Source of the DNA: an uncultured Candidatus Saccharibacteria bacterium
Lineage (GTDB): Bacteria > Patescibacteriota > Doudnabacteria > UBA920 > 2-01-FULL-46-14
Reading direction: 5' to 3'
NCBI GenBank assembly: GCA_964565195.1
Contig: CAZMCQ010000001.1
Span: 133,309-194,962 of the forward strand
DNA length: 61,654 bases
In this document: one piece after another, positions 1-61,654 of the stretch
How the letters are laid out: every line of letters starts with the position of its first letter
Position numbering within the stretch: position 1 is the first letter of the stretch
The notes under the pieces: generated by a model
What the model was told of the DNA's origin: nothing
Database searches by the model: none
Seen by the model: only the letters and a program-made list of their open reading frames with translations
Position numbers and translations under genes: made by a program

Positions 1-1014
1 GGCGCCGGTCGAGGTCGGGCTGAGGATGTTCGTGCCAATGCTCTGCCAGGCGCCGTTAAACCCGGCGCCCTCGTCTGTGCCGCAGGCCAGGAGGCCCGCG
101 GAGTTGGTGTCAAGCGTGTTGCAGGAGACGAGCCCGTCCACCGTGAGGGCGCCGCCTAAGATGGCCGTGGCGCCCACCAGCCGCGTGGTGCCCACCACCC
201 CCAGGGTGGTCGAGGGCACGGCTGTGCCAATGCCCACGCGGCCCTCATTGGCATTGACCACCAAGGTCTCAGTGTCAATGACCAAAGACCCGGCATTGGT
301 CGTCGAGCTTGATTGGAAATTCAAAGTGTTGGCCGCAGAGCGGAAGATGTTGACGTCGCCGCCGAACACCAAACCTGTCGAGGATGCGGTCGCGCCACTA
401 AGTTGCGTCAGGCCACCAATGTACAAAGAGTCTGTCGTTGTCGCGGCATTGAAAGTGAGTCCGCCGGGCAGGGCCAGCACGCCTGAAGAGTTGATAACCG
501 GAATCTCGCCGGCCGCCGCCGTTTGCGACGCGCTAAAACCGCCGACTGTGCTCGCATTGATGGCAAAGCCGCTGGAAGTAATCTGTTGCCGCGGCGACAA
601 AGTTTCATAGGTTGAGTTGTTGGAAGAAACTTTGACCTGAAGATAGACGGTGTCGTTGTCATTGAAATTGTAAGTCAGCGCGTCCGTATCGCTGCCGATG
701 CTTACGTTGAATACGCCTTCCGTAACTGTAAGGGTGGTTGTCGCTCCGGTTGAGCTAGATGGCCAAAGTTTGGTTCCCGAGCCGACCGTGGCGTTTGTCC
801 AAATCGAAAACTTGAAATAATACGTGCCGGTTAAAAGCGAACCGGAACTATCCGTGAGCCGCCCCTGATAGCTGATGATCTCCGGCACGCCAGTCGTGGC
901 CTGCGCTTCCTGCTTCTGGAGAACCAGCAGCGACAAAACAAAAAGCAAACCGAAAATTCCGGCAAGGACGGCGATAAATTTTTTTATTGATTTGAATTTT
1001 TGTTTTTGTCTCAT
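1..1014 (-). CDS. Large secreted/surface protein, N-terminal part (runs off the left edge); tail-fibre/adhesin-like CPR giant protein
   Basis: Open frame from ATG at 1014 to the edge, missed by the ORF track. MRQKQKFKSIKKFIAVLAGIFGLLFVLSLLVL signal anchor, then VPEIISYQGRLTDSSG..YFKFSIW and ETLSPRQQITSSGFA motifs; later RVGIGTAVPSTTLGVVG and G/T/S-rich sequence. Confidence 0.75.
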   Translation of the reverse strand, partial: MRQKQKFKSIKKFIAVLAGIFGLLFVLSLLVLQKQEAQATTGVPEIISYQGRLTDSSGSLLTGTYYFKFSIWTNATVGSGTKLWPSSSTGATTTLTVTEGVFNVSIGSDTDALTYNFNDNDTVYLQVKVSSNNSTYETLSPRQQITSSGFAINASTVGGFSASQTAAAGEIPVINSSGVLALPGGLTFNAATTTDSLYIGGLTQLSGATASSTGLVFGGDVNIFRSAANTLNFQSSSTTNAGSLVIDTETLVVNANEGRVGIGTAVPSTTLGVVGTTRLVGATAILGGALTVDGLVSCNTLDTNSAGLLACGTDEGAGFNGAWQSIGTNILSPTSTGA

Positions 1015-1019
1015 CCGTA

Positions 1020-1199
1020 CTAACTGCTCATAAGCTTTTGAATCAATTCTTTTTTGTATCTTCGGTCTTTTCGTTTGCCTATCCGAATAACTTTAATCAA
1101 TCCTTCCTTTTCCCAATTCCGAAGGGTATTTGGATGCACGTTCAAAAGGTGGGTCGCATCGCGAATCGTCAGAAGCTCTGGTAATTCTTCAAAAGTCAT
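1020..1199 (-). CDS. Small MerR/excisionase-like helix-turn-helix protein (59 aa)
   Basis: Manual translation: MTFEELPELLTIRDATHLLNVHPNTLRNWEKEGLIKVIRIGKRKDRRYKKELIQKLMSS. LTI.DA..LL.VHPNTLRNWE..G is a typical HTH_17/MerR pattern. Ends 5 nt before the surface-protein start. Confidence 0.85.
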   Translation of the reverse strand: MTFEELPELLTIRDATHLLNVHPNTLRNWEKEGLIKVIRIGKRKDRRYKKELIQKLMSS

Positions 1200-1327
1200 A
1201 CCAAAAACCTAGCCGCGGATTTTCGAGCTCGCCTAGACGGTTTCTATTCGATTTTGCTTTTGTTTCTCCCTATTTTCTATTTTTGTTTCGAGTAACGTAC
1301 CAAAACTTAACATTACTCTATAATCTA

Positions 1328-1885
1328 TTATACCAGATATTTTGAATTTTGTAAAGTCGGTTGGAAATAATCAATCAGGAGATACTTCAGGCGCTCCGCT
1401 GGTGGCTGCGGCGCTAATTTTTTTTCATCAAGTTCCCGATAGATGTACCGCGCCCCCGAAGCACCAAGCAACACGTCAGTGCCCAGTCCATCATTGGCCA
1501 GAACCTGGCTTTCCATCAAATTCAATTCAAAACTTTTCGGCTGAAGGCGTTCGTAAACCAACTCCACGACTCTCCCCTGCCCCACAAATCCCGGGGTCGG
1601 CAAACCGCAGGAAACGATTACTCTCCCCTGCCCGTTGTCAATAATTTTTTCAATAAACAAATTTTGGTCGCAAAAAGAATTGATAGTTTTGATCCCGAGA
1701 ATTTTCACGGCGGTCGGATCGAAAATAACTATCGTTCGCACCGCGTTGACGGCTATTTCCGGTGAAGAAATTTTCACGATAATTTCGTTTTCGGAAATGG
1801 CCAATGACAAAATCGCGCCCGCAAGCGCTTGCGCCGGGCTCGTTATCAAAACAAACATAAAAATTATTAGGAATAAATTTTTCAT
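1328..1885 (-). CDS. Secreted cohesin-domain protein
   Basis: Signal peptide MKNLFLIIFMFVLITSPAQALA (ATG 1885); beta-sandwich pattern ending in SQVLANDGLGTDVL, typical of CPR cohesin domains. Confidence 0.65.
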   Translation of the reverse strand: MKNLFLIIFMFVLITSPAQALAGAILSLAISENEIIVKISSPEIAVNAVRTIVIFDPTAVKILGIKTINSFCDQNLFIEKIIDNGQGRVIVSCGLPTPGFVGQGRVVELVYERLQPKSFELNLMESQVLANDGLGTDVLLGASGARYIYRELDEKKLAPQPPAERLKYLLIDYFQPTLQNSKYLV

Positions 1886-1979
1886 CGTGGAAATAAAAAA
1901 TTCGCGAACTGCGAATTTTTGTTTTTGTTTAGAATAAGGGGGTCCCCCGAAAAATCGCAAGATTTTTTGAGTTCTATTC

Positions 1980-2066
1980 TGGTGGGCGGTGAGGGACTTG
2001 CACCCCCGAAGACCAAAAGGTCGGCACGTTTACAGCGTGCTGGCTTTGCTGCTCACCCAACCGCCC
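1980..2066 (-). tRNA. tRNA-Tyr(GUA)
   Basis: Reverse complement GGGCGGTTGGGTGAGCAGCAAAGCCAGCACGCTGTAAACGTGC...CCGCCCACCA; anticodon GTA, long variable arm, CCA end. Confidence 0.93.
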
Positions 2067-2067
2067 G

Positions 2068-2142
2068 TGGAGCCGGAGAGAGGAATCGAACCCCCAACCT
2101 TTGCTTTACAAAAGCACTGCTCTACCGTTGAGCTACTCCGGC
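2068..2142 (-). tRNA. tRNA-Thr(UGU)
   Basis: Reverse complement GCCGGAGTAGCTCAACGGTAGAGCAGTGCTTTTGTAAAGCA...GGTTCGATTCC...CCGGCTCCA; anticodon TGT; 1 nt upstream of tRNA-Tyr. Confidence 0.95.
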
Positions 2143-2167
2143 GAAAAGATATCATACTCTTAAATTT

Positions 2168-2983
2168 TTAAAACTTCAACTGCATCAACTTCTCGCGCGC
2201 GAGGTGGTTCGTGGGCTCGAGCTGCAGGATTTTTTCCAAAATCAGCTCCGCCTCCTCGCGATCCTTCTTTTTCACGAGCGCCTCGGACAGCACCATCAGA
2301 AAATGCGTATTCTCCGGCTCGAGCTCCGCTGCCCGCCGGTAGTTCAGGATCGCTTCTTCCAGGTGCCGTTTGGCTTCGAGCGTAAGCCCGAGATTCAAAT
2401 AACGCGCGGCCACTTCGGGGGCAAGCGCGATGGCCTGCTCATAGGCCTCAATGGCCTGGTCATAAAGCTTCTGGGTATGCAGCGCCTGCCCCAGATTGGA
2501 AAAATAATTATCCGAGTCCGGAAATTGCCGCGCGAGATACCGGTAAGTTTCAATCGCATCATCGTGTTTCTTCTGAAGCATATAGAGTTTGCCCAAACCC
2601 TCATAGGCGCGACGGCTGTCCGGTTCTTTTTCAATGGCGCGGATGAACTGCCGCTCGGCTTCGTCAAAATCCCCGCGCGCGAGACTCGCCTCGCCTCCCG
2701 TGAGATACACATCCTGCGGGCGCTTCTTGGGCAAATGAATCCTGGGCAAATTCCTGGGCAGGCGCTCAAGCAGGCGGTACTTCGGGAGCCCCTTCACCTC
2801 CAACACAAAATGCCAGAGCTTTCGTGCCAAGCTTTGCAAAGCCGGCCAAAAACGGGATCGAACAAATTCCCGAAAATGCTCCGGCCACTCGGCGAGGTTG
2901 GTCTTCCCTGACCGGCGCAAGACAATGAAAATCATGCCTCCGATGGATAAAACAATAAGTAATGGAGAAAGAAATGACATCAC
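2168..2983 (-). CDS. Membrane-anchored tetratricopeptide-repeat protein
   Basis: N-terminal hydrophobic helix; repeated TPR consensus (AYEGLGKLY, YFSNLGQAL, RYLNLGLTL). Confidence 0.85.
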   Translation of the reverse strand: MMSFLSPLLIVLSIGGMIFIVLRRSGKTNLAEWPEHFREFVRSRFWPALQSLARKLWHFVLEVKGLPKYRLLERLPRNLPRIHLPKKRPQDVYLTGGEASLARGDFDEAERQFIRAIEKEPDSRRAYEGLGKLYMLQKKHDDAIETYRYLARQFPDSDNYFSNLGQALHTQKLYDQAIEAYEQAIALAPEVAARYLNLGLTLEAKRHLEEAILNYRRAAELEPENTHFLMVLSEALVKKKDREEAELILEKILQLEPTNHLAREKLMQLKF

Positions 2984-3441
2984 TCTCCCAAAACGTAGCG
3001 GGTAAACCGCCGAATTTGGATATTTTCGCCAATGATGGCAATCTTCTGGTTCACGAGGTCCTGAACTTTAATGCCGGGGTCGCGCAGGAAGGCCTGGGCG
3101 AGGAGTTCATTCACGTCCTGTGGCGCCTCGGCGGCAATGTGCAGCGCCAGCTCATGCACGAACTTTTTGAAATCTTCGTTCCGCGCCACAAAATCCGTCT
3201 CGCAGTTCACTTCCAGGATCACGCCGATCCGGCCGTCGTGAAGATAAGTGTCAATTAGCCCCGCTTGGGCCGCGCGTTCGGCTTTCTTCTGCGCTTTCTT
3301 AATTCCTTTTTGCTTCAGGATCTCAAGAGCTCTCTGAACATCACCGCCTGCCTCCGCCAACGCGGCTTTTGCGTCCATCATGCCCGCGCCCGTCTGGTCG
3401 CGCAGCATCTTAACATCTTTGGCGCTAATTTTTAGATTCAT
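2980..3441 (-). CDS. tsf: Elongation factor Ts, short form
   Basis: VKMLRDQTGAGMMDAKAAL, EVNCETDFVARN, GENIQIRRF; downstream of rpsB; ATG 3441. Confidence 0.95.
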   Translation of the reverse strand: MNLKISAKDVKMLRDQTGAGMMDAKAALAEAGGDVQRALEILKQKGIKKAQKKAERAAQAGLIDTYLHDGRIGVILEVNCETDFVARNEDFKKFVHELALHIAAEAPQDVNELLAQAFLRDPGIKVQDLVNQKIAIIGENIQIRRFTRYVLGE

Positions 3442-4177
3442 CTTGTTTCTCTTCAATAATGGGCGCGCCCGCCAAAGCGGGAGCGACGGCGGGATGATTT
3501 TTGCCGTCCACGATTGCTTCGCTTACGAGCTTGGCCATGAGCGCAATGGCCTTGATGGCGTCGTCATTGGACGGAATAGGATAATCAACCATCGCGAGAC
3601 TGGAATTGGTGTCCACGAGTCCGATCACCTTGATGCCCGTGGTATGCGCCTCTTTCACGGCGATCCTGTCATGCCCGACATCCACGACGAAGATCGCCTC
3701 GGGAAGTTTTTTCATGGTTTTGATACCTTCAAAAAGTTTTTCGAGCTTCTCGATTTCGCGTTCCATCAGCAGCCGCTCTTTTTTAATGTACTTCTGCGCG
3801 AGCTCCCCGCTCTCCTTGAGGCGGGCAAGCCGTTCCAATTTGCGGATCGTCTTCTGAATGGTTTTGTAATTGGTAAATGTCCCCCCTAACCAGCGGATCG
3901 TAACATAGGGCATGCCGCAAGCAGCGGCGGCTTTTTTTACTTCCTCCTTGGCCTGGCGCTTGGTGCCGACGAACAGGATCGTGCCGCCGCGTGCGGCGAT
4001 ACCGCGCGCGTAATCAAGCGCTTTTTGCAATTGCTCAAGCGTCTTTTCCAAATTGATGACGTGCACGCTGTTGCGCGTGGTGAAGATGTACTGCTTCATC
4101 TTCGGGTTCCAACGCGAAGAGAGGTGCCCAAAATGCACCCCCGCCTCCAGTAATTCTTCTATGGTTGGCTGACTCAT
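3425..4177 (-). CDS. rpsB: 30S ribosomal protein S2
   Basis: LLEAGVHFGH..RWNPKM, ILFVGTK, RWLGGTFTN, IPSNDDA; ATG 4177. Confidence 0.97.
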   Translation of the reverse strand: MSQPTIEELLEAGVHFGHLSSRWNPKMKQYIFTTRNSVHVINLEKTLEQLQKALDYARGIAARGGTILFVGTKRQAKEEVKKAAAACGMPYVTIRWLGGTFTNYKTIQKTIRKLERLARLKESGELAQKYIKKERLLMEREIEKLEKLFEGIKTMKKLPEAIFVVDVGHDRIAVKEAHTTGIKVIGLVDTNSSLAMVDYPIPSNDDAIKAIALMAKLVSEAIVDGKNHPAVAPALAGAPIIEEKQDESKN

Positions 4178-4297
4178 TGTCTCCCTTGGTACCTCTTCTT
4201 TCTTCAACTTGCTGATGATCCGCGCAAAGCTCGCAAGCTCGAGGCGGACAGGGTTCAACAATCGGAAAGAATGAGTGATTAAATTAAAGCAATATCA

Positions 4298-4348
4298 ATC
4301 TTACTGCAATCCCCGCCCCTTGTCAATCCTGCCAAAGTCTGTTATTAT
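4298..4348. promoter_or_regulatory. Back-to-back sigma70-type promoters for rpsB (-) and rpmE (+) with overlapping -35 boxes
   Basis: Minus: TTGACA(4326-4321)-17 nt-TAAGAT(4303-4298). Plus: TTGTCA(4320-4325)-17 nt-TATTAT(4343-4348). Confidence 0.6.
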
Positions 4349-4357
4349 TTCCAAGCA

Positions 4358-4636
4358 ATGAAGGAAAATATCCATCCAACCTATTTCGCGGACGCCAAAG
4401 TGATCTGCGTCTGCGGTAACACTTTCGAGACCGGCTCCACCAAGCAGGAGCTCCATGTTGAGATTTGCTCCAACTGCCACCCCTTCTACACCGGCAAACA
4501 AAAGCTCGTGGATACGGCCGGCCGCGTCGAGAAATTCCAGAAACGCGCGAGCGCGACAGTTCTGAAACGCATCTCCAAGAAAGCCAAACTGGCCAAAAAA
4601 GAGGCCAAACGCGCCGCCGCCAAAGTAGAAAAATAA
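4358..4636 (+). CDS. rpmE: 50S ribosomal protein L31, zinc-binding type
   Basis: [34 protein letters not shown]. Confidence 0.97.
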
Positions 4637-4637
4637 C

Positions 4638-4709
4638 CGAGTACGAACTACTAATCAGTGCGAACCTGCGAACGGGTTCGTAGATTCGTAAAAGTTCGTA
4701 GTTCGTACT
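4638..4709. repeat. Periodic inverted repeat (CGAA.../...TTCG units)
   Basis: gagtacgaactac..gcgaacctgcgaac gg gttcgtagattcgta..gttcgtagttcgtact forms an imperfect hairpin between rpmE and prfA. Confidence 0.6.
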
Positions 4710-4716
4710 TTGGCAT

Positions 4717-5811
4717 ATGAACAACCAATACAACGCCATTCTAAAAGAATACGCAGACACCCAAAGCCAGCTCGCCAGTACACGTGATCCGGCGAAATTG
4801 AAGCTGCTTGGCAAAAAGCAGGCCGAGCTGGCGCCGAAAGTGGAAAAAATAAACGAGCTTCTGACTTTGGAAAAGCAACTGGCTGAAAATGAGAAGCTCC
4901 TCGCCACTGAAAAAGACGAGGAATTACTAAAAATTGCCAGGGAAGAATGCGAAACTTTAAATTCCAAATTCCATATTCTCGATTCCGAACTAAAGAATCT
5001 ATTGTTGCCCCGCGATCCCATGGATGAGCATGACACGATTATGGAAATCCGTTCTGGCGCCGGCGGCGACGAGGCCGGCCTGTTTGCGGCCGAGCTTTTT
5101 CGCGCCTACCAAAAATACGCGGAGGGCATGAGCTGGAAAACGGGCTTGATCTCCTCAAACCGCAGCGATGTCGGCGGCTTTAAAGAAATTATTTTTGAAG
5201 TCTCCTCTTCCCCTTCCTCTCCCCTCGCGGGAGAGGGCAGGGTGAGGGGGGTATACGGCAAATTGAAGTATGAATCCGGCGTGCACCGCGTGCAGCGCGT
5301 CCCGGAAACCGAAAAAGCCGGCCGCGTGCACACCTCCACTGTTACCGTGGCCGTGCTGCCGGAAGTGGAAGAAAAGGATGTTGAGATAAATCCAAAGGAT
5401 TTAAAGATCGAGGCATCCACTTCGCAAGGCGCGGGCGGGCAGTCAGTGAACACGACTTATTCGGCGATCAAAATCACGCATACCCCGACTGGCATCACGG
5501 CGCAGTCCCAGGATGAGCGCTCGCAGACCCAAAACCGCGAAAAAGCCCTGCAAGTGATCCGTGCGCGCGTTTACGAATACGAACAGCAAAAACGCCAGAA
5601 AGAACTGCGCGAAAAACGGCTCTCGCAGATTGGCACCGGCGACCGCTCGGAAAAGATCCGCACCTATAACTTCCCGCAGGACCGCGTCACTGACCACCGG
5701 ATCAATGAGTCCTGGAGCCAGATCAGCGCGATAATGGAAGGCAAACTGGAACCGATTATCAGCGCGCTCGCGGCGGAAGATAAAAAAAGAATTCTGGAGC
5801 AGGCAAAATGA
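4717..5811 (+). CDS. prfA: Peptide chain release factor 1 (with in-frame palindromic insertion)
   Basis: [35 protein letters not shown] (GGQ), [19 protein letters not shown]; followed by prmC. Confidence 0.97.
5205..5251. repeat. In-frame CCCCT...AGGGG palindromic element in prfA
   Basis: cccttcctctcccctcgcgggagagggcagggtgagggggg, read as [15 protein letters not shown]. Confidence 0.85.
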
Positions 5812-5883
5812 GATTGCTTCGCTGGCGCTCGCAAAGACTGTCATTGTGAGGACTCCGACCCAGGTCGGAGGACGAAGCAATCC
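5810..5883. repeat. REP-like palindrome (GATTGCTTC...GAAGCAATC family)
   Basis: gagattgcttcgct...gtcattgtgag...ccgacccaggtcgg...gacgaagcaatcc between prfA and prmC; related to 24148-24226. Confidence 0.75.
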
Positions 5884-5884
5884 C

Positions 5885-6850
5885 ATGACTATAAAAGAAG
5901 CTCTCAACTTGCCCAAAAACCTCGATCCTGAGGTTTTGTTGGCATTTGCACTAAAAAAGGACCAGTCCTTCCTTTTCGCCAATCCCGACAAAAATCTTCC
6001 TCCAATTCTTTATTCCAAATTCTTAATTCTTGTCCGGCGGCGAAGTCGCGGCTGGCCCGTCGCCTATCTCACCGGCCACAAAGAATTCTTCGGCCTGGAT
6101 TTCAGAGTCAGTCCCAATGTCTTGATCCCTCGCCCCGAAACCGAACTGCTCGTGGAGCTGGCCCTCGGACTTCTTTCACCCTCCCCTAACCCCTCCCCTC
6201 AAGGGAGGGGAAATAAAAAAAATAATTCCTCCCCCTTGAGGGGGGAGGCTAGGAGGGGGTGGAATGTAATCGACCTCGGCACTGGCTCCGGCAACATCAT
6301 CACCTCCCTCGCTGTCATTCTGGAGCGAAGCGATAGAATCCCGGATCTCAAATTCTTCGCCACCGACACTTCAACCGCGGCTCTCAAAGTCGCCAAAGCC
6401 AACGCCCGCCGCCACGGCGTCGCGAAAAAAATAAAATTTATTCAAGGCAACCTTCTCGCGCCTCTCACGTTGAACAATTCTATGGAATCGTTCCCAACGC
6501 TAATTATCGCCAATTTGCCATATCTGACCAAAAGCCAACTCCATGAGCCGTCCATCAGACACGAACCGAAATCAGCACTCTTTGGTGGCAAGGATGGTCT
6601 CAAATATTATCGCGAACTCTTCAAACAACTCACCCCCACCCAGCCTCCCCCCTCAAGGGGGAGGAAAAAAGAAAAAATTCCCCTCCCCTTGTGGGAGGGG
6701 CTGGGGGAGGGGTTTACCCTCCTTCTCGAACACGACCCCCGCCAAAAACCAAAATTAAAAGGCCTTGTGAAACTCTACCTCGCCGAAGCGAAAGTAAAAT
6801 TCCACAAGGACCTGTCTGGCCGCTTCCGCGTCGCGGAACTAAATTTTTGA
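5885..6850 (+). CDS. prmC: Release factor glutamine methyltransferase with several repeat-derived insertions
   Basis: PVAYLTGHKEFFGLDF, VLIPRPETELLV, IDLGTGSG, IIANLPY, EP..ALFGGKDGL..YR; adjacent to prfA. Confidence 0.95.
   Translation: MTIKEALNLPKNLDPEVLLAFALKKDQSFLFANPDKNLPPILYSKFLILVRRRSRGWPVAYLTGHKEFFGLDFRVSPNVLIPRPETELLVELALGLLSPSPNPSPQGRGNKKNNSSPLRGEARRGWNVIDLGTGSGNIITSLAVILERSDRIPDLKFFATDTSTAALKVAKANARRHGVAKKIKFIQGNLLAPLTLNNSMESFPTLIIANLPYLTKSQLHEPSIRHEPKSALFGGKDGLKYYRELFKQLTPTQPPPSRGRKKEKIPLPLWEGLGEGFTLLLEHDPRQKPKLKGLVKLYLAEAKVKFHKDLSGRFRVAELNF
6177..6262. repeat. In-frame double-hairpin CCCCT...AGGGG element in prmC
   Basis: ccctcccctaacccctcccctcaagggagggg-A-rich-tcctcccccttgaggggggaggctaggaggggg; peptide SPSPNPSPQGRGNKKNNSSPLRGEARRG. 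Confidence 0.85.
6632..6722. repeat. Second in-frame double-hairpin element in prmC
   Basis: cccccacccagcctcccccctcaagggggagg-A-rich-cccctccccttgtgggaggggctgggggagggg; peptide TPTQPPPSRGRKKEKIPLPLWEGLGEG. Confidence 0.85.
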
Positions 6851-6880
6851 CATTCCTGTCAATGCCTGCTAATGTAACTT

Positions 6881-7939
6881 ATGGACGCCAGATTTAGAGA
6901 AGGCCTCACTTTTGACGACGTACTCCTTGAGCCGCGCAATGCGGGAGTGGTCAGAAGCGGGGTCATTTTGAAATCCAAACTCACAAAAAAGTTATCACTT
7001 GATATCCCGATCCTTGCCGCGGCCATGGACCGCGTGAGCGGGCCGGAGATGGCTATCGCGCTTGGCAAACTCGGCGGTCTCGCTGTGCTGCATAGAAATT
7101 GTTCCATCAAAGAGCAACTGGCAATGGTCCAGAAAGTAAAAAGGGCGAAAGTGATGATTGCCACGGCCGTGGGGCCAGCTGATATGGAACGCGCGCTCGC
7201 GCTGGACAAGGCTGGAGTTCAAGCGATTGTCGTGGACACTGCGCACGGCCACAGTTTGCGCGCCGTCAAGAGTGCCAGAGAAATTAAACGCAGAATAAAA
7301 GCACAATTAATATTTGGAAATGTCGGGACTGCCGAAGGCGCGCGCGAGGCCGCGAAATTCGCGGACGCGATCAAGGTCGGGATTGGCCCAGGCTCGATCT
7401 GCACGACGCGCGTGGTGGCCGGTATCGGCGTTCCCCAGCTTACGGCTGTAATGGACTGTGTCGCTGTTGCCAGTAAATTTAAAATTCCGGTCATCGCGGA
7501 CGGCGGCATGCGCTACTCCGGCGACATTGTCAAGGCACTCGCTGCCGGCGCCTCCGCAGTAATGCTCGGAAGCATGCTCGCGGGCACAAAAGAAGCGCCC
7601 GGAAAATTAGTTAAGATCAAAGGCGAGCTCTACAAAGAATACCGCGGCATGGGCAGCTTCGGCGCCATGCAAAGCGGCAAATCTAGGGATCGTTACGAGC
7701 AGAAAAATTCCAAAGTGATCGTGCCGGAGGGCGTGGAAGCGCTTATTAAATACAAAGGTCCAGTCGCGGATGTAATATTTCAAATCATCGGCGGCCTGCG
7801 AAGCGGCATGAGCTACATCGGTGCCGAAACAATTGCCGCGATGCCGAAGCAGGCGCGCTTTATTCGCATTACGAACGCGGGATTGCGTGAAAGTCATCCT
7901 CATTCGATATTGATCAGTAAAAAAGCACCGAATTATTGA
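6881..7939 (+). CDS. guaB: IMP dehydrogenase lacking the CBS subdomain
   Basis: [59 protein letters not shown]; 352 aa; promoter TTGACA(6847)-17-TAATGT(6870). Confidence 0.93.
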
Positions 7940-7963
7940 ATAATGAAAAAATAAAAAATCAAA

Positions 7964-8338
7964 ATGGAAAATGACAAAGAAAAATTTAAAAATGAATTTA
8001 AGAAGAGATTATATAATTGGGTTCTTCGTTTAATTAAATTTATTGATAAATTACCAAAAGATAATGTCTGCAATGTTATTGGAAAACAATTATTGAGAAG
8101 TGGAACTAGCGTACTTGCTAATTACATCGAAGCTGGGGCGGCCAGTTCGAAGAAGGATTTTACTAATTTTTTTCACCATTCACTCAAATCGGCAAATGAA
8201 TCCAAAATGTGGTTAACTTTATTAAGAGATACGAACAAAGGCGATCCTAATGAATTGAAAGCATTACTAAACGAATTAGTGGAAATTGCAAACATTCTAG
8301 CTTCAAGTATTCTGACGCTTAAAGGAAAGAAATTTTGA
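7964..8338 (+). CDS. Four-helix-bundle protein (23S-IVP/TIGR02436-like), low GC
   Basis: IGKQLLRSGTSVLANYIEA..ASSKKDF...SLKSANESKMWL; flanked by AAAAT-type repeats on the left and ATTTT-type on the right. Confidence 0.9.
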   Translation: MENDKEKFKNEFKKRLYNWVLRLIKFIDKLPKDNVCNVIGKQLLRSGTSVLANYIEAGAASSKKDFTNFFHHSLKSANESKMWLTLLRDTNKGDPNELKALLNELVEIANILASSILTLKGKKF

Positions 8339-8389
8339 ATTTTTACATTGTAATTTTTATTTTTTATATTTAATTTTTAAATTAATCCC

Positions 8390-9385
8390 TTGCCCCGCAA
8401 AACTTCCATTCCTCGCGCGGAACTCCATACGCACCTCGGGTCCTCCGTGGACCCCGCGATCTTGTGGTCTATCGCGAGCCGGCAGGGCATCAAGCTGCCG
8501 ACGAAAAATTACTGGGACTTTGAGGATATGATCACCATGTCCGGCACGGAAAAAAACAAAAATGTTGATGAGATGCACGATAAATTTTTCTACTGGACCG
8601 AACTTATCCAGTCCTCGCCGGAAGCCATTCAGGAATCAGTCAAAAGCGTGATCGGCGGCGGCTACCGGAAGTGCAACATCGTCCTGCAGGAGCTGCGCTT
8701 CAACCCGATGTTTAGAAACCGCGGCGGCGAACGGGATCTGGACCATATCATTATGTCCGCCATCTGGGGCCTCGATCAGGCGATTCTGGAATATCCGCAG
8801 GTGAAAGGCGGGATTATTCTGATGGTGGAACGAACCCAATCGCTTGCTCAGGGGGAAATTATTTTCAACAAGGCGATTAAATACAAAAACCGCGGCATCG
8901 TCGGCGTGGACATCGCGGGGCCGCAGCGAAAAACGTTTTCCGTAAAAAACTACCGGCCGCTTTTTGAAAAGGCGCGAAGGGCCGGGCTGGGCATCACTGT
9001 CCACACCGGCGAGGAGGGAGATTTGGACGAAATGCGCTATATCGTGAGGCACATCAAACCCGAACGCATCGGCCACGGCGTCAAAGCGGCCAAAGACAAA
9101 TCGCTCATGGCCGATCTCGTAAAAAACAATATCATTCTGGAAATTTGTCCGACCTCCAATCTTCGGAACAGCGTCCTGAAAAATACCGGCGAGCTGAAAA
9201 ACGTGCTCCAGACTTTTCTCAAAAATAAAGTTAAATTCACCATCAACACCGACGGCCCGGAAATGTACCGCACCAACGTCCACAAAGAACAGGAGTTCCT
9301 GCGCAAAAACGGGATCCTGAATGCCAAACAGATCGCGCAGTGCAACCAGTGGGCGTTCGAAGCATCTTTTATAAAAAACGGCTAA
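8390..9385 (+). CDS. Adenosine/AMP deaminase family protein
   Basis: AELHTHL, GVDIAGP, TVHTGE, ERIGHG, EICPTSN, INTDGP amidohydrolase motifs; lies between guaB and guaA. Confidence 0.88.
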   Translation: MPRKTSIPRAELHTHLGSSVDPAILWSIASRQGIKLPTKNYWDFEDMITMSGTEKNKNVDEMHDKFFYWTELIQSSPEAIQESVKSVIGGGYRKCNIVLQELRFNPMFRNRGGERDLDHIIMSAIWGLDQAILEYPQVKGGIILMVERTQSLAQGEIIFNKAIKYKNRGIVGVDIAGPQRKTFSVKNYRPLFEKARRAGLGITVHTGEEGDLDEMRYIVRHIKPERIGHGVKAAKDKSLMADLVKNNIILEICPTSNLRNSVLKNTGELKNVLQTFLKNKVKFTINTDGPEMYRTNVHKEQEFLRKNGILNAKQIAQCNQWAFEASFIKNG

Positions 9386-9477
9386 TTTCTATTATATTTC
9401 GCGAAGCAAATTTCTATCAATTTCTTACGACAATAGAGATTAATTGAAACTCATAGAAATTAGATAGAAACTTTTTG
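9386..9477. repeat. AT-rich periodic palindrome (TTTCTAT.../...ATAGAAA family)
   Basis: tttctattatatttcgcgaagcaaatttctatcaatttc...gagattaattgaaactcatagaaattagatagaaac; same family as the two inserts in rsmA. Confidence 0.7.
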
Positions 9478-9484
9478 TAAGTTG

Positions 9485-25077: not shown

Positions 25078-26043
25078 ATGCAAAAATTAATCGTCCTCAC
25101 TGGCCCGACGGCCTCGGGCAAGACTACCCTGTCGTTCCGGCTCGCCAAAAAATTTGGAGGCGAGATTGTCTCCGCTGACTCGCGCCAGGTTTACCAAGGG
25201 CTGGATATCGGCACGGCGAAGCCACCGATCTCACCCTTGAGGCGCAGCCGAAAGGCAGTGAAATCGAGCGTCCCGTCGAATGACGGGACCCATTACGTTC
25301 TTGTGGATAGAATACCACACTATTTAATTGACATAAAAAATCCGAATCAGCGCTTCACGCTCGCCCAATACAAACGCGCGGCGGAGCAGGCCATCCGGAA
25401 AATCTCCAAAAAAGGCAAAGTGCCGTTTCTCGTCGGCGGGACCGGGCTTTACCTCGAGGCGATCGTGCGCAACCTTGAGATCCCGGCGGTGAAGCCGAAT
25501 AAAAAACTGCGGACGCGCCTCGAAAAGCAAATGCTTCGGCACGGCCTCCCCTACCTTTTTGGCAAGCTCACGGTTCTCGATCCCGAGGCGGCCTACATTG
25601 TGGATCCGCATAACCCGCGCCGCGTGATCCGCGCGCTCGAGGTCACGCTCACCACCAAACAGCCATTTACCAAACAACGCCGCGCAGGCACAAAGAAATT
25701 TAGTACGCTAATGCTTGGCCTCGCGGTCAACCCGAAACTCTTGCAGAAAAAAATCGCCAAAAGAACCCGGGCCATGTTTGACAGAGGATTAATAAATGAG
25801 GTAAAAAGACTAGTGAGAAGCTTTGGTGCGCGCAAGGAGGCCTTTGACGCCATCGGCTACCGCGAAGTGATCGATTATCTCGCCGGTAAAATCACTCGCG
25901 ATGAGGCCGAAAAACAAATTAACCGTAATACCTGGCGCTTTGCCAGGCGGCAGTACACGTATTTAAAACGCCTGCCGATAATCTGGGTTACCAGTCAAGG
26001 GCAGGCCGAAAAACAAATCAGAAAATTTCTGGAGGACAAATGA
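25078..26043 (+). CDS. miaA: tRNA dimethylallyltransferase
   Basis: LTGPTASGKT, EIVSADSRQVY.GLDIGTAKP, PHYLID, VGGTGLY, NPRRVIRALEV, IGYREV, FARRQYT. Confidence 0.96.
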   Translation: MQKLIVLTGPTASGKTTLSFRLAKKFGGEIVSADSRQVYQGLDIGTAKPPISPLRRSRKAVKSSVPSNDGTHYVLVDRIPHYLIDIKNPNQRFTLAQYKRAAEQAIRKISKKGKVPFLVGGTGLYLEAIVRNLEIPAVKPNKKLRTRLEKQMLRHGLPYLFGKLTVLDPEAAYIVDPHNPRRVIRALEVTLTTKQPFTKQRRAGTKKFSTLMLGLAVNPKLLQKKIAKRTRAMFDRGLINEVKRLVRSFGARKEAFDAIGYREVIDYLAGKITRDEAEKQINRNTWRFARRQYTYLKRLPIIWVTSQGQAEKQIRKFLEDK

Positions 26044-26162
26044 TTACGCTTGGATTCTGGTACTGGTTTGCGCTGATCTATCCCTGGATCTGCGTCATCG
26101 TCATCATGATTTCTTGCCTTGGCATATTGAGGCTGAAGCACAAAAAAGGCGGCGGGCCGTAA
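26040..26162 (+). CDS. Small single-TM protein (40 aa) translationally coupled to miaA
   Basis: MITLGFWYWFALIYPWICVIVIMISCLGILRLKHKKGGGP; ATGA overlap with the miaA stop; GGAGG 5 nt upstream. Confidence 0.55.
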   Translation: MITLGFWYWFALIYPWICVIVIMISCLGILRLKHKKGGGP

Positions 26163-26177
26163 GGTCCACCGCCTCAA

Positions 26178-27593
26178 TCATTTTAGTTTCTCTTCCAGAA
26201 TCTTATTCACGATCTGCGGATTGCCCCGCCCTCCGGTTTTGGCCATCACTTTCCCGACCAAAACGCCGAGGGCTTGTTTTTTGCCGGCTTTATAATCAGC
26301 CACTGGCTTTGGGTTCTCGGCGATGGCTTCTTGAACCGCTGCTTCAATTGCTATTTCATCCGAAACCTGCCCGAGTCCGACGTCCGCAGCGATGTTGGAC
26401 GGATCGCCGCCTTTGGCAAACATAACTGCCAAAATTTGCTTGCCGGCGGTGGAGGAAACCTCGCCGCGATCAATCATCTTGAGCAGCTCGGCAAAATTTT
26501 CTGGGGTAATTTTCGAGTGCTGCGGATTGGTATTGACAACCCAGTTGGCCACAAGCTTGACCAGTTTTTTGACCCCCTCTTCCCTTGCCTCCCCTTTCAC
26601 CCATTCCTGCAATTCCGAAACCACTTCCTCAAAATATCCGGCCAGGCTTTTGTCGGCGATCAAAACTTCAGAGTCAGCTTGCGACAAGCCAAACTCCCTC
26701 TGAAAACGCCGAGCTTTATCCTGCGGCAGCTCGGGCATGCTCGAACGGAGTTCCTGTATATACTCCTTGCTGAAATGCAAAATCGGCAGGTCCGGCTCCG
26801 GAAAATAGCGGTAATCGTGCGCTTCTTCTTTGCTGCGCTGCAGCACTGTCTCCACTCCGTTCCAGCCGCGCGTCTCATTGGCCAGTTTCTCGCCAGCCCC
26901 GAGCGCCTCAGACTGCCTCTTGATCTCAAATTGCAAGGAATCAAAGACGGCCTTGAAGGAGTTGAGATTTTTAAGCTCCACTTTGTATTTCGGCAGTTCC
27001 TTTTCCCCGCTCTTCCTCACCGAAACGTTCGGCTCGCCGCGCAAGTGCCCCTTCTCCATATCCCCGTCCGAGACCTCGAGATAGCGGACAATATTACGCA
27101 GCTGTTGCAAAAAGTCCTTCACTTCGCCGGCAGAATGAAAATCCGGCTCGGTGACCACTTCAAGAAGCGGCACGCCCGCACGATTGAAATCCACCAAGCT
27201 CGAATTGCCCTGATGCACCAGTTTGCCCGTGTCTTCCTCAAGATGCACGCGGCGGATATGGATCTTGCCCAGTTTGCCATCTGTCGAAATGGGCTGGTCG
27301 TACTGCGAAATCTGGTAACCCTTCGGCAGATCCGGATAGAAATAATTTTTCCGGTCAAACTTGGAGTGCGGTGCGATCTCGCAGCCGAGCGCAAGCCCCA
27401 CGAGCGCGGCTTTGCGGACGGCTTCCTCGTTTGGCACCGGCAGACTGCCCGGCTGGCCAGTGCAAACCTCGCAGATGTGCGTGTTCGGCGGCGCGTCCAA
27501 GACGCTGTTCGGCGACGAGCAGAACATTTTGGACTTCGTTTTCAGCTGGATATGTATCTCCAGGCCTATCACGGGTTCAAATTTTGTGATCAT
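26178..27593 (-). CDS. gatB: Asp/Glu-tRNA amidotransferase subunit B
   Basis: VIGLEIHIQL, FDRKNYFYPDLPKGYQISQ, HLEEDTGK, DFNRAGVPLLE, YRYFPEPDLP. Confidence 0.97.
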   Translation of the reverse strand: MITKFEPVIGLEIHIQLKTKSKMFCSSPNSVLDAPPNTHICEVCTGQPGSLPVPNEEAVRKAALVGLALGCEIAPHSKFDRKNYFYPDLPKGYQISQYDQPISTDGKLGKIHIRRVHLEEDTGKLVHQGNSSLVDFNRAGVPLLEVVTEPDFHSAGEVKDFLQQLRNIVRYLEVSDGDMEKGHLRGEPNVSVRKSGEKELPKYKVELKNLNSFKAVFDSLQFEIKRQSEALGAGEKLANETRGWNGVETVLQRSKEEAHDYRYFPEPDLPILHFSKEYIQELRSSMPELPQDKARRFQREFGLSQADSEVLIADKSLAGYFEEVVSELQEWVKGEAREEGVKKLVKLVANWVVNTNPQHSKITPENFAELLKMIDRGEVSSTAGKQILAVMFAKGGDPSNIAADVGLGQVSDEIAIEAAVQEAIAENPKPVADYKAGKKQALGVLVGKVMAKTGGRGNPQIVNKILEEKLK

Positions 27594-27608
27594 AATTTAA
27601 AAAATGAT

Positions 27609-27676
27609 TGTCATTCTGAGGCCGAAGGCCGAAGAATCTCTATTCTGAGAGATTCTTCGCTTCGCTCAGGATGACA
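27609..27676. repeat. REP-like palindrome TGTCATTCTGAG...CTCAGGATGACA
   Basis: Inner GAAGAATCT/AGATTCTTC arms; overlaps the gatA stop. Confidence 0.85.
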
Positions 27677-29105
27677 AGTCAGGTCTCCTTTTATGCCACT
27701 CCGTACTTTGTTCAAAAGTATAAGCTGCCCGCAATAATTTCGCTTCATTCCACCAAGCCCCAATGAGTTGCAAACCGACGGGTAATCCCTTTGCAAATCC
27801 GCACGGCACGGAAATCGCCGGCAGGCCCGCGATATTAACCGGTACGGTAAAAATATCCGCAAGATACATTGCGAGCGGATTATCCACCTTTTCGCCAATT
27901 TTGAAAGCTGTTGTCGGGGATGTAGACCCGGCAATGATATCAACCTTCTCAAAAACTTTTTTAAATTCCTCGCGGATCATCTGCTGCACAGCCAAAGCTT
28001 TTTTATAATACGCGTCATAGTAGCCCGCGGAACTTGCGTACGTGCCGAGAATGATGCGACGTTTAACTTCAGGACCGAAACCCGCGTCCCGTGTTTTATA
28101 ATAATCTCCGTCCACTGACAAACCATACTTGATGCCATCATACCGCGCCATGTTCGAGGCCACCTCTACAGGAACTATAATGTAATAAGTCGCCAGCGCG
28201 TATTCCAGTATGGGCAAACTCACCTGGACGATTTCCGCCCCCAAATCCTTGAGCTTTGCGATTGCCACTTCCACATTTTGCCGGACTTGTGGGTCCAATC
28301 CTTCAGTAAAAAATTCCTTTGGCACACCCACGCGAAGACCCTGAATACCATCCTCAATCCCAGCAGTAAAATCCTCCGGGGCTTTATCCAAAGTCGTCGC
28401 GTCTTTGGGATCAAAACCCGCAAGCTCGTTCAAAACTAAGCCCGCGTCGCGAACAGTCTTGGTAATCGGGCCGATCTGGTCAAGCGATGAAGTCATCGCC
28501 ATAAGGCCCGCGCGGCTCACGCGCCCATAGGTCGGCTTCAGACCAACAACGCCGCACAGGCTTGCCGGTTGCCTGATGGATCCGCCAGTATCTGAACCAA
28601 GCGAATATACCGCGAGGTCAGCGGCCACCGAAACTGCTGAACCGCCTGAAGTGCCGCCGGGAACGAATTCCTTGTTCCACGGATTTTTAGACGGGCCAAA
28701 GGCCGAATTTTCCGTGGAAGCCCCCATTGCAAATTCATCCAAATTGGTTTTGCCCAAGATGACCGCGCCAGCGCTTTCCAGTTTTTTGACTGCGGTTGCA
28801 GTGTAGGGAGCAGTATAATTTTCCAACATCTTTGAAGCCGCGGTCGTCTTCTCTCCGGCAATCACCATATTATCCTTGATGGCCACGGGAATGCCGACGA
28901 GCGGCCCGGCTTCGCCGCGCGCCAATTTTTCGTCCGCTGCCCCCGCCCGTTCAAACGCCTTCTCGGAAATACTCAAAAAAACATTGAGCTGCGGATTGTA
29001 TTTTTCAATCCGGTCGAGATAAAATCGCGTCAGCTCGACTGAACTGAATTGTTTGTTCTTTAAGCCCTCGGCCGCTTCGATAATGGTTAATTCGTGCAAC
29101 TGCAT
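27666..29105 (-). CDS. gatA: Asp/Glu-tRNA amidotransferase subunit A
   Basis: IPVAIKDN, GKTNLDEFAMG, PGGTSGGSA, LGSDTGGSIRQPA, EVKRRIILG, MYLADIFT. Confidence 0.97.
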   Translation of the reverse strand: MQLHELTIIEAAEGLKNKQFSSVELTRFYLDRIEKYNPQLNVFLSISEKAFERAGAADEKLARGEAGPLVGIPVAIKDNMVIAGEKTTAASKMLENYTAPYTATAVKKLESAGAVILGKTNLDEFAMGASTENSAFGPSKNPWNKEFVPGGTSGGSAVSVAADLAVYSLGSDTGGSIRQPASLCGVVGLKPTYGRVSRAGLMAMTSSLDQIGPITKTVRDAGLVLNELAGFDPKDATTLDKAPEDFTAGIEDGIQGLRVGVPKEFFTEGLDPQVRQNVEVAIAKLKDLGAEIVQVSLPILEYALATYYIIVPVEVASNMARYDGIKYGLSVDGDYYKTRDAGFGPEVKRRIILGTYASSAGYYDAYYKKALAVQQMIREEFKKVFEKVDIIAGSTSPTTAFKIGEKVDNPLAMYLADIFTVPVNIAGLPAISVPCGFAKGLPVGLQLIGAWWNEAKLLRAAYTFEQSTEWHKRRPDLSS

Positions 29106-29207
29106 AAAAATTAAAAATGTAAAATGCAAAAATCAAAATGACAATGAAAAATCCAAAATTTTAAATTTTCAATTGTCATTTTACATTTTGATATTTGAAT
29201 TTTGAAT
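29106..29207. repeat. AT-rich periodic palindrome (CAAAATG/CATTTTG type), no cargo
   Basis: aaaatgtaaaatgcaaaaatcaaaatgacaat...attgtcattttacattttgatatttgaattttg fills the gatC-gatA gap. Confidence 0.75.
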
Positions 29208-29497
29208 TAGCCTTCAAATACTCCTTTCGCTTCAAAAAACCGTTGCTTGCGTTTGGGGGCCACTCTCAAAATTGCCTCTTGAATACCGAAATCCTCTGAC
29301 TCGTCTAGGCGCCACTGATTGATCGGTTTGTGTTCGGCCAAACTTAAATCCACGCCTTTAGTGTTCACCTCGTTTAATTTCGCGACATATTCCAAAATGC
29401 TCGCGACATCGCGGGTGAGTTTGTCCTTCTCCTTCTCCGAGAGAGCCAGGCGGGCGAGCTTGGCCACATGCTCGATATCCTTCTTCGTAATTGACAT
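29207..29497 (-). CDS. gatC: Asp/Glu-tRNA amidotransferase subunit C
   Basis: MSITKKDIEHVAKLARLAL, ILEYVAKLNEVNT; upstream of gatA. Confidence 0.93.
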   Translation of the reverse strand: MSITKKDIEHVAKLARLALSEKEKDKLTRDVASILEYVAKLNEVNTKGVDLSLAEHKPINQWRLDESEDFGIQEAILRVAPKRKQRFFEAKGVFEG

Positions 29498-29543
29498 GGG
29501 GTAATAATAGTATAGAATTAATGCGTTGAGCAATTAAAATCAT

Positions 29544-29611
29544 TGTCATTCTGAGGAGCAGAGCGACGAAGAATCTAGATTCTTCGTCGCCTTCGGCGGA
29601 TCAGAATGACA
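29544..29611. repeat. REP-like palindrome TGTCATTCTGA...TCAGAATGACA
   Basis: Same family as 27609-27676 (gacgaagaatct agattcttcgtc core). Confidence 0.85.
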
Positions 29612-29626
29612 GAAAGACAACATATT

Positions 29627-30175
29627 ATGATGTATATTTGGATAATCTTGGCGCTCGTGGTCCTCTGGCTCATCTATACTTTTAATTCCCTGGTTAGAAG
29701 TCGCAACCGCGCGAATGAGGCCTGGAGCGATATCGAGGTGCAGCTTAAACGCCGTTATGACCTCATCCCGAACCTGGTCTCGACCGTCAAAGGGTATGCC
29801 AGCCACGAAGACCGCGTGCTAAACCAAGTTACCGAAGCGCGGCAAGCCGCCATGGGCGCGGGCACTGTGCACGACAAACTTGGGAAAGAAAATATGCTCT
29901 CCGGCGCGCTGAAGTCGCTTTTTGCCGTGGCCGAGAACTATCCGGACCTCAAGGCCAACCAGAACTTTCTCTCTCTGCAGGGCGACCTCACTGACACGGA
30001 AAACAAAATCCAGGCCGCGCGCCGCTTTTACAACGGCAATGTCCGCGATTACAATACAAAGTTGCAGGTCTTTCCGACCAACCTGATCGCCGGACTTATG
30101 CACTTCCAGGCCCGCGAATTTTTCGACATTGACGAAAAAGGGCCGGAAGGACAACCCGTCGAGGTCAAATTTTAG
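29627..30175 (+). CDS. lemA: LemA family protein
   Basis: TFNSLV..RNRANEAWSDIEVQLKRRYDLIPNLV, AENYPDLKAN, ENKIQAARRFYN. Confidence 0.95.
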   Translation: MMYIWIILALVVLWLIYTFNSLVRSRNRANEAWSDIEVQLKRRYDLIPNLVSTVKGYASHEDRVLNQVTEARQAAMGAGTVHDKLGKENMLSGALKSLFAVAENYPDLKANQNFLSLQGDLTDTENKIQAARRFYNGNVRDYNTKLQVFPTNLIAGLMHFQAREFFDIDEKGPEGQPVEVKF

Positions 30176-30235
30176 GAATTAGGTATTAGCTTATAGCTTT
30201 TAGGCCTATAACCTATCAGCTATCTCCTATAAACT

Positions 30236-31138
30236 ATGCTTGTTTACGAACACATCGCTGCAAACAAAACAAAAACTGCGATACTGCTCGCGGTCTTTTT
30301 GATATTAATCATTCTTCTCGGCTTCACTTTCTCCCAAGCCTACGGCGATCCGAGCATTTTATATTCTGCCGTCGCCTTCTCTATTATTTACGCGCTCATC
30401 AGTTATTTCTGGAGTCCGCAAATTACTCTTGCAATCTCCAAAGCGCGCAAGGTCGAGCGAAAAGATAATCCGGAACTCTATAATCTGGTCGAGAACCTGT
30501 CCATTGCCGCGGGCCTGCCCGCGCCGAAGATTTATGTAATCGATGATACGGCTCTGAACGCCTTTGCCACCGGCCGTAACCCCAAAACCGCGGTCATCTG
30601 CTTCACGACTGGCATCATCCAGACGCTGAAGCAACCCGAACTTGAGGCCGTGGCCGCGCACGAACTCTCGCACATCGGCAACTATGACATTCGCCTGATG
30701 ACCCTCGTGGTTGTGCTGGTCGGCGTGCTCACCCTGCTGGCGGATTTTTTCCTGCGAATGTCTTTTTATGGCCGCCGTTCACGCGACAACAGCGGCGGAC
30801 AGCTCCAGCTCATCGCCATCATTGTTGGTGTAATTCTCGCGCTGCTTTCCCCGGTCATTGCCACTTTAATTCAACTGGCAATTTCCCGAAAGCGCGAATT
30901 TCTCGCTGATGCCTCGGGCGCGCTCCTCACCCGTTACCCCGAAGGGCTCGCGAGCGCTTTGGAAAAAATCTCCGCTGACCGCGAGCCGCTCGAGGCGGCC
31001 AACAAAGCCACAGCGCATTTATATATCGCCAACCCGCTCAAAAACCATCACGACCGCGTCGGCTGGTTTGCCGGTCTCTTCAACACCCACCCGCCGGTGG
31101 CGGAACGAATCAAAAGATTGCGGGAAATGGGAACGTAA
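30236..31138 (+). CDS. htpX: M48 family zinc metalloprotease HtpX
   Basis: LNAFATGRNP, VAAHELSHI (HEXXH), ISRKREFLADA, NTHPP..ERI. Confidence 0.92.
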   Translation: MLVYEHIAANKTKTAILLAVFLILIILLGFTFSQAYGDPSILYSAVAFSIIYALISYFWSPQITLAISKARKVERKDNPELYNLVENLSIAAGLPAPKIYVIDDTALNAFATGRNPKTAVICFTTGIIQTLKQPELEAVAAHELSHIGNYDIRLMTLVVVLVGVLTLLADFFLRMSFYGRRSRDNSGGQLQLIAIIVGVILALLSPVIATLIQLAISRKREFLADASGALLTRYPEGLASALEKISADREPLEAANKATAHLYIANPLKNHHDRVGWFAGLFNTHPPVAERIKRLREMGT

Positions 31139-31171
31139 TACGTGTGTCTAAACAAATGTTAGGAGGAAAAA

Positions 31172-31552
31172 ATGAAATATGCTTTGCTGTTTACGATTTT
31201 TGCCATTATAAACAATCATGCCGTGGCTGAACAGGTGTTTGTTCTCGATTTCAGTAAAGGGCCCAGCTTGCTCAATCCGCCAATCCCGAAACTCGTGCGC
31301 CTGGATCTGGACAATTCCCAATTGCCGCGCGGACAACTGAAATACGCGACTGATCTGCCAGAATGGAACGAGCCGAAATACAATCTCGCCAGGGAGTTGC
31401 GCGAGAATGCCGAGAGGATCATTGGGGGAATGATTATCGTCGGTGTCGCGTGGCGCATCTACAAGCGATTCCAAGCCCAGTCCCCGCTCAAGTTCAGCCG
31501 TTACGAGAACGGGGTGCAAGCCAAGTTCCGCCTGAACTTCGGCGAGGAGTAA
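31172..31552 (+). CDS. Hypothetical secreted protein
   Basis: GGAGG RBS; signal-peptide-like MKYALLFTIFAIINNHAVA. Confidence 0.5.
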   Translation: MKYALLFTIFAIINNHAVAEQVFVLDFSKGPSLLNPPIPKLVRLDLDNSQLPRGQLKYATDLPEWNEPKYNLARELRENAERIIGGMIIVGVAWRIYKRFQAQSPLKFSRYENGVQAKFRLNFGEE

Positions 31553-31659
31553 AGTTGACTCTGAAGTGGAGTACCCGTCGCCGGGATGGATCACGCCCAT
31601 CTGGATGACGGTCCGCCCCCGAGCGCAGCTCAACGCGCTCGGGCTTTATTTTTACAAAA

Positions 31660-32091
31660 TTATTTATTCATCACTTTCCTTATCACCTCGCTGCGGAAAC
31701 CTTTGCTTTGCAAACTGCGCGCGAGTTTTTCAAAAGTGTCCCTCCCCTGCCTCCGCAGCTTGCCGATTAGTCGGCGCGCGACCTGCTCCTCGTCGGCAAT
31801 GCCAAAAAATTCAGCAAGCGCGGCCTCGGCCATACTTGACGGGATATGGCGCGCGAGCAGCTTGCCCTTGATGCCGTAAAATCCCCAATCCTTGTAGCGC
31901 TTCATATTTTCCACAAAAATCTCGGCAAATTTCTGGTCATTGAGAAATTTCTGCCCCTCGAGCTCCCGCAGGGCTTCCTGAATATCGGTCGGCTGGAAGC
32001 CCTTTTGTTTGAGCTTTTGGAAAAGCTCGCCAGTGGTATGCATCCGGATGTTGAGCAGGGCAATGGCTTTGTCGTAAACCTTCGGATTCAT
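31660..32091 (-). CDS. recX: Recombination regulator RecX
   Basis: KAIALLNIRMHTTGELFQKLKQKGF, FLNDQKFA, G.YGIKGKL, L..KGF; ATG 32091. Confidence 0.88.
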   Translation of the reverse strand: MNPKVYDKAIALLNIRMHTTGELFQKLKQKGFQPTDIQEALRELEGQKFLNDQKFAEIFVENMKRYKDWGFYGIKGKLLARHIPSSMAEAALAEFFGIADEEQVARRLIGKLRRQGRDTFEKLARSLQSKGFRSEVIRKVMNK

Positions 32092-32105
32092 AGTATTATA
32101 ATAGC

Positions 32106-32795
32106 ATGTGGCAATTCGCGCTTGATCTCTTGTTTCCTGTGCTCTGCCAGGACTGCGGCCGGGAAGGGCGCTATCTCTGCCTCGAATGCGCGGCCAATCT
32201 CCCCGCAGACGAGCCGCGCTGCATCGCCTGCGGCAAACCGTCACTTCTCGGAAGAATACATGATGATTGCCGAACGCGAGAGTGGGCGCTCACCGGCGTG
32301 CTGGTCGCAGCGAGTTATGATGCGGAAGTGGTGCGCGATCTCATTTGGCAGATGAAATACAACTCGGTGGCGAGCATTGCGGATCACCTCGCCGAGCTCC
32401 TCGTGGATCACCTCGTCAAAAACGATCTGGTTGACTATTTCAGCGCGGCCACAGTGATCGCGGTGCCGCTTCACAAAACGCGCCGGCGCGAACGGGGCTT
32501 CAACCAGGCCGAACTCCTCGCGACCAAATTCGCCGCGCGCCTAGGCCTTCAGCATTACCCCGAAGCGCTGAAGAAGATAAACAATACCAAACCGCAGGCC
32601 AAACTCAAACGCGAAGAGCGGATGAAAAATGTAGAGGGCTTATTTGCTGGCGAGGCAATCCCTTCGCTTGAACAGCGCAAAATAATTTTGATTGACGACG
32701 TGACCACGACCGGCGCGACTTTGAACGAATGCGCCAAGGTCCTAAAAACACAAAACCCCAGCGAGATCTGGGGTCTTGTCGTCGCCCGAAATTGA
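32106..32795 (+). CDS. comF: ComF family competence protein (double zinc ribbon plus PRT domain)
   Basis: LDLLFP..CQDCG..CLEC..CIACG..C; VPLH..RRRERGFNQA; ILIDDVTTTGATL. Confidence 0.93.
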   Translation: MWQFALDLLFPVLCQDCGREGRYLCLECAANLPADEPRCIACGKPSLLGRIHDDCRTREWALTGVLVAASYDAEVVRDLIWQMKYNSVASIADHLAELLVDHLVKNDLVDYFSAATVIAVPLHKTRRRERGFNQAELLATKFAARLGLQHYPEALKKINNTKPQAKLKREERMKNVEGLFAGEAIPSLEQRKIILIDDVTTTGATLNECAKVLKTQNPSEIWGLVVARN

Positions 32796-32798
32796 TAC

Positions 32799-32990
32799 TT
32801 ACCAGCCCAGGGCGCGGATCACGTCGTCCGCGGAATTGTAAGTGCCTTCGGGGAGTTTCTCGGCAAATTCCTTTTTATCCTCCTCGGAAAAATCCGAGAG
32901 ATTGTTGCAGTGGGCCACGAGTTCGGCTTTGGTGGAAGGGTAGGTTGCATGCCCCCGCAGGTGGCTCATGGCGTTGTCTTTATCCGTCAT
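32799..32990 (-). CDS. Small DUF2795-like protein
   Basis: HL....YPSTKAELV...........LPEGTYNSADDV pattern. Confidence 0.7.
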   Translation of the reverse strand: MTDKDNAMSHLRGHATYPSTKAELVAHCNNLSDFSEEDKKEFAEKLPEGTYNSADDVIRALGW

Positions 32991-33083
32991 AATCATTATC
33001 CTTTCGCAATTTAATTTTACTGATGGAAAATTTCGACCGCCTGATAACTATAAACAGCGACACACTTTCTGTCAACTGGACAC

Positions 33084-33175
33084 TGGCGGAAGGGATGGGA
33101 TTCGAACCCATGGGACCCTTTTTACGGGGTCACGGTTTAGCAAACCGTTGCCTTAAACCACTCGGCCACCCTTCC
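33084..33175 (-). tRNA. tRNA-Ser(GCU)
   Basis: Reverse complement GGAAGGGTGGCCGAGTGGTTTAAGGCAACGGTTTGCTAAACCG...GGTTCGAATCCCATCCCTTCCGCCA. Confidence 0.95.
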
Positions 33176-33279
33176 TCGTCGCAATGTACCTGCGTTTTCA
33201 AATTATACCAAATATTGTATAATAATGGAACTTTTGGCCGAAAAATGAAACAACTTTGGCTTAAGGAACGTCTTTATCA

Positions 33280-33867
33280 TTGAACCACTTTCAATTGGTT
33301 TCCAACACAAATAAAAACGACGAGTTGGGTGCTCTTGTCAGAAAAGCGGCGGCCGGGGACGAGCTGGCTTTTGGGCAAATTTATGATTTGTACTTTGAAA
33401 AAGTCTATCGGTTCGTCTATTATCGCGTGAACCACAGCGAGACGGCCGAGGATCTGGTCGCCGAGACCTTCATCCGCGTCTGGAACAAAATTGCCAAAAT
33501 TTCTGACGCTGCGGCTTTCCAGGCCTGGATTTTCCAAATCGCGCGCAACCTCGTAGTGGACCATTACCGCGCGAGAAAAATCACGGTGGATATCGCGGAG
33601 CTGGAGAATGTTCTGGAATACGAAGATAACATCATTGACCAGGCCAACCTCGGGTTCGACCAGAAAAAACTTTTGGAAGCATTGAAGCAGCTTTCTACTG
33701 ATCAGCAGGTCGTCATCAAACTGAAATTTATCGATGAACTCGACAACGACGAGATTGCAAAAATCCTCGACAAAACCGAGGGCGCGATCCGCGTTATCCA
33801 GCACCGCGCCATAGCGCAACTCAAAGAGTTGCTCAACCATAACCATAACAATAACAATGACAGATAG
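33280..33867 (+). CDS. ECF RNA polymerase sigma factor
   Basis: AFGQIYDLY..KVYRFVYYRV...AEDLVAETF, WIFQIARNLVVDHYR, VIKLKF..EL...EIA.IL.KTEGAIRV..HRA. Confidence 0.92.
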   Translation: MNHFQLVSNTNKNDELGALVRKAAAGDELAFGQIYDLYFEKVYRFVYYRVNHSETAEDLVAETFIRVWNKIAKISDAAAFQAWIFQIARNLVVDHYRARKITVDIAELENVLEYEDNIIDQANLGFDQKKLLEALKQLSTDQQVVIKLKFIDELDNDEIAKILDKTEGAIRVIQHRAIAQLKELLNHNHNNNNDR

Positions 33868-34684
33868 CGATCCAGAAAAATTCATAGCCGAACAATTTGC
33901 GCGGCTCCCCCGCAAGCCCGTAGTTTCGGGACATAAAGAAACAGTGTGGCTCAATATCCAGAACGAACTGCGCAGCATCCGAACGGCCGCGCCCCAAACG
34001 CAGTCGAGGGGCTTTTTCCTGCGCCACAAATTCAATCGCTATTCTGTCACTGCGCTCATCGTCGTGGTCGGCGGCAGCGTGGTCGGCGGCACGGCGTTTG
34101 CCGCGCAGTCCAGTCTGCCCGGTGAGACGCTTTACGGCGTAAAGATCGCCACCGAAAAAGTCCAGGTCGTGCTCGCGACGAGCGATGAACAGAAAGTCAA
34201 AATCCTCTCCACCCACGCCAAGAAACGGCTCAATGAAGTGACCAAACTCGTCGAGGCGAAACAGCCGGGAGCCGTTGTTACCCAGACATTGGAAGCGCTG
34301 AAAAACACCACGGACAAAGTCGTGGCGGTTACGACAGAAAAGCCGGAACTCGCCGAACATGCGGAGGCGCTGGCGGCCGAAGAAAAGCAGGTCCTCGCCA
34401 CGGTTGCGCCGCAGGCCGAGGGTGAAGCCAGGGAGGCAGTGGAGCAGGCCCTAAGCCAGCTGGAAAACACGGACACTTCCGTGGGCGAACCCGCAGAAGT
34501 AAAAGGCACTCAAACCGCTTCCAGCACCGCGCCGGCCAGAACAGGAACGGCCAAAAAAATTGGGAAACCGCTGCCGAAACCGATTCTTACTCTGCCGGGC
34601 GAGGGCTACCTTGAGTCGCCGATCCAGATCGGCGGCGTGATCAACGGCGACGACGGCGAAACCGTCGAACCAATCCAGCCGTAA
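33857..34684 (+). CDS. Putative anti-sigma factor with DUF5667 domain
   Basis: Overlaps the sigma gene; one TM helix then AAQSSLPGETLYGVK..TEKVQ....A.KRL.E. Confidence 0.75.
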   Translation: MTDSDPEKFIAEQFARLPRKPVVSGHKETVWLNIQNELRSIRTAAPQTQSRGFFLRHKFNRYSVTALIVVVGGSVVGGTAFAAQSSLPGETLYGVKIATEKVQVVLATSDEQKVKILSTHAKKRLNEVTKLVEAKQPGAVVTQTLEALKNTTDKVVAVTTEKPELAEHAEALAAEEKQVLATVAPQAEGEAREAVEQALSQLENTDTSVGEPAEVKGTQTASSTAPARTGTAKKIGKPLPKPILTLPGEGYLESPIQIGGVINGDDGETVEPIQP

Positions 34685-34695
34685 AACCTGAATAA

Positions 34696-34727
34696 ATAAA
34701 AAACCCCGCTGCTGCGGGATTTTTTAT
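34696..34727. terminator. Bidirectional intrinsic terminator
   Basis: AAAAAA-CCCCGC-TGCT-GCGGGA-TTTTTT between convergent genes. Confidence 0.7.
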
Positions 34728-34735
34728 TTGGCGGG

Positions 34736-35467
34736 TTACTCTAACGCTTCCGGGCAATTTTGCTCTACCCATTTTTGTTCATCGGCAGATACTAGAAGCG
34801 TCTTTCCATGCCAAAAGACAGCTGTCTGTTTATCTTTTTCTGTGATCAAACGGTCAGGACAGGTATTTGGCGGCAGCACTCTCATGGATTCTGAAGATCC
34901 TTGCTGTCCTTCACCCCGATGCAAGCCACGGTATGAATTATGCAATACATAAATTTGAAAAGCAAAAAATCCAAAAATGAAAAGATTTATTAAAAGTACA
35001 ATCAGGATGGCGTTTCTCCTGCCTGTTCCTCCCCATTTTTTATCTACCCATCTATAAATAAAATATGGAACTAAGGTAAGAAGAACCCAGAAAGTAGATG
35101 TAAAAACTATTGTGTTAATAAGTGTCGGGCGTTGATCCAGAGGGGTTAATGTCTGCTGCTCCAATATCCAAAGGGCTGCTCCCACAAACCAAGCCAGTGG
35201 CCAGAAAAATATTCTATAGAGAATCCAAATTACTGTACCAATTATCAAATAAGCAAAAGGGCGATGAAGTGAATCACTTGAGCCCAGGTCCAATATGTGA
35301 AGTTTGGCTGGATCTTCCCCTACATTTTCCGGTCCCAATAAATAAATTGGTAGGGCTGGAAGTTGTTCCCCAATAAGAAAAAACATCAGTACAAAAAATA
35401 TAATAAAATTAGCCGGCAGCTTGTAATTACTTCCCCAAAAATCTTTTTTAAAAAAGTGGGTATTCAT
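34736..35467 (-). CDS. Low-GC multi-pass membrane protein of unknown function
   Basis: Four to five hydrophobic segments; visibly AT-richer than its neighbours; starts 8 nt after the tRNA-Ser(UGA) 3' end. Confidence 0.65.
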   Translation of the reverse strand: MNTHFFKKDFWGSNYKLPANFIIFFVLMFFLIGEQLPALPIYLLGPENVGEDPAKLHILDLGSSDSLHRPFAYLIIGTVIWILYRIFFWPLAWFVGAALWILEQQTLTPLDQRPTLINTIVFTSTFWVLLTLVPYFIYRWVDKKWGGTGRRNAILIVLLINLFIFGFFAFQIYVLHNSYRGLHRGEGQQGSSESMRVLPPNTCPDRLITEKDKQTAVFWHGKTLLVSADEQKWVEQNCPEALE

Positions 35468-35475
35468 TTCCTTTC

Positions 35476-35568
35476 TGGCGGAGGCGAGAGGATTCGAACC
35501 TCTGACCCGCTTTATCAGCGGATAACGGTTTTCAAGACCGCCGCATTAGTCCACTCTGCCACGCCTCC
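35476..35568 (-). tRNA. tRNA-Ser(UGA)
   Basis: Reverse complement GGAGGCGTGGCAGAGTGGACTAATGCGGCGGTCTTGAAAACCG...GGTTCGAATCCTCTCGCCTCCGCCA. Confidence 0.95.
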
Positions 35569-35608
35569 GATTCTCAAATTATACTGGAAATGCTAATATA
35601 AATCTATT

Positions 35609-36073
35609 ATGTCAGAAGAAATTTCCTGGGCAGCTCCGGAATTCATTCATTACCCGAAAAACAAAGTATGGTTCTGGATTTTGGGCACGGCCAGCGTGCT
35701 CGTCATCGTTTATTTTCTCTGGCAAAAGGACTTTCTCACCACCGCGCTTTTCATCTTGCTTTTCGCAGTCATTTTTTATTTCTCAAAAGTTGAGCCGAAA
35801 ACAGTGGCGATCAAACTCGATAGCAGCGGGGTGAAATACGGCGAAGTGAAAATTCCCTACCAGCAAATTAAAACCTTCTGGATCGTTTACGAACCGCCGG
35901 AAGTGAAAACCCTCAATTTTGAGACGACTTCTTATTTCAACAGCTCCGTCACCATCCAGCTTGACCGCGAGGACCCTGTTCAAGTCCGCGAATTTCTGCT
36001 AAAATATTTGCCTGAAGACCTTCACCGCGAAGAGTCTTTCACTGACCGCATCGCCAGAAAGTTAAAATTCTAA
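35609..36073 (+). CDS. Conserved CPR two-TM protein with PH-like C-terminus
   Basis: ISWAAPEF..YPKNKVWF, two TM helices, IPYQQIKTFWI, LL.YLPED...ESFTDRIARKLKF. Confidence 0.7.
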   Translation: MSEEISWAAPEFIHYPKNKVWFWILGTASVLVIVYFLWQKDFLTTALFILLFAVIFYFSKVEPKTVAIKLDSSGVKYGEVKIPYQQIKTFWIVYEPPEVKTLNFETTSYFNSSVTIQLDREDPVQVREFLLKYLPEDLHREESFTDRIARKLKF

Positions 36074-36148
36074 GCCCTCGTCGTTCAACGGACAGGACGC
36101 AGGATTGCGGATCCTGCAATCGAGGTTCGATTCCTCGCGAGGGCACCA
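36074..36148 (+). tRNA. tRNA-Arg(GCG)
   Basis: GCCCTCGTCGTTCAACGGACAGGACG-CAGGA-TTGCGGA-TCCTG-CAATCGAGGTTCGATTCCTCGCGAGGGCACCA; anticodon GCG. Confidence 0.92.
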
Positions 36149-36150
36149 CG

Positions 36151-36675
36151 ATGACTCGTTTAAATAATTATCTCGGGGAATTCGTATACGGGGCGATTGA
36201 CGGCTCGGTCACGACCTTTGCCGTCGTCGCCGGCGCGGCCGGCGCGCACTTGGGCGCGCCGGTGGTGGTGATTCTGGGCTTTGCCAATTTGCTCGCCGAC
36301 GGCCTGTCCATGTCCATCGGCAGTTATCTCTCCGCCAAATCAGAATCAGACATGATGAAAAGACAGGGAATTGACACCGGCCATGCGCGTTCTCCGCGCA
36401 TCCGCGGACTGATCACTTTCCTGTCTTTTGTCTCGGTCGGGTTCATCCCCCTGTTTATCTACGTTTTTGATCTAATGTTTGGCCTCCGCAGCGACAATAA
36501 CTTTCTGACCGCCTCAATCTTGACCTTGATGGCATTTCTCGTCATCGGCTATTTCCGTTCGCGGGTCACGCATTCCGGCAAGATTAAGGCCATCGCCGAA
36601 ACCTTGATGCTCGGTGTTGCGGCGGCTGCCGCGGCCTTTTTTGTCGGCAATGTTCTAGAAAAAATCATCACCTGA
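36151..36675 (+). CDS. VIT1/CCC1 family Fe/Mn transporter
   Basis: FVYGAIDGSVTTFAVVAG, LGFANLLADGLSMSIGSYLS, TFLSFVSVGFIPL. Confidence 0.92.
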   Translation: MTRLNNYLGEFVYGAIDGSVTTFAVVAGAAGAHLGAPVVVILGFANLLADGLSMSIGSYLSAKSESDMMKRQGIDTGHARSPRIRGLITFLSFVSVGFIPLFIYVFDLMFGLRSDNNFLTASILTLMAFLVIGYFRSRVTHSGKIKAIAETLMLGVAAAAAAFFVGNVLEKIIT

Positions 36676-38819
36676 TGCATGCTCTAACAGATTCGGTTAC
36701 TGTTCTCCACCTCGTAACGAAGCCGGCCGAGAAGGCATTAGCGCGCCTCAACATCCGCACGATCGAGGATTTGCTGTATTATTTTCCGCGCGACTGGCAG
36801 GATCTAAGCGAGATACGGACCATCGCTGACATCCGGCCAAATGAAAAAATCACGATTCGCGCGCGGATCAAAAGTCTCTCCGGCCGCCGCACCTGGAAAA
36901 AGCGCCTGCACCTAACAGAGGCACTTTTAGAAGATAACAGCGGCAATATCGTGGCCGTGTGGTTCAATCAACCCTTCCTTAAAAACTCGCTGCAGGCGGG
37001 CCGCGAATACTATTTTCACGGCAAAAGTACTTTATCTCCCTACGGGAGATCCCCCGTAGGGGGACAGCTCGCCAATCCGTCTTTTGAACTCGTCAAAGAC
37101 GAAACCATCCATACGGCGGCGATCGTTCCTGTATATGATCTTACGGAAGGACTCACCGGCAAGCAGCTCCGGTATTTTTTGAAGCAAGCGCTCGAGGAAG
37201 TGCTTCCGCAACTCAAAGAACTGCTACCGCGCGGATTGCGGGAGAAACTCGCGCTTCCCGACCTTTCGGTTGCACTTCACAATATCCATTTTCCTAAATC
37301 AAAAGTTAACCTTGCCGCCGCCAGGAGGCGGCTCGCCTTTGATGAGCTGTTTTCCTTCCAGCTCGCCTTTCTTTCCTACAAAAAGAAACTCCAAACCATT
37401 CCCGCGCCGCCGATCAGATTTCAGGAAAAATTAATCAAAAATTTTGTTCAGAGTTTGCCGTTTGCCCTCACTGCCTCCCAAAAAGTCGCCACTTGGGAAA
37501 TTCTCAAAGATATTGCCCAGCCGCATCCCATGAATCGCCTCCTCGAAGGCGAGGTGGGCTCGGGCAAAACCGTGGTCGCCGGCATTGCGATGTATGAAGT
37601 AGCCAAGGCCGGCCTGCAGTCTGTGCTCCTCGCGCCAACCGAGATTCTCGCCTGGCAGCACTATGAAACATTAAAAAAACTCTATAAAAACACAGGGCTG
37701 CGCGTTAGAATCTTAACACGCTCTCACAAGGAAACATTCCCCCCCCACCTTTCCTCCCCCACCAGTGGGGAGGAAGTGAAGGAGGGGGTCATCGTCGGCA
37801 CGCACGCGCTTTTGGAGGAAGGCGTGGAATTTGAAGCCATCGGCCTGCTCGTCGTGGATGAGCAGCAACGCTTCGGCGTCAAACAGCGCGGCACGCTCCA
37901 GACGCGCCGGAAATCGCAAATCCCGCATCTGCTCACAATGACGGCAACGCCCATCCCGCGAACTCTGGCGCTGGCTTTTTACGGCGATCTGGATATTTCG
38001 CGCCTCAAAGAGCTGCCGTCAGGGCGGAAAAAAGTCTTGACTAAACTTGTTCCGCCGGAGAAACGGACAGCGGCCTATAATTTTCTGCGCAAAGAAATCG
38101 AGAAAGGCCGGCAGGTGTATGTCGTCGTGCCTTTGGTCGGAGAATCCCCCCACCTAACCTCCCCCACAAGGGGGGAGGAAAAAAATAATAATGAATTCCC
38201 TCCCCTTGATGGGGAGGGTAAGGGAGGGGTGAAATCCGCCAAACTCGAACAGAAAAAACTTCAGAAAATTTTCCCGGAATTCCGGATCGGGCTCCTGCAC
38301 GGCCGGATGCCCGCCAAAGGCGGGGAATCAAAAGAGCAGGTAATGAATAGTTTTCGCGCGGGCATAATTCATATTCTGGTTTCCACGACAGTTATTGAGG
38401 TTGGCGTGGATGTCGGCAATGCCACGATTATGCTGATAGAAAACGCGGAACGGTTCGGTCTCGCGCAATTGCATCAGCTGCGCGGCCGCGTGGGCAGGAG
38501 CGAACATCAATCCTATTGCCTTTTGTTTTCGGAAAACCCAAACGAATTCACGAGAACGCGCCTGCAGGCTGTCGTGGAATCAACCGACGGCTTTGCCCTC
38601 TCTGAGCGCGACCTGGAATTGCGCGGCCCGGGCGAGATCTTGGGGACCCGGCAGGCTGGTTTCATTCCCTTCAAAATCGCCCGCTTTTCCGACCGCGAAC
38701 TCATCAAACTGGCCAAAAAAGAAGCGGAGAAGTTTCTCGAAGTGGACCCGAAGTTTTCCACATCCCCGGCCTTAAAAACCCAAGTTTTGGCGCTTGCCAA
38801 AGACGCGCACCTAGAGTAG
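36675..38819 (+). CDS. recG: ATP-dependent DNA helicase RecG with three repeat-derived inserts
   Basis: RRRLAFDELF, MNRLLEGEVGSGKT, LAPTEILA.QH, VVDEQQRFGV, MTATPIPRTL, STTVIEVGVDV, FGLAQLHQLRGRVGR. Confidence 0.97.
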   Translation: MHALTDSVTVLHLVTKPAEKALARLNIRTIEDLLYYFPRDWQDLSEIRTIADIRPNEKITIRARIKSLSGRRTWKKRLHLTEALLEDNSGNIVAVWFNQPFLKNSLQAGREYYFHGKSTLSPYGRSPVGGQLANPSFELVKDETIHTAAIVPVYDLTEGLTGKQLRYFLKQALEEVLPQLKELLPRGLREKLALPDLSVALHNIHFPKSKVNLAAARRRLAFDELFSFQLAFLSYKKKLQTIPAPPIRFQEKLIKNFVQSLPFALTASQKVATWEILKDIAQPHPMNRLLEGEVGSGKTVVAGIAMYEVAKAGLQSVLLAPTEILAWQHYETLKKLYKNTGLRVRILTRSHKETFPPHLSSPTSGEEVKEGVIVGTHALLEEGVEFEAIGLLVVDEQQRFGVKQRGTLQTRRKSQIPHLLTMTATPIPRTLALAFYGDLDISRLKELPSGRKKVLTKLVPPEKRTAAYNFLRKEIEKGRQVYVVVPLVGESPHLTSPTRGEEKNNNEFPPLDGEGKGGVKSAKLEQKKLQKIFPEFRIGLLHGRMPAKGGESKEQVMNSFRAGIIHILVSTTVIEVGVDVGNATIMLIENAERFGLAQLHQLRGRVGRSEHQSYCLLFSENPNEFTRTRLQAVVESTDGFALSERDLELRGPGEILGTRQAGFIPFKIARFSDRELIKLAKKEAEKFLEVDPKFSTSPALKTQVLALAKDAHLE
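37739..37790. repeat. In-frame CCCC...GGGG element in recG
   Basis: Peptide FPPHLSSPTSGEEVKEGV. Confidence 0.8.
38146..38232. repeat. In-frame double-hairpin element in recG
   Basis: Peptide SPHLTSPTRGEEKNNNEFPPLDGEGKGGV; nearly the same DNA as the guaA copy. Confidence 0.85.
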
Positions 38820-39018
38820 ACTCGAGGCAAAGGCCTCCTCGCTTTATAGCAGACCTTTGAATGTGGCTGATATGTCCTTTCAGCCAAAACTCCACCGAAA
38901 AACCTACAACTACATTCATCAGAGAGGGGGTGATTATCAAAAAGAAAGAGGAATCATAACGCCGCGCCGTGTTGTTTTTAACTCAAGCTAAGTAGTACGT
39001 TTATTCGTGGGGTGTGGG

Positions 39019-39543
39019 ATGACACAACAGGAACAAAGTATTCACACTTTCCCTTTGCCGCTGACTCTTGGCAGAGCGACGATCAAGGGGTTCACTTCAA
39101 AGGGAGAGGTGGAATTTACTGAAGGTAAAAACAAAGCCATTCGCGAGCTCAAAGCGAATGCCCGAAATGCGCTAGAGCAAGCCGTACTCGCGGCGTTTCG
39201 GACAAACCGGAAGTTCCGTGAATCCTGGAGGGCCTGGCTCGAAGCAGAGTTGGGTTTTCTGGAGGAAAATCTGAACCGGGCCAATCAAAGTCATCGGGAC
39301 AATCACGAACGCAGGTCGTTCATCAACACTGCTGACATCCGGTATGATGCCAACGAACACGCGCGAACCACTACCATCCTGAGGACTTATCCGCCGCGGA
39401 TCAGAATGCTGCGTGAAGCCATTGACAGGGTCAACCACGGGGCTTACGGCATCTGCCGCAAGTGCAAAAAGCCCATCGGCATCGCGCGGCTGCAAGCCGC
39501 GCCCGGCGCAACGCACTGCGTTGCCTGCGCGGAGACTCATTAG
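39019..39543 (+). CDS. TraR/DksA-family C4 zinc-finger protein
   Basis: Coiled coil followed by AIDRVNHGAYGICRKCKKPIGIARLQAAPGATHCVACAE. Confidence 0.85.
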   Translation: MTQQEQSIHTFPLPLTLGRATIKGFTSKGEVEFTEGKNKAIRELKANARNALEQAVLAAFRTNRKFRESWRAWLEAELGFLEENLNRANQSHRDNHERRSFINTADIRYDANEHARTTTILRTYPPRIRMLREAIDRVNHGAYGICRKCKKPIGIARLQAAPGATHCVACAETH

Positions 39544-39611
39544 AATCAGGGCAACACAAAACGGGTCAGCAATGCGTGGCACACATGTCCACACAAAGCT
39601 GACCCGCTTTT

Positions 39612-40694
39612 TTATTGCAAATCCAGGCGGTAGAGATAGCCGCTGGCGCTGTCCGTGAAAAACAAGATCGGTTTTGTCGGGTGAAGAAATATCTCGGCCG
39701 GGCCAAGCAGCGAATCGGCCGGGAAAGTGTAGACCTCGCGCCATTCTTGCGTCAAAACATTGTAGGCGCGGATTTTTCCTGCAGCAAAAATATAAAGCTC
39801 GCGCGAATCACTGCTCCAGGCCACTCCCCCCACCTCGCCTCCCCCACTAAGGGGGGAGGAATTAGAAAGAGGGCTCCCCTCGCCAGGGGAGAGGGGGGAA
39901 AGGGACTGCAAATCATAAATGACCAACGCTCCCGCCTTCTCCGCGACCGCGAAATTGCCATCCGGCGAAAATTTGGCGCCCGAGTAGCGCACTTTCTCAT
40001 CGAGCAGCGTGTACCGGACCGTATCCAGATCAACAAGCAGCAGATTGTCGGGGTTTTGCGCATCATCGACAAACAGCAGCACCTGATTTTTCGCCGAGGA
40101 GACTACCAGCTCATAATCCGGCCCATACAAATCGGATAATTTTACATAATTGGCCGTATCCGGCGCCGCGACGCTAAGCTCGGCTCGGCCGCCCTCCCCT
40201 ACCCAAATATAAACGACCTGTTTATCGTCCGCCAAAAAAGCCGGATCGCGGATCCGCTCATCATAAATGGTAAAAACTTTCTTGTCAGCGCCATAAAATT
40301 GATAACGCGTATGTCCGTCCACTGACTGCTCCACGATAAAATCATTGCCCCGTTGCTGCCAGATGACACGGGCCGGATTCGTAATAGGCGCAGGCCCGCC
40401 TGCCGGCGAGGCAGGCAATAGATATTCTTCCTTAACTGCCCCCGCCTCAATGGCCTGCCGGTACAGCCGTCCTTCCCGGCTCATAAACCAGACCGTCTCG
40501 CCATTAAACGACAGCACCGGCGAGATCACAGTTTCCGCCACGAGGAGTTCGGGCTGGCGCGGGGCCGGCTCTTCCTGCACTACCGGCACTTCAGTTTTTG
40601 ACCCGGGTTGTTTGACAAGCAGATAATACGCGCCAACGCCCGTGCCGACAAACAGCAATACGACAATGATTAAGATAAATGTGCGGCGGTTCAT
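39612..40694 (-). CDS. Membrane-anchored beta-propeller (TolB-like) protein with palindromic insert
   Basis: N-terminal TM; FSPDG / WSSDSRE repeats; insert LSPGEGSPLSNSSPLSGGGEVGG at about 39825-39905. Confidence 0.7.
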   Translation of the reverse strand: MNRRTFILIIVVLLFVGTGVGAYYLLVKQPGSKTEVPVVQEEPAPRQPELLVAETVISPVLSFNGETVWFMSREGRLYRQAIEAGAVKEEYLLPASPAGGPAPITNPARVIWQQRGNDFIVEQSVDGHTRYQFYGADKKVFTIYDERIRDPAFLADDKQVVYIWVGEGGRAELSVAAPDTANYVKLSDLYGPDYELVVSSAKNQVLLFVDDAQNPDNLLLVDLDTVRYTLLDEKVRYSGAKFSPDGNFAVAEKAGALVIYDLQSLSPLSPGEGSPLSNSSPLSGGGEVGGVAWSSDSRELYIFAAGKIRAYNVLTQEWREVYTFPADSLLGPAEIFLHPTKPILFFTDSASGYLYRLDLQ

Positions 40695-41152
40695 TGGCTT
40701 GGCAGGTTAGCTTGATCCAAACCCTGCACGGCGCGGCCAAACGGCGCAACCGCGTCGCAGACACCGTCCGCCAGAGTGAGCCAGCTCGCGGTCTTCAGCG
40801 TTGCGACTGCGGCAAGATTGCCGGTAAAAGCGGTCGGGTTGCACATCGCGGTCAGGGTCATAATCACCACGCCGATAACCAAAGCCGCGCCGACAATCAC
40901 CCCGAGCACGGGCAGAAGCCAAGGCAAGACAGCCGCACCGGCTGCGGCGGCGGCCTCGCCGGCGGCAGCTGCGCCGGCCTGCACAAGTTTCTTCCCCCCT
41001 TGTCTCACGACTTGTTTGGTGATTTCCTTCCTGGCAATATGCCCCAACGTCTCGTTCCTGCGCCGCTCAAGTTCAGCGCGGTGTGCTTCTTCCCGCTGCC
41101 GCTGCTCCATAAGCGACTCGTCCAAAGTTGGCGAAAAAAACTCGTCAGGCAT
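40691..41152 (-). CDS. Hypothetical membrane protein of the VirB4 cluster
   Basis: Charged N-terminus, Ala-rich stretch and a TM helix; overlaps the next gene by 4 nt. Confidence 0.6.
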   Translation of the reverse strand: MPDEFFSPTLDESLMEQRQREEAHRAELERRRNETLGHIARKEITKQVVRQGGKKLVQAGAAAAGEAAAAAGAAVLPWLLPVLGVIVGAALVIGVVIMTLTAMCNPTAFTGNLAAVATLKTASWLTLADGVCDAVAPFGRAVQGLDQANLPSQ

Positions 41153-41209
41153 ACCTTAAAATTCCAAATTACAAATCACAAATCTCAAATAAATTCCAAT
41201 AATCAATAC

Positions 41210-41626
41210 CTAAACGGATTTCTCCAGTATTGAAGAGAAAATTTTCTTGAGCTCAATGGCCTCGTTCATTAAGGAATTTCCTTCCCTACTAAACGGTTCA
41301 TCGTTTGTTTCGACAATTAACCGAAGCCAATAAGCGGATTCTTTGGCTTCCTTGCGGCAGATTTTGATGCGCATTAGGAAATCTTTCTTACTTAAGGATT
41401 CATTTGCCTCGATGTAATTGGCACCACTAGAAGCGCTAGATCGAATACATTGCTTACCATATTCAAGATTGCTGGCATTCTTCGGCAATTGTTTACAATA
41501 TACTGCAACTGCTTTTGCAAACTCAAAAGTCCGCTCTTCCAAATCATAGGGTTTATTTAATTTTTCCCCATTTGGAATTTGAAGTTTATTTGTTATTTGT
41601 GTATTAAGATTTGGAATTTTATTCAT
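41210..41626 (-). CDS. Four-helix-bundle protein
   Basis: YDLEERTFEFAK, QCIRSSASSGANYIEANESLSKKDF, KEAKESAYWL; flanked by 7-nt AAT(T/C)CA repeats in inverted orientation. Confidence 0.9.
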   Translation of the reverse strand: MNKIPNLNTQITNKLQIPNGEKLNKPYDLEERTFEFAKAVAVYCKQLPKNASNLEYGKQCIRSSASSGANYIEANESLSKKDFLMRIKICRKEAKESAYWLRLIVETNDEPFSREGNSLMNEAIELKKIFSSILEKSV

Positions 41627-41627
41627 C

Positions 41628-43442
41628 TTATCGCCCTTCTAGTTCTTCTTTGGCCCGCTGGATCTCCAGGCGCTGGCGCGGGTCAGTGGTGATGATCTGG
41701 TCTTCGGTATAAGAAGCGACCACCCGCACCGCGACGTGCTTTAAACCCGCAAAGAAGATCCCCTCGCCCACCTCGCTCTCCAACAGCAAATATTTCTCGC
41801 CTTCGGTGAGAAAAAATGTCTCGGCCACGATGTCCATCGCGGCCGGCGACTGCTTTAATAACAGCTGAATCGAGGAGTTGGTCACAATCGGTTTGCCATA
41901 AGCGCTCTGCAAAAAATCCTGCACGTCCTGGGTGATGGTGGTTACGCCGAGGTAGTATTTGCGCGACCGTTTGGCAATGCCGAAGAGAAACCGCGCCGAG
42001 TCCTCGTGCTGCATCATCCACCACGCCTCGTCAATGACCAGAATGCGTTTTTTCAAGGTGGAGCGCACCTCGTTCCAGATGAAACCGAGAATGACATAGA
42101 TGGCGATGGGCCGCAGGGTGTCCTCGAGATCGCGCACCGAAAACACCACGAGCTGGTTGTCAAGATTGATGTTGGTCGGCTGGTTGAAGATGCCGGAAAA
42201 CGTCCCTTCCGTGTATTTGGAGAGACGCTGCGCCAGACTCTCGCCGCCCTCGATGCCCGTGAGCACGTTGACGAGATCACTCATGGTCGGCACCTCGACA
42301 GTGGTAAAATCCGACTGCGGCGTGATGTCGCGCGTCGCGTAAGTCTCCCAGATGGCGCGATCCATAATCGCTTCCTCGGCGGGAGTGAGCTTGCCGAGCA
42401 TCAGGTTCATGAGCCCCAGAAGGTTGATCACGGTCGAACGCATCACGTCCTCCGGCGACTCGCCCTCCTGCGGCTTGATGAGGTCAAATGGATTGATGCG
42501 CGAGTTGGAATTCAAAGAGACGTTGAGGTAGGAGCCGCCAACCGCGTCCGAGAGATGTTTGTACTCATTCTCGGGGTCAATCACGATCACGTCCGTGCCG
42601 ATCATCAGAGAACGCAAAATCTCCAGCTTCACGGCATAGGATTTGCCGCTACCCGATTTGGCAAACACGACCGAATTGGCGTTTTCCATCTGGAAGCGGT
42701 CAAAGAGGATCAAGCTGTTGTTGTGCCGGTTGATGCCATAGAGAATGCCGTCCGAAGAGGTAAGCTCCGAGGAGACAAACGGAAAAGTCGTGGAGAGGGG
42801 TCCGGTGTTCATATTGCTGGAAACGGCGAGCTCGTCATTGCCCAGGGGCAGCGTGGAGTTGAACCCGGCCTCGCCCTGCAGCACCGCGGCTTTGGCGATC
42901 ACCAGTTTCGAGCCGAGCAGGGATTCCAGATTGGCCGTGATTTTGTCCAGGCCCTTCAGGTCATCCGCGTAGATCGTGAAATAGAGCGAGAAGCGGAAAT
43001 AGCGCTCGGTGCCCTGCTGGAGGCGATCACGCAACTCCTCCACGTCGTGGTAGGCCGTCTCGAGCATCGGGTCGCGGACAATGCCCTTCTCCTGATTCAT
43101 GGCAATTGTGGCCTCGAGCTGGCCGACTTTATTTTTGAGCTTTTTCATCACCACGTCCGTCTCCATCGGGTAGATGAACATCGAGATGTCCATCGCCACG
43201 TCCAGATTGACGATCGGCGCGAGCCAGTTGGTCGAAAGATACCGCGGATAGGTGAGCACAAAAAACGTCCGGGCGTATTTGCCGGAAACCTGCAGGTAGT
43301 TCGACTCGATCTGCATCGCGGTCGGCGCGATCAGATCGCGAAGGCTCGTCACCCCCTGCTGGTAGGCGCGCTCCGCCTCCAATAATTCGTGCGACAGGGA
43401 CTTCGGCGTAGCTGAAGAATTCTTTTTATTAAACAAACTCAT
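41628..43442 (-). CDS. VirB4/TraC-like conjugation-type ATPase
   Basis: NANSVVFAKSGSGKS Walker A, VIVIDPENEY, INPFD, LVIDEAW Walker B, KRSRKYYLG..TITQ. Confidence 0.9.
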   Translation of the reverse strand: MSLFNKKNSSATPKSLSHELLEAERAYQQGVTSLRDLIAPTAMQIESNYLQVSGKYARTFFVLTYPRYLSTNWLAPIVNLDVAMDISMFIYPMETDVVMKKLKNKVGQLEATIAMNQEKGIVRDPMLETAYHDVEELRDRLQQGTERYFRFSLYFTIYADDLKGLDKITANLESLLGSKLVIAKAAVLQGEAGFNSTLPLGNDELAVSSNMNTGPLSTTFPFVSSELTSSDGILYGINRHNNSLILFDRFQMENANSVVFAKSGSGKSYAVKLEILRSLMIGTDVIVIDPENEYKHLSDAVGGSYLNVSLNSNSRINPFDLIKPQEGESPEDVMRSTVINLLGLMNLMLGKLTPAEEAIMDRAIWETYATRDITPQSDFTTVEVPTMSDLVNVLTGIEGGESLAQRLSKYTEGTFSGIFNQPTNINLDNQLVVFSVRDLEDTLRPIAIYVILGFIWNEVRSTLKKRILVIDEAWWMMQHEDSARFLFGIAKRSRKYYLGVTTITQDVQDFLQSAYGKPIVTNSSIQLLLKQSPAAMDIVAETFFLTEGEKYLLLESEVGEGIFFAGLKHVAVRVVASYTEDQIITTDPRQRLEIQRAKEELEGR

Positions 43443-43443
43443 A

Positions 43444-43545
43444 TTAATAAATCAAAATGTAAATATCAAAAATCAAAATTACAGATTAAAATTTTAAAAT
43501 TTTTAATTGTCATTTTCCATTTTGATTTTTAATTTTTTATTTATC
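43444..43545. repeat. AT-rich periodic palindrome, empty version of the flanks of 44274-44648
   Basis: atcaaaatgtaaatatcaaaaatcaaaattaca is shared with about 44234-44263; right arm ttttccattttgatttttaatttt is shared with 44641-44664. Confidence 0.8.
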
Positions 43546-44226
43546 GTTGACTTCCATTTTCTCCATCGCCTCGGTATGCAGCGGCGAGGCGGCCTCGAAA
43601 TTATAAGACTGGTACAAAAGCTCGATGAGTTCCTCGGTGCGAAGCTGCAAGCTCCGCAGGCCCATGCCGCCAAGCTCCGAGCTAACATGCGCCACGCGCT
43701 CGTCGAGTTTGGCGCGCGCTGCGGCAAACTCGCTCTGGTTTAAGGCGATCTGGCCGGCCGGATTCAGAATTTTTGTGAATTTGGCCAGGAAGCCCTGTTT
43801 CGCCGCTTCCGCCGAATAGGGCACCACCACGTAAAACGTCTTGCTCATGATGTTGGCAAACTCAATAAGTTTGGCCACATACTCGATGTATTCGCTCATC
43901 TGGATGCGCAGGAGCTCATTGGTCTGCGCGCTTTCCAGCGAGCGCATCTTTTCGAGATAGCCGTTGATGTCGAGAATGCGCGAGTGGATGAGAATTTGCA
44001 CGGGAAAATCGAGCGAATTCAAAAAGCCCTGGTAGGCCGCGCCGATCGCATTCTGTTCATCTTCGGATTTCAAGGCAAAGTTGGTCGAGGAGACGGCCAG
44101 GATCGCGCGCAGACTGCCGTCTTTGAGAATGACCGTGTCCTCGCGGATCTCGGAAACATCCAGATATTTCTGGGTCGCTTCCGTCGGCTTCACGCCGGCC
44201 AATTTTTTGGACTGCATCTCAACCAT
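43537..44226 (-). CDS. Conserved CPR protein of the VirB4 cluster (TraE/VirB4-N-like)
   Basis: TQKYLDVSEIREDTVILKDGSLRA...S.NFALKSEDEQ.AI...Y.GFLNSLDFPVQILI.SR. Confidence 0.75.
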   Translation of the reverse strand: MVEMQSKKLAGVKPTEATQKYLDVSEIREDTVILKDGSLRAILAVSSTNFALKSEDEQNAIGAAYQGFLNSLDFPVQILIHSRILDINGYLEKMRSLESAQTNELLRIQMSEYIEYVAKLIEFANIMSKTFYVVVPYSAEAAKQGFLAKFTKILNPAGQIALNQSEFAAARAKLDERVAHVSSELGGMGLRSLQLRTEELIELLYQSYNFEAASPLHTEAMEKMEVNDK

Positions 44227-44273
44227 AATAAGTCAAAATGTAAATATCAAAAATCAAAATTACAATTTAAAAT

Positions 44274-44648
44274 CTAAAGTTTTTTATTCTTCAGAGTTAG
44301 TATACTTGAAGCCAATATATTTGCTAATTCTATCAGTTCATCTAATAACTCTTTTAATTCATCCTGGCTGCCTTTTTTCGTATCCCTCAATAGCGTAAGC
44401 CACATTTTCGATTCGTTTGCAGATTTCAGAGAGTGGGTAAAAAAGTTGATAAAGTCTTTCTTGGAACTAGCGGAATTGGCTTCGATATAATTGGCGAGGA
44501 TACTGGTTCCGCTTCTTAACAATTGTTTACCAATAATTTCACAAATAGAATCCTTCGGCAACCGGTCAATGAAACTGATGAGCTTAAGAACCCAGTTGTA
44601 TAATCTTTTCTTAAATTCATTTTTAAATTTTTCTTTGTCATTTTCCAT
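44274..44648 (-). CDS. Four-helix-bundle protein, paralog of 7964-8338
   Basis: Same length (124 aa) and 22 differences by manual alignment (about 82% identity). Confidence 0.92.
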   Translation of the reverse strand: MENDKEKFKNEFKKRLYNWVLKLISFIDRLPKDSICEIIGKQLLRSGTSILANYIEANSASSKKDFINFFTHSLKSANESKMWLTLLRDTKKGSQDELKELLDELIELANILASSILTLKNKKL

Positions 44649-44663
44649 TTTGATTTTTAATTT

Positions 44664-45125
44664 TTAAATTTCATTGAGCCATTGTTTGTTGATGTCGCCG
44701 CTCGAAACAAGCCGCTCCTCCTCGGCTGCTTTCTGATCCAGAAGATAGGCGAGCTTCCGGAGACGCGACTGCCGCTCTTCAGTGATCGGTTCGGGAGCGA
44801 GCTTGGCAAGCGCTGTTTCTTTTTTCACGATCGGGGTCGGGCTGGCGCCGCGCACAAACACCCGGTAGCGCGGGGTGACGAAAAACTTGGCGAACGCGGG
44901 CAGATTGGCGGTGATGGGTTTGCCGTTGAATTGGCCAAAAGCCAAAAACGCAAACAGCCCGGCGGTCGGCAGGGTGAAGACAAAAAACAGCAGCCCCACG
45001 CCCAAAATGGACCAGAACATAAACGCGAGCAGTCCGCCGCCAAGCAGCACCAGAAACTGCTTGAGCGTGAGCGGCCCGATGATCCGGTCCGGAACGTCAA
45101 CGAATTGAGGAACACTATACTGCAT
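44664..45125 (-). CDS. PrgI/VirB3-like membrane protein
   Basis: MQYSVPQFVDVPDRIIGPLTLKQF, two TM helices; upstream of the VirB4-like gene. Confidence 0.88.
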   Translation of the reverse strand: MQYSVPQFVDVPDRIIGPLTLKQFLVLLGGGLLAFMFWSILGVGLLFFVFTLPTAGLFAFLAFGQFNGKPITANLPAFAKFFVTPRYRVFVRGASPTPIVKKETALAKLAPEPITEERQSRLRKLAYLLDQKAAEEERLVSSGDINKQWLNEI

Positions 45126-45199
45126 TTTGGTTTCAGCTTCGGGATTAAAAACTAATTTATTATACCATCATTGCTCGCAAAGGCAAAATCTGCAAATTC

Positions 45200-45284
45200 C
45201 TAATTATTCTAATTAACCTAAAAACCCAATTGGGAATTGGGATTTGTTTAGAATAATTAGAGCAATTAGGTCAATTAGAAATTA
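45200..45284. repeat. CTAATT/AATTAG periodic palindrome, empty
   Basis: taattattctaattaacctaa...ttagaataattag..caattaggtcaattagaaatt; same arms as those flanking 45857-46012. Confidence 0.75.
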
Positions 45285-45818
45285 ACTCAAGGTTTTCCTC
45301 AAACTTGCTCTGAAATCTGCCAATGCTTCGAACTCCGCGTGGTTTAGTATCTCGGACTCCCCCCCGCCCATGAGCTTCAGGCCCGCGGAGACGTAAGCGC
45401 GATGCAAGGGGCTCTGTTCAAAGGCCTGCCGCACCGTCTCGCCTGACGCGCGGCGGCTGGCCACCATATCTTTCATTTTTTTGCCAAGTTCTTCCAAAAA
45501 CAGATACACGGACGGCGCTTTGCGCATGGCTTCAATATTTATCTGCTTTAAGGATTCCACATCAGTGGGCAGCGCGGGCGCGGGTTTGATGTCGGCTTTG
45601 GGCAGAAGAGACGGGTGGACAACCCCCACTCTTTCTCCCCCTTTGTAAGGGGGAGATGAAGAGGGGGGCGGCATTCTAACAGATAACAATTTTGTGAGCT
45701 CATCTACCTGTATCGCGGTCATCTTGGGCAGTAGGAAAAGCCACTCCGACTTTTCCTGGGAGGATAATATGCTTGATTGCTGAATTTTCTGCTTGAGAGA
45801 GTCTGAATCTGGAGCCAT
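45282..45818 (-). CDS. Hypothetical protein with palindromic insert
   Basis: SQEKSEWLFLLPKMT..QVDEL N-terminus; insert PPPSSSPPYKGGERVG at about 45622-45670. Confidence 0.6.
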   Translation of the reverse strand: MAPDSDSLKQKIQQSSILSSQEKSEWLFLLPKMTAIQVDELTKLLSVRMPPPSSSPPYKGGERVGVVHPSLLPKADIKPAPALPTDVESLKQINIEAMRKAPSVYLFLEELGKKMKDMVASRRASGETVRQAFEQSPLHRAYVSAGLKLMGGGESEILNHAEFEALADFRASLRKTLS

Positions 45819-45856
45819 GGGGGAAATTTCTAATTAACCTAATTATTCTAATTGAC

Positions 45857-46012
45857 CTAAATAAATCCCAATAATAAATTACCCAACTTTCTTAACTTTA
45901 CCAATTGATTGATAATCGGTTTGGTAATTTCATTCTTCGGCATTACCGCACAAAATTTGATAATATTTTCCCCAAACTTGGCAGTTCTTTCCTCCAAATC
46001 ATATTTAGCCAT
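45857..46012 (-). pseudogene. Truncated four-helix-bundle gene
   Basis: MAKYDLEERTAKFGENIIKFCAVMPKNEITKPIINQLVK matches the family N-terminus, then runs into the repeat arm and stops (51 aa); the SGTS..ANY half is missing. Confidence 0.8.
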
Positions 46013-46060
46013 TCCGGTATTGGGAATTGATTAGAATAATTAGAAATTAGATCAATTAGG

Positions 46061-47350
46061 TTAATTTTTCTTGACCTTATCCTCCAGTCTCTTCAGCTTC
46101 TCCTCGATGTCTCTGTCTCCCGCGACAATCTCGCCGTGGTCGCCGTCCGAAACTTTCCCCCGCACGATCGCCTCGTTCACCGAGAACGGTTTGTACTCAA
46201 TATTTTCCTCTCCCCTCGCGGGAGAGGTCGGCCCTACCGGGCCGGGTGAGGGGGCTGATCTTGCGACCGGCTTCGCAGTTTCTCCCCTCATCTTCTGCAG
46301 CTCGGCCAGCGTTTCTTTGAGCACCTCCTCGTCAATTACTGGTTTTTCTTTCACCCTCCCCCCACCCCTCCCATCAAGGGAGGGAAATTTTTTCATTCCC
46401 TCCCCCTGGTGGGGAGGGCGAGGGAGGGGGGTAACAGAAGGGGTTATCTTTGGTTCTTCGGTCTTTACCACCGGCATAACCGGAGCTTTTGGTATCGCCA
46501 CAGGCGCCGCCTCACGACGCCTAGGCGCTGGAGGTAAGGGCAAATTTGTCCTCACCACTGGGATGCCTGAACCGCCAAATCTTAACCAATCATAAAGCTC
46601 GAGAACTCGAAGCAGAAATTTTTTATTTTCTTCACTAAGTGCCCGGACATTAAGACTCTTGGTCATATAGGAAATTCTCTCGACGGCTCCCGAATGAAAT
46701 TCCGAACCCGCCACGGAGCGCGAAGCCTGAAGATATTCGCGAAGATAATTCCCAACAGTCGCTGGCAGAGGACGATCTGCCCCGGAAAACAAGATATAAT
46801 TTTTCCCGAGTCTGTATTGCGACGTCGCGATCGCATTGGCAAAAGCCCAAGCAATTTTTCCTTCTAAAAGAATATCGTTATTATCGTCTAAAACTAGCTG
46901 AATTTTCGCCCGAACGTTTATTTTATGCTGCATTGCGAAATATAAATTTTCCTGAACAAGCTTTTCGGCCTCCTGCAGCGGCACCGTATTTAGGGCTACG
47001 AATTTGAGCAAAATCAAAAGTTCCTGATAATGATTATAAATATCAGGGGCAGTCTGGCGCAGGGTTGGGTATAATGGCAAAAGCGTTCCTTGCAAGAGCG
47101 TAATCGCTTTGACTGCTTCTTCACGGTTATCTTGCCGAATAATTTCATCCACAATTTTAGAAAACTCTTCCACAACTTTTGGCTCTGTAAGCTGGCCGGC
47201 ATCGGTAATAAATGGTGTATCCGTGACAGCTAAAGGATGATTTGGATCAGGTAGTTCGCTTGCCAAAAGATCGAATACTTCCGCTGCGGGAGGCGCGGGA
47301 GTAAAAGAATTGTATATTTTTTTTACCTTGTCGAGAAATTCATTCACCAT
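46061..47350 (-). CDS. Hypothetical protein with Pro-rich C-terminus and two palindromic inserts
   Basis: 429-aa ORF in the operon; inserts at about 46205-46257 and 46354-46443. Confidence 0.65.
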   Translation of the reverse strand: MVNEFLDKVKKIYNSFTPAPPAAEVFDLLASELPDPNHPLAVTDTPFITDAGQLTEPKVVEEFSKIVDEIIRQDNREEAVKAITLLQGTLLPLYPTLRQTAPDIYNHYQELLILLKFVALNTVPLQEAEKLVQENLYFAMQHKINVRAKIQLVLDDNNDILLEGKIAWAFANAIATSQYRLGKNYILFSGADRPLPATVGNYLREYLQASRSVAGSEFHSGAVERISYMTKSLNVRALSEENKKFLLRVLELYDWLRFGGSGIPVVRTNLPLPPAPRRREAAPVAIPKAPVMPVVKTEEPKITPSVTPLPRPPHQGEGMKKFPSLDGRGGGRVKEKPVIDEEVLKETLAELQKMRGETAKPVARSAPSPGPVGPTSPARGEENIEYKPFSVNEAIVRGKVSDGDHGEIVAGDRDIEEKLKRLEDKVKKN

Positions 47351-47359
47351 AATTTTATT

Positions 47360-50300
47360 TTATCTGCCGCCTTCTCGCTTAAAAAGCTTCTGAACTTGGT
47401 CAATCCGACTCTCACCTGAAGGTGCTGCACCTTTCGTCTCGCCATAGTGAACTAACTGATTCATAATTTCTTTATACTGATTCCTGCGAGTATCTCTAAG
47501 GCCCTGGCGCGCTAAAACTTGTGATACCCCTTCAATCTTTTCGACTTCTACTGTGTCATCCAATAATTCCGCTGCCGCCATTATCACTTGCTTATTTTGT
47601 CGTTCAGCAACGGCTTTTGCCTGACTCGGGTTCATCTGACCACGGTTAAGTAAAAATTTAACGGCTGGATAATTTTTTAGATAATATGCAACCAAAGTCG
47701 GCTCGATAAGGGTAGTCCTTTTCTGGGTAATATCATAATCTGCATCGGGAAGTTCGCGCGAACCGACGAGGCGGTTACCTTCGGAAAGCACCCGGCCAGT
47801 GGACATTTTGTCCAGCTCGGCACTGACTTCCGGCTCGCGTTCATCCGGACGTTTAAAACGGAGTTTGCCGTTTTCACTGATATACATACGCATTATCTCA
47901 AAATGCTTGGTATCTTCGGCTATGTCACTTACATCGCTCATAATCATCATTGAGGCTTCGTGCCCCAATTTAAATTTTTCTTCCAAAATCAATTTTCGGA
48001 AATTTTCGGCTCCCTCTGGCGAAAATTCAAAAAATTCGCCTTCTTTGTGAGCCTTATGATCCGCACTTTCTTCGGCCGACATATTGCGCGCGTATCTCGA
48101 ACTGTTTATTAACTCATTTTCATTATAAGTTTTGGTCAGATGTTCCATAATGGCAGCCGCGCGCAGCGGCTTCCCTTCCCTCTCCGCGCTGTCAAACAAA
48201 TCCACCAGTTCGTGCCAGTTATTGGTATGAATGGTTTTCTTTTCTTCATCAATCGCGGAGCGAATTTTTTGTTGGGTGAGATAATCATCCGGGGCAATCA
48301 GTTTTTTTCCCTGACTCTCAAGTGCCCGAGCCTGAATAAGTTTATCCTTTCGCTCCTGTTCATATGGGGCTTCCAACTGCTCCGCCTTTTTAATTAATTC
48401 TTCGGCTTTGATGCGTTTGTCTATGGCACCGACACCGGGCTGCGCTGCAGCTTCTTCCCGCAATCTCCCCGCTTGCCTACGCAAGTTTTTAGCTTCCCGC
48501 ATTTGCTGATTATCGGGAAGAACCGCTCTTGCTTTTGTGCTTTTCGCCTGATCAAGGAGCTCGCGCCCTTTTTTCTCCCCCCCTCCAAGCACTCGTCTTA
48601 TACCTGCCGGGCTCCAGTATCGCTGGAAAAAGGTTGTGGGGGACGCCAAGGCAGATTTGCGGTCAAGGGCCTTGGCCGCTCCTTTCGCCTCTCTGGCTTC
48701 CCGGTTAATTTCGCGAGATTTTTTCCAGCCCTCAATCCATTTGCCAGGTCGAATATCAACTCCGGTTTGCTCTAAAAGTTTTTCTGCTCCTAAAGTCGCA
48801 AGGGCCTTTGAACCAAGCAATGCTCCTTTACCTATTCCTTTTATCCCCTTTCCCCCCAGCGCATACGGGGCTTTGAGGCCGCGCTCGGCCAGACTCGTGA
48901 TCGCCGAGGCGCCGAAGATGCTCATATTTTTGGTGACGAGCAGCGCGGCCCACAAAAAGGCCAAAATCATCAGATAGACGATCATCAGCACGAGGAACTG
49001 GCTGAAATCAACCTCGCCGCCGGCCTTGGCGGTAAGATTGCGCAAATAAGTGAAGATGTCGTCATTCGTGCCTGCGCCCGGGATGATCTGCAGCCCGTCG
49101 CGGTAGAGCGCGAGCGCGAGGCGCAGAAAGAACGCCATAATCGGCGCGAACAGCGCGTATTTGATGAAGTTGTTCCACCATTTTTTCGCCTGATCCGCGG
49201 TGGCCGGCAGAATGGTGAGCCCGTAAGCCAGCGGCGAGAGGATGAGCAAAATCCAGAGCGCCACGGTCCGGATCACCATAAAAATGGCGAGCGCGCCGAA
49301 CGTGACGAAGACCATGAGCTCCAGCGTAAACTGGAACAGCAGCGTGGCCGTGGCGGCCAGGGCCGTGGAGCTGTCAAAGGAAAAATTCTTAAACGCGCCC
49401 ACGAGAAAATCCGCGTGCTCGGAGACCAATGACTGAAAAACATACTTCACGCCCGAGATGCCGTTTAACTGGCCCTCCACCTGCACGGTCACGGGCAGGA
49501 AGGTAAACTGCACGACATCCAGAACCTGGATGATGATCCGGCCGATGACCAGCGAGAAGTTGACCAAAAGCGCCATCAAAATCAGTTTCGCGAGCAGTTT
49601 TTTGTAATTGTAGCTTTCCAGCTTCAGAATCGTGCCAAAGGCGATGACGATGAGCGCCAGAATGAAAAACATATTGACAATGTCGCGCACGAACGTCCAC
49701 CCCGCGATGATCGGCCCGCTCGCAATCGCGCCAGCGTCGAGCTTCAGGGTGGCCTCCAGAATCGGCAAGAGGATCAGGGTGATGAGCCAGTAGGAAATCG
49801 CGCGGACGAGCGCCAAGATCGCGCCGATGATGATATTGACCGTGGAGATAAGCGGCCCGCCAAGATCGCCGCCTGAAGTGCCAGTGCCTGCGCTCTGCGG
49901 CCGGTCATCGGCCGTAACAACGGCTGAAAAACTCGCGGTCGCCAGGGAATCCGAGCCCGCCAGGGCCTCCACCCGGCCGGCGTATGAGACCGGCGGCGAC
50001 CCGCTCGGCACAAGGTTGTACTCGCAGACAAATTCCGTGGCCGTGCCGCTGCTTGGGGTATTGGCCGCAGCCGGCGGCTGGCTCGTGTCGCAATCAAAAG
50101 TGTACCGCGTCGGGTTCCGCCCCGTCGCTCCCGGAAGATAAACTATCTCATAAGCCATGGTGGCCTTGCCGGAAGTGGGAAAGGTCTTGCTTTTCAGGTT
50201 GACACTCAACTGCGCAGGGCCGCTCGTATCCGCCGCGGCGATCGTAACCTGCTTGGTACCAAGATAAGGCGTCTCAACCGCGTTTTCACCGCTGCCGACC

Positions 50301-50680
50301 GCATAATTCATCTCGGCCTCAAGGTTGTTTGCGCCAACCTGAAATTTGGTCGCGCTGATGCGAAAGCTGACGATCACCTTGCCCTGGCCGGCCGGATCCC
50401 GGGTGGATTTCACCTCGGTGCAGGCGCCGCGAGTCTGGCCAGCGCGGCAGACTCGTAAAACCGCTTCCACTAAATTTCCCGGCTGCGCGGCGCGGTTTTT
50501 GAGCTGCATGGTCGCGCTGACCTGATCCCCGATTTTCGGCGCTGCTGGATCAAAAATAATCTCCACCGAGTCCGGCAGGATTATGGCCTCGGCCGGCAAG
50601 GGCAAAAAGCCCGCGAGAAAAACCGCCAGGAGGACTAGGAGAAGAAATTTATGGAAATATTTGGAAATAAATAGAAACAT
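47360..50680 (-). CDS. Large VirB6/TrbL-like polytopic membrane protein
   Basis: Signal peptide, Ig-like N-region, then WTFVRDIVNMFFILALIVIAFGTIL, KLILMALLVNFSL, IRTVALWILLILSPLA, WW..F.KY..FAPI..FFL; helical cytoplasmic tail. Confidence 0.8.
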   Translation of the reverse strand: MFLFISKYFHKFLLLVLLAVFLAGFLPLPAEAIILPDSVEIIFDPAAPKIGDQVSATMQLKNRAAQPGNLVEAVLRVCRAGQTRGACTEVKSTRDPAGQGKVIVSFRISATKFQVGANNLEAEMNYAVGSGENAVETPYLGTKQVTIAAADTSGPAQLSVNLKSKTFPTSGKATMAYEIVYLPGATGRNPTRYTFDCDTSQPPAAANTPSSGTATEFVCEYNLVPSGSPPVSYAGRVEALAGSDSLATASFSAVVTADDRPQSAGTGTSGGDLGGPLISTVNIIIGAILALVRAISYWLITLILLPILEATLKLDAGAIASGPIIAGWTFVRDIVNMFFILALIVIAFGTILKLESYNYKKLLAKLILMALLVNFSLVIGRIIIQVLDVVQFTFLPVTVQVEGQLNGISGVKYVFQSLVSEHADFLVGAFKNFSFDSSTALAATATLLFQFTLELMVFVTFGALAIFMVIRTVALWILLILSPLAYGLTILPATADQAKKWWNNFIKYALFAPIMAFFLRLALALYRDGLQIIPGAGTNDDIFTYLRNLTAKAGGEVDFSQFLVLMIVYLMILAFLWAALLVTKNMSIFGASAITSLAERGLKAPYALGGKGIKGIGKGALLGSKALATLGAEKLLEQTGVDIRPGKWIEGWKKSREINREAREAKGAAKALDRKSALASPTTFFQRYWSPAGIRRVLGGGEKKGRELLDQAKSTKARAVLPDNQQMREAKNLRRQAGRLREEAAAQPGVGAIDKRIKAEELIKKAEQLEAPYEQERKDKLIQARALESQGKKLIAPDDYLTQQKIRSAIDEEKKTIHTNNWHELVDLFDSAEREGKPLRAAAIMEHLTKTYNENELINSSRYARNMSAEESADHKAHKEGEFFEFSPEGAENFRKLILEEKFKLGHEASMMIMSDVSDIAEDTKHFEIMRMYISENGKLRFKRPDEREPEVSAELDKMSTGRVLSEGNRLVGSRELPDADYDITQKRTTLIEPTLVAYYLKNYPAVKFLLNRGQMNPSQAKAVAERQNKQVIMAAAELLDDTVEVEKIEGVSQVLARQGLRDTRRNQYKEIMNQLVHYGETKGAAPSGESRIDQVQKLFKREGGR

Positions 50681-50732
50681 CAGAGAAACAGATAGAAATA
50701 TTTAGAAACTTTTGAAAACATATTGAAACTTA

Positions 50733-51122
50733 TTAAGATTCGTTGTTCTTGGATTTATAAGTGGCGGAGATAAAATTGTTCAGCTTAATGGAAAGTTTTA
50801 TTCCATTTTCTTTGAGAGCCGAGTATCGCTGCTCGTCGATTTTGTTTCGTTCTTTCAATAACTCCAACCAATGATCAACGCCTTCAGCAAGCGAGGCCCG
50901 AGCGTTGTAATAAAATTTAATTTTATCAAGATAATGAAACCTGCCATAGCCCTCTGCAATGTTTGCGCCCACCGAATCAATGGCTGAAATAAATTGATCT
51001 CCCATTACTTTCTTGGTCTGCCAATCTAAGAGAATGTATATTTCCCATCCTGTTTTTGATAGCTCTCTGGCGAGCTTGTAAACTTCCAAATCTTCGAGTA
51101 ATATGTATTTCTTTTTTTCCAT
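50733..51122 (-). CDS. Four-helix-bundle protein
   Basis: LEDLEVYKLA, DQFISAIDSVGANIAEGYGR, F...ARASL.E; flanked by inverted GAAA/TTTC periodic arrays (about 50641-50722 and 51115-51225). Confidence 0.92.
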   Translation of the reverse strand: MEKKKYILLEDLEVYKLARELSKTGWEIYILLDWQTKKVMGDQFISAIDSVGANIAEGYGRFHYLDKIKFYYNARASLAEGVDHWLELLKERNKIDEQRYSALKENGIKLSIKLNNFISATYKSKNNES

Positions 51123-51224
51123 GAGTTTCCATTTTGTTTCTACCCGTTTCCACTTATTTCAATCCTATTTCTATTTATTTCCATCTGTTTCCACTTCGTT
51201 TCTATTTATTGCCCTATATTTCTA

Positions 51225-53825
51225 TCATTCCCGCGGTTTAACTAGAGGAGAGAGAAACAGGGTTTGGGCGCTGGTGCTGATAGAATCAAAGCTTAGGGTT
51301 CCGCAGCCCACTGATTTCGTTGACGTTCCGGTTGTAAGAGATATCCCGAAAGTATAAACACCATCACCCGGAGGGACCCATTGTAGGCCACCGCTACCGG
51401 GAGCAGTGATGGAATTCTCAAAAACTTTACCGGAGGTACCGGATTTGACAGCCCAAACACTGGCTCTTTCGGCCGCAGACTGTATAGTCCAATTGATCGA
51501 CACTGATGGCCCCGATTTTGTTGCGGTACATTGATCGGCTGGGGGGGGCGGCAGTCCGCTACCGGCCACAGTGACGGTCACCGCTGGAAATTGGACATTG
51601 ACCCCCGGCCCGGAGAGGCCACCGGTATAGGTGGCGGCTGTGGTGGGGCCGGGATTGACGGTTCTCGAACCGATGGCGCCAAAACCACTGGCCACAAATG
51701 AATTACTGCCTGCTCCGCCGGCATTCAAACCGCTGATCGTCACTGTCAAATCGCTGCGACCAGCAGATACAGAAGGGGCGTTCCAACTCAAAGTAAATGC
51801 AGCCCCAGAGCTCGGTATGGGATTAGGAGAGGCAGTAAAGGTCGCCTGACTCCCCGGCGGCGATCCGCCAGGGTTGGTGACAATCACCGAACAAGACGCG
51901 GATTTGGCCGCGCTGGTTACGGTTACGGTTTTCTGGCCGGCCGATGAATAATACGTCGCAAACGTCGCCCCTGTGCCTTCGGGGTTGCCGCTGCCATTAG
52001 CTGTCCAGGAATATGTACCATCCCCGCCGGAAGCAGTGAAGCTTGCCGTTTGGTTGACATTGACAGTCTGCGAAGCTGGCGAACAGGATACCTCGTTGCC
52101 CGGCCCGCCGCCGCCGGTGATGGTGCTGATATTCACCACTGCCACAGCAATAGTTTCTCCGTCGACTAGCAAGCTAAGCTGCGTATCCCTGGTCGGTTTA
52201 AAAGTGCGCGTACCGATTTTTTCTTCGGCGCCTACTGCCGGCTCGAGATCAGGAGGCGGATCTACGGAAATGGCGACCGCACCGGTGAGACTTCCTACGC
52301 TCCAGTTAACCGTGACGCTGTCGCCGGAATTGACGATCTCCGTAGTCTTACCATTCACGCGGATGAATGGGTTGTTTATATTTGGATCGTCACAGGCAAC
52401 GATATTTTCCTGGCAGCCGGCGATAATAATATCGTCGGGCGGTGTAGTCGGGGTCGGACTCTGGTAGTTTGGAGCCGTAGTTTCTGTGGAGTCCTTCGGG
52501 ACACCGCAGGAATTTTTTTCAGTCAGGAGCCGCGCGTTTTTTTGTTTGAAGATCGTATTGACGATGAGGTCCGAAACAAACCCTGCGATAACTTTGGTTG
52601 CGACGCCGGAAAATGCGACATCACCTTGCTCGCTTTTCGATTTGAACAGTGAGTCGAGGGTTTTATCCAGAGAACTATTTATCGTGGTGGCAGCGCGCGT
52701 AATCGTGTTGCTCGCGGACCGCGGCACTTTGTTACCGGTAGAGATAAGCTCTAGGTTGGACGCCGCGCGGCCCTGCGCCTCCACGCTGTAGGCCAGATCC
52801 TGCATTGAGAGATATTGGAACTGCGGCGAGGCGTACGGGTTGCCGAGGCGGGCCATCCGGCGGTAGTAATCCGCGGTCGAACGCGGGTCAAGCTCGCTCA
52901 TCAAAAACCCGCGCGCCTTGGTCGCCTGATAGAGCGCGAGGTTGTTGAGGGCCTGCGTGTTCACGCCGCCGCAGGAGACGGCGCTCGTTAACATCGCCAG
53001 CCCCCCGCGCACGAGGAGAGTTTCCTGCTCCGGATTAAGCCCGCCCGCACCAACATTGATCTGCCCGCTGCCGGGCGTGATGCCCGAGACAAACCCGTCG
53101 GACGCGGTATTTTCTACCTTAAGCTCGACCTTAAGCTGTTTAATAACCAGGGCATTGGATCGGCTGGAAATATTTAGATAATAGGCTGTGGACTGCTGCG
53201 GGGAGACGGTTTTTGTTCCGGAGTTGGGTATGCTGATCAGATTGTTCGCACCGAATTCTTTGCCCTGGAGCTGCACAAAGATATTATCGCCTGCCACATC
53301 CCAGCGCAGCTCCGCTGTCCTGCCCTTCTTAATTTCTCTGGGATTGACATTGAAAGATGAAGATGTAACTTTCGCGGGTATGTTTAAGCCAGCCAATGCT
53401 TCGACTTTTTTGGGGTCGCTGAATAGCGGCGAAGAATTTAAAGGTAACTGGTTTGAGCCGGTAACAATGCTGGCTAAGTTGGTATCCTTCGGTTCATTTT
53501 TAATATCTTTATTAGATTTGTTGGGGTTCAAAAGCGAATTTAGCTGCGCCCCGATATAGACATCAAAGCCAAGCGCGTCAGAGTAGTTGAGAATATTTTT
53601 TATTGTATGGACGCTCTCCAGCTTGGTCAGAATGTCCACGCTGAATTTGGCGATAATCTTCTGCATCAAAGCTTTCGCCAAAGCTTTGACAAATTCAAAC
53701 GCGATCTGGATCGCCGCGTCTATGCCGAAAAAGGCCTGGGCTTTCTGAAAATCAATGTATAGCGAAAAACCAAGCAGGCCCACTGTCGCCACCGCAACCA
53801 GACAAATTGTCGCAAAAATCCTCAT
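51225..53825 (-). CDS. Large exported protein with helical N-part and multiple Ig/PKD-like repeats
   Basis: N-terminal TM; FNVNP..I..G....L.W, VSCSPASQTV.V...ASFTASGG.GTYSW, ATFTASPNPI; S/G/T/P-rich. Confidence 0.7.
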   Translation of the reverse strand: MRIFATICLVAVATVGLLGFSLYIDFQKAQAFFGIDAAIQIAFEFVKALAKALMQKIIAKFSVDILTKLESVHTIKNILNYSDALGFDVYIGAQLNSLLNPNKSNKDIKNEPKDTNLASIVTGSNQLPLNSSPLFSDPKKVEALAGLNIPAKVTSSSFNVNPREIKKGRTAELRWDVAGDNIFVQLQGKEFGANNLISIPNSGTKTVSPQQSTAYYLNISSRSNALVIKQLKVELKVENTASDGFVSGITPGSGQINVGAGGLNPEQETLLVRGGLAMLTSAVSCGGVNTQALNNLALYQATKARGFLMSELDPRSTADYYRRMARLGNPYASPQFQYLSMQDLAYSVEAQGRAASNLELISTGNKVPRSASNTITRAATTINSSLDKTLDSLFKSKSEQGDVAFSGVATKVIAGFVSDLIVNTIFKQKNARLLTEKNSCGVPKDSTETTAPNYQSPTPTTPPDDIIIAGCQENIVACDDPNINNPFIRVNGKTTEIVNSGDSVTVNWSVGSLTGAVAISVDPPPDLEPAVGAEEKIGTRTFKPTRDTQLSLLVDGETIAVAVVNISTITGGGGPGNEVSCSPASQTVNVNQTASFTASGGDGTYSWTANGSGNPEGTGATFATYYSSAGQKTVTVTSAAKSASCSVIVTNPGGSPPGSQATFTASPNPIPSSGAAFTLSWNAPSVSAGRSDLTVTISGLNAGGAGSNSFVASGFGAIGSRTVNPGPTTAATYTGGLSGPGVNVQFPAVTVTVAGSGLPPPPADQCTATKSGPSVSINWTIQSAAERASVWAVKSGTSGKVFENSITAPGSGGLQWVPPGDGVYTFGISLTTGTSTKSVGCGTLSFDSISTSAQTLFLSPLVKPRE

Positions 53826-54781
53826 CGCAAAATATCTCCATAAATTGTCTGCAGCCTTTGGTATTCCGTCTCGAAAAGCGCATTGGCTTTTTGAATCACT
53901 GCTATCTGGTAAGTTTCCTGCTGGACTTGCGCTTTTTGTTTTTCAAGTTCCGCGTTCGGGTCAATGGTTTTTTCGATCTCAAATATACGCGCCGCGGCCT
54001 GCAGCCCGGCGATATGCAGCTGATGAAAAGTCAAAAACGGTTTTGGCACCGGGGTCATTCTCAATTTGTCGATACTGGCATTTATCTGGCCGGTCATTCC
54101 CAAAGAATCCGTACCAACCGGATCATTGAGTATTTCCTGGAACGCGGCCACATCAACAGTTAATCCTTGTATTGCGCCTTTGAGCTCTTTTATATAATTT
54201 GCAACGGCTGCCGGGGATTCGTCCGTTATGACATTGAGCGTGCGAATATCTGGCAACGGCACCTCCACCTCCTGGGACTCCGGCGGCGACATAATGCCCA
54301 AGACCTGCTTCTTGATGTTTTCTTCCTTGAATTCCTCAAGCCCGTTGTCCTCAATGAATTTATCCGCAATATTTTTGGCATAATCAGTCGCGTAGAGTTC
54401 CCCGGGACCGGTGGGGTTCTGGTTCACCGCGACCTCCACGCCGTCGTATTGGCCGTCGCCGTCCGTGTCGCGCCTTCCTGGGTCAGTGCCGAAATAAAAT
54501 TCCTGGTAATTCGTAAGGAGATCCTCGTCCGGGTCGGCGTCCGGGCCGCCGATGCGCGGGTCGCCGTCTCTGTCCGTGCCGAAATATTTGATGAGCCAGG
54601 CCGCGGGCAGGAGCCCGGAATTTTCATACTGCGAACTGGCGCTGCGATTGTTTTTATAAAAATAAAAGCCGCCCGCGGCAGCGGCAGCGGCAATGGCAAA
54701 AACTACAACCCCGAAAATTAACTTTTTGCGCTGGAAAATGCTTCCCGAACGCGACGGAAAGTCGGCAGTCAAAAGGGCCAT
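53822..54781 (-). CDS. Membrane-anchored protein with thrombospondin-3-like Ca-binding repeats
   Basis: DADPDEDLLTNYQEFYFGTDP.RRDTDGDGQYDGVEV. Confidence 0.75.
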   Translation of the reverse strand: MALLTADFPSRSGSIFQRKKLIFGVVVFAIAAAAAAGGFYFYKNNRSASSQYENSGLLPAAWLIKYFGTDRDGDPRIGGPDADPDEDLLTNYQEFYFGTDPGRRDTDGDGQYDGVEVAVNQNPTGPGELYATDYAKNIADKFIEDNGLEEFKEENIKKQVLGIMSPPESQEVEVPLPDIRTLNVITDESPAAVANYIKELKGAIQGLTVDVAAFQEILNDPVGTDSLGMTGQINASIDKLRMTPVPKPFLTFHQLHIAGLQAAARIFEIEKTIDPNAELEKQKAQVQQETYQIAVIQKANALFETEYQRLQTIYGDILR

Positions 54782-54840
54782 TTTTTGTTTTATTTTTGGT
54801 TTCTAAACCGAAATTTTACACTAATATTATAGCAGTTTTT

Positions 54841-55917
54841 TCACTTCTTGTCAAACCTGGTTTGGAACAACCTGTTATACAGTCTCCCCCAATCCTCCAG
54901 CGAGAGATCTTGCGCGCGGCAGAGGGGGTTCAAACCAATCGAAAAAAGTACTTGTTTATAATTTCCATGAGTTTCTATGTATTTCAATTTATTTCTTGTG
55001 TCATCACGAAATTCATAGAAATCAGCTTCGCGAAACTTATGGAAATTTATTGTATTTAAAACGCTCAAATTATTCTGCAGCTGCTTTCGCTTATTACTAA
55101 ATCCAATCTTAACGAGTTGAAAAAACTGTTTCTCATCAATCACCCCCACCTCACCTCCCCCCTCAAGGGGGAGGAATTCTTTTTTATTTCCCTCCCCTCG
55201 ATGGGGAGGGTTAGGGAGGGGTGCAATCTTTACTATCGCAGAATCCACTTCGGGTTTCGGATAAAAATTTTCTTTAGAAACAAAACTAATAATTTCGGGG
55301 TCTGCATAAAATTGCACACTCACCGCGAGAAGCGACATCTGACCGGGGCCTGCGATTATTCTCTGGGCAACTTCTTTCTGAAGAAGCAGCACCATCAGGG
55401 AGGGGCGCAACCCCTCCTGGCCTCCGGCCATCCTCCCCTCGTCAGGAGAGGATAAAAAGGTAGATAACAATTTGCCGGTGAGGTAGTAAGGAATGTTAGC
55501 CACCACTTTGTAATCCCGCGACAACAAATTTCTATCAGTTTCTATAAGTTGCAATTTATTTCTCGCGTCTCTTGGAAATTTGTGGAAATCTGCTTCGCGA
55601 AATTCATTGAAATTGATTGTAAGAATATCTCCACGAATTATCTTCACATTCTTTTTTGATTTAAAAAGTTTGTACAGGACGCGAATTAATTTGCGATCTT
55701 TTTCAATGGCCACAACCTGCCCCGCCTGTTCTGCCAGACGTTTCGTTAAAATTCCCAGGCCCGGCCCGATCTCCAATACCACGTCGTCTTTTTTTAATTC
55801 CGCGGCCGCGACAATCTCCTCCAAAACTTTCTCGGACAGCAAGAAGTTCTGACCCAAACGCTTGTCGGGTTTGATGTGCAATCTTAATAAAAGAGATTTT
55901 AGTTCATCGGGCCGCAT
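54841..55917 (-). CDS. rsmA: 16S rRNA m6,2A dimethyltransferase with four repeat-derived inserts
   Basis: KRLGQNFL, VLEIGPGLG.LT, VVAIEKD, VVANIPYYLT, LLQKEVAQRI, FYPKPEVDSA, FSNKRKQL, RAQDLS. Confidence 0.95.
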   Translation of the reverse strand: MRPDELKSLLLRLHIKPDKRLGQNFLLSEKVLEEIVAAAELKKDDVVLEIGPGLGILTKRLAEQAGQVVAIEKDRKLIRVLYKLFKSKKNVKIIRGDILTINFNEFREADFHKFPRDARNKLQLIETDRNLLSRDYKVVANIPYYLTGKLLSTFLSSPDEGRMAGGQEGLRPSLMVLLLQKEVAQRIIAGPGQMSLLAVSVQFYADPEIISFVSKENFYPKPEVDSAIVKIAPLPNPPHRGEGNKKEFLPLEGGGEVGVIDEKQFFQLVKIGFSNKRKQLQNNLSVLNTINFHKFREADFYEFRDDTRNKLKYIETHGNYKQVLFSIGLNPLCRAQDLSLEDWGRLYNRLFQTRFDKK

Positions 55918-56023
55918 AAATCAAAAATTAAATATCAAAATGTAAAATGACAGATTAAAATTTCAAAATTTTAAGATTTTTCTTTGTCATTTTTATTTTA
56001 GATTTTTACATTTTAATTTTTTA
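55917..56023. repeat. AT-rich periodic palindrome, empty
   Basis: tcaaaaattaaatatcaaaatgtaaaatgaca...tgtcatttttattttagatttttacattttaatttt. Confidence 0.75.
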
Positions 56024-57050
56024 AGAGCTCAACCCTTACAGAGATAGTACCGGAAGACAAATTTGATAATGCTTTATACGCCACGCTATCCAAATCGATC
56101 ACTCTGTCCGGATGTTTGTCGAGTTCCGGGCCGCGGTCATTGATTTGCACGATCACGCTCTGGCCGTTTTGCAAATTGGTCACCCGCGCGTAGCGCCCTT
56201 TGTCATAGAAAGGATGGGCCGCGCAGAGGCAGCCGCGATAAGCATACCAGGAGGCAACGCCTTCTGTAGTCTCTTCGATCTCAATTTTTGTCCCAAACTC
56301 CCGCGTTTCGGTCACCGGCGTCGACAAAATAGTCTCCCTCACAAACTTCCGCTTTATCTCCACCCCGTTTTTGTAGGTAATCAGGAATTCCGTCTCCTGC
56401 TGCCCGGGCTTTCCGGGTGTGAGAATTTTTTCCTGACCATAAGGCAAAAACGGATTGTCGTATCTGGTAATGGCAAACGGGATGTCCGTCCGTTCTCTGA
56501 CCGGCAGGGTCACGATGCGGTCAATTTTGACGACCATCCCATCGGTCAGGAAAACCCCCTCTCTTTCTCCCCCTTGATAAGGGGAATATGAAGAGGGGGT
56601 AGAAATGAACGCGCTAACTTTATCCGTACTGGACAACTTAATTCCTTTTTCATAGAGCAGGTCGTTCACGGTCGCGGCTGAAGAAATATAGGATTTTTCA
56701 ACGCCGGCGTCATTGACTATTGTCTCAACTGGCCGCGAAATTTCAACGGTCATTCCCGCTATCACCCCCTCACCTAACCTCTCCCACCAGGGGAGAGGAA
56801 AAGAAGATGAATTCCCCTCCCTCGATGGGAGGGGCGAGGGGAGGGTGAATCCCTGTTCCCCCAGCACTTCCCCCACTGTCCCGGCTCGCGTCTCAACCAT
56901 GAAAGTCAGATTGCGGCTCTGAATCTTTACGACCTTGAGCGGCGGTTCGCGGCGGCGCAACGCCAAATGCAAAATTAAAAATGCAAAAATCAAAATGACA
57001 ATCCAAAATCCAAAATTTTTAATTTTCAATTGTAATTTTGAATTTTGCAC
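56013..57050 (-). CDS. DUF348/G5/RlpA-like DPBB cell-wall protein with two palindromic inserts
   Basis: TRAGTVGEVL, ATVNDLL..KGI.L...D, GKPG..E..F.ITY.NG.E (G5), GVASWY, AAHP, VTNLQNG.SVIV.INDRGP, RVIDL; start uncertain (GTG inside a repeat). Confidence 0.8.
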   Translation of the reverse strand: MQNSKLQLKIKNFGFWIVILIFAFLILHLALRRREPPLKVVKIQSRNLTFMVETRAGTVGEVLGEQGFTLPSPLPSREGNSSSFPLPWWERLGEGVIAGMTVEISRPVETIVNDAGVEKSYISSAATVNDLLYEKGIKLSSTDKVSAFISTPSSYSPYQGGEREGVFLTDGMVVKIDRIVTLPVRERTDIPFAITRYDNPFLPYGQEKILTPGKPGQQETEFLITYKNGVEIKRKFVRETILSTPVTETREFGTKIEIEETTEGVASWYAYRGCLCAAHPFYDKGRYARVTNLQNGQSVIVQINDRGPELDKHPDRVIDLDSVAYKALSNLSSGTISVRVELLKN

Positions 57051-57066
57051 TTTGCATTTTCAATTT
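56963..57066. repeat. AT-rich periodic palindrome at the pcrA/G5-gene junction
   Basis: caaatgcaaaattaaaaatgcaaaaatcaaaatgacaat...attgtaattttgaattttgcactttgcattttc. Confidence 0.75.
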
Positions 57067-59237
57067 AGCTTGCGCAGCAAGCGCTTCGGGATGGCCTTCA
57101 ATATCCTAGACGGTATCGCTCTTTTATATTCCCCGTACACCTGCCGCTGGCGCGCGTAGGACAAATAAAGATTTTGCTTGGCCCGCGTGATGCCGACATA
57201 AGCCAGACGAATCTCCTCGGCCACCTCTTCCGGCGAATTGAGGCTCCGCGAATGCGGCAGGAGCCCCTCCTCCAGCCCGACAAAAAAGACTTTTTCAAAC
57301 TCCAGGCCCTTGGCCGAGTGCAGGGTCATCAGCGTAAGTTTGTTGCCACCCTCCTCCGCAGTATCCAGGTCGGTCATCAGCGCCACTTCCTCCAAAAACT
57401 GCGGCAGGCCCCCGCGCCAGGGCAGATGTTTATATTTCGCCGCCACATCCACGAGCTGTTCGATATTTTCCAGGCGAGCAAGCCCTTCCTCACCTTCTTT
57501 CAGAAGTTCCTGCCGATAGCCAGACCGCGAGAGCATGAAGTCGATAATATCAAGAAGATTCACCCCCTCCCTGCCTCCCCCATCAAAGGGGGAGGAATTC
57601 TCTCTTTTGCTTCCCCTCCCTTGATGGGAGGGGTTAGGGGAGGGTGAAACGGGCAAGCTTAGCAATTCAAAAAATTCTCTCGCGCCGGCCACTGCCCGCG
57701 GACTTAATTCCAGCTTATCAATATTATTGAGCAGCCGCTCATGATTAAAATCGAATTTGGCCAGGCCCTGGTTGATCAATTTCAAATTCGCGTTGCCAAT
57801 CCCCCGCGCCGGCACATTGATCACGCGCGCGAGACTGACCAGGTCGCGCGGGTTGGCCACAAGCCGCAGGTAAGCTAAAACGTCCTTCACTTCACGGCGC
57901 TCATAGAACTTGATGCCGCCGACGATCTGATACGGGACGGACGCGGACAGCAGTGCTTCCTCAAATGGGCGCGATTGCGCGTGGGTGCGATAGAGGATGA
58001 CGATCTCGGAGAGATTGTCAGGAATAGAGAATGAAGAATATGGAATATGGAATCTTGAAGGGCGGGTCCATTTTGCGTTCATAAATTTGTTTAAAATCGG
58101 GGTTTCCTCCGGTTCATAAACAATTTCTTTCTCTTCTTTCCCCCCTCCCTTCCCCTCCCCACCAGTGGAAGGGGATAAAGGGGAGGGGGCGGCATTCATA
58201 ATTCTTTCAAGCACAAATTCCGCTTCATCATACTCGTCCGCCGCCTCGTACAAGCTCACTTTCTCCCCGCCTTTGGAATCTGTCCAGAGCTTTTTTTCAT
58301 ACTGCCGCGGATTCAGGGCAATCACCTTGTGCGCCGCATCCAGGATCGCCTGGGTGGAGCGGTAGTTCTGCTCCAGCATAATCACGCGGGCGCGCGGATA
58401 GTCTTTTTTGAAGTTCAGAATGTTCTGCATATTGGCCCCGCGAAATCCGTAGATGCTCTGCGCGTCGTCGCCAACAACAAACAGGTTCCGGTGGGCGGCA
58501 GTGAGCAGCTTCAAAAGTACATACTGCGCGTGGTTTGTATCCTGGTATTCGTCCACGAGAATGTAGCGAAAGCGTTTCTGAAGTTTCTCGAGAATTTTCC
58601 GGTGCCCCTGCAGAAGCTCGCAGGTCAATTTGAGCAAATCGTCAAAATCCAGGGCGTTGTTCTCGCGCAGCCGCTCGATATAAAGTTCCTCGACCTGTGC
58701 CAGGGTTTCCTGAAAATAGGAATTGTCCAGAGCGAGATCACGCGTCCGCAAAAGTTTATTTTTCGCTGCGCTGATATAATAGCCAAATATCTGTGGCCGG
58801 AAATTTTCCGATACCCCGAGCTCGAGCGTGATCTGCTTCAGAAGCCGCTGCTGGTCGTCAGTATCATAGATCACAAACGAGCGCGTATAGCCGCGATTTA
58901 ATTGTTCAATAAATTCCCGCAGCCACCGCGCGCAGACGGCGTGGAACGTGCCGGCAGTGAGCCGGCCGATATCCCCAATTCCCCGTATCCCCCCAATTCT
59001 CCCCCGCATCTCTCCGGCGGCTTTATTGGTAAAGGTCAAGGCGAGGATCTCTTCCGGCCGAAAGTGGGGTTTTTGTCTCCCTTCGGGAGATCCCCCGGAG
59101 GGGGATAACAGATACGCGATGCGGTAGGTTAAAACGCGCGTCTTGCCGCTGCCGGCCCCGGCGAGAACGAGGACTGGTCCGGGCGGCGCCGTGACGGCTT
59201 CTCGTTGGCGATCATTAAGATTTTTCAGAATGTCCAT
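57060..59237 (-). CDS. pcrA: UvrD/PcrA helicase with several repeat-derived inserts
   Basis: LNDRQREAV, VLAGAGSGKTRVL, LTFTNKAA.EM, LDFDDLL, LVDEYQDTN, VGDDAQSIYGFRGA, LEQNYRS, LMTLHSAKGLEF, RLAYVGITRA; ATG 59237. Confidence 0.96.
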   Translation of the reverse strand: MDILKNLNDRQREAVTAPPGPVLVLAGAGSGKTRVLTYRIAYLLSPSGGSPEGRQKPHFRPEEILALTFTNKAAGEMRGRIGGIRGIGDIGRLTAGTFHAVCARWLREFIEQLNRGYTRSFVIYDTDDQQRLLKQITLELGVSENFRPQIFGYYISAAKNKLLRTRDLALDNSYFQETLAQVEELYIERLRENNALDFDDLLKLTCELLQGHRKILEKLQKRFRYILVDEYQDTNHAQYVLLKLLTAAHRNLFVVGDDAQSIYGFRGANMQNILNFKKDYPRARVIMLEQNYRSTQAILDAAHKVIALNPRQYEKKLWTDSKGGEKVSLYEAADEYDEAEFVLERIMNAAPSPLSPSTGGEGKGGGKEEKEIVYEPEETPILNKFMNAKWTRPSRFHIPYSSFSIPDNLSEIVILYRTHAQSRPFEEALLSASVPYQIVGGIKFYERREVKDVLAYLRLVANPRDLVSLARVINVPARGIGNANLKLINQGLAKFDFNHERLLNNIDKLELSPRAVAGAREFFELLSLPVSPSPNPSHQGRGSKRENSSPFDGGGREGVNLLDIIDFMLSRSGYRQELLKEGEEGLARLENIEQLVDVAAKYKHLPWRGGLPQFLEEVALMTDLDTAEEGGNKLTLMTLHSAKGLEFEKVFFVGLEEGLLPHSRSLNSPEEVAEEIRLAYVGITRAKQNLYLSYARQRQVYGEYKRAIPSRILKAIPKRLLRKLN

Positions 59238-59239
59238 GA

Positions 59240-59352
59240 ATGCAAAATGTAAAAATAAAAAATCAAAATGACAATTCAAAAATTAAAAATTTTTCTCTTC
59301 TCCTTTTGCATTTTACATTGTAATTTTTCATTTTGCACTTTTATTTTTTATT
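59240..59352. repeat. AT-rich periodic palindrome, empty, upstream of pcrA
   Basis: tgcaaaatgtaaaaataaaaaatcaaaatgacaat...ttttgcattttacattgtaatttttcattttgcac. Confidence 0.75.
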
Positions 59353-59507
59353 TCGGCTTAAATAAGCGGTTTTTTAGACATTGTGGATTGTAGTGTTTGA
59401 CAATTTTTTAGCTAAAATAAGCCGAAAAAAAGCCACTTCGAGCTTATTTAAGCCGCGCTTTTCCCCTTGACCGCGAGGCCTTATGAATGTTAAATTAACC
59501 TCTATAA

Positions 59508-60647
59508 ATGGCCCTATTTCTAACCAAGCGCCTCAAGCCCATCTTCCGGCTTATTTGCTCTCATTTCGCCACTGAACTGGTCCTGCTGTTTATCCTCGTG
59601 GCGGCGGTGGGCACCAATCTTTTGCATCGCTCCGGCAATATTAATTCCTCAAACCGGAGTTTATTTTTTGCCTATTTGAAAAAACATCCCGCGCGCAATG
59701 AGCCGCTCGTTCGCGCTTCGGAAAATGTGGAGCTCGCGCTGCGCGCGTCAAACTACGGTTTGGTCAAACAAGTGCTCGCGGCCTCCACCAAAGATAAAAC
59801 CGGTGGCGGGCGGCCAACCAGCGCCGCGCTGCCGACCCTGTCCGGCTCGGCGCTGCAAAAACCCAACCCGCCTTCCACCGGCCAGCCCCTGCCCGCCACC
59901 GGCCAGGACGTGGAAGTTTACCGCGTGGCAGCGGGCGACACGGTCGCGCGCATCGCCGCCGCCTATGGCGTCTCCGAAGAGACGATTCTCTGGGAAAACA
60001 ATCTCTCGGGAAGCGCTTTGATTCGGCCCGGGGATGAACTCAAAATCCTGCCGACGAGCGGCCTCATGCACACGGTCAAGGCAGGCGAGACCCTCTCCTC
60101 CATCGCGAAAAAATACAAAGTCGATCCGGAAGACATTCTCGACTACAACTATCTCGAAGATGAGGATTTCGTTGTCGCCGGCGTGGAGCTGCTCATTCCC
60201 AATGGCGTCAAGGAAACGCCCGTCATTCCCAGGCCAAAGCCGAAACCCGACGATGTGCAGCGGTTCGCGGTGCCGGATGATTTCAGTCCCGGCATCGCCG
60301 GCCTCCTCTGGCCGACCGCCAGCCGCAAGCTGAACCAGGGCTTTTCGCGCCGCCACCCGGGCATAGATATTCAGGCGCGCTATGTACCGGTCATCGCCGG
60401 CGCGGAAGGCATCGTGGAACTGGCCGGCTGGCAGCGCGGTTATGGCTACACGATTGTGCTCAATCACGGGCAGGGCCTCAAGACCCGTTACGCGCACGGC
60501 AGTACCCTGCAGGTCTCGGCCGGCGAGCGCGTCGCTGCCGGCCAGCAGATTATGATCTCCGGCAACAGTGGCCGCTCCACCGGCCCGCACCTCCACTACG
60601 AAATCATCAAAAACGGGGTCCGCGTAAACCCGCTCGGCTCCTATTAA
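59508..60647 (+). CDS. LysM plus M23 peptidase protein
   Basis: Two LysM motifs (YRVAAGDTVARIAAAYGVS; HTVKAGETLSSIAKKY) and HPGIDI, YAHG, STGPHLHYEI. Confidence 0.93.
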   Translation: MALFLTKRLKPIFRLICSHFATELVLLFILVAAVGTNLLHRSGNINSSNRSLFFAYLKKHPARNEPLVRASENVELALRASNYGLVKQVLAASTKDKTGGGRPTSAALPTLSGSALQKPNPPSTGQPLPATGQDVEVYRVAAGDTVARIAAAYGVSEETILWENNLSGSALIRPGDELKILPTSGLMHTVKAGETLSSIAKKYKVDPEDILDYNYLEDEDFVVAGVELLIPNGVKETPVIPRPKPKPDDVQRFAVPDDFSPGIAGLLWPTASRKLNQGFSRRHPGIDIQARYVPVIAGAEGIVELAGWQRGYGYTIVLNHGQGLKTRYAHGSTLQVSAGERVAAGQQIMISGNSGRSTGPHLHYEIIKNGVRVNPLGSY

Positions 60648-61654
60648 TTCGCGGTAATCTGGGGCAGCTCCGCGGTGAGCTCGACGCCGGTAAACTGATC
60701 TTTGCCGACGAGTTTCAAATTTTTGAGCAGGATGGGATCGTCGGCGGTAATCGCCAGGGTCAGCCGCCGCGGCTCATGAAACGAGCCGGCAAAGGGAAAA
60801 ATCCCGCCGATCTGCCAGCGCAAAATCCCGGTGACGCCATTGTAAGTGGCGTCGTTTTCGTTCACGGAGAGCGCGCTTGCGGCATTGCCGATCTCGGCGA
60901 CGAGAACCGCGTCGGCAATATCATTGACGGTATTCGAAACAATGAGATTAACAGCGTAAATATTGTCGCCGGTTTTCTTTACCGTCGAACTTAAATCCAG
61001 CGCGGAAGATACCCGGCGCTCCACCGGCTCGCCGCCGAGCGGCTGCCCAACCTCCGCGCTCTCAAATTCCAAACGGACTAAAACCACCGGATTTTTCTGC
61101 AAGGTTTTGACCAGCTCATCCTGAAGCGTAAAATGCAGGTTGAATTTTCCCGCCGTCCCGGGGCTGACCACTGCCAGCTCGGGATGCGTCGCCGGCAGGT
61201 AGGAGACGATATTATTTTTTACCAAAGCTTTGTCGGCGGAAATTTTGAGGGCGCTCAAGCTCGGCGATTCGAAACTGGCGCGGATTTGCACCGCCGTGAG
61301 GCCGGTCTCCCCCGCATTCCGATAGGCGATCTCGAGGATGTATTCCCGGCCGACCTGGAGCGCCTGGCCTTCCGGCAATATCCTGGCCGCGAGCGCAAGC
61401 GGCGGCGCCTTTAGCGCCGTGAAAGCCACGCTCTTGTGGCTGCGCACCAATATTCCTTCCGCATTTTTAAGAAACAGTTCGGCAGCAATCGCGCTATCAC
61501 GGCCCGGCTCGCCGGAGAGCGTACCGGCGATGGCCTTGACGGCCGTCTGGCCGACATTCACGATCGGCACGCGCCACTCGGCGGCTTCCTCGGTAATAAA
61601 CTTCTCGGGATACTGCAGGCGCACCACGAGATCCGAAAAAGCGCGCGTCGCGAC
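60644..61654 (-). CDS. Large exported hypothetical protein, C-terminal part (continues past the right edge)
   Basis: Open frame with Ig-like DUF11-type segments (EYILEIAYRNAGE, NLIVSNTVNDI, LRWQIG). Confidence 0.6.
   Translation of the reverse strand, partial: VATRAFSDLVVRLQYPEKFITEEAAEWRVPIVNVGQTAVKAIAGTLSGEPGRDSAIAAELFLKNAEGILVRSHKSVAFTALKAPPLALAARILPEGQALQVGREYILEIAYRNAGETGLTAVQIRASFESPSLSALKISADKALVKNNIVSYLPATHPELAVVSPGTAGKFNLHFTLQDELVKTLQKNPVVLVRLEFESAEVGQPLGGEPVERRVSSALDLSSTVKKTGDNIYAVNLIVSNTVNDIADAVLVAEIGNAASALSVNENDATYNGVTGILRWQIGGIFPFAGSFHEPRRLTLAITADDPILLKNLKLVGKDQFTGVELTAELPQITAN

Follow-up and report, generated by a model that had tools for sequence, protein, structure and literature searches.

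Palindromic GC-rich elements in frame within mostly housekeeping genes of a Doudnabacteria-type bacterium: a probable REP-like repeat tolerated when translated

The window, the 61,654-nt stretch of DNA analysed here, contains 19 palindromic GC-rich elements of 30-93 nt that lie in 11 of ~56 genes, for the most part housekeeping ones, and total 1322 nt (2.1% of the sequence). An earlier note had counted about 18 copies in 11 genes; the gene number stands and the copy number is revised to 19. The gene names it proposed were upheld by Pfam for prfA, prmC, guaA, thrS, recG, rsmA and a G5 gene (G5/DPBB below) and by PDB matches for pcrA. No Pfam match was obtained for ORFs 39612-40694, 45282-45818 and 46061-47350, so the label beta-propeller for the first of these is not confirmed. 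The elements comprise eight long double hairpins (~90 nt), one diverged doublet, four short symmetric elements (outer arms plus one hairpin), three single half-elements, one degenerate copy and two mini double hairpins (30 nt). They are given below with nhmmer E values and RNA MFE.

5206..5254, + strand, single half-element in prfA, encodes 15 residues; weak match, E 0.002-0.007; hairpin CCTCTCCCC-TCGC-GGGAGAGG, then GGGTGAGGGG; subfamily pan-bacterial
6174..6264, + strand, long double hairpin 1 in prmC, encodes LSPSPNPSPQGRGNKKNNSSPLRGEARRGWN; E 1e-23; MFE -59.3 kcal/mol
6628..6716, + strand, long double hairpin 2 in prmC, encodes QLTPTQPPPSRGRKKEKIPLPLWEGLGEGFT; E 8e-22; MFE -52.4 kcal/mol
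10257..10348, + strand, long double hairpin in guaA, encodes FTPPPNLPHQGGGKTKKPFPPLEGEGKGGVK; E 3e-23
23884..23940, + strand, single half-element in thrS, encodes SSLTSSPLTGEGRVRV; E 2e-5
37037..37066, + strand, 30-nt mini in recG, two adjacent 6-bp hairpins (TCTCCCTACGGGAGA+TCCCCCGTAGGGGGA), encodes SPYGRSPVGG
37737..37791, + strand, short symmetric element in recG, encodes FPPHLSSPTSGEEVKEGVI; E 5.5e-6
38142..38234, + strand, long double hairpin in recG, encodes ESPHLTSPTRGEEKNNNEFPPLDGEGKGGVK; E 4e-23
39822..39908, - strand, doublet with diverged second half in ORF 39612-40694, encodes QSLSPLSPGEGSPLSNSSPLSGGGEVGGV; E 1.3e-8 with the long model, 2e-7 with a pan-bacterial half model
45617..45671, - strand, short symmetric element in ORF 45282-45818, encodes PPPSSSPPYKGGERVGVV; MFE -36.2 kcal/mol
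46198..46253, - strand, single half-element in ORF 46061-47350, alignable to those of prfA and thrS outside a nested small hairpin, CGGCCC-TACC-GGGCCG (46229-46244)
46349..46437, - strand, long double hairpin in ORF 46061-47350, encodes SVTPLPRPPHQGEGMKKFPSLDGRGGGRVK; E 8e-21; MFE -57.1 kcal/mol
55138..55226, - strand, long double hairpin in rsmA, encodes IAPLPNPPHRGEGNKKEFLPLEGGGEVGVI; E 1e-24, top match of the window
55399..55466, - strand, degenerate copy in rsmA, two small hairpins including GGAGGGG-CGCAA-CCCCTCC, encodes LSTFLSSPDEGRMAGGQEGLRPS; weak match, E 0.3; least certain family member
56549..56600, - strand, short symmetric element in the G5/DPBB gene, encodes TPSSYSPYQGGEREGVF; MFE -30.0 kcal/mol
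56760..56850, - strand, long double hairpin in the G5/DPBB gene, encodes GFTLPSPLPSREGNSSSFPLPWWERLGEGVI; E 6e-23
57558..57649, - strand, long double hairpin in pcrA, encodes VSPSPNPSHQGRGSKRENSSPFDGGGREGVN; E 1e-21
58134..58190, - strand, short symmetric element in pcrA, encodes APSPLSPSTGGEGKGGGKE
59077..59106, - strand, 30-nt mini in pcrA, two adjacent hairpins, encodes SPSGGSPEGR; architecture matches that of the recG mini

An nhmmer profile made from the eight long copies was run on the window. All eight were recovered (E 1e-21 to 1e-24), shorter forms were matched on either strand at E 1e-8 to ~0.05, and the degenerate rsmA copy was weaker still. The loose pattern CCCCT..AGGGG gave 10 matches versus 1.6 expected. 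No profile match fell between genes in the window, and the earlier note had likewise seen no copy there; this is not significant alone, because at a coding density of 92% uniform placement leaves all 19 copies intragenic with a probability of 0.21. A weak match at 11047-11093 was rejected as an element after inspection.

The basic unit is ~35 nt long: a 3-nt spacer separates a C-rich arm from a hairpin of 8-9 bp, whose 5' arm holds only pyrimidines (CCTCCCCC type) and whose 3' arm holds only purines (GGGGGAGG type). Units occur singly, as stem-hairpin-stem, or as inverted doublets with an A-rich linker. Long copies have an MFE of -51 to -59 kcal/mol, versus -21.7 +/- 7.8 for equal-length windows drawn from the rest of the 61,654 nt, and fall below all 300 such background windows. 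Hairpin pairing is maintained by compensatory changes: among 12 long copies compared, each of the two inner hairpins has three positions with double changes from C-G to U-A, and only one cell is broken. Copies in unrelated genes, read in different frames, share 70-87% DNA identity, and the short symmetric elements 45617-45671 and 56549-56599 are direct repeats 88% identical. Near-identical copies are absent; with the best paralogue pair only 87% identical, recent transposition is not demonstrated.

Every copy (19/19) keeps the host frame and is free of in-frame stops, and all three frames of the same element DNA are used; the earlier note had already described frame preservation and the use of different frames. 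C-rich arms are predicted to yield Pro/Ser/Thr/Leu, G-rich arms Gly/Arg/Glu and the linker Lys/Asn/Glu. Because the same DNA read in three frames gives unrelated peptides, the homology of the family sits at the DNA and not the protein level. On the sense strand, seven of the eight long copies of the window have an A-rich linker, as do the related copies that were compared, the sole exception in the window being 56760-56850, where it is T-rich; this bias fits selection on the translated product. Such very stable hairpins within essential genes might instead be removed before the finished protein, by splicing like that of introns or inteins or through translational bypassing, with frame preservation incidental, and the byp elements of yeast mitochondria provide an organelle precedent. 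We consider this very improbable. Removal would predict that only about one-third of lengths are divisible by three, yet all 19 copies are in frame and open even though most long copies have stops in the other two sense frames. Furthermore, no element matched an Rfam intron family, the peptides have neither intein-like residues nor intein-like length, and the linker bias favours selection on what is translated.

The stretches are true insertions. Seven proteins (PcrA, GuaA, RsmA, PrmC, RecG, RF1 and ThrRS) show insert gaps versus solved homologues. The guaA element corresponds to a 27-residue gap versus C. burnetii GMP synthase 3tqi, the prfA half-element to 12 residues versus T. thermophilus RF1, and the long and degenerate rsmA copies to 18 and 11 residues, respectively, versus B. 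subtilis KsgA 6ifs. The first prmC element lies between two aligned T. maritima HemK blocks (query 111-140 versus chain 118-124), and the second begins where the HemK alignment stops, at residue 261. RecG has a clean 23-residue gap at 38142-38234, between residues 595 and 596 of T. maritima RecG (1gm5), and one of 5 residues at its mini element. Several copies sit at domain junctions of GuaA, PrmC and RecG. Some copies replace residues instead of adding them, as at recG 37737-37791, which aligns with a loop of near-equal length in 1gm5 for a net gain of 2 residues.

In pcrA, the long element forms a gap versus PcrA 1pjr, and its site is empty in 47 of 52 homologues. The sequence of the short element is found only in the window among the 52, and the mini is an exact 10-codon insertion carried by the window protein alone and flanked by no direct repeat. 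An AlphaFold2 model of PcrA (pTM 0.72) gives pLDDT <50 at all three element-coded stretches (residues 530-555, long; 350-379, short; 49-53, mini), where the inserts are modelled as loops of low confidence, while the rest of the helicase fold is confident. The earlier note had suggested mapping to surface loops as a check; the elements map to gaps versus solved structures and, in the PcrA model, to low-confidence loops.

Relatives provide both empty and occupied sites. At the guaA site exactly 84 nt (28 codons) are missing from the nearest relative (L223, 76% nucleotide identity), and the more distant L056 has the element at the identical site; some insertions, such as this one, are common to relatives at 65-70% protein identity. 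Among 51 GuaA homologues, diverse Pro/Gly-rich inserts occupy the element site in 15 and a second site in 11. Both G5/DPBB elements are missing from the syntenic L221 orthologue, which has a different element and leaves a clean 15-residue gap at 56549-56600. In a neighbour-joining tree, PcrA homologues with a filled long-insert site fall in two separate clades, and other palindromic inserts fill the loop of the short pcrA element in other lineages. No target-site duplication was visible at the two clean junctions examined, including guaA versus L223. Since GuaA of the nearest relatives and G5 of L221 do without the elements found here, individual copies are dispensable. Across the Doudnabacteria clade, differing variants fill the same protein loops in a patchy manner, a pattern that implies that gain and loss are ongoing.

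These comparisons bear on the possibility that the stretches are not insertions but low-complexity Pro/Gly linkers, already present in the ancestor, whose DNA became palindromic in place by convergence. Distant homologues do have loops of similar length at recG 37737-37791 and in thrS, where the half-element makes a net gain of only 6 residues versus threonyl-tRNA synthetase structures (top match PDB 8wij). The clean empty sites in nearest relatives already contradict this explanation, as do the 70-87% DNA identity across unrelated genes in different frames and the occurrence of the same sequence outside genes in many phyla, and we regard it as exceedingly improbable. Most orthologues, the nearest included, are without the elements, and occupancy is patchy despite the sharing of some copies, as for guaA with L056, so that the inserts do not show the ancestral sites common to distant orthologues that the earlier note had named as a refutation. 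Assembly or binning artefacts, which nothing favours except that repeats are in general hard to assemble from metagenomes, can be practically dismissed. An identical RecG with its three elements is found on a different contig of an independent assembly (GCA_016198105.1), related elements occupy the same gene sites in MAGs of separate studies (L056, L065, L090 and L222), and reading frames are intact throughout.

The family also extends well beyond this clade. Two half-element patterns with 24-25 specified bases matched at least 119 and at least 120 loci, respectively, in many phyla. Unspecified positions are conserved as well, with T at position 8 in 114 of 123 of the matches listed. Among the matches listed, copies in other bacteria lie mostly at ORF ends, and in other phyla they are found either singly or as inverted doublets with 70-110 nt between them. 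Judged from these matches, the family is not lineage-specific and forms part of a hairpin-repeat superfamily that is mostly extragenic in many phyla. This cross-phylum half-element and the patchy loop occupancy in the Doudnabacteria clade go beyond what the earlier note described. No RAYT-like ORF was evident beside copies in other phyla, with translations judged by eye. REPs normally co-diverge with their host and are lineage-specific; conservation of a ~35-nt sequence across phyla is unusual for them and counts against a REP-like reading.

Orthologous copies are more similar in nucleotide sequence than their host genes (87 versus 65% for guaA, 91 versus 73% for carA), an excess of 18-22 points that is not seen in amino-acid identity. 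This is unexpected of a purely neutral selfish insert unless it is constrained or homogenised. The hairpins could therefore be retained for a host function at the nucleic-acid level, perhaps being mobile in origin and now functional parts of genes; candidate roles are ribosome pausing at domain boundaries to aid co-translational folding, tuning of mRNA decay, or action at the DNA level. Along with the nucleotide excess, such a function would accommodate the compensatory changes that leave both inner hairpins perfectly paired, an MFE below every background window, the position of several copies at GuaA, PrmC and RecG domain junctions, and motif conservation across phyla. It is nevertheless unlikely. 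Paralogous copies from different genes match one another as well as orthologous copies do, and conservation is therefore a property of the family and not of the site. Occupancy is patchy, with GuaA of the nearest relatives and G5 of L221 lacking the elements found here, unrelated palindromic families fill the same loops in other lineages, form and length vary widely, and the family behaves as an extragenic repeat in other phyla.

We favour, with a probability of roughly 0.78, a non-autonomous REP/REPIN-like palindromic selfish repeat that is tolerated when translated. Most other bacteria would keep the family at gene ends, and in the Doudnabacteria-type lineage copies would have entered coding sequence. 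They would persist where they lengthen the gene by a multiple of three, bring no stop into the host frame and fall at a permissive surface loop or domain linker, and would be transcribed and translated along with the host gene into a disordered hydrophilic loop of 10-31 residues. An enzyme encoded outside the window may catalyse movement in trans, most likely a HUH/Y1 transposase of the RAYT/IS200 kind, which acts on single strands, recognises hairpins and inserts and excises seamlessly. Losses may also come about by hairpin-promoted in-frame deletion or by allele exchange via homologous recombination. Pfam searches with every sizeable ORF of the window revealed no transposase, HUH enzyme or nuclease, and no mobilising enzyme had been evident there to the earlier note; the missing mobilising enzyme counts against a selfish repeat.

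Several known systems resemble the family. REPs and REPINs are short imperfect palindromes arranged singly or as inverted doublets with a spacer (PMC3116915, PMC3733652). They and the present family lie outside genes in most hosts, close to gene 3' ends; both also retain the hairpin, cause no target duplication and are non-autonomous. REPs and REPINs are mobilised by RAYT (Y1 HUH) transposases (PMC3116915, PMC3733652), and intragenic REPs are reported in several species (PMC3733652). In contrast, the window family lacks the GTAG or CGTC tag that described REP superfamilies typically carry, has no identified RAYT, is conserved across phyla where REPs are normally lineage-specific, and is intragenic in all copies seen in this lineage. 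MITEs are likewise small and non-autonomous with terminal inverted symmetry, and occasional in-frame MITE fusions with host ORFs are known (PMC10969869). However, most are much longer than the window elements, which show no target-site duplication at the clean junctions examined, and no insertion sequence whose ends match, and which could be their parent, was found. Mitochondrial mobile GC clusters, double-hairpin elements and coding palindromes are also GC-rich hairpins that have spread into coding genes of a compact genome and stay in frame there (PMC6649704, PMC7813641), but are organellar and have no sequence relation to the window family; some are bypassed by the ribosome and not translated (e.g. 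PMC6649704, PMC7813641).

By analogy, the selfish repeat favoured here may best be read as a GC-rich counterpart of Rickettsia palindromic elements (RPEs) at much higher density, a parallel that the earlier note drew and that survived every test run. Both are palindromic, in frame in unrelated housekeeping genes, add fold-compatible peptides and have no associated transposase. RPEs are AT-rich; the window elements are GC-rich, span 30-93 nt, occur across phyla and have no evident sequence relationship to them. In the summary of Ogata et al. 2000 given by PMC10969869, RPEs are 100-150 bp long and Rickettsia-specific, and 44 RPE-1 insertions are reported for the whole R. conorii genome. Measured against that summary figure, 19 copies in 61.7 kb is a far higher density, and the window-type elements also differ in re-using the same loops with different variants among relatives.

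The family of palindromic elements described in the earlier note was confirmed by inverted- and direct-repeat scans and by a profile of the long copies. Its 11 host genes were borne out, and the previous estimate of about 18 copies is revised to 19, of the following kinds.

Element copies in the window
Long double-hairpin elements: 8 copies, 89-93 nt
Doublet with a diverged second half: 1 copy
Short symmetric forms: 4 copies, 52-57 nt
Single half-elements: 3 copies, 49-57 nt
Degenerate copy: 1 copy
Mini elements, two adjacent 6-bp hairpins: 2 copies, 30 nt

Together these copies occupy 1322 nt (2.1% of the window), and roughly one gene in five (11 of about 56) bears one insert or more. The consensus of the long form is TCACCCCCACC-TAA-CCTCCCCC-ATCAA-GGGGGAGG-(A-rich linker)-CCCTCCCC-TTGA-GGGGAGGG-TAA-GGGAGGGGTGA, its outer arms (TCACCCC...GGGGTGA) pairing in the consensus structure as terminal inverted repeats. 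A weak nhmmer match at 11047-11093 proved on inspection not to be a further copy.

The window has about 52% G+C, a coding density of 92% and a gene repertoire typical of a candidate-phylum (Patescibacteria) bacterium, including prfA, prmC, guaB, guaA, dnaE, thrS, gatCAB, recG, rsmA, pcrA, type-IV-secretion-like genes and five tRNAs. Its closest public relatives bear the name Candidatus Doudnabacteria. Homologues of PcrA and GuaA, 55-84% identical, derive from Doudnabacteria or unnamed bins, a locus of isolate nzgw378 (L056) is syntenic with the window at 65-71% protein identity, and an 8-kb contig of NCBI assembly GCA_016198105.1 encodes an identical copy of RecG. Two element-bearing ORFs of unassigned function (45282-45818 and 46061-47350) adjoin type-IV-secretion-like genes for a VirB4/TraG-like ATPase (41628-43442) and a PrgI-family protein (44664-45125).

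All 19 copies lie in the host frame and are free of stops, as claimed previously, and the remark that different frames are used also stands, all three frames of the same DNA being read in different genes. The resulting peptides include SPSPNPSPQGRG, TPPPNLPHQGGG and ESPHLTSPTRGEE; a peptide spanning an insert junction would be, for example, ...YLLSPSGGSPEGRQKP.... Thus, the relatedness of the elements lies in the DNA and not in the peptides. The earlier statement that none occurs between genes is correct as a count, but at 92% coding density the absence of intergenic copies is not significant by itself (P=0.21 under uniform placement). The notion that pyrimidine-only and purine-only arms keep the elements stop-free in all six frames, and hence able to land anywhere, was rejected: on average 3.5 of six frames are open, versus 3.1-4.1 in background coding segments. 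In most long forms the host frame is the only open frame, the others being closed by stops in spacers, loops and linkers. In seven of the eight long copies of the window and in the related copies examined, the linker has an A-rich sense strand and so specifies Lys, Asn and Glu instead of Phe and Leu, which fits selection on the translated product. Introns, inteins and bypass elements were discarded as explanations because every copy keeps the frame and stays open, the other sense frames are mostly closed, and no Rfam match exceeds threshold. Both the translation and the mobility of the elements are inferred from sequence.

The elements are true insertions. In seven proteins, element-coded stretches appear as alignment gaps relative to solved structures: in PcrA (1pjr), KsgA (6ifs) and HemK/PrmC (1sg9), in GMP synthase (27 residues; 3tqi), in RecG (23 residues, falling cleanly between 595 and 596 of 1gm5), in RF1 (12 residues) and in ThrRS (net 6 residues). 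One short recG copy swaps for a loop of near-equal length in 1gm5 and adds little. In a set of 52 homologues of PcrA, only the window protein has the 10-residue mini insert and the short insert, and the long-form site is empty in 47. The closest GuaA relatives (84% identity over aligned columns) lack the insert. Orthologue alignment, proposed earlier as a check on boundaries and target duplications, gave an exact answer for guaA: the empty site of L223, a related locus with 76% nucleotide identity, is 28 codons shorter than the window gene, and no direct repeats flank the guaA junctions or those of the pcrA mini element. Both elements of the window G5 gene are missing from the syntenic orthologue in L221, which has an element of its own near the N-terminus, and guaB of L056 carries a short element absent from guaB of the window. 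PcrA was modelled with AlphaFold2 from the 52-sequence alignment, and the model (pTM 0.72, confident overall) assigned pLDDT values below 50 to residues 49-53, 350-379 and 530-555. These are the three element-coded stretches, and the model predicts each as coil, consistent with the proposal that element sites map to protein loops.

Occupancy is patchy and clustered at a few loops, and some relatives, such as L120 and L121, are free of elements. The GuaA site used in the window holds Pro/Gly-rich inserts of varying length, frame and form in 15 of 51 homologues, and a second GuaA site, empty in the window, is occupied in 11 of 51. In the neighbour-joining tree of PcrA, which is too weak to separate gain, loss and recombination, proteins occupied at the long site belong to two separate clades; at this site the long forms of the window and of L222 differ through internal frame shifts, and L221, the sister of the window, has a single hairpin. 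The guaA element is common to the window and the more distant L056, and is absent from the closer L223. This pattern could arise by seamless loss, by repeated insertion at the same permissive or preferred site, or by exchange of alleles through homologous recombination. The PcrA loop that holds the short element of the window receives other palindromic inserts in other lineages, some from unrelated repeat families. Other repeat-like peptides also occupy the hot-spot loops of PcrA and GuaA homologues (P0042, P0017, P0150 and P0136), for example SLRGGLKDDEAISS...IASSARGGLAMT, RFFGLRPQNDN and VIARSEATKQSRGHEIAA, which suggests that further palindromic DNA families insert in frame in the Doudnabacteria clade. 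Small GC hairpins unrelated to the element are nested within some copies, CGGCCC-TACC-GGGCCG at 46229-46244 within the copy at 46198-46253, and CGCTTCG...CGAAGCG within the pyrD copy of L090 (about 4890-4925). Such nesting is a mark of repeated insertion.

RNAalifold was applied to 12 long copies, eight from the window and four from L056, L065 and L090. The consensus fold has two inner hairpins of 8 bp and an outer stem. In each hairpin three positions show double changes, with C-G in some copies and U-A in others, and there is one broken cell in all; as the 12 copies are paralogous, subfamilies may account for part of these covariation counts. For long forms, RNA folding energies are predicted at -51 to -59 kcal/mol, versus -21.7 +/- 7.8 kcal/mol (minimum -44.5) for same-length background from the rest of the window. 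Nucleotide identity is also higher in the element than in the surrounding gene, at 87 versus 65% for guaA (window and L056) and 91 versus 73% for carA (L065 and L090), and amino-acid identity in these orthologues is similar within and outside the element. The main rival explanation, a present-day host function of the hairpins at the RNA or DNA level, draws on both this nucleotide-level conservation and the extreme stability of the hairpins, yet individual copies are dispensable among close relatives. Moreover, paralogous copies in different genes reach a mean identity of 68% and a maximum of 87%. Since paralogues are as alike as orthologues, the conservation is a property of the family and no proof of vertical descent at a site.

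A pattern of 24 specified bases from the left half, scanned over bacterial contigs representing one genome per species, matched at least 119 stretches, where our own estimate of chance matches is less than one. Hosts among the matches listed include Geobacter, Devosia, Hyphomonas, Rhodocyclales, Gallionellales, Brocadia and other Planctomycetota, Omnitrophota, Nitrospinota, Chloroflexota and Doudnabacteria. Positions that the pattern did not specify show strong conservation among the matches listed: in 120 of 123 copies the motif follows a C, the spacer reads T-purine-purine and T...A closes the loop. The matches are thus homologous and not chance resemblances. The half-element measures about 35 nt and, among the matches listed, occurs in other phyla as singlets or as inverted doublets 70-110 nt apart, mostly at ORF ends; in lower-GC genomes, long ORFs clearly span it only in Doudnabacteria loci. 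A second subfamily, represented in the window by prfA, thrS and ORF 46061 (CCTCTCCC-loop-GGGAGAGG-NNN-GGGTGAGGG), is equally widespread among the matches listed and often lies directly 3' of a stop codon. An 841-residue ORF of an uncultured alphaproteobacterium (MGBC103325; L066, 1156-3681), which we take to resemble peptidase U32 at its N-terminus, contains three in-frame single units encoding SPSPVLPPQGGGTL, FHPLLTSPLKGEGVA and SPSPNLPLQGGGTLGE, and more copies flank it. Thus, candidate phyla are not alone in having intragenic copies.

In some Desulfobacterota and Aquificales (L017, L031, L084) the half-element is followed just 3' by a second conserved hairpin (CCCTGYAGCAAGCTRCAGGG AAT TAT), and in Brocadia and other Planctomycetota (L001, L028, L073, L088, L095, L102) by TTTGAAATTCCTAAACATTAAATTAGG; each arrangement may represent a composite element or a conserved neighbour. 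Twenty viral contigs in IMG/VR (including L201, L210 and L220) bear the motif as doublets. Most have about 67% G+C, and the contigs are probably alphaproteobacterial. Phages as the vector were rejected, the motif being present in these GC-rich contigs as ordinary doublets; the viral copies are possibly a route of horizontal spread, or prophage regions of repeat-rich hosts. Three viral contigs show an apparent periodicity of 4190 nt, which is not a repeat of the whole unit. BLAST against plasmids, limited by the low-complexity filter, gave three weak, unannotated Azospirillum matches. At gathering thresholds, Rfam reported only tRNAs in the window and did not match the motif in any of 18 loci of other phyla; at permissive thresholds a known RNA family was again rejected, the hits being sub-threshold look-alikes of microRNA hairpins. 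Full-text literature searches returned no description of the elements from candidate-phylum bacteria and no paper in which the motif appears in bacteria, although absence there is not proof of novelty.

The finding is real and its earlier interpretation, a parallel to Rickettsia palindromic elements (RPEs) at very high density, holds: 19 of 19 copies are in-frame, read-through palindromes that form gaps relative to homologues. By a review's account, RPEs lie in frame in housekeeping genes and are translated (Ogata 2000, as reviewed in PMC10969869). Both kinds of element are palindromic repeats read through in protein-coding genes, whereas sequence, size (about 100-150 bp for RPEs versus 30-93 nt here), base composition and host differ, and density is far higher here. 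By analogy, RPEs appear to be the closest known behavioural counterpart; length, composition and host suggest that the present elements are an analogue and not a member of that group. Terminal inverted repeats recall MITEs, but target-site duplication is absent at the guaA and pcrA mini-element junctions.

In anatomy and distribution the elements are most likely REP/REPIN-type repeats, a reading suggested by the short hairpin unit, its occurrence as singlets and inverted doublets, its non-autonomy, the lack of target duplication and its normally extragenic location. REPs are short (20-40 nt), imperfect palindromes in high copy that also form inverted doublets, and the half-element of about 35 nt likewise forms doublets (eight in the window). 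Most copies in other phyla, among the matches listed, share the extragenic location of REPs, whereas all 19 window copies and those of L056, L065 and L090 lie inside ORFs. REPs are typically associated with a RAYT, a single-copy cognate gene usually flanked by its REPs. By eye, translations of eight loci from other phyla revealed no evident RAYT-like ORF between neighbouring copies. Among the matches listed (at least 119 loci, each up to 8 kb) there was no convincing IS-like pair of elements 0.7-3 kb apart, and no IS-sized inverted pair that would mark a parent insertion sequence with the same ends was clearly identified. Pfam searches of all sizeable window ORFs found neither a transposase nor a RAYT, in agreement with the earlier note, which had seen no mobilising enzyme in the window. 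Intragenic REPs have been noted in several species, and in described REP superfamilies one end bears a conserved tetranucleotide, GTAG or CGTC (PMC3733652); neither tag is present at either end in the consensus of 123 copies among the matches listed. The REP-like reading is weakened by the lack of an enzyme in the window, of this tag and of near-identical, evidently recent copies. Cross-phylum conservation, unusual for a REP-like unit, also counts against it.

Under the REP-like reading, copies would be moved in trans by a single-strand HUH/Y1 transposase of the RAYT/IS200 kind that recognises the hairpin. Such enzymes insert and excise seamlessly, which would make traffic through essential genes possible. 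Selection would then retain only copies with a net length divisible by three, free of stops in the host frame, located where they encode a surface loop or domain linker, and equipped with a hydrophilic linker; the predominance of long forms open only in the host frame would be this filter seen at work. Our fullest reading is tentative, with a probability of about 0.3: a cross-phylum repeat that normally sits just after genes may now travel routinely, in frame, within essential genes throughout a candidate-phylum clade, inserted and removed seamlessly at a few hot-spot loops by a hairpin-recognising enzyme. If so, both mRNA hairpins of about -55 kcal/mol and variable surface loops of core enzymes are tolerated in these streamlined genomes and may even be put to use, and conservation of the roughly 35-nt unit across phyla would reflect widely shared, undescribed mobilising or binding machinery.

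Interest is raised by the density of the elements, the re-use of the same protein loops across the clade and membership in a cross-phylum family. The elements would rank among the clearest bacterial cases, outside Rickettsia, of selfish DNA inside working proteins, and they occur in very small genomes under strong streamlining. Their inserts map permissive loops (10-31 extra residues) in RF1, GuaA, RecG, PcrA, KsgA, ThrRS and other core enzymes. Presence or absence at fixed sites among related metagenome genomes makes it testable how REP-type repeats move, including seamless excision, and cross-phylum conservation, if not already described, would point to shared recognition machinery or a broad horizontal vector. 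For annotation, Pro/Gly-rich segments are to be expected in candidate-phylum proteins, and equivalent extragenic copies should not be called as small ORFs.

The window also contains other repeats. A second, unrelated family occupies intergenic gaps as AT-rich palindromes of about 100 nt with AAAATNN-like heptamers. A third, also AT-rich, consists of palindromes of the TTTCCATGAGTTTC...GAAACTTATGGAAA type, each about 95 nt long.

Other palindromic repeats and PF05635 genes in the window
29108-29208, AT-rich heptamer palindrome, intergenic
43442-43542, AT-rich heptamer palindrome, intergenic
55918-56018, AT-rich heptamer palindrome, intergenic
56965-57065, AT-rich heptamer palindrome, intergenic
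59238-59353, AT-rich heptamer palindrome, intergenic
7964-8338 (+), small PF05635 gene (Pfam)
41210-41626 (-), small PF05635 gene (Pfam)
44274-44648 (-), small PF05635 gene (Pfam)
50733-51122 (-), small PF05635 gene (Pfam)
7932-7987/8332-8383, arms of split palindrome
44229-44282/44619-44670, arms of split palindrome
50648-50703/51112-51200, arms of split palindrome
54960-55054, third repeat, inside rsmA
55527-55621, third repeat, inside rsmA
9382-9473, third repeat, intergenic

PF05635 ('23S rRNA intervening sequence protein') is a four-helix-bundle, Avd-like family, and at least three of its four genes sit between the arms of a split AT-rich heptamer palindrome. In the syntenic L056, guaB and the adenosine deaminase gene are not separated by a PF05635 gene, which makes the cassette look like a mobile insertion. 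The two rsmA copies of the third repeat are in frame, 78% identical and both gaps relative to KsgA (6ifs); with the GC elements, rsmA (358 residues) thus has four palindromic inserts from two unrelated families. Finally, a 36-nt direct repeat (AAACTGGCGAGCGCT.TCGGACA..) occurs in three copies about 1.6 kb apart (12977-13012, 14593-14628 and 16190-16225) and a 27-nt repeat in two (14513-14539 and 16105-16131). Both adjoin ORFs 13126-14391 (weak DndB-like match), 14651-16027 and 16229-16615, and may be shared regulatory or cassette boundaries.

Follow-up and report, generated by a model that had tools for sequence, protein, structure and literature searches.

The window analysed here, a 61,654-nt stretch of a Candidatus Doudnabacteria-like CPR genome, harbors five cassettes, each built of a small four-helix-bundle protein gene, truncated in one of them, and two inverted periodic arms. 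The unit of inheritance is the 5′ arm, the small ORF and the 3′ arm together; it occupies the few-nucleotide spacer between a stop and a start codon at the DNA level, always along the direction of transcription, and such cassettes have been gained and lost independently at many junctions. They are probably selfish cassettes of the intervening sequence (IVS) type that reside in protein-coding operons rather than in rRNA, with MITE-like derivatives and with arms acting as conserved cis sites. Many ORF-less hairpins, a GxxExxY nuclease-like cargo in relatives and the conservation of the arm sequences are new with respect to the original prediction.

Cassette genes and their placement

Four intact genes and one truncated copy of the PF05635/TIGR02436 family were detected in the window. 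The PF05635 profile gave E-values of 5e-18, 6.5e-13, 3e-18 and 1e-20 for the four intact ORFs, with scores for cassettes A, B, C and D of 49–74 bits (cutoff 33.8), and of 67–82 bits for TIGR02436 (cutoff 24), while the truncated copy (~45857–46012, minus strand) was found by tblastn with B (E 4e-4). Cassette A (7940–8389, plus strand) spans the whole gap from the stop of the IMPDH-family gene at 7939 to the adenosine deaminase start at 8390; its 5′ arm (7940–7993) extends into the first codons of the 124-aa PF05635 ORF (7964–8338), which is followed by the 3′ arm (8331–8389). The other four cassettes, all on the minus strand, lie at four junctions of one VirB4/PrgI type-IV-secretion-like operon. 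Cassette B (41153–41627) encodes 138 aa (ORF 41210–41626), with an ATG that overlaps the VirB4-like stop (TAAGATG), a 5′ arm (41570–41626) within the N-terminal 25 codons and a 3′ arm at 41153–41209. Cassette C (44227–44663), bounded by the PrgI-like stop at 44664 and the g229 start at 44226, encodes 124 aa with 82% identity to A (ORF 44274–44648; 5′ arm 44617–44663; 3′ arm 44227–44282). The decayed cassette E (45819–46060) retains both arms (5′ 46018–46060; 3′ 45825–45873) around a truncated ORF of 51 codons (45857–46012), B-like over its first ~37 aa. Cassette D (50643–51226) has a 5′ arm of about 10-nt GGAAAY units (51106–51226), an ORF of 129 aa (50733–51122) and a 3′ arm (50643–50734) that overlaps the predicted start of a 1106-aa gene. 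All five cassettes are flanked by co-oriented neighbours and fill the spacer from stop to start, with a GC content of 0.30–0.37 versus 0.52–0.60 in the flanks, so the gene count, AT-richness, co-orientation and exact between-gene placement originally proposed were all recovered.

The conserved family motif RxxxSxxxNxxE (Zhang & Ye 2014; Lin et al. 2006) was observed in A (RSGTSVLANYIE), B (RSSASSGANYIE) and C (RSGTSILANYIE), while D (SAIDSVGANIAE) reads SxxxSxxxNxxE, with S replacing R. The proteins are basic (pI 8.6–9.6). By sequence matching, the solved structure closest to them is PDB 2RLD, an entry with five chains (E 5.6e-14 with C, 6e-4 with D). The window lacks genes for a transposase, an integrase or a reverse transcriptase; transposase families were absent among the 44 window proteins scanned, and the full cassettes encode the PF05635 protein only. 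The cassette proteins matched none of the PHROGs models, and the sole hit among the PADLOC models was a weak one of cassette A to part of PbeC (E 0.0025).

Periodicity, pairing and folding of the arms

Inverted arms were found in 5/5 window cassettes, as predicted, in the form of 45–120-nt periodic arrays with a tandem period of 7 nt in A, B and C, 9 nt in E and 10 nt in D; because of the 9–10-nt periods in E and D, the 'GAAAT' and 'CTAATT' units named beforehand are only cores of longer units. Pairing of the arm duplexes was scored against 500 dinucleotide shuffles, which gave z = −7.2 for D (0/500), −6.6 for E (0/500), −3.2 for B (2/500) and −2.1 for C (19/500), while A paired no better than its shuffles (z = −0.8, 107/500). 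A cross matrix revealed that the arms of B, D and E pair with their own partner only, while those of A and C form one family. In the minimum-free-energy fold of the whole-cassette RNA, the 5′ arm pairs with the 3′ arm and leaves the ORF in the loop in 5/5 cases (34–67 long-range pairs), in agreement with the predicted stem, compared with a median of 8 long-range pairs in random 450-nt windows, 7/60 of which reached at least 30.

Chance low-complexity AT-rich spacers beside ordinary small genes might be thought to produce such arms, and cassette A fits this description, since A-rich and U-rich arms pair trivially in any order and its pairing signal is therefore compositional. However, the own-partner pairing of B, D and E at z −3.2 to −7.2, a median duplex z of −2.4 in 42 family cassettes versus 0.0 in 60 control small genes (Mann–Whitney p = 5e-7), the same inverted layout of GC-containing units (CACGTAA, GTAAGY, GGAAGCT and AATTCGT) and the presence of the pattern in 9/10 genes of other phyla refute this explanation, whose probability is negligible.

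The original prediction had also inferred an RNA-level element, and this part was not borne out. Among the arm mismatches, G·U pairs were not in excess on the sense strand (69 vs 68, with 213 transversions), and neither strand had an advantage in fold stability (sense vs antisense, 15 vs 16 of 31), so the inverted symmetry is equally explicable at the DNA level. RNA-level (retro) mobility would involve excision of the stem, binding by the Avd-like protein, a reverse transcriptase acting in trans and insertion of the cDNA into a new intergenic site. Every copy stands in the transcribed orientation, the transcript can be folded so that the loop contains the ORF, Avd, a cofactor of the diversity-generating retroelement reverse transcriptase, is a relative of the family (PMC6182149), and IVS RNA is excised by RNase III (PMC4990558). 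Nevertheless, the G·U and strand-fold counts and the window's lack of a reverse transcriptase argue against this route; cleavage within the stem would strip the outer arm units, whereas conservation of the arms extends to their very ends, and some cassettes have a terminator and a promoter after the 5′ arm, ahead of the ATG. We therefore regard RNA-level mobility as improbable.

ORF-less hairpins

At least nine ORF-less hairpins belonging to the cassette arm families were obtained from other spacers of the window. The hairpin at 43443–43542 (minus strand, g229/VirB4 spacer) corresponds to positions 1–43 and 391–437 of cassette C; it is identical to C minus its ORF at 84/90 positions (93%) and retains the ORF remnant ATGGAAAATGACAA. 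Four further hairpins of the A/C arm family, all on the minus strand, lie in the gatC|gatA spacer (29100–29208), in the g345/KsgA spacer (55918–56021, with the ORF-start remnant AATGACAAAGAAAAA), in the spacer between the UvrD-like gene and g345 (56962–57068, fold z −5.5) and upstream of the UvrD-like gene (59240–59356), so that this family is represented by two full and five ORF-less copies in 61 kb; its solo hairpins are present in other genomes too. The E-type CTAATT units recur in the g178/PrgI-like spacer (45190–45285, minus strand, fold z −4.6), and D-like TTTCTA/TAGAAA units in the adenosine deaminase/GMP synthase spacer (9386–9478, plus strand), with a polarity opposite to that of cassette D and a weak fold signal (z −1.8). 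Upstream of MiaA (24985–25077), periodic AAATCCN units form an arm whose inverted partner is only partial, probably a decayed hairpin, and a short periodic hairpin of TTAGG/CCTATAA units occupies the LemA|HtpX spacer (30176–30235).

A decay series leads from the full cassette through the truncated E to the solo hairpin, and the ORF-less copies keep both arms and occur in several copies each, MITE-like, beside their parent elements. Like MITEs, the cassettes end in inverted repeats and are multi-copy within a genome. However, MITEs carry one conserved terminal inverted repeat and a target-site duplication and have an IS transposase parent, whereas the cassette arms are type-specific periodic heptamer arrays, no duplication was seen, and the parent element encodes a four-helix-bundle protein. 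The solo hairpins are also similar to the Correia/nemis elements of Neisseria and to ERIC, RUP and BOX, being multi-copy intergenic inverted repeats of ~100 nt that are cotranscribed with operons; De Gregorio et al. 2003 reportedly found that RNase III cleaves Correia hairpins within mRNA.

Selection and gene–arm co-inheritance

The cassette protein is under strong purifying selection (pN 0.06–0.18, pS 0.63–0.95). The arms, mostly short-period inverted repeats of 7 nt, are distinct for each gene subfamily and conserved in sequence: non-coding arms are 81–83% identical versus 39–48% at third codon positions, where synonymous sites are saturated, though part of this conservation is compositional because low-complexity arms have a chance identity of about 0.5. 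Genes are inherited together with their arms (Spearman 0.39, Mantel 0/2000); joint inheritance would by itself yield this correlation, even if the protein did not bind its arms.

Distribution in relatives

VirB4-anchored loci yielded 29 family genes in 19/80, and a larger anchored set yielded about 40 in 27/160, all co-oriented with the operon. The cassette junction varies by genome, being located before prgI, at prgI|g229, at g229|VirB4 or after VirB4. Across 74 related loci, the prgI|g229 spacer is mostly 0–20 nt, while it measures 411–483 nt in 11, and these long spacers hold at least six different arm/gene types or GxxExxY cargo; the distribution of spacer lengths has two modes, and insertions run precisely from the stop to the start codon. 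The A/C-type gene with CAAAAAT arms occurs at IMPDH|Ada, prgI|g229, signal peptidase|HisRS and DegT|epimerase, and one cassette type was found in distant CPR lineages with 80–87% protein identity. This distribution, with mostly empty spacers and variably filled ones, differs from synteny and vertical inheritance, and the same gene and arms at unrelated sites, together with the absence of a transposase in the window, support the mobile, transposase-less cassette of the original prediction. No target-site duplication was visible at seven A/C-type sites or at filled-versus-empty junctions, for which only distant empty sites were compared. All CPR sequences are metagenome assemblies, and since the closest relatives share 86% (VirB4) and 68% (g229) protein identity, element ends, target duplications and the direction of gain or loss are derived from distant comparisons.

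The patchy occurrence might also be explained by domesticated intercistronic modules, in which the hairpins would be host RNA-processing or stability signals, the protein a host factor, and the patchiness a result of frequent loss with occasional exchange by recombination. Such a role, for which REP sequences stabilising upstream mRNA provide a model, agrees with the strong purifying selection on both protein and arm sequence, the persistence of hairpins after ORF loss and the exact stop–start placement in essential operons such as gatCAB. Nevertheless, since most orthologous junctions in relatives are empty (0–20-nt spacers), the operons function without the module; one junction holds at least six unrelated arm/gene types as well as different cargo, a given type recurs at unrelated junctions and in remote CPR lineages (80–87% protein identity), and a loss-only history requires an ancestor with every type at every site. 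Domestication is accordingly considered unlikely.

GxxExxY (TIGR04256, PD-(D/E)XK-like) cassettes with inverted arms were found at the junctions that four-helix-bundle cassettes use (L002, L016, L027, L047 and others), which would fit homing-type spread of the kind known for free-standing homing endonuclease genes. Following DNA exchange among relatives, a nuclease, maybe the GxxExxY protein, would cut the empty allele, repair would copy the cassette in, and the four-helix-bundle cassettes would be passengers or helpers. The concentration of cassettes in the type-IV-secretion-like operon also fits, as do several cassettes on plasmids of other phyla, which lie between restriction-modification or other defence-type genes. 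However, the window has no GxxExxY gene, three GxxExxY genes from outside the CPR are not flanked by periodic inverted arms, nuclease activity is putative for both families, and homing leaves the same cassette type at non-homologous sites and the multi-copy solo hairpins unexplained, so we find this explanation quite improbable.

Comparison with known systems

Apart from the selfish IVS-type cassette that we prefer, several known classes share some of these features. The 23S IVSs of Leptospira, Coxiella burnetii, Brucella and Xanthomonas contain the same S23p/PF05635 family, have inverted ends that pair into a stem and leave the ORF in its loop, carry variable-copy tandem heptamers before the ORF and are AT-rich relative to the host. 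ORF-less IVSs of ~100 nt exist in enterobacteria and parallel the solo hairpins found here. Like the cassettes as we interpret them, 23S IVSs are considered selfish elements that spread horizontally; in the Coxiella IVS, the tandem heptamers upstream of the S23p ORF vary in copy number, and RNase III cleaves at the first heptamer repeat (PMC4990558), which makes the link to 23S IVSs stronger than originally claimed. The IVSs differ in lying in 23S helix 9, 25 or 45, while the cassettes lie between protein-coding genes, many per genome and of several arm/gene types; excision by RNase III is known for IVSs and putative for the cassettes. An rRNA IVS by location was rejected, as 5/5 cassettes lie between protein-coding genes and an Rfam scan of the window returned five tRNAs only and no rRNA.

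REP/REPIN–RAYT systems are likewise non-autonomous intergenic palindromes, often between convergent or co-oriented genes, with a single trans-acting protein that recognises the hairpin. REPs are imperfect palindromes of 20–40 nt, whereas the cassette arms are periodic and enclose a gene, and this class was rejected since no RAYT (Y1, IS200/IS605-like) or other HUH transposase is present in the window. Integron cassettes are similar in their promoterless, co-oriented small genes and in a structure-defined site that differs between cassettes, but they have a single 3′ attC, form arrays beside intI/attI and are moved by a tyrosine recombinase; with arms on both sides, copies dispersed in housekeeping operons and no integrase in the window, this assignment was rejected as well. 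Avd is a homologous basic four-helix-bundle protein that oligomerises as a pentamer and binds nucleic acid and polymerase (PMC6182149). A diversity-generating retroelement was rejected, however, because the window has no reverse transcriptase, no template or variable repeat lies near the cassettes, and the neighbours are housekeeping and secretion genes. We know of no avd genes enclosed by inverted heptamer arms.

Proposed explanation

A selfish cassette of the IVS type would be promoterless and expressed by read-through from the host operon. In the transcript, pairing of the arms would create a long stem that leaves the ORF in its loop, and this stem, by analogy with 23S IVSs, may be an RNase III substrate and thereby spare the flanking cistrons from harm by the insertion. 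The arms would be cis-acting sites, and the protein of the cassette itself, a basic, oligomeric, Avd-like four-helix bundle, probably recognises them as a repeat array. Strand breakage and joining would be supplied in trans by the host or another element, no enzyme for movement having been identified among the window proteins, and the moving nucleic acid could be dsDNA, an ssDNA hairpin or RNA.

What the IVS/S23p protein family does and how rRNA IVSs arose are questions dating from about 1990, and the meaning of the abundant heptamer repeats in bacterial spacers is likewise a long-standing one. The results join IVS-like stems, heptamer arrays and the genes annotated by the thousand as "four helix bundle protein" into one testable object, namely an operon-inserting stop–start cassette with conserved type-specific arms and ORF-less derivatives. 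This object gives genome annotators a recognition rule, accounts for family genes inside cas, restriction-modification, efflux and housekeeping operons that have hitherto been read as functional partners, and may bear on the tolerance of streamlined CPR genomes for selfish DNA.

Other phyla and intergenic heptamer repeats

Inverted heptamer arms were observed in 9/10 sampled family genes from Cyanobacteria, Bacteroidota, Chloroflexota and Spirochaetota, the remaining gene, from Pseudanabaena, having no arms, and all the sampled non-CPR genes lie between co-oriented neighbours. 23S_rRNA_IVP genes have also been reported between cas genes and in CPR rRNA insertions. Tandem 7-nt spacer units are likewise a feature of intergenic heptamer repeats (cyanobacterial STRR, Xanthomonas GGGAATC, Nostoc GGGGAYT and Beggiatoaceae TAACTGA). 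Xanthomonas GGGAATC forms 70–75 convergent inverted pairs (PMC4692102), and such repeats adjoin start codons and are suspected of mobility (PMC4679880), but these two papers draw no connection to PF05635 genes. A wider reading, which we put forward only tentatively and consider rather doubtful, is that PF05635 proteins bind their own heptamer arrays sequence-specifically, that the cassettes are a new transposase-less mobile or self-maintaining class across phyla with the rRNA IVS merely its best-known site, and that STRR, the GGGAATC pairs and similar repeats are ORF-less relics. Nostoc, Planktothrix, Riemerella and Bacteroides are cultivable hosts suited to study, and in Planktothrix, Nostoc and other cassettes the arms are made of heptamer units of the intergenic-repeat type.

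Cassettes in the Window

For the VirB4-like ATPase of the window, the nearest relatives (86–63% protein identity) are encoded in genome bins of Candidatus Doudnabacteria and other Patescibacteria (CPR). The window carries housekeeping genes (S2, EF-Ts, RF1, PrmC, an IMPDH-family enzyme, adenosine deaminase, GMP synthase, L25, FtsW, DnaE, ThrRS, MiaA, GatCAB, LemA, HtpX, RecG, KsgA and UvrD) together with a type-IV-secretion-like operon whose products include VirB4/TraC- and PrgI-like proteins. The four-helix-bundle family PF05635/TIGR02436 is clearly represented by four ORFs, those of cassettes A (7964–8338, + strand), B (41210–41626, − strand), C (44274–44648, − strand) and D (50733–51122, − strand), and the decayed cassette E holds a truncated ORF of 51 codons (45857–46012) that keeps approximately 37 B-like residues. 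The cassette proteins are basic (pI 8.6–9.6), with 2RLD as the nearest structure. The five cassettes have a GC content of 0.30–0.37, against 0.52–0.60 in their surroundings, share the orientation of their neighbours and occupy the whole gap between the stop of the preceding gene and the start of the following one. The GC, profile and spacer data thus confirmed the original prediction of AT-rich, co-oriented cassettes running from gene to gene, four intact and one truncated, and the inverted low-complexity arms that it placed around each ORF were present in all five, with a tandem unit period of 7 nt (A, B and C), 9 nt (E) or 10 nt (D).

No transposase, integrase, RAYT or reverse transcriptase was found among the 44 window proteins scanned, so the description of the element as transposase-less holds for the window, with sister cassettes elsewhere carrying a possible nuclease. 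Rfam recovered five tRNAs and nothing else from the window, the hairpins matching no known RNA family, and no membership of a defence or phage family was found.

Pairing and Folding of the Arms

Compared with dinucleotide shuffles, the arm pairing was far above chance for D (z −7.2), E (z −6.6) and B (z −3.2), marginal for C (z −2.1, 19/500 shuffles) and no better than the shuffles for A (z −0.8), since its A-rich and U-rich arms match each other however the bases are ordered. The expectation that flanks pair better than shuffled controls therefore stood for B, D and E, was marginal for C and failed for A. The arms of B, D and E pair exclusively with their own partners, and one arm family is common to A and C. 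In the whole-cassette RNA folds, the two arms paired with each other and left the ORF in the loop in 5/5 cassettes, as had been proposed for the transcript, with 34–67 long-range pairs, against a median of 8 in random 450-nt windows (30 reached by 7/60). Across the family, the median arm duplex z was −2.4 in 42 cassettes and 0.0 in 60 small control genes taken from empty loci (Mann–Whitney p = 5e-7); this fixed-window test is noisy, disturbed by wrongly set ORF starts and intruding GC-rich flanks (cassette B scored 0.09 in the fixed window and −3.2 with hand-set arms), which makes the family-level result conservative.

A stem selected in the sense transcript would predict more G·U than A·C mismatches and a better fold of the sense strand. 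Neither was seen: the arm mismatches comprised 69 of the sense-G·U type, 68 of the antisense type and 213 transversions, and the sense fold was better than its complement in 15/31 cassettes and worse in 16/31. Selection for pairing in sense RNA was therefore not supported, and the reading as an RNA-level element is unsupported but possible. A DNA-level feature, for instance paired arrays for protein binding or a single-stranded DNA hairpin, accounts for the inverted symmetry as well as an RNA stem does. These results also bear on retro-mobility through the transcript, a rival explanation with which the arm-closed folds are compatible and to which the even mismatch balance and the scan for reverse transcriptases lend no support.

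Occupancy of Operon Junctions in Related Loci

Two sets of 80 loci were compared, one from species representatives and centred on VirB4 homologues, the other from metagenomes and centred on homologues of g229, the gene between prgI and VirB4, all CPR sequences being metagenome assemblies. The closest relatives (g229 best 68% in the metagenome scan, VirB4 best 86% in the genome scan) are too distant to reveal a fresh insertion. An iterated profile recovered 29 family genes in 19/80 of the first loci and 51 in 38/171 loci, lying on the operon strand in every case; the 11 loci whose orientation had been set by the family gene itself were dropped from this count, which leaves approximately 40 informative genes. 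The spacer between prgI and g229, compared in 74 loci, was mostly 0–20 nt long, with 65–144 nt in nine loci (several of them hairpin-like) and 411–483 nt in eleven. Filled junctions harbored differing gene subfamilies and arm units, for example CAAAAAT, GTAAGY, CACGTAA, CAGATAA, CTAATTN and GATAGTT, and in every one the insert started just past the upstream stop and ended just short of the downstream ATG. The cassettes thus follow an orientation rule and an exact placement.

The prgI–g229–VirB4 core was syntenic across the loci and the cassettes were not, varying by junction and by type, so the pattern is not that of a syntenic, vertically inherited gene. Only one other locus (L003) shared the C-type cassette of the window between prgI and g229, and the gene type common to A and C, with the same arms, was also found at unrelated junctions (signal peptidase and HisRS; DegT aminotransferase and epimerase), its protein being 80–87% identical among bins of different CPR lineages. 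Losses alone could produce this picture only from an ancestor carrying every type at every junction, and independent gains are therefore simpler. Of the two outcomes named beforehand as refuting the mobile-cassette reading, synteny with vertical descent is contradicted by these loci, and flanks that pair no better than shuffles are contradicted by the pairing controls. Arms and gene form a unit of variable occupancy; a rival reading as domesticated intercistronic processing modules would suit the strict placement between co-oriented genes, and has to be weighed against this variation around a syntenic core.

In L084–L090 and L091, an identical four-helix-bundle protein is encoded 3′ of a signal peptidase gene, and downstream of it come HisRS in seven contigs and SecF in the eighth, a pattern suggestive of a rearrangement that broke at the cassette. 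Some cassettes contain a terminator-like hairpin and a promoter-like site (TTGNNN-17-TATAAT), placed immediately before the 5′ arm or in the interval from this arm to the ATG (L013 6560–7032 and 7500–7979, L016 7840–8324, L009 ~8150–8275 and L018 ~7900–8013). Dependence on read-through transcription need not apply to all copies.

GxxExxY Cassettes

In four loci (L002 8811–9234, L016 8862–9290, L027 8744–9124 and L047 8707–9147), the junction between prgI and g229 was filled by a gene of approximately 130 aa whose product matches the GxxExxY family TIGR04256 of the PD-(D/E)XK nuclease superfamily (76–96 bits, cutoff 35). More such cassettes were located in L005 (6935–7330 and 8236–8679), L013 (9577–9999) and L001 (7654–8064). 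They have their own inverted arms, built on ACGAAT/CCGAAT units, and sit at operon junctions which elsewhere hold four-helix-bundle cassettes. Homing by a nuclease such as GxxExxY is thus a further rival explanation, to which the shared junctions are favourable; the window itself contains no GxxExxY gene. The arm rule could not be extended to GxxExxY genes on non-CPR plasmids (0/3), as periodic inverted arms were absent from all three, one having a short 16-nt inverted repeat and two having direct repeats.

ORF-Less Hairpins

A tandem-repeat scan and direct reading revealed gene-less hairpins of approximately 100 nt, carrying cassette arm units, in other AT-rich spacers of the window. These solo hairpins lie between Ada and GuaA (9386–9478), gatC and gatA (29100–29208), g229 and VirB4 (43443–43542), g178 and prgI (45190–45285), g345 and KsgA (55918–56021), and UvrD and g345 (56962–57068), as well as upstream of UvrD (59240–59356), with weaker hairpins at 24985–25077 and 30176–30235. 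The fold z of the seven solos folded ranged from −1.8 to −5.5, and five solos belong to the arm family of A and C. The solo at 43443–43542 aligns with cassette C positions 1–43 and 391–437 (84/90 identical) and is cassette C lacking the ORF between approximately codon 10 and the stop; the remaining solos of this family are 81–85% identical to the ends of C. Together with the intermediate E, the solos give a decay series from full cassette through truncated cassette to solo hairpin. Outside the window, the arm motif TTGTMATTTTGATTTTTG flags more solos among CPR genomes, such as the three of L158.

The VirB4/PrgI T4SS-like cluster (39600–54800, − strand) holds four of the five cassettes and three solo hairpins, and restriction-modification or other defence-type operons host several plasmid-borne examples of other phyla. 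Horizontally exchanged operons may be preferred cassette sites.

Selective Constraint on Proteins and Arms

With arms detected in fixed windows, where ORF starts are sometimes wrong, the best arm period was 7 nt in 25/37 cassettes and the 5′ arm was purine-rich in 32/37 (p = 7e-6). A role of the purine-rich arm as an all-frame stop-codon device was rejected (157 stops in the 5′ arm vs 144 in the 3′ arm). Protein similarity was correlated with the sharing of arm 6-mers (Spearman 0.39, Mantel 0/2000), so gene and arms are inherited together. Among A/C-type genes, non-synonymous divergence was 0.06–0.18 at saturated synonymous sites (pS 0.63–0.95), which indicates strong purifying selection on the protein and rules out A and C as recent duplicates. 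Selection also extends to the arms: in seven A/C-type cassettes these non-coding sequences were 81–83% identical, against 39–48% at third codon positions, identities that are inflated by A/T-rich low complexity. The arms are conserved in sequence beyond pairing alone, also when a chance identity near 0.5 is taken into account, with invariant blocks including AAAAATCAAA and ATTTTGATTTTTGAT.

The first 25 codons of B consist of arm repeats (41570–41626), i.e., the arm is translated. The first four codons of the A/C-type genes (ATGGAAAATGAC; 7964–7975 and 44637–44648 in the window) are synonymously invariant in seven copies, and the arm thus constrains the N-terminal coding sequence.

Cassettes beyond CPR and Relation to IVSs

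Ten family genes were obtained by tblastn from plasmid-labelled records of an annotated plasmid collection and their flanks were read (Nostoc (2), Pseudanabaena, Gloeocapsa, Planktothrix, Riemerella, Bernardetia, Chondrinema, Candidatus Chlorohelix and Treponema). All ten had the orientation of the downstream neighbour, and most split one operon (RND adaptor and permease, DrmD and MmeI, helicase and N6-methylase, DUF1156 and HEPN). Inverted short-period arms, mainly clear heptamers, were found in 9/10, the flanks of the Pseudanabaena gene having none. The units include (AATTCGT)4 mirrored by (ACGAATT)4 in Nostoc flagelliforme, GGGAAAA/TTTTCCC in Nostoc ATCC 53789, AAATCGT in Planktothrix, GATGAAG in Chlorohelix, TTAGTGA in Bernardetia and AAGGTTY in Riemerella. 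The phylogenetic breadth of the cassettes therefore exceeds CPR.

[quoted passage not shown] Insertions in CPR 16S and 23S genes contain 23S_rRNA_IVP ORFs (PMC11270868). Eighteen 23S_rRNA_IVP genes within cas loci, e.g., between cmr3 and cmr2, were interpreted as functionally associated (PMC3936711). Catalogues of intergenic heptamer repeats, often in convergent inverted pairs, exist for Xanthomonas, Nostoc and Beggiatoaceae and make no link to PF05635 genes (PMC4692102, PMC4679880). We found no prior description of PF05635/TIGR02436 or GxxExxY genes as armed operon cassettes in a literature coverage that is incomplete, and an earlier account is possible.

The best-supported reading is that of an IVS-type selfish cassette with operon spacers among its normal habitats, in which the arms would serve as conserved, type-specific cis sites and ORF-less derivatives behave in a MITE-like manner. 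Such a cassette would be transcribed by read-through from the host operon, its arms might form a stem that RNase III processes, by analogy with IVSs, its own basic, probably pentameric protein would recognise the heptamer array, and catalysis would be supplied in trans.

Other Sequence Features of the Window

A perfect match to a sigma-70-type promoter (TTGACA-17-TATAAT, extended TG) at 54826–54854 (− strand), in an AT-rich spacer upstream of a 319-aa gene, probably marks an internal operon start. The KsgA-like ORF (rRNA adenine dimethylase, 54841–55917) contains two GAAAY-periodic direct repeats of approximately 90 nt (54961–55050 and 55529–55619), which may be an internal duplication or repeat arrays inserted in the coding sequence.

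A second repeat family is a GC-rich palindromic element of approximately 87 nt, with two CCTCCCC-loop-GGGGAGG hairpins and an A-rich spacer between them, located at 6176–6262, 6630–6715, 10258–10346, 37738–37790, 38143–38232, 39823–39875, 46351–46432, 55139–55225, 56800–56850 and 57560–57646. It sits in-frame in at least eight long ORFs (PrmC (×2), GMP synthase, RecG (×2), g360, g429, KsgA, g345 and UvrD), codes for approximately 29 aa (SPxPNPSxQGxGxKKxxxxPLxGEGxGGV) and resembles the Rickettsia palindromic elements. In related loci it is rare, with one to two hairpin matches in 11/171.
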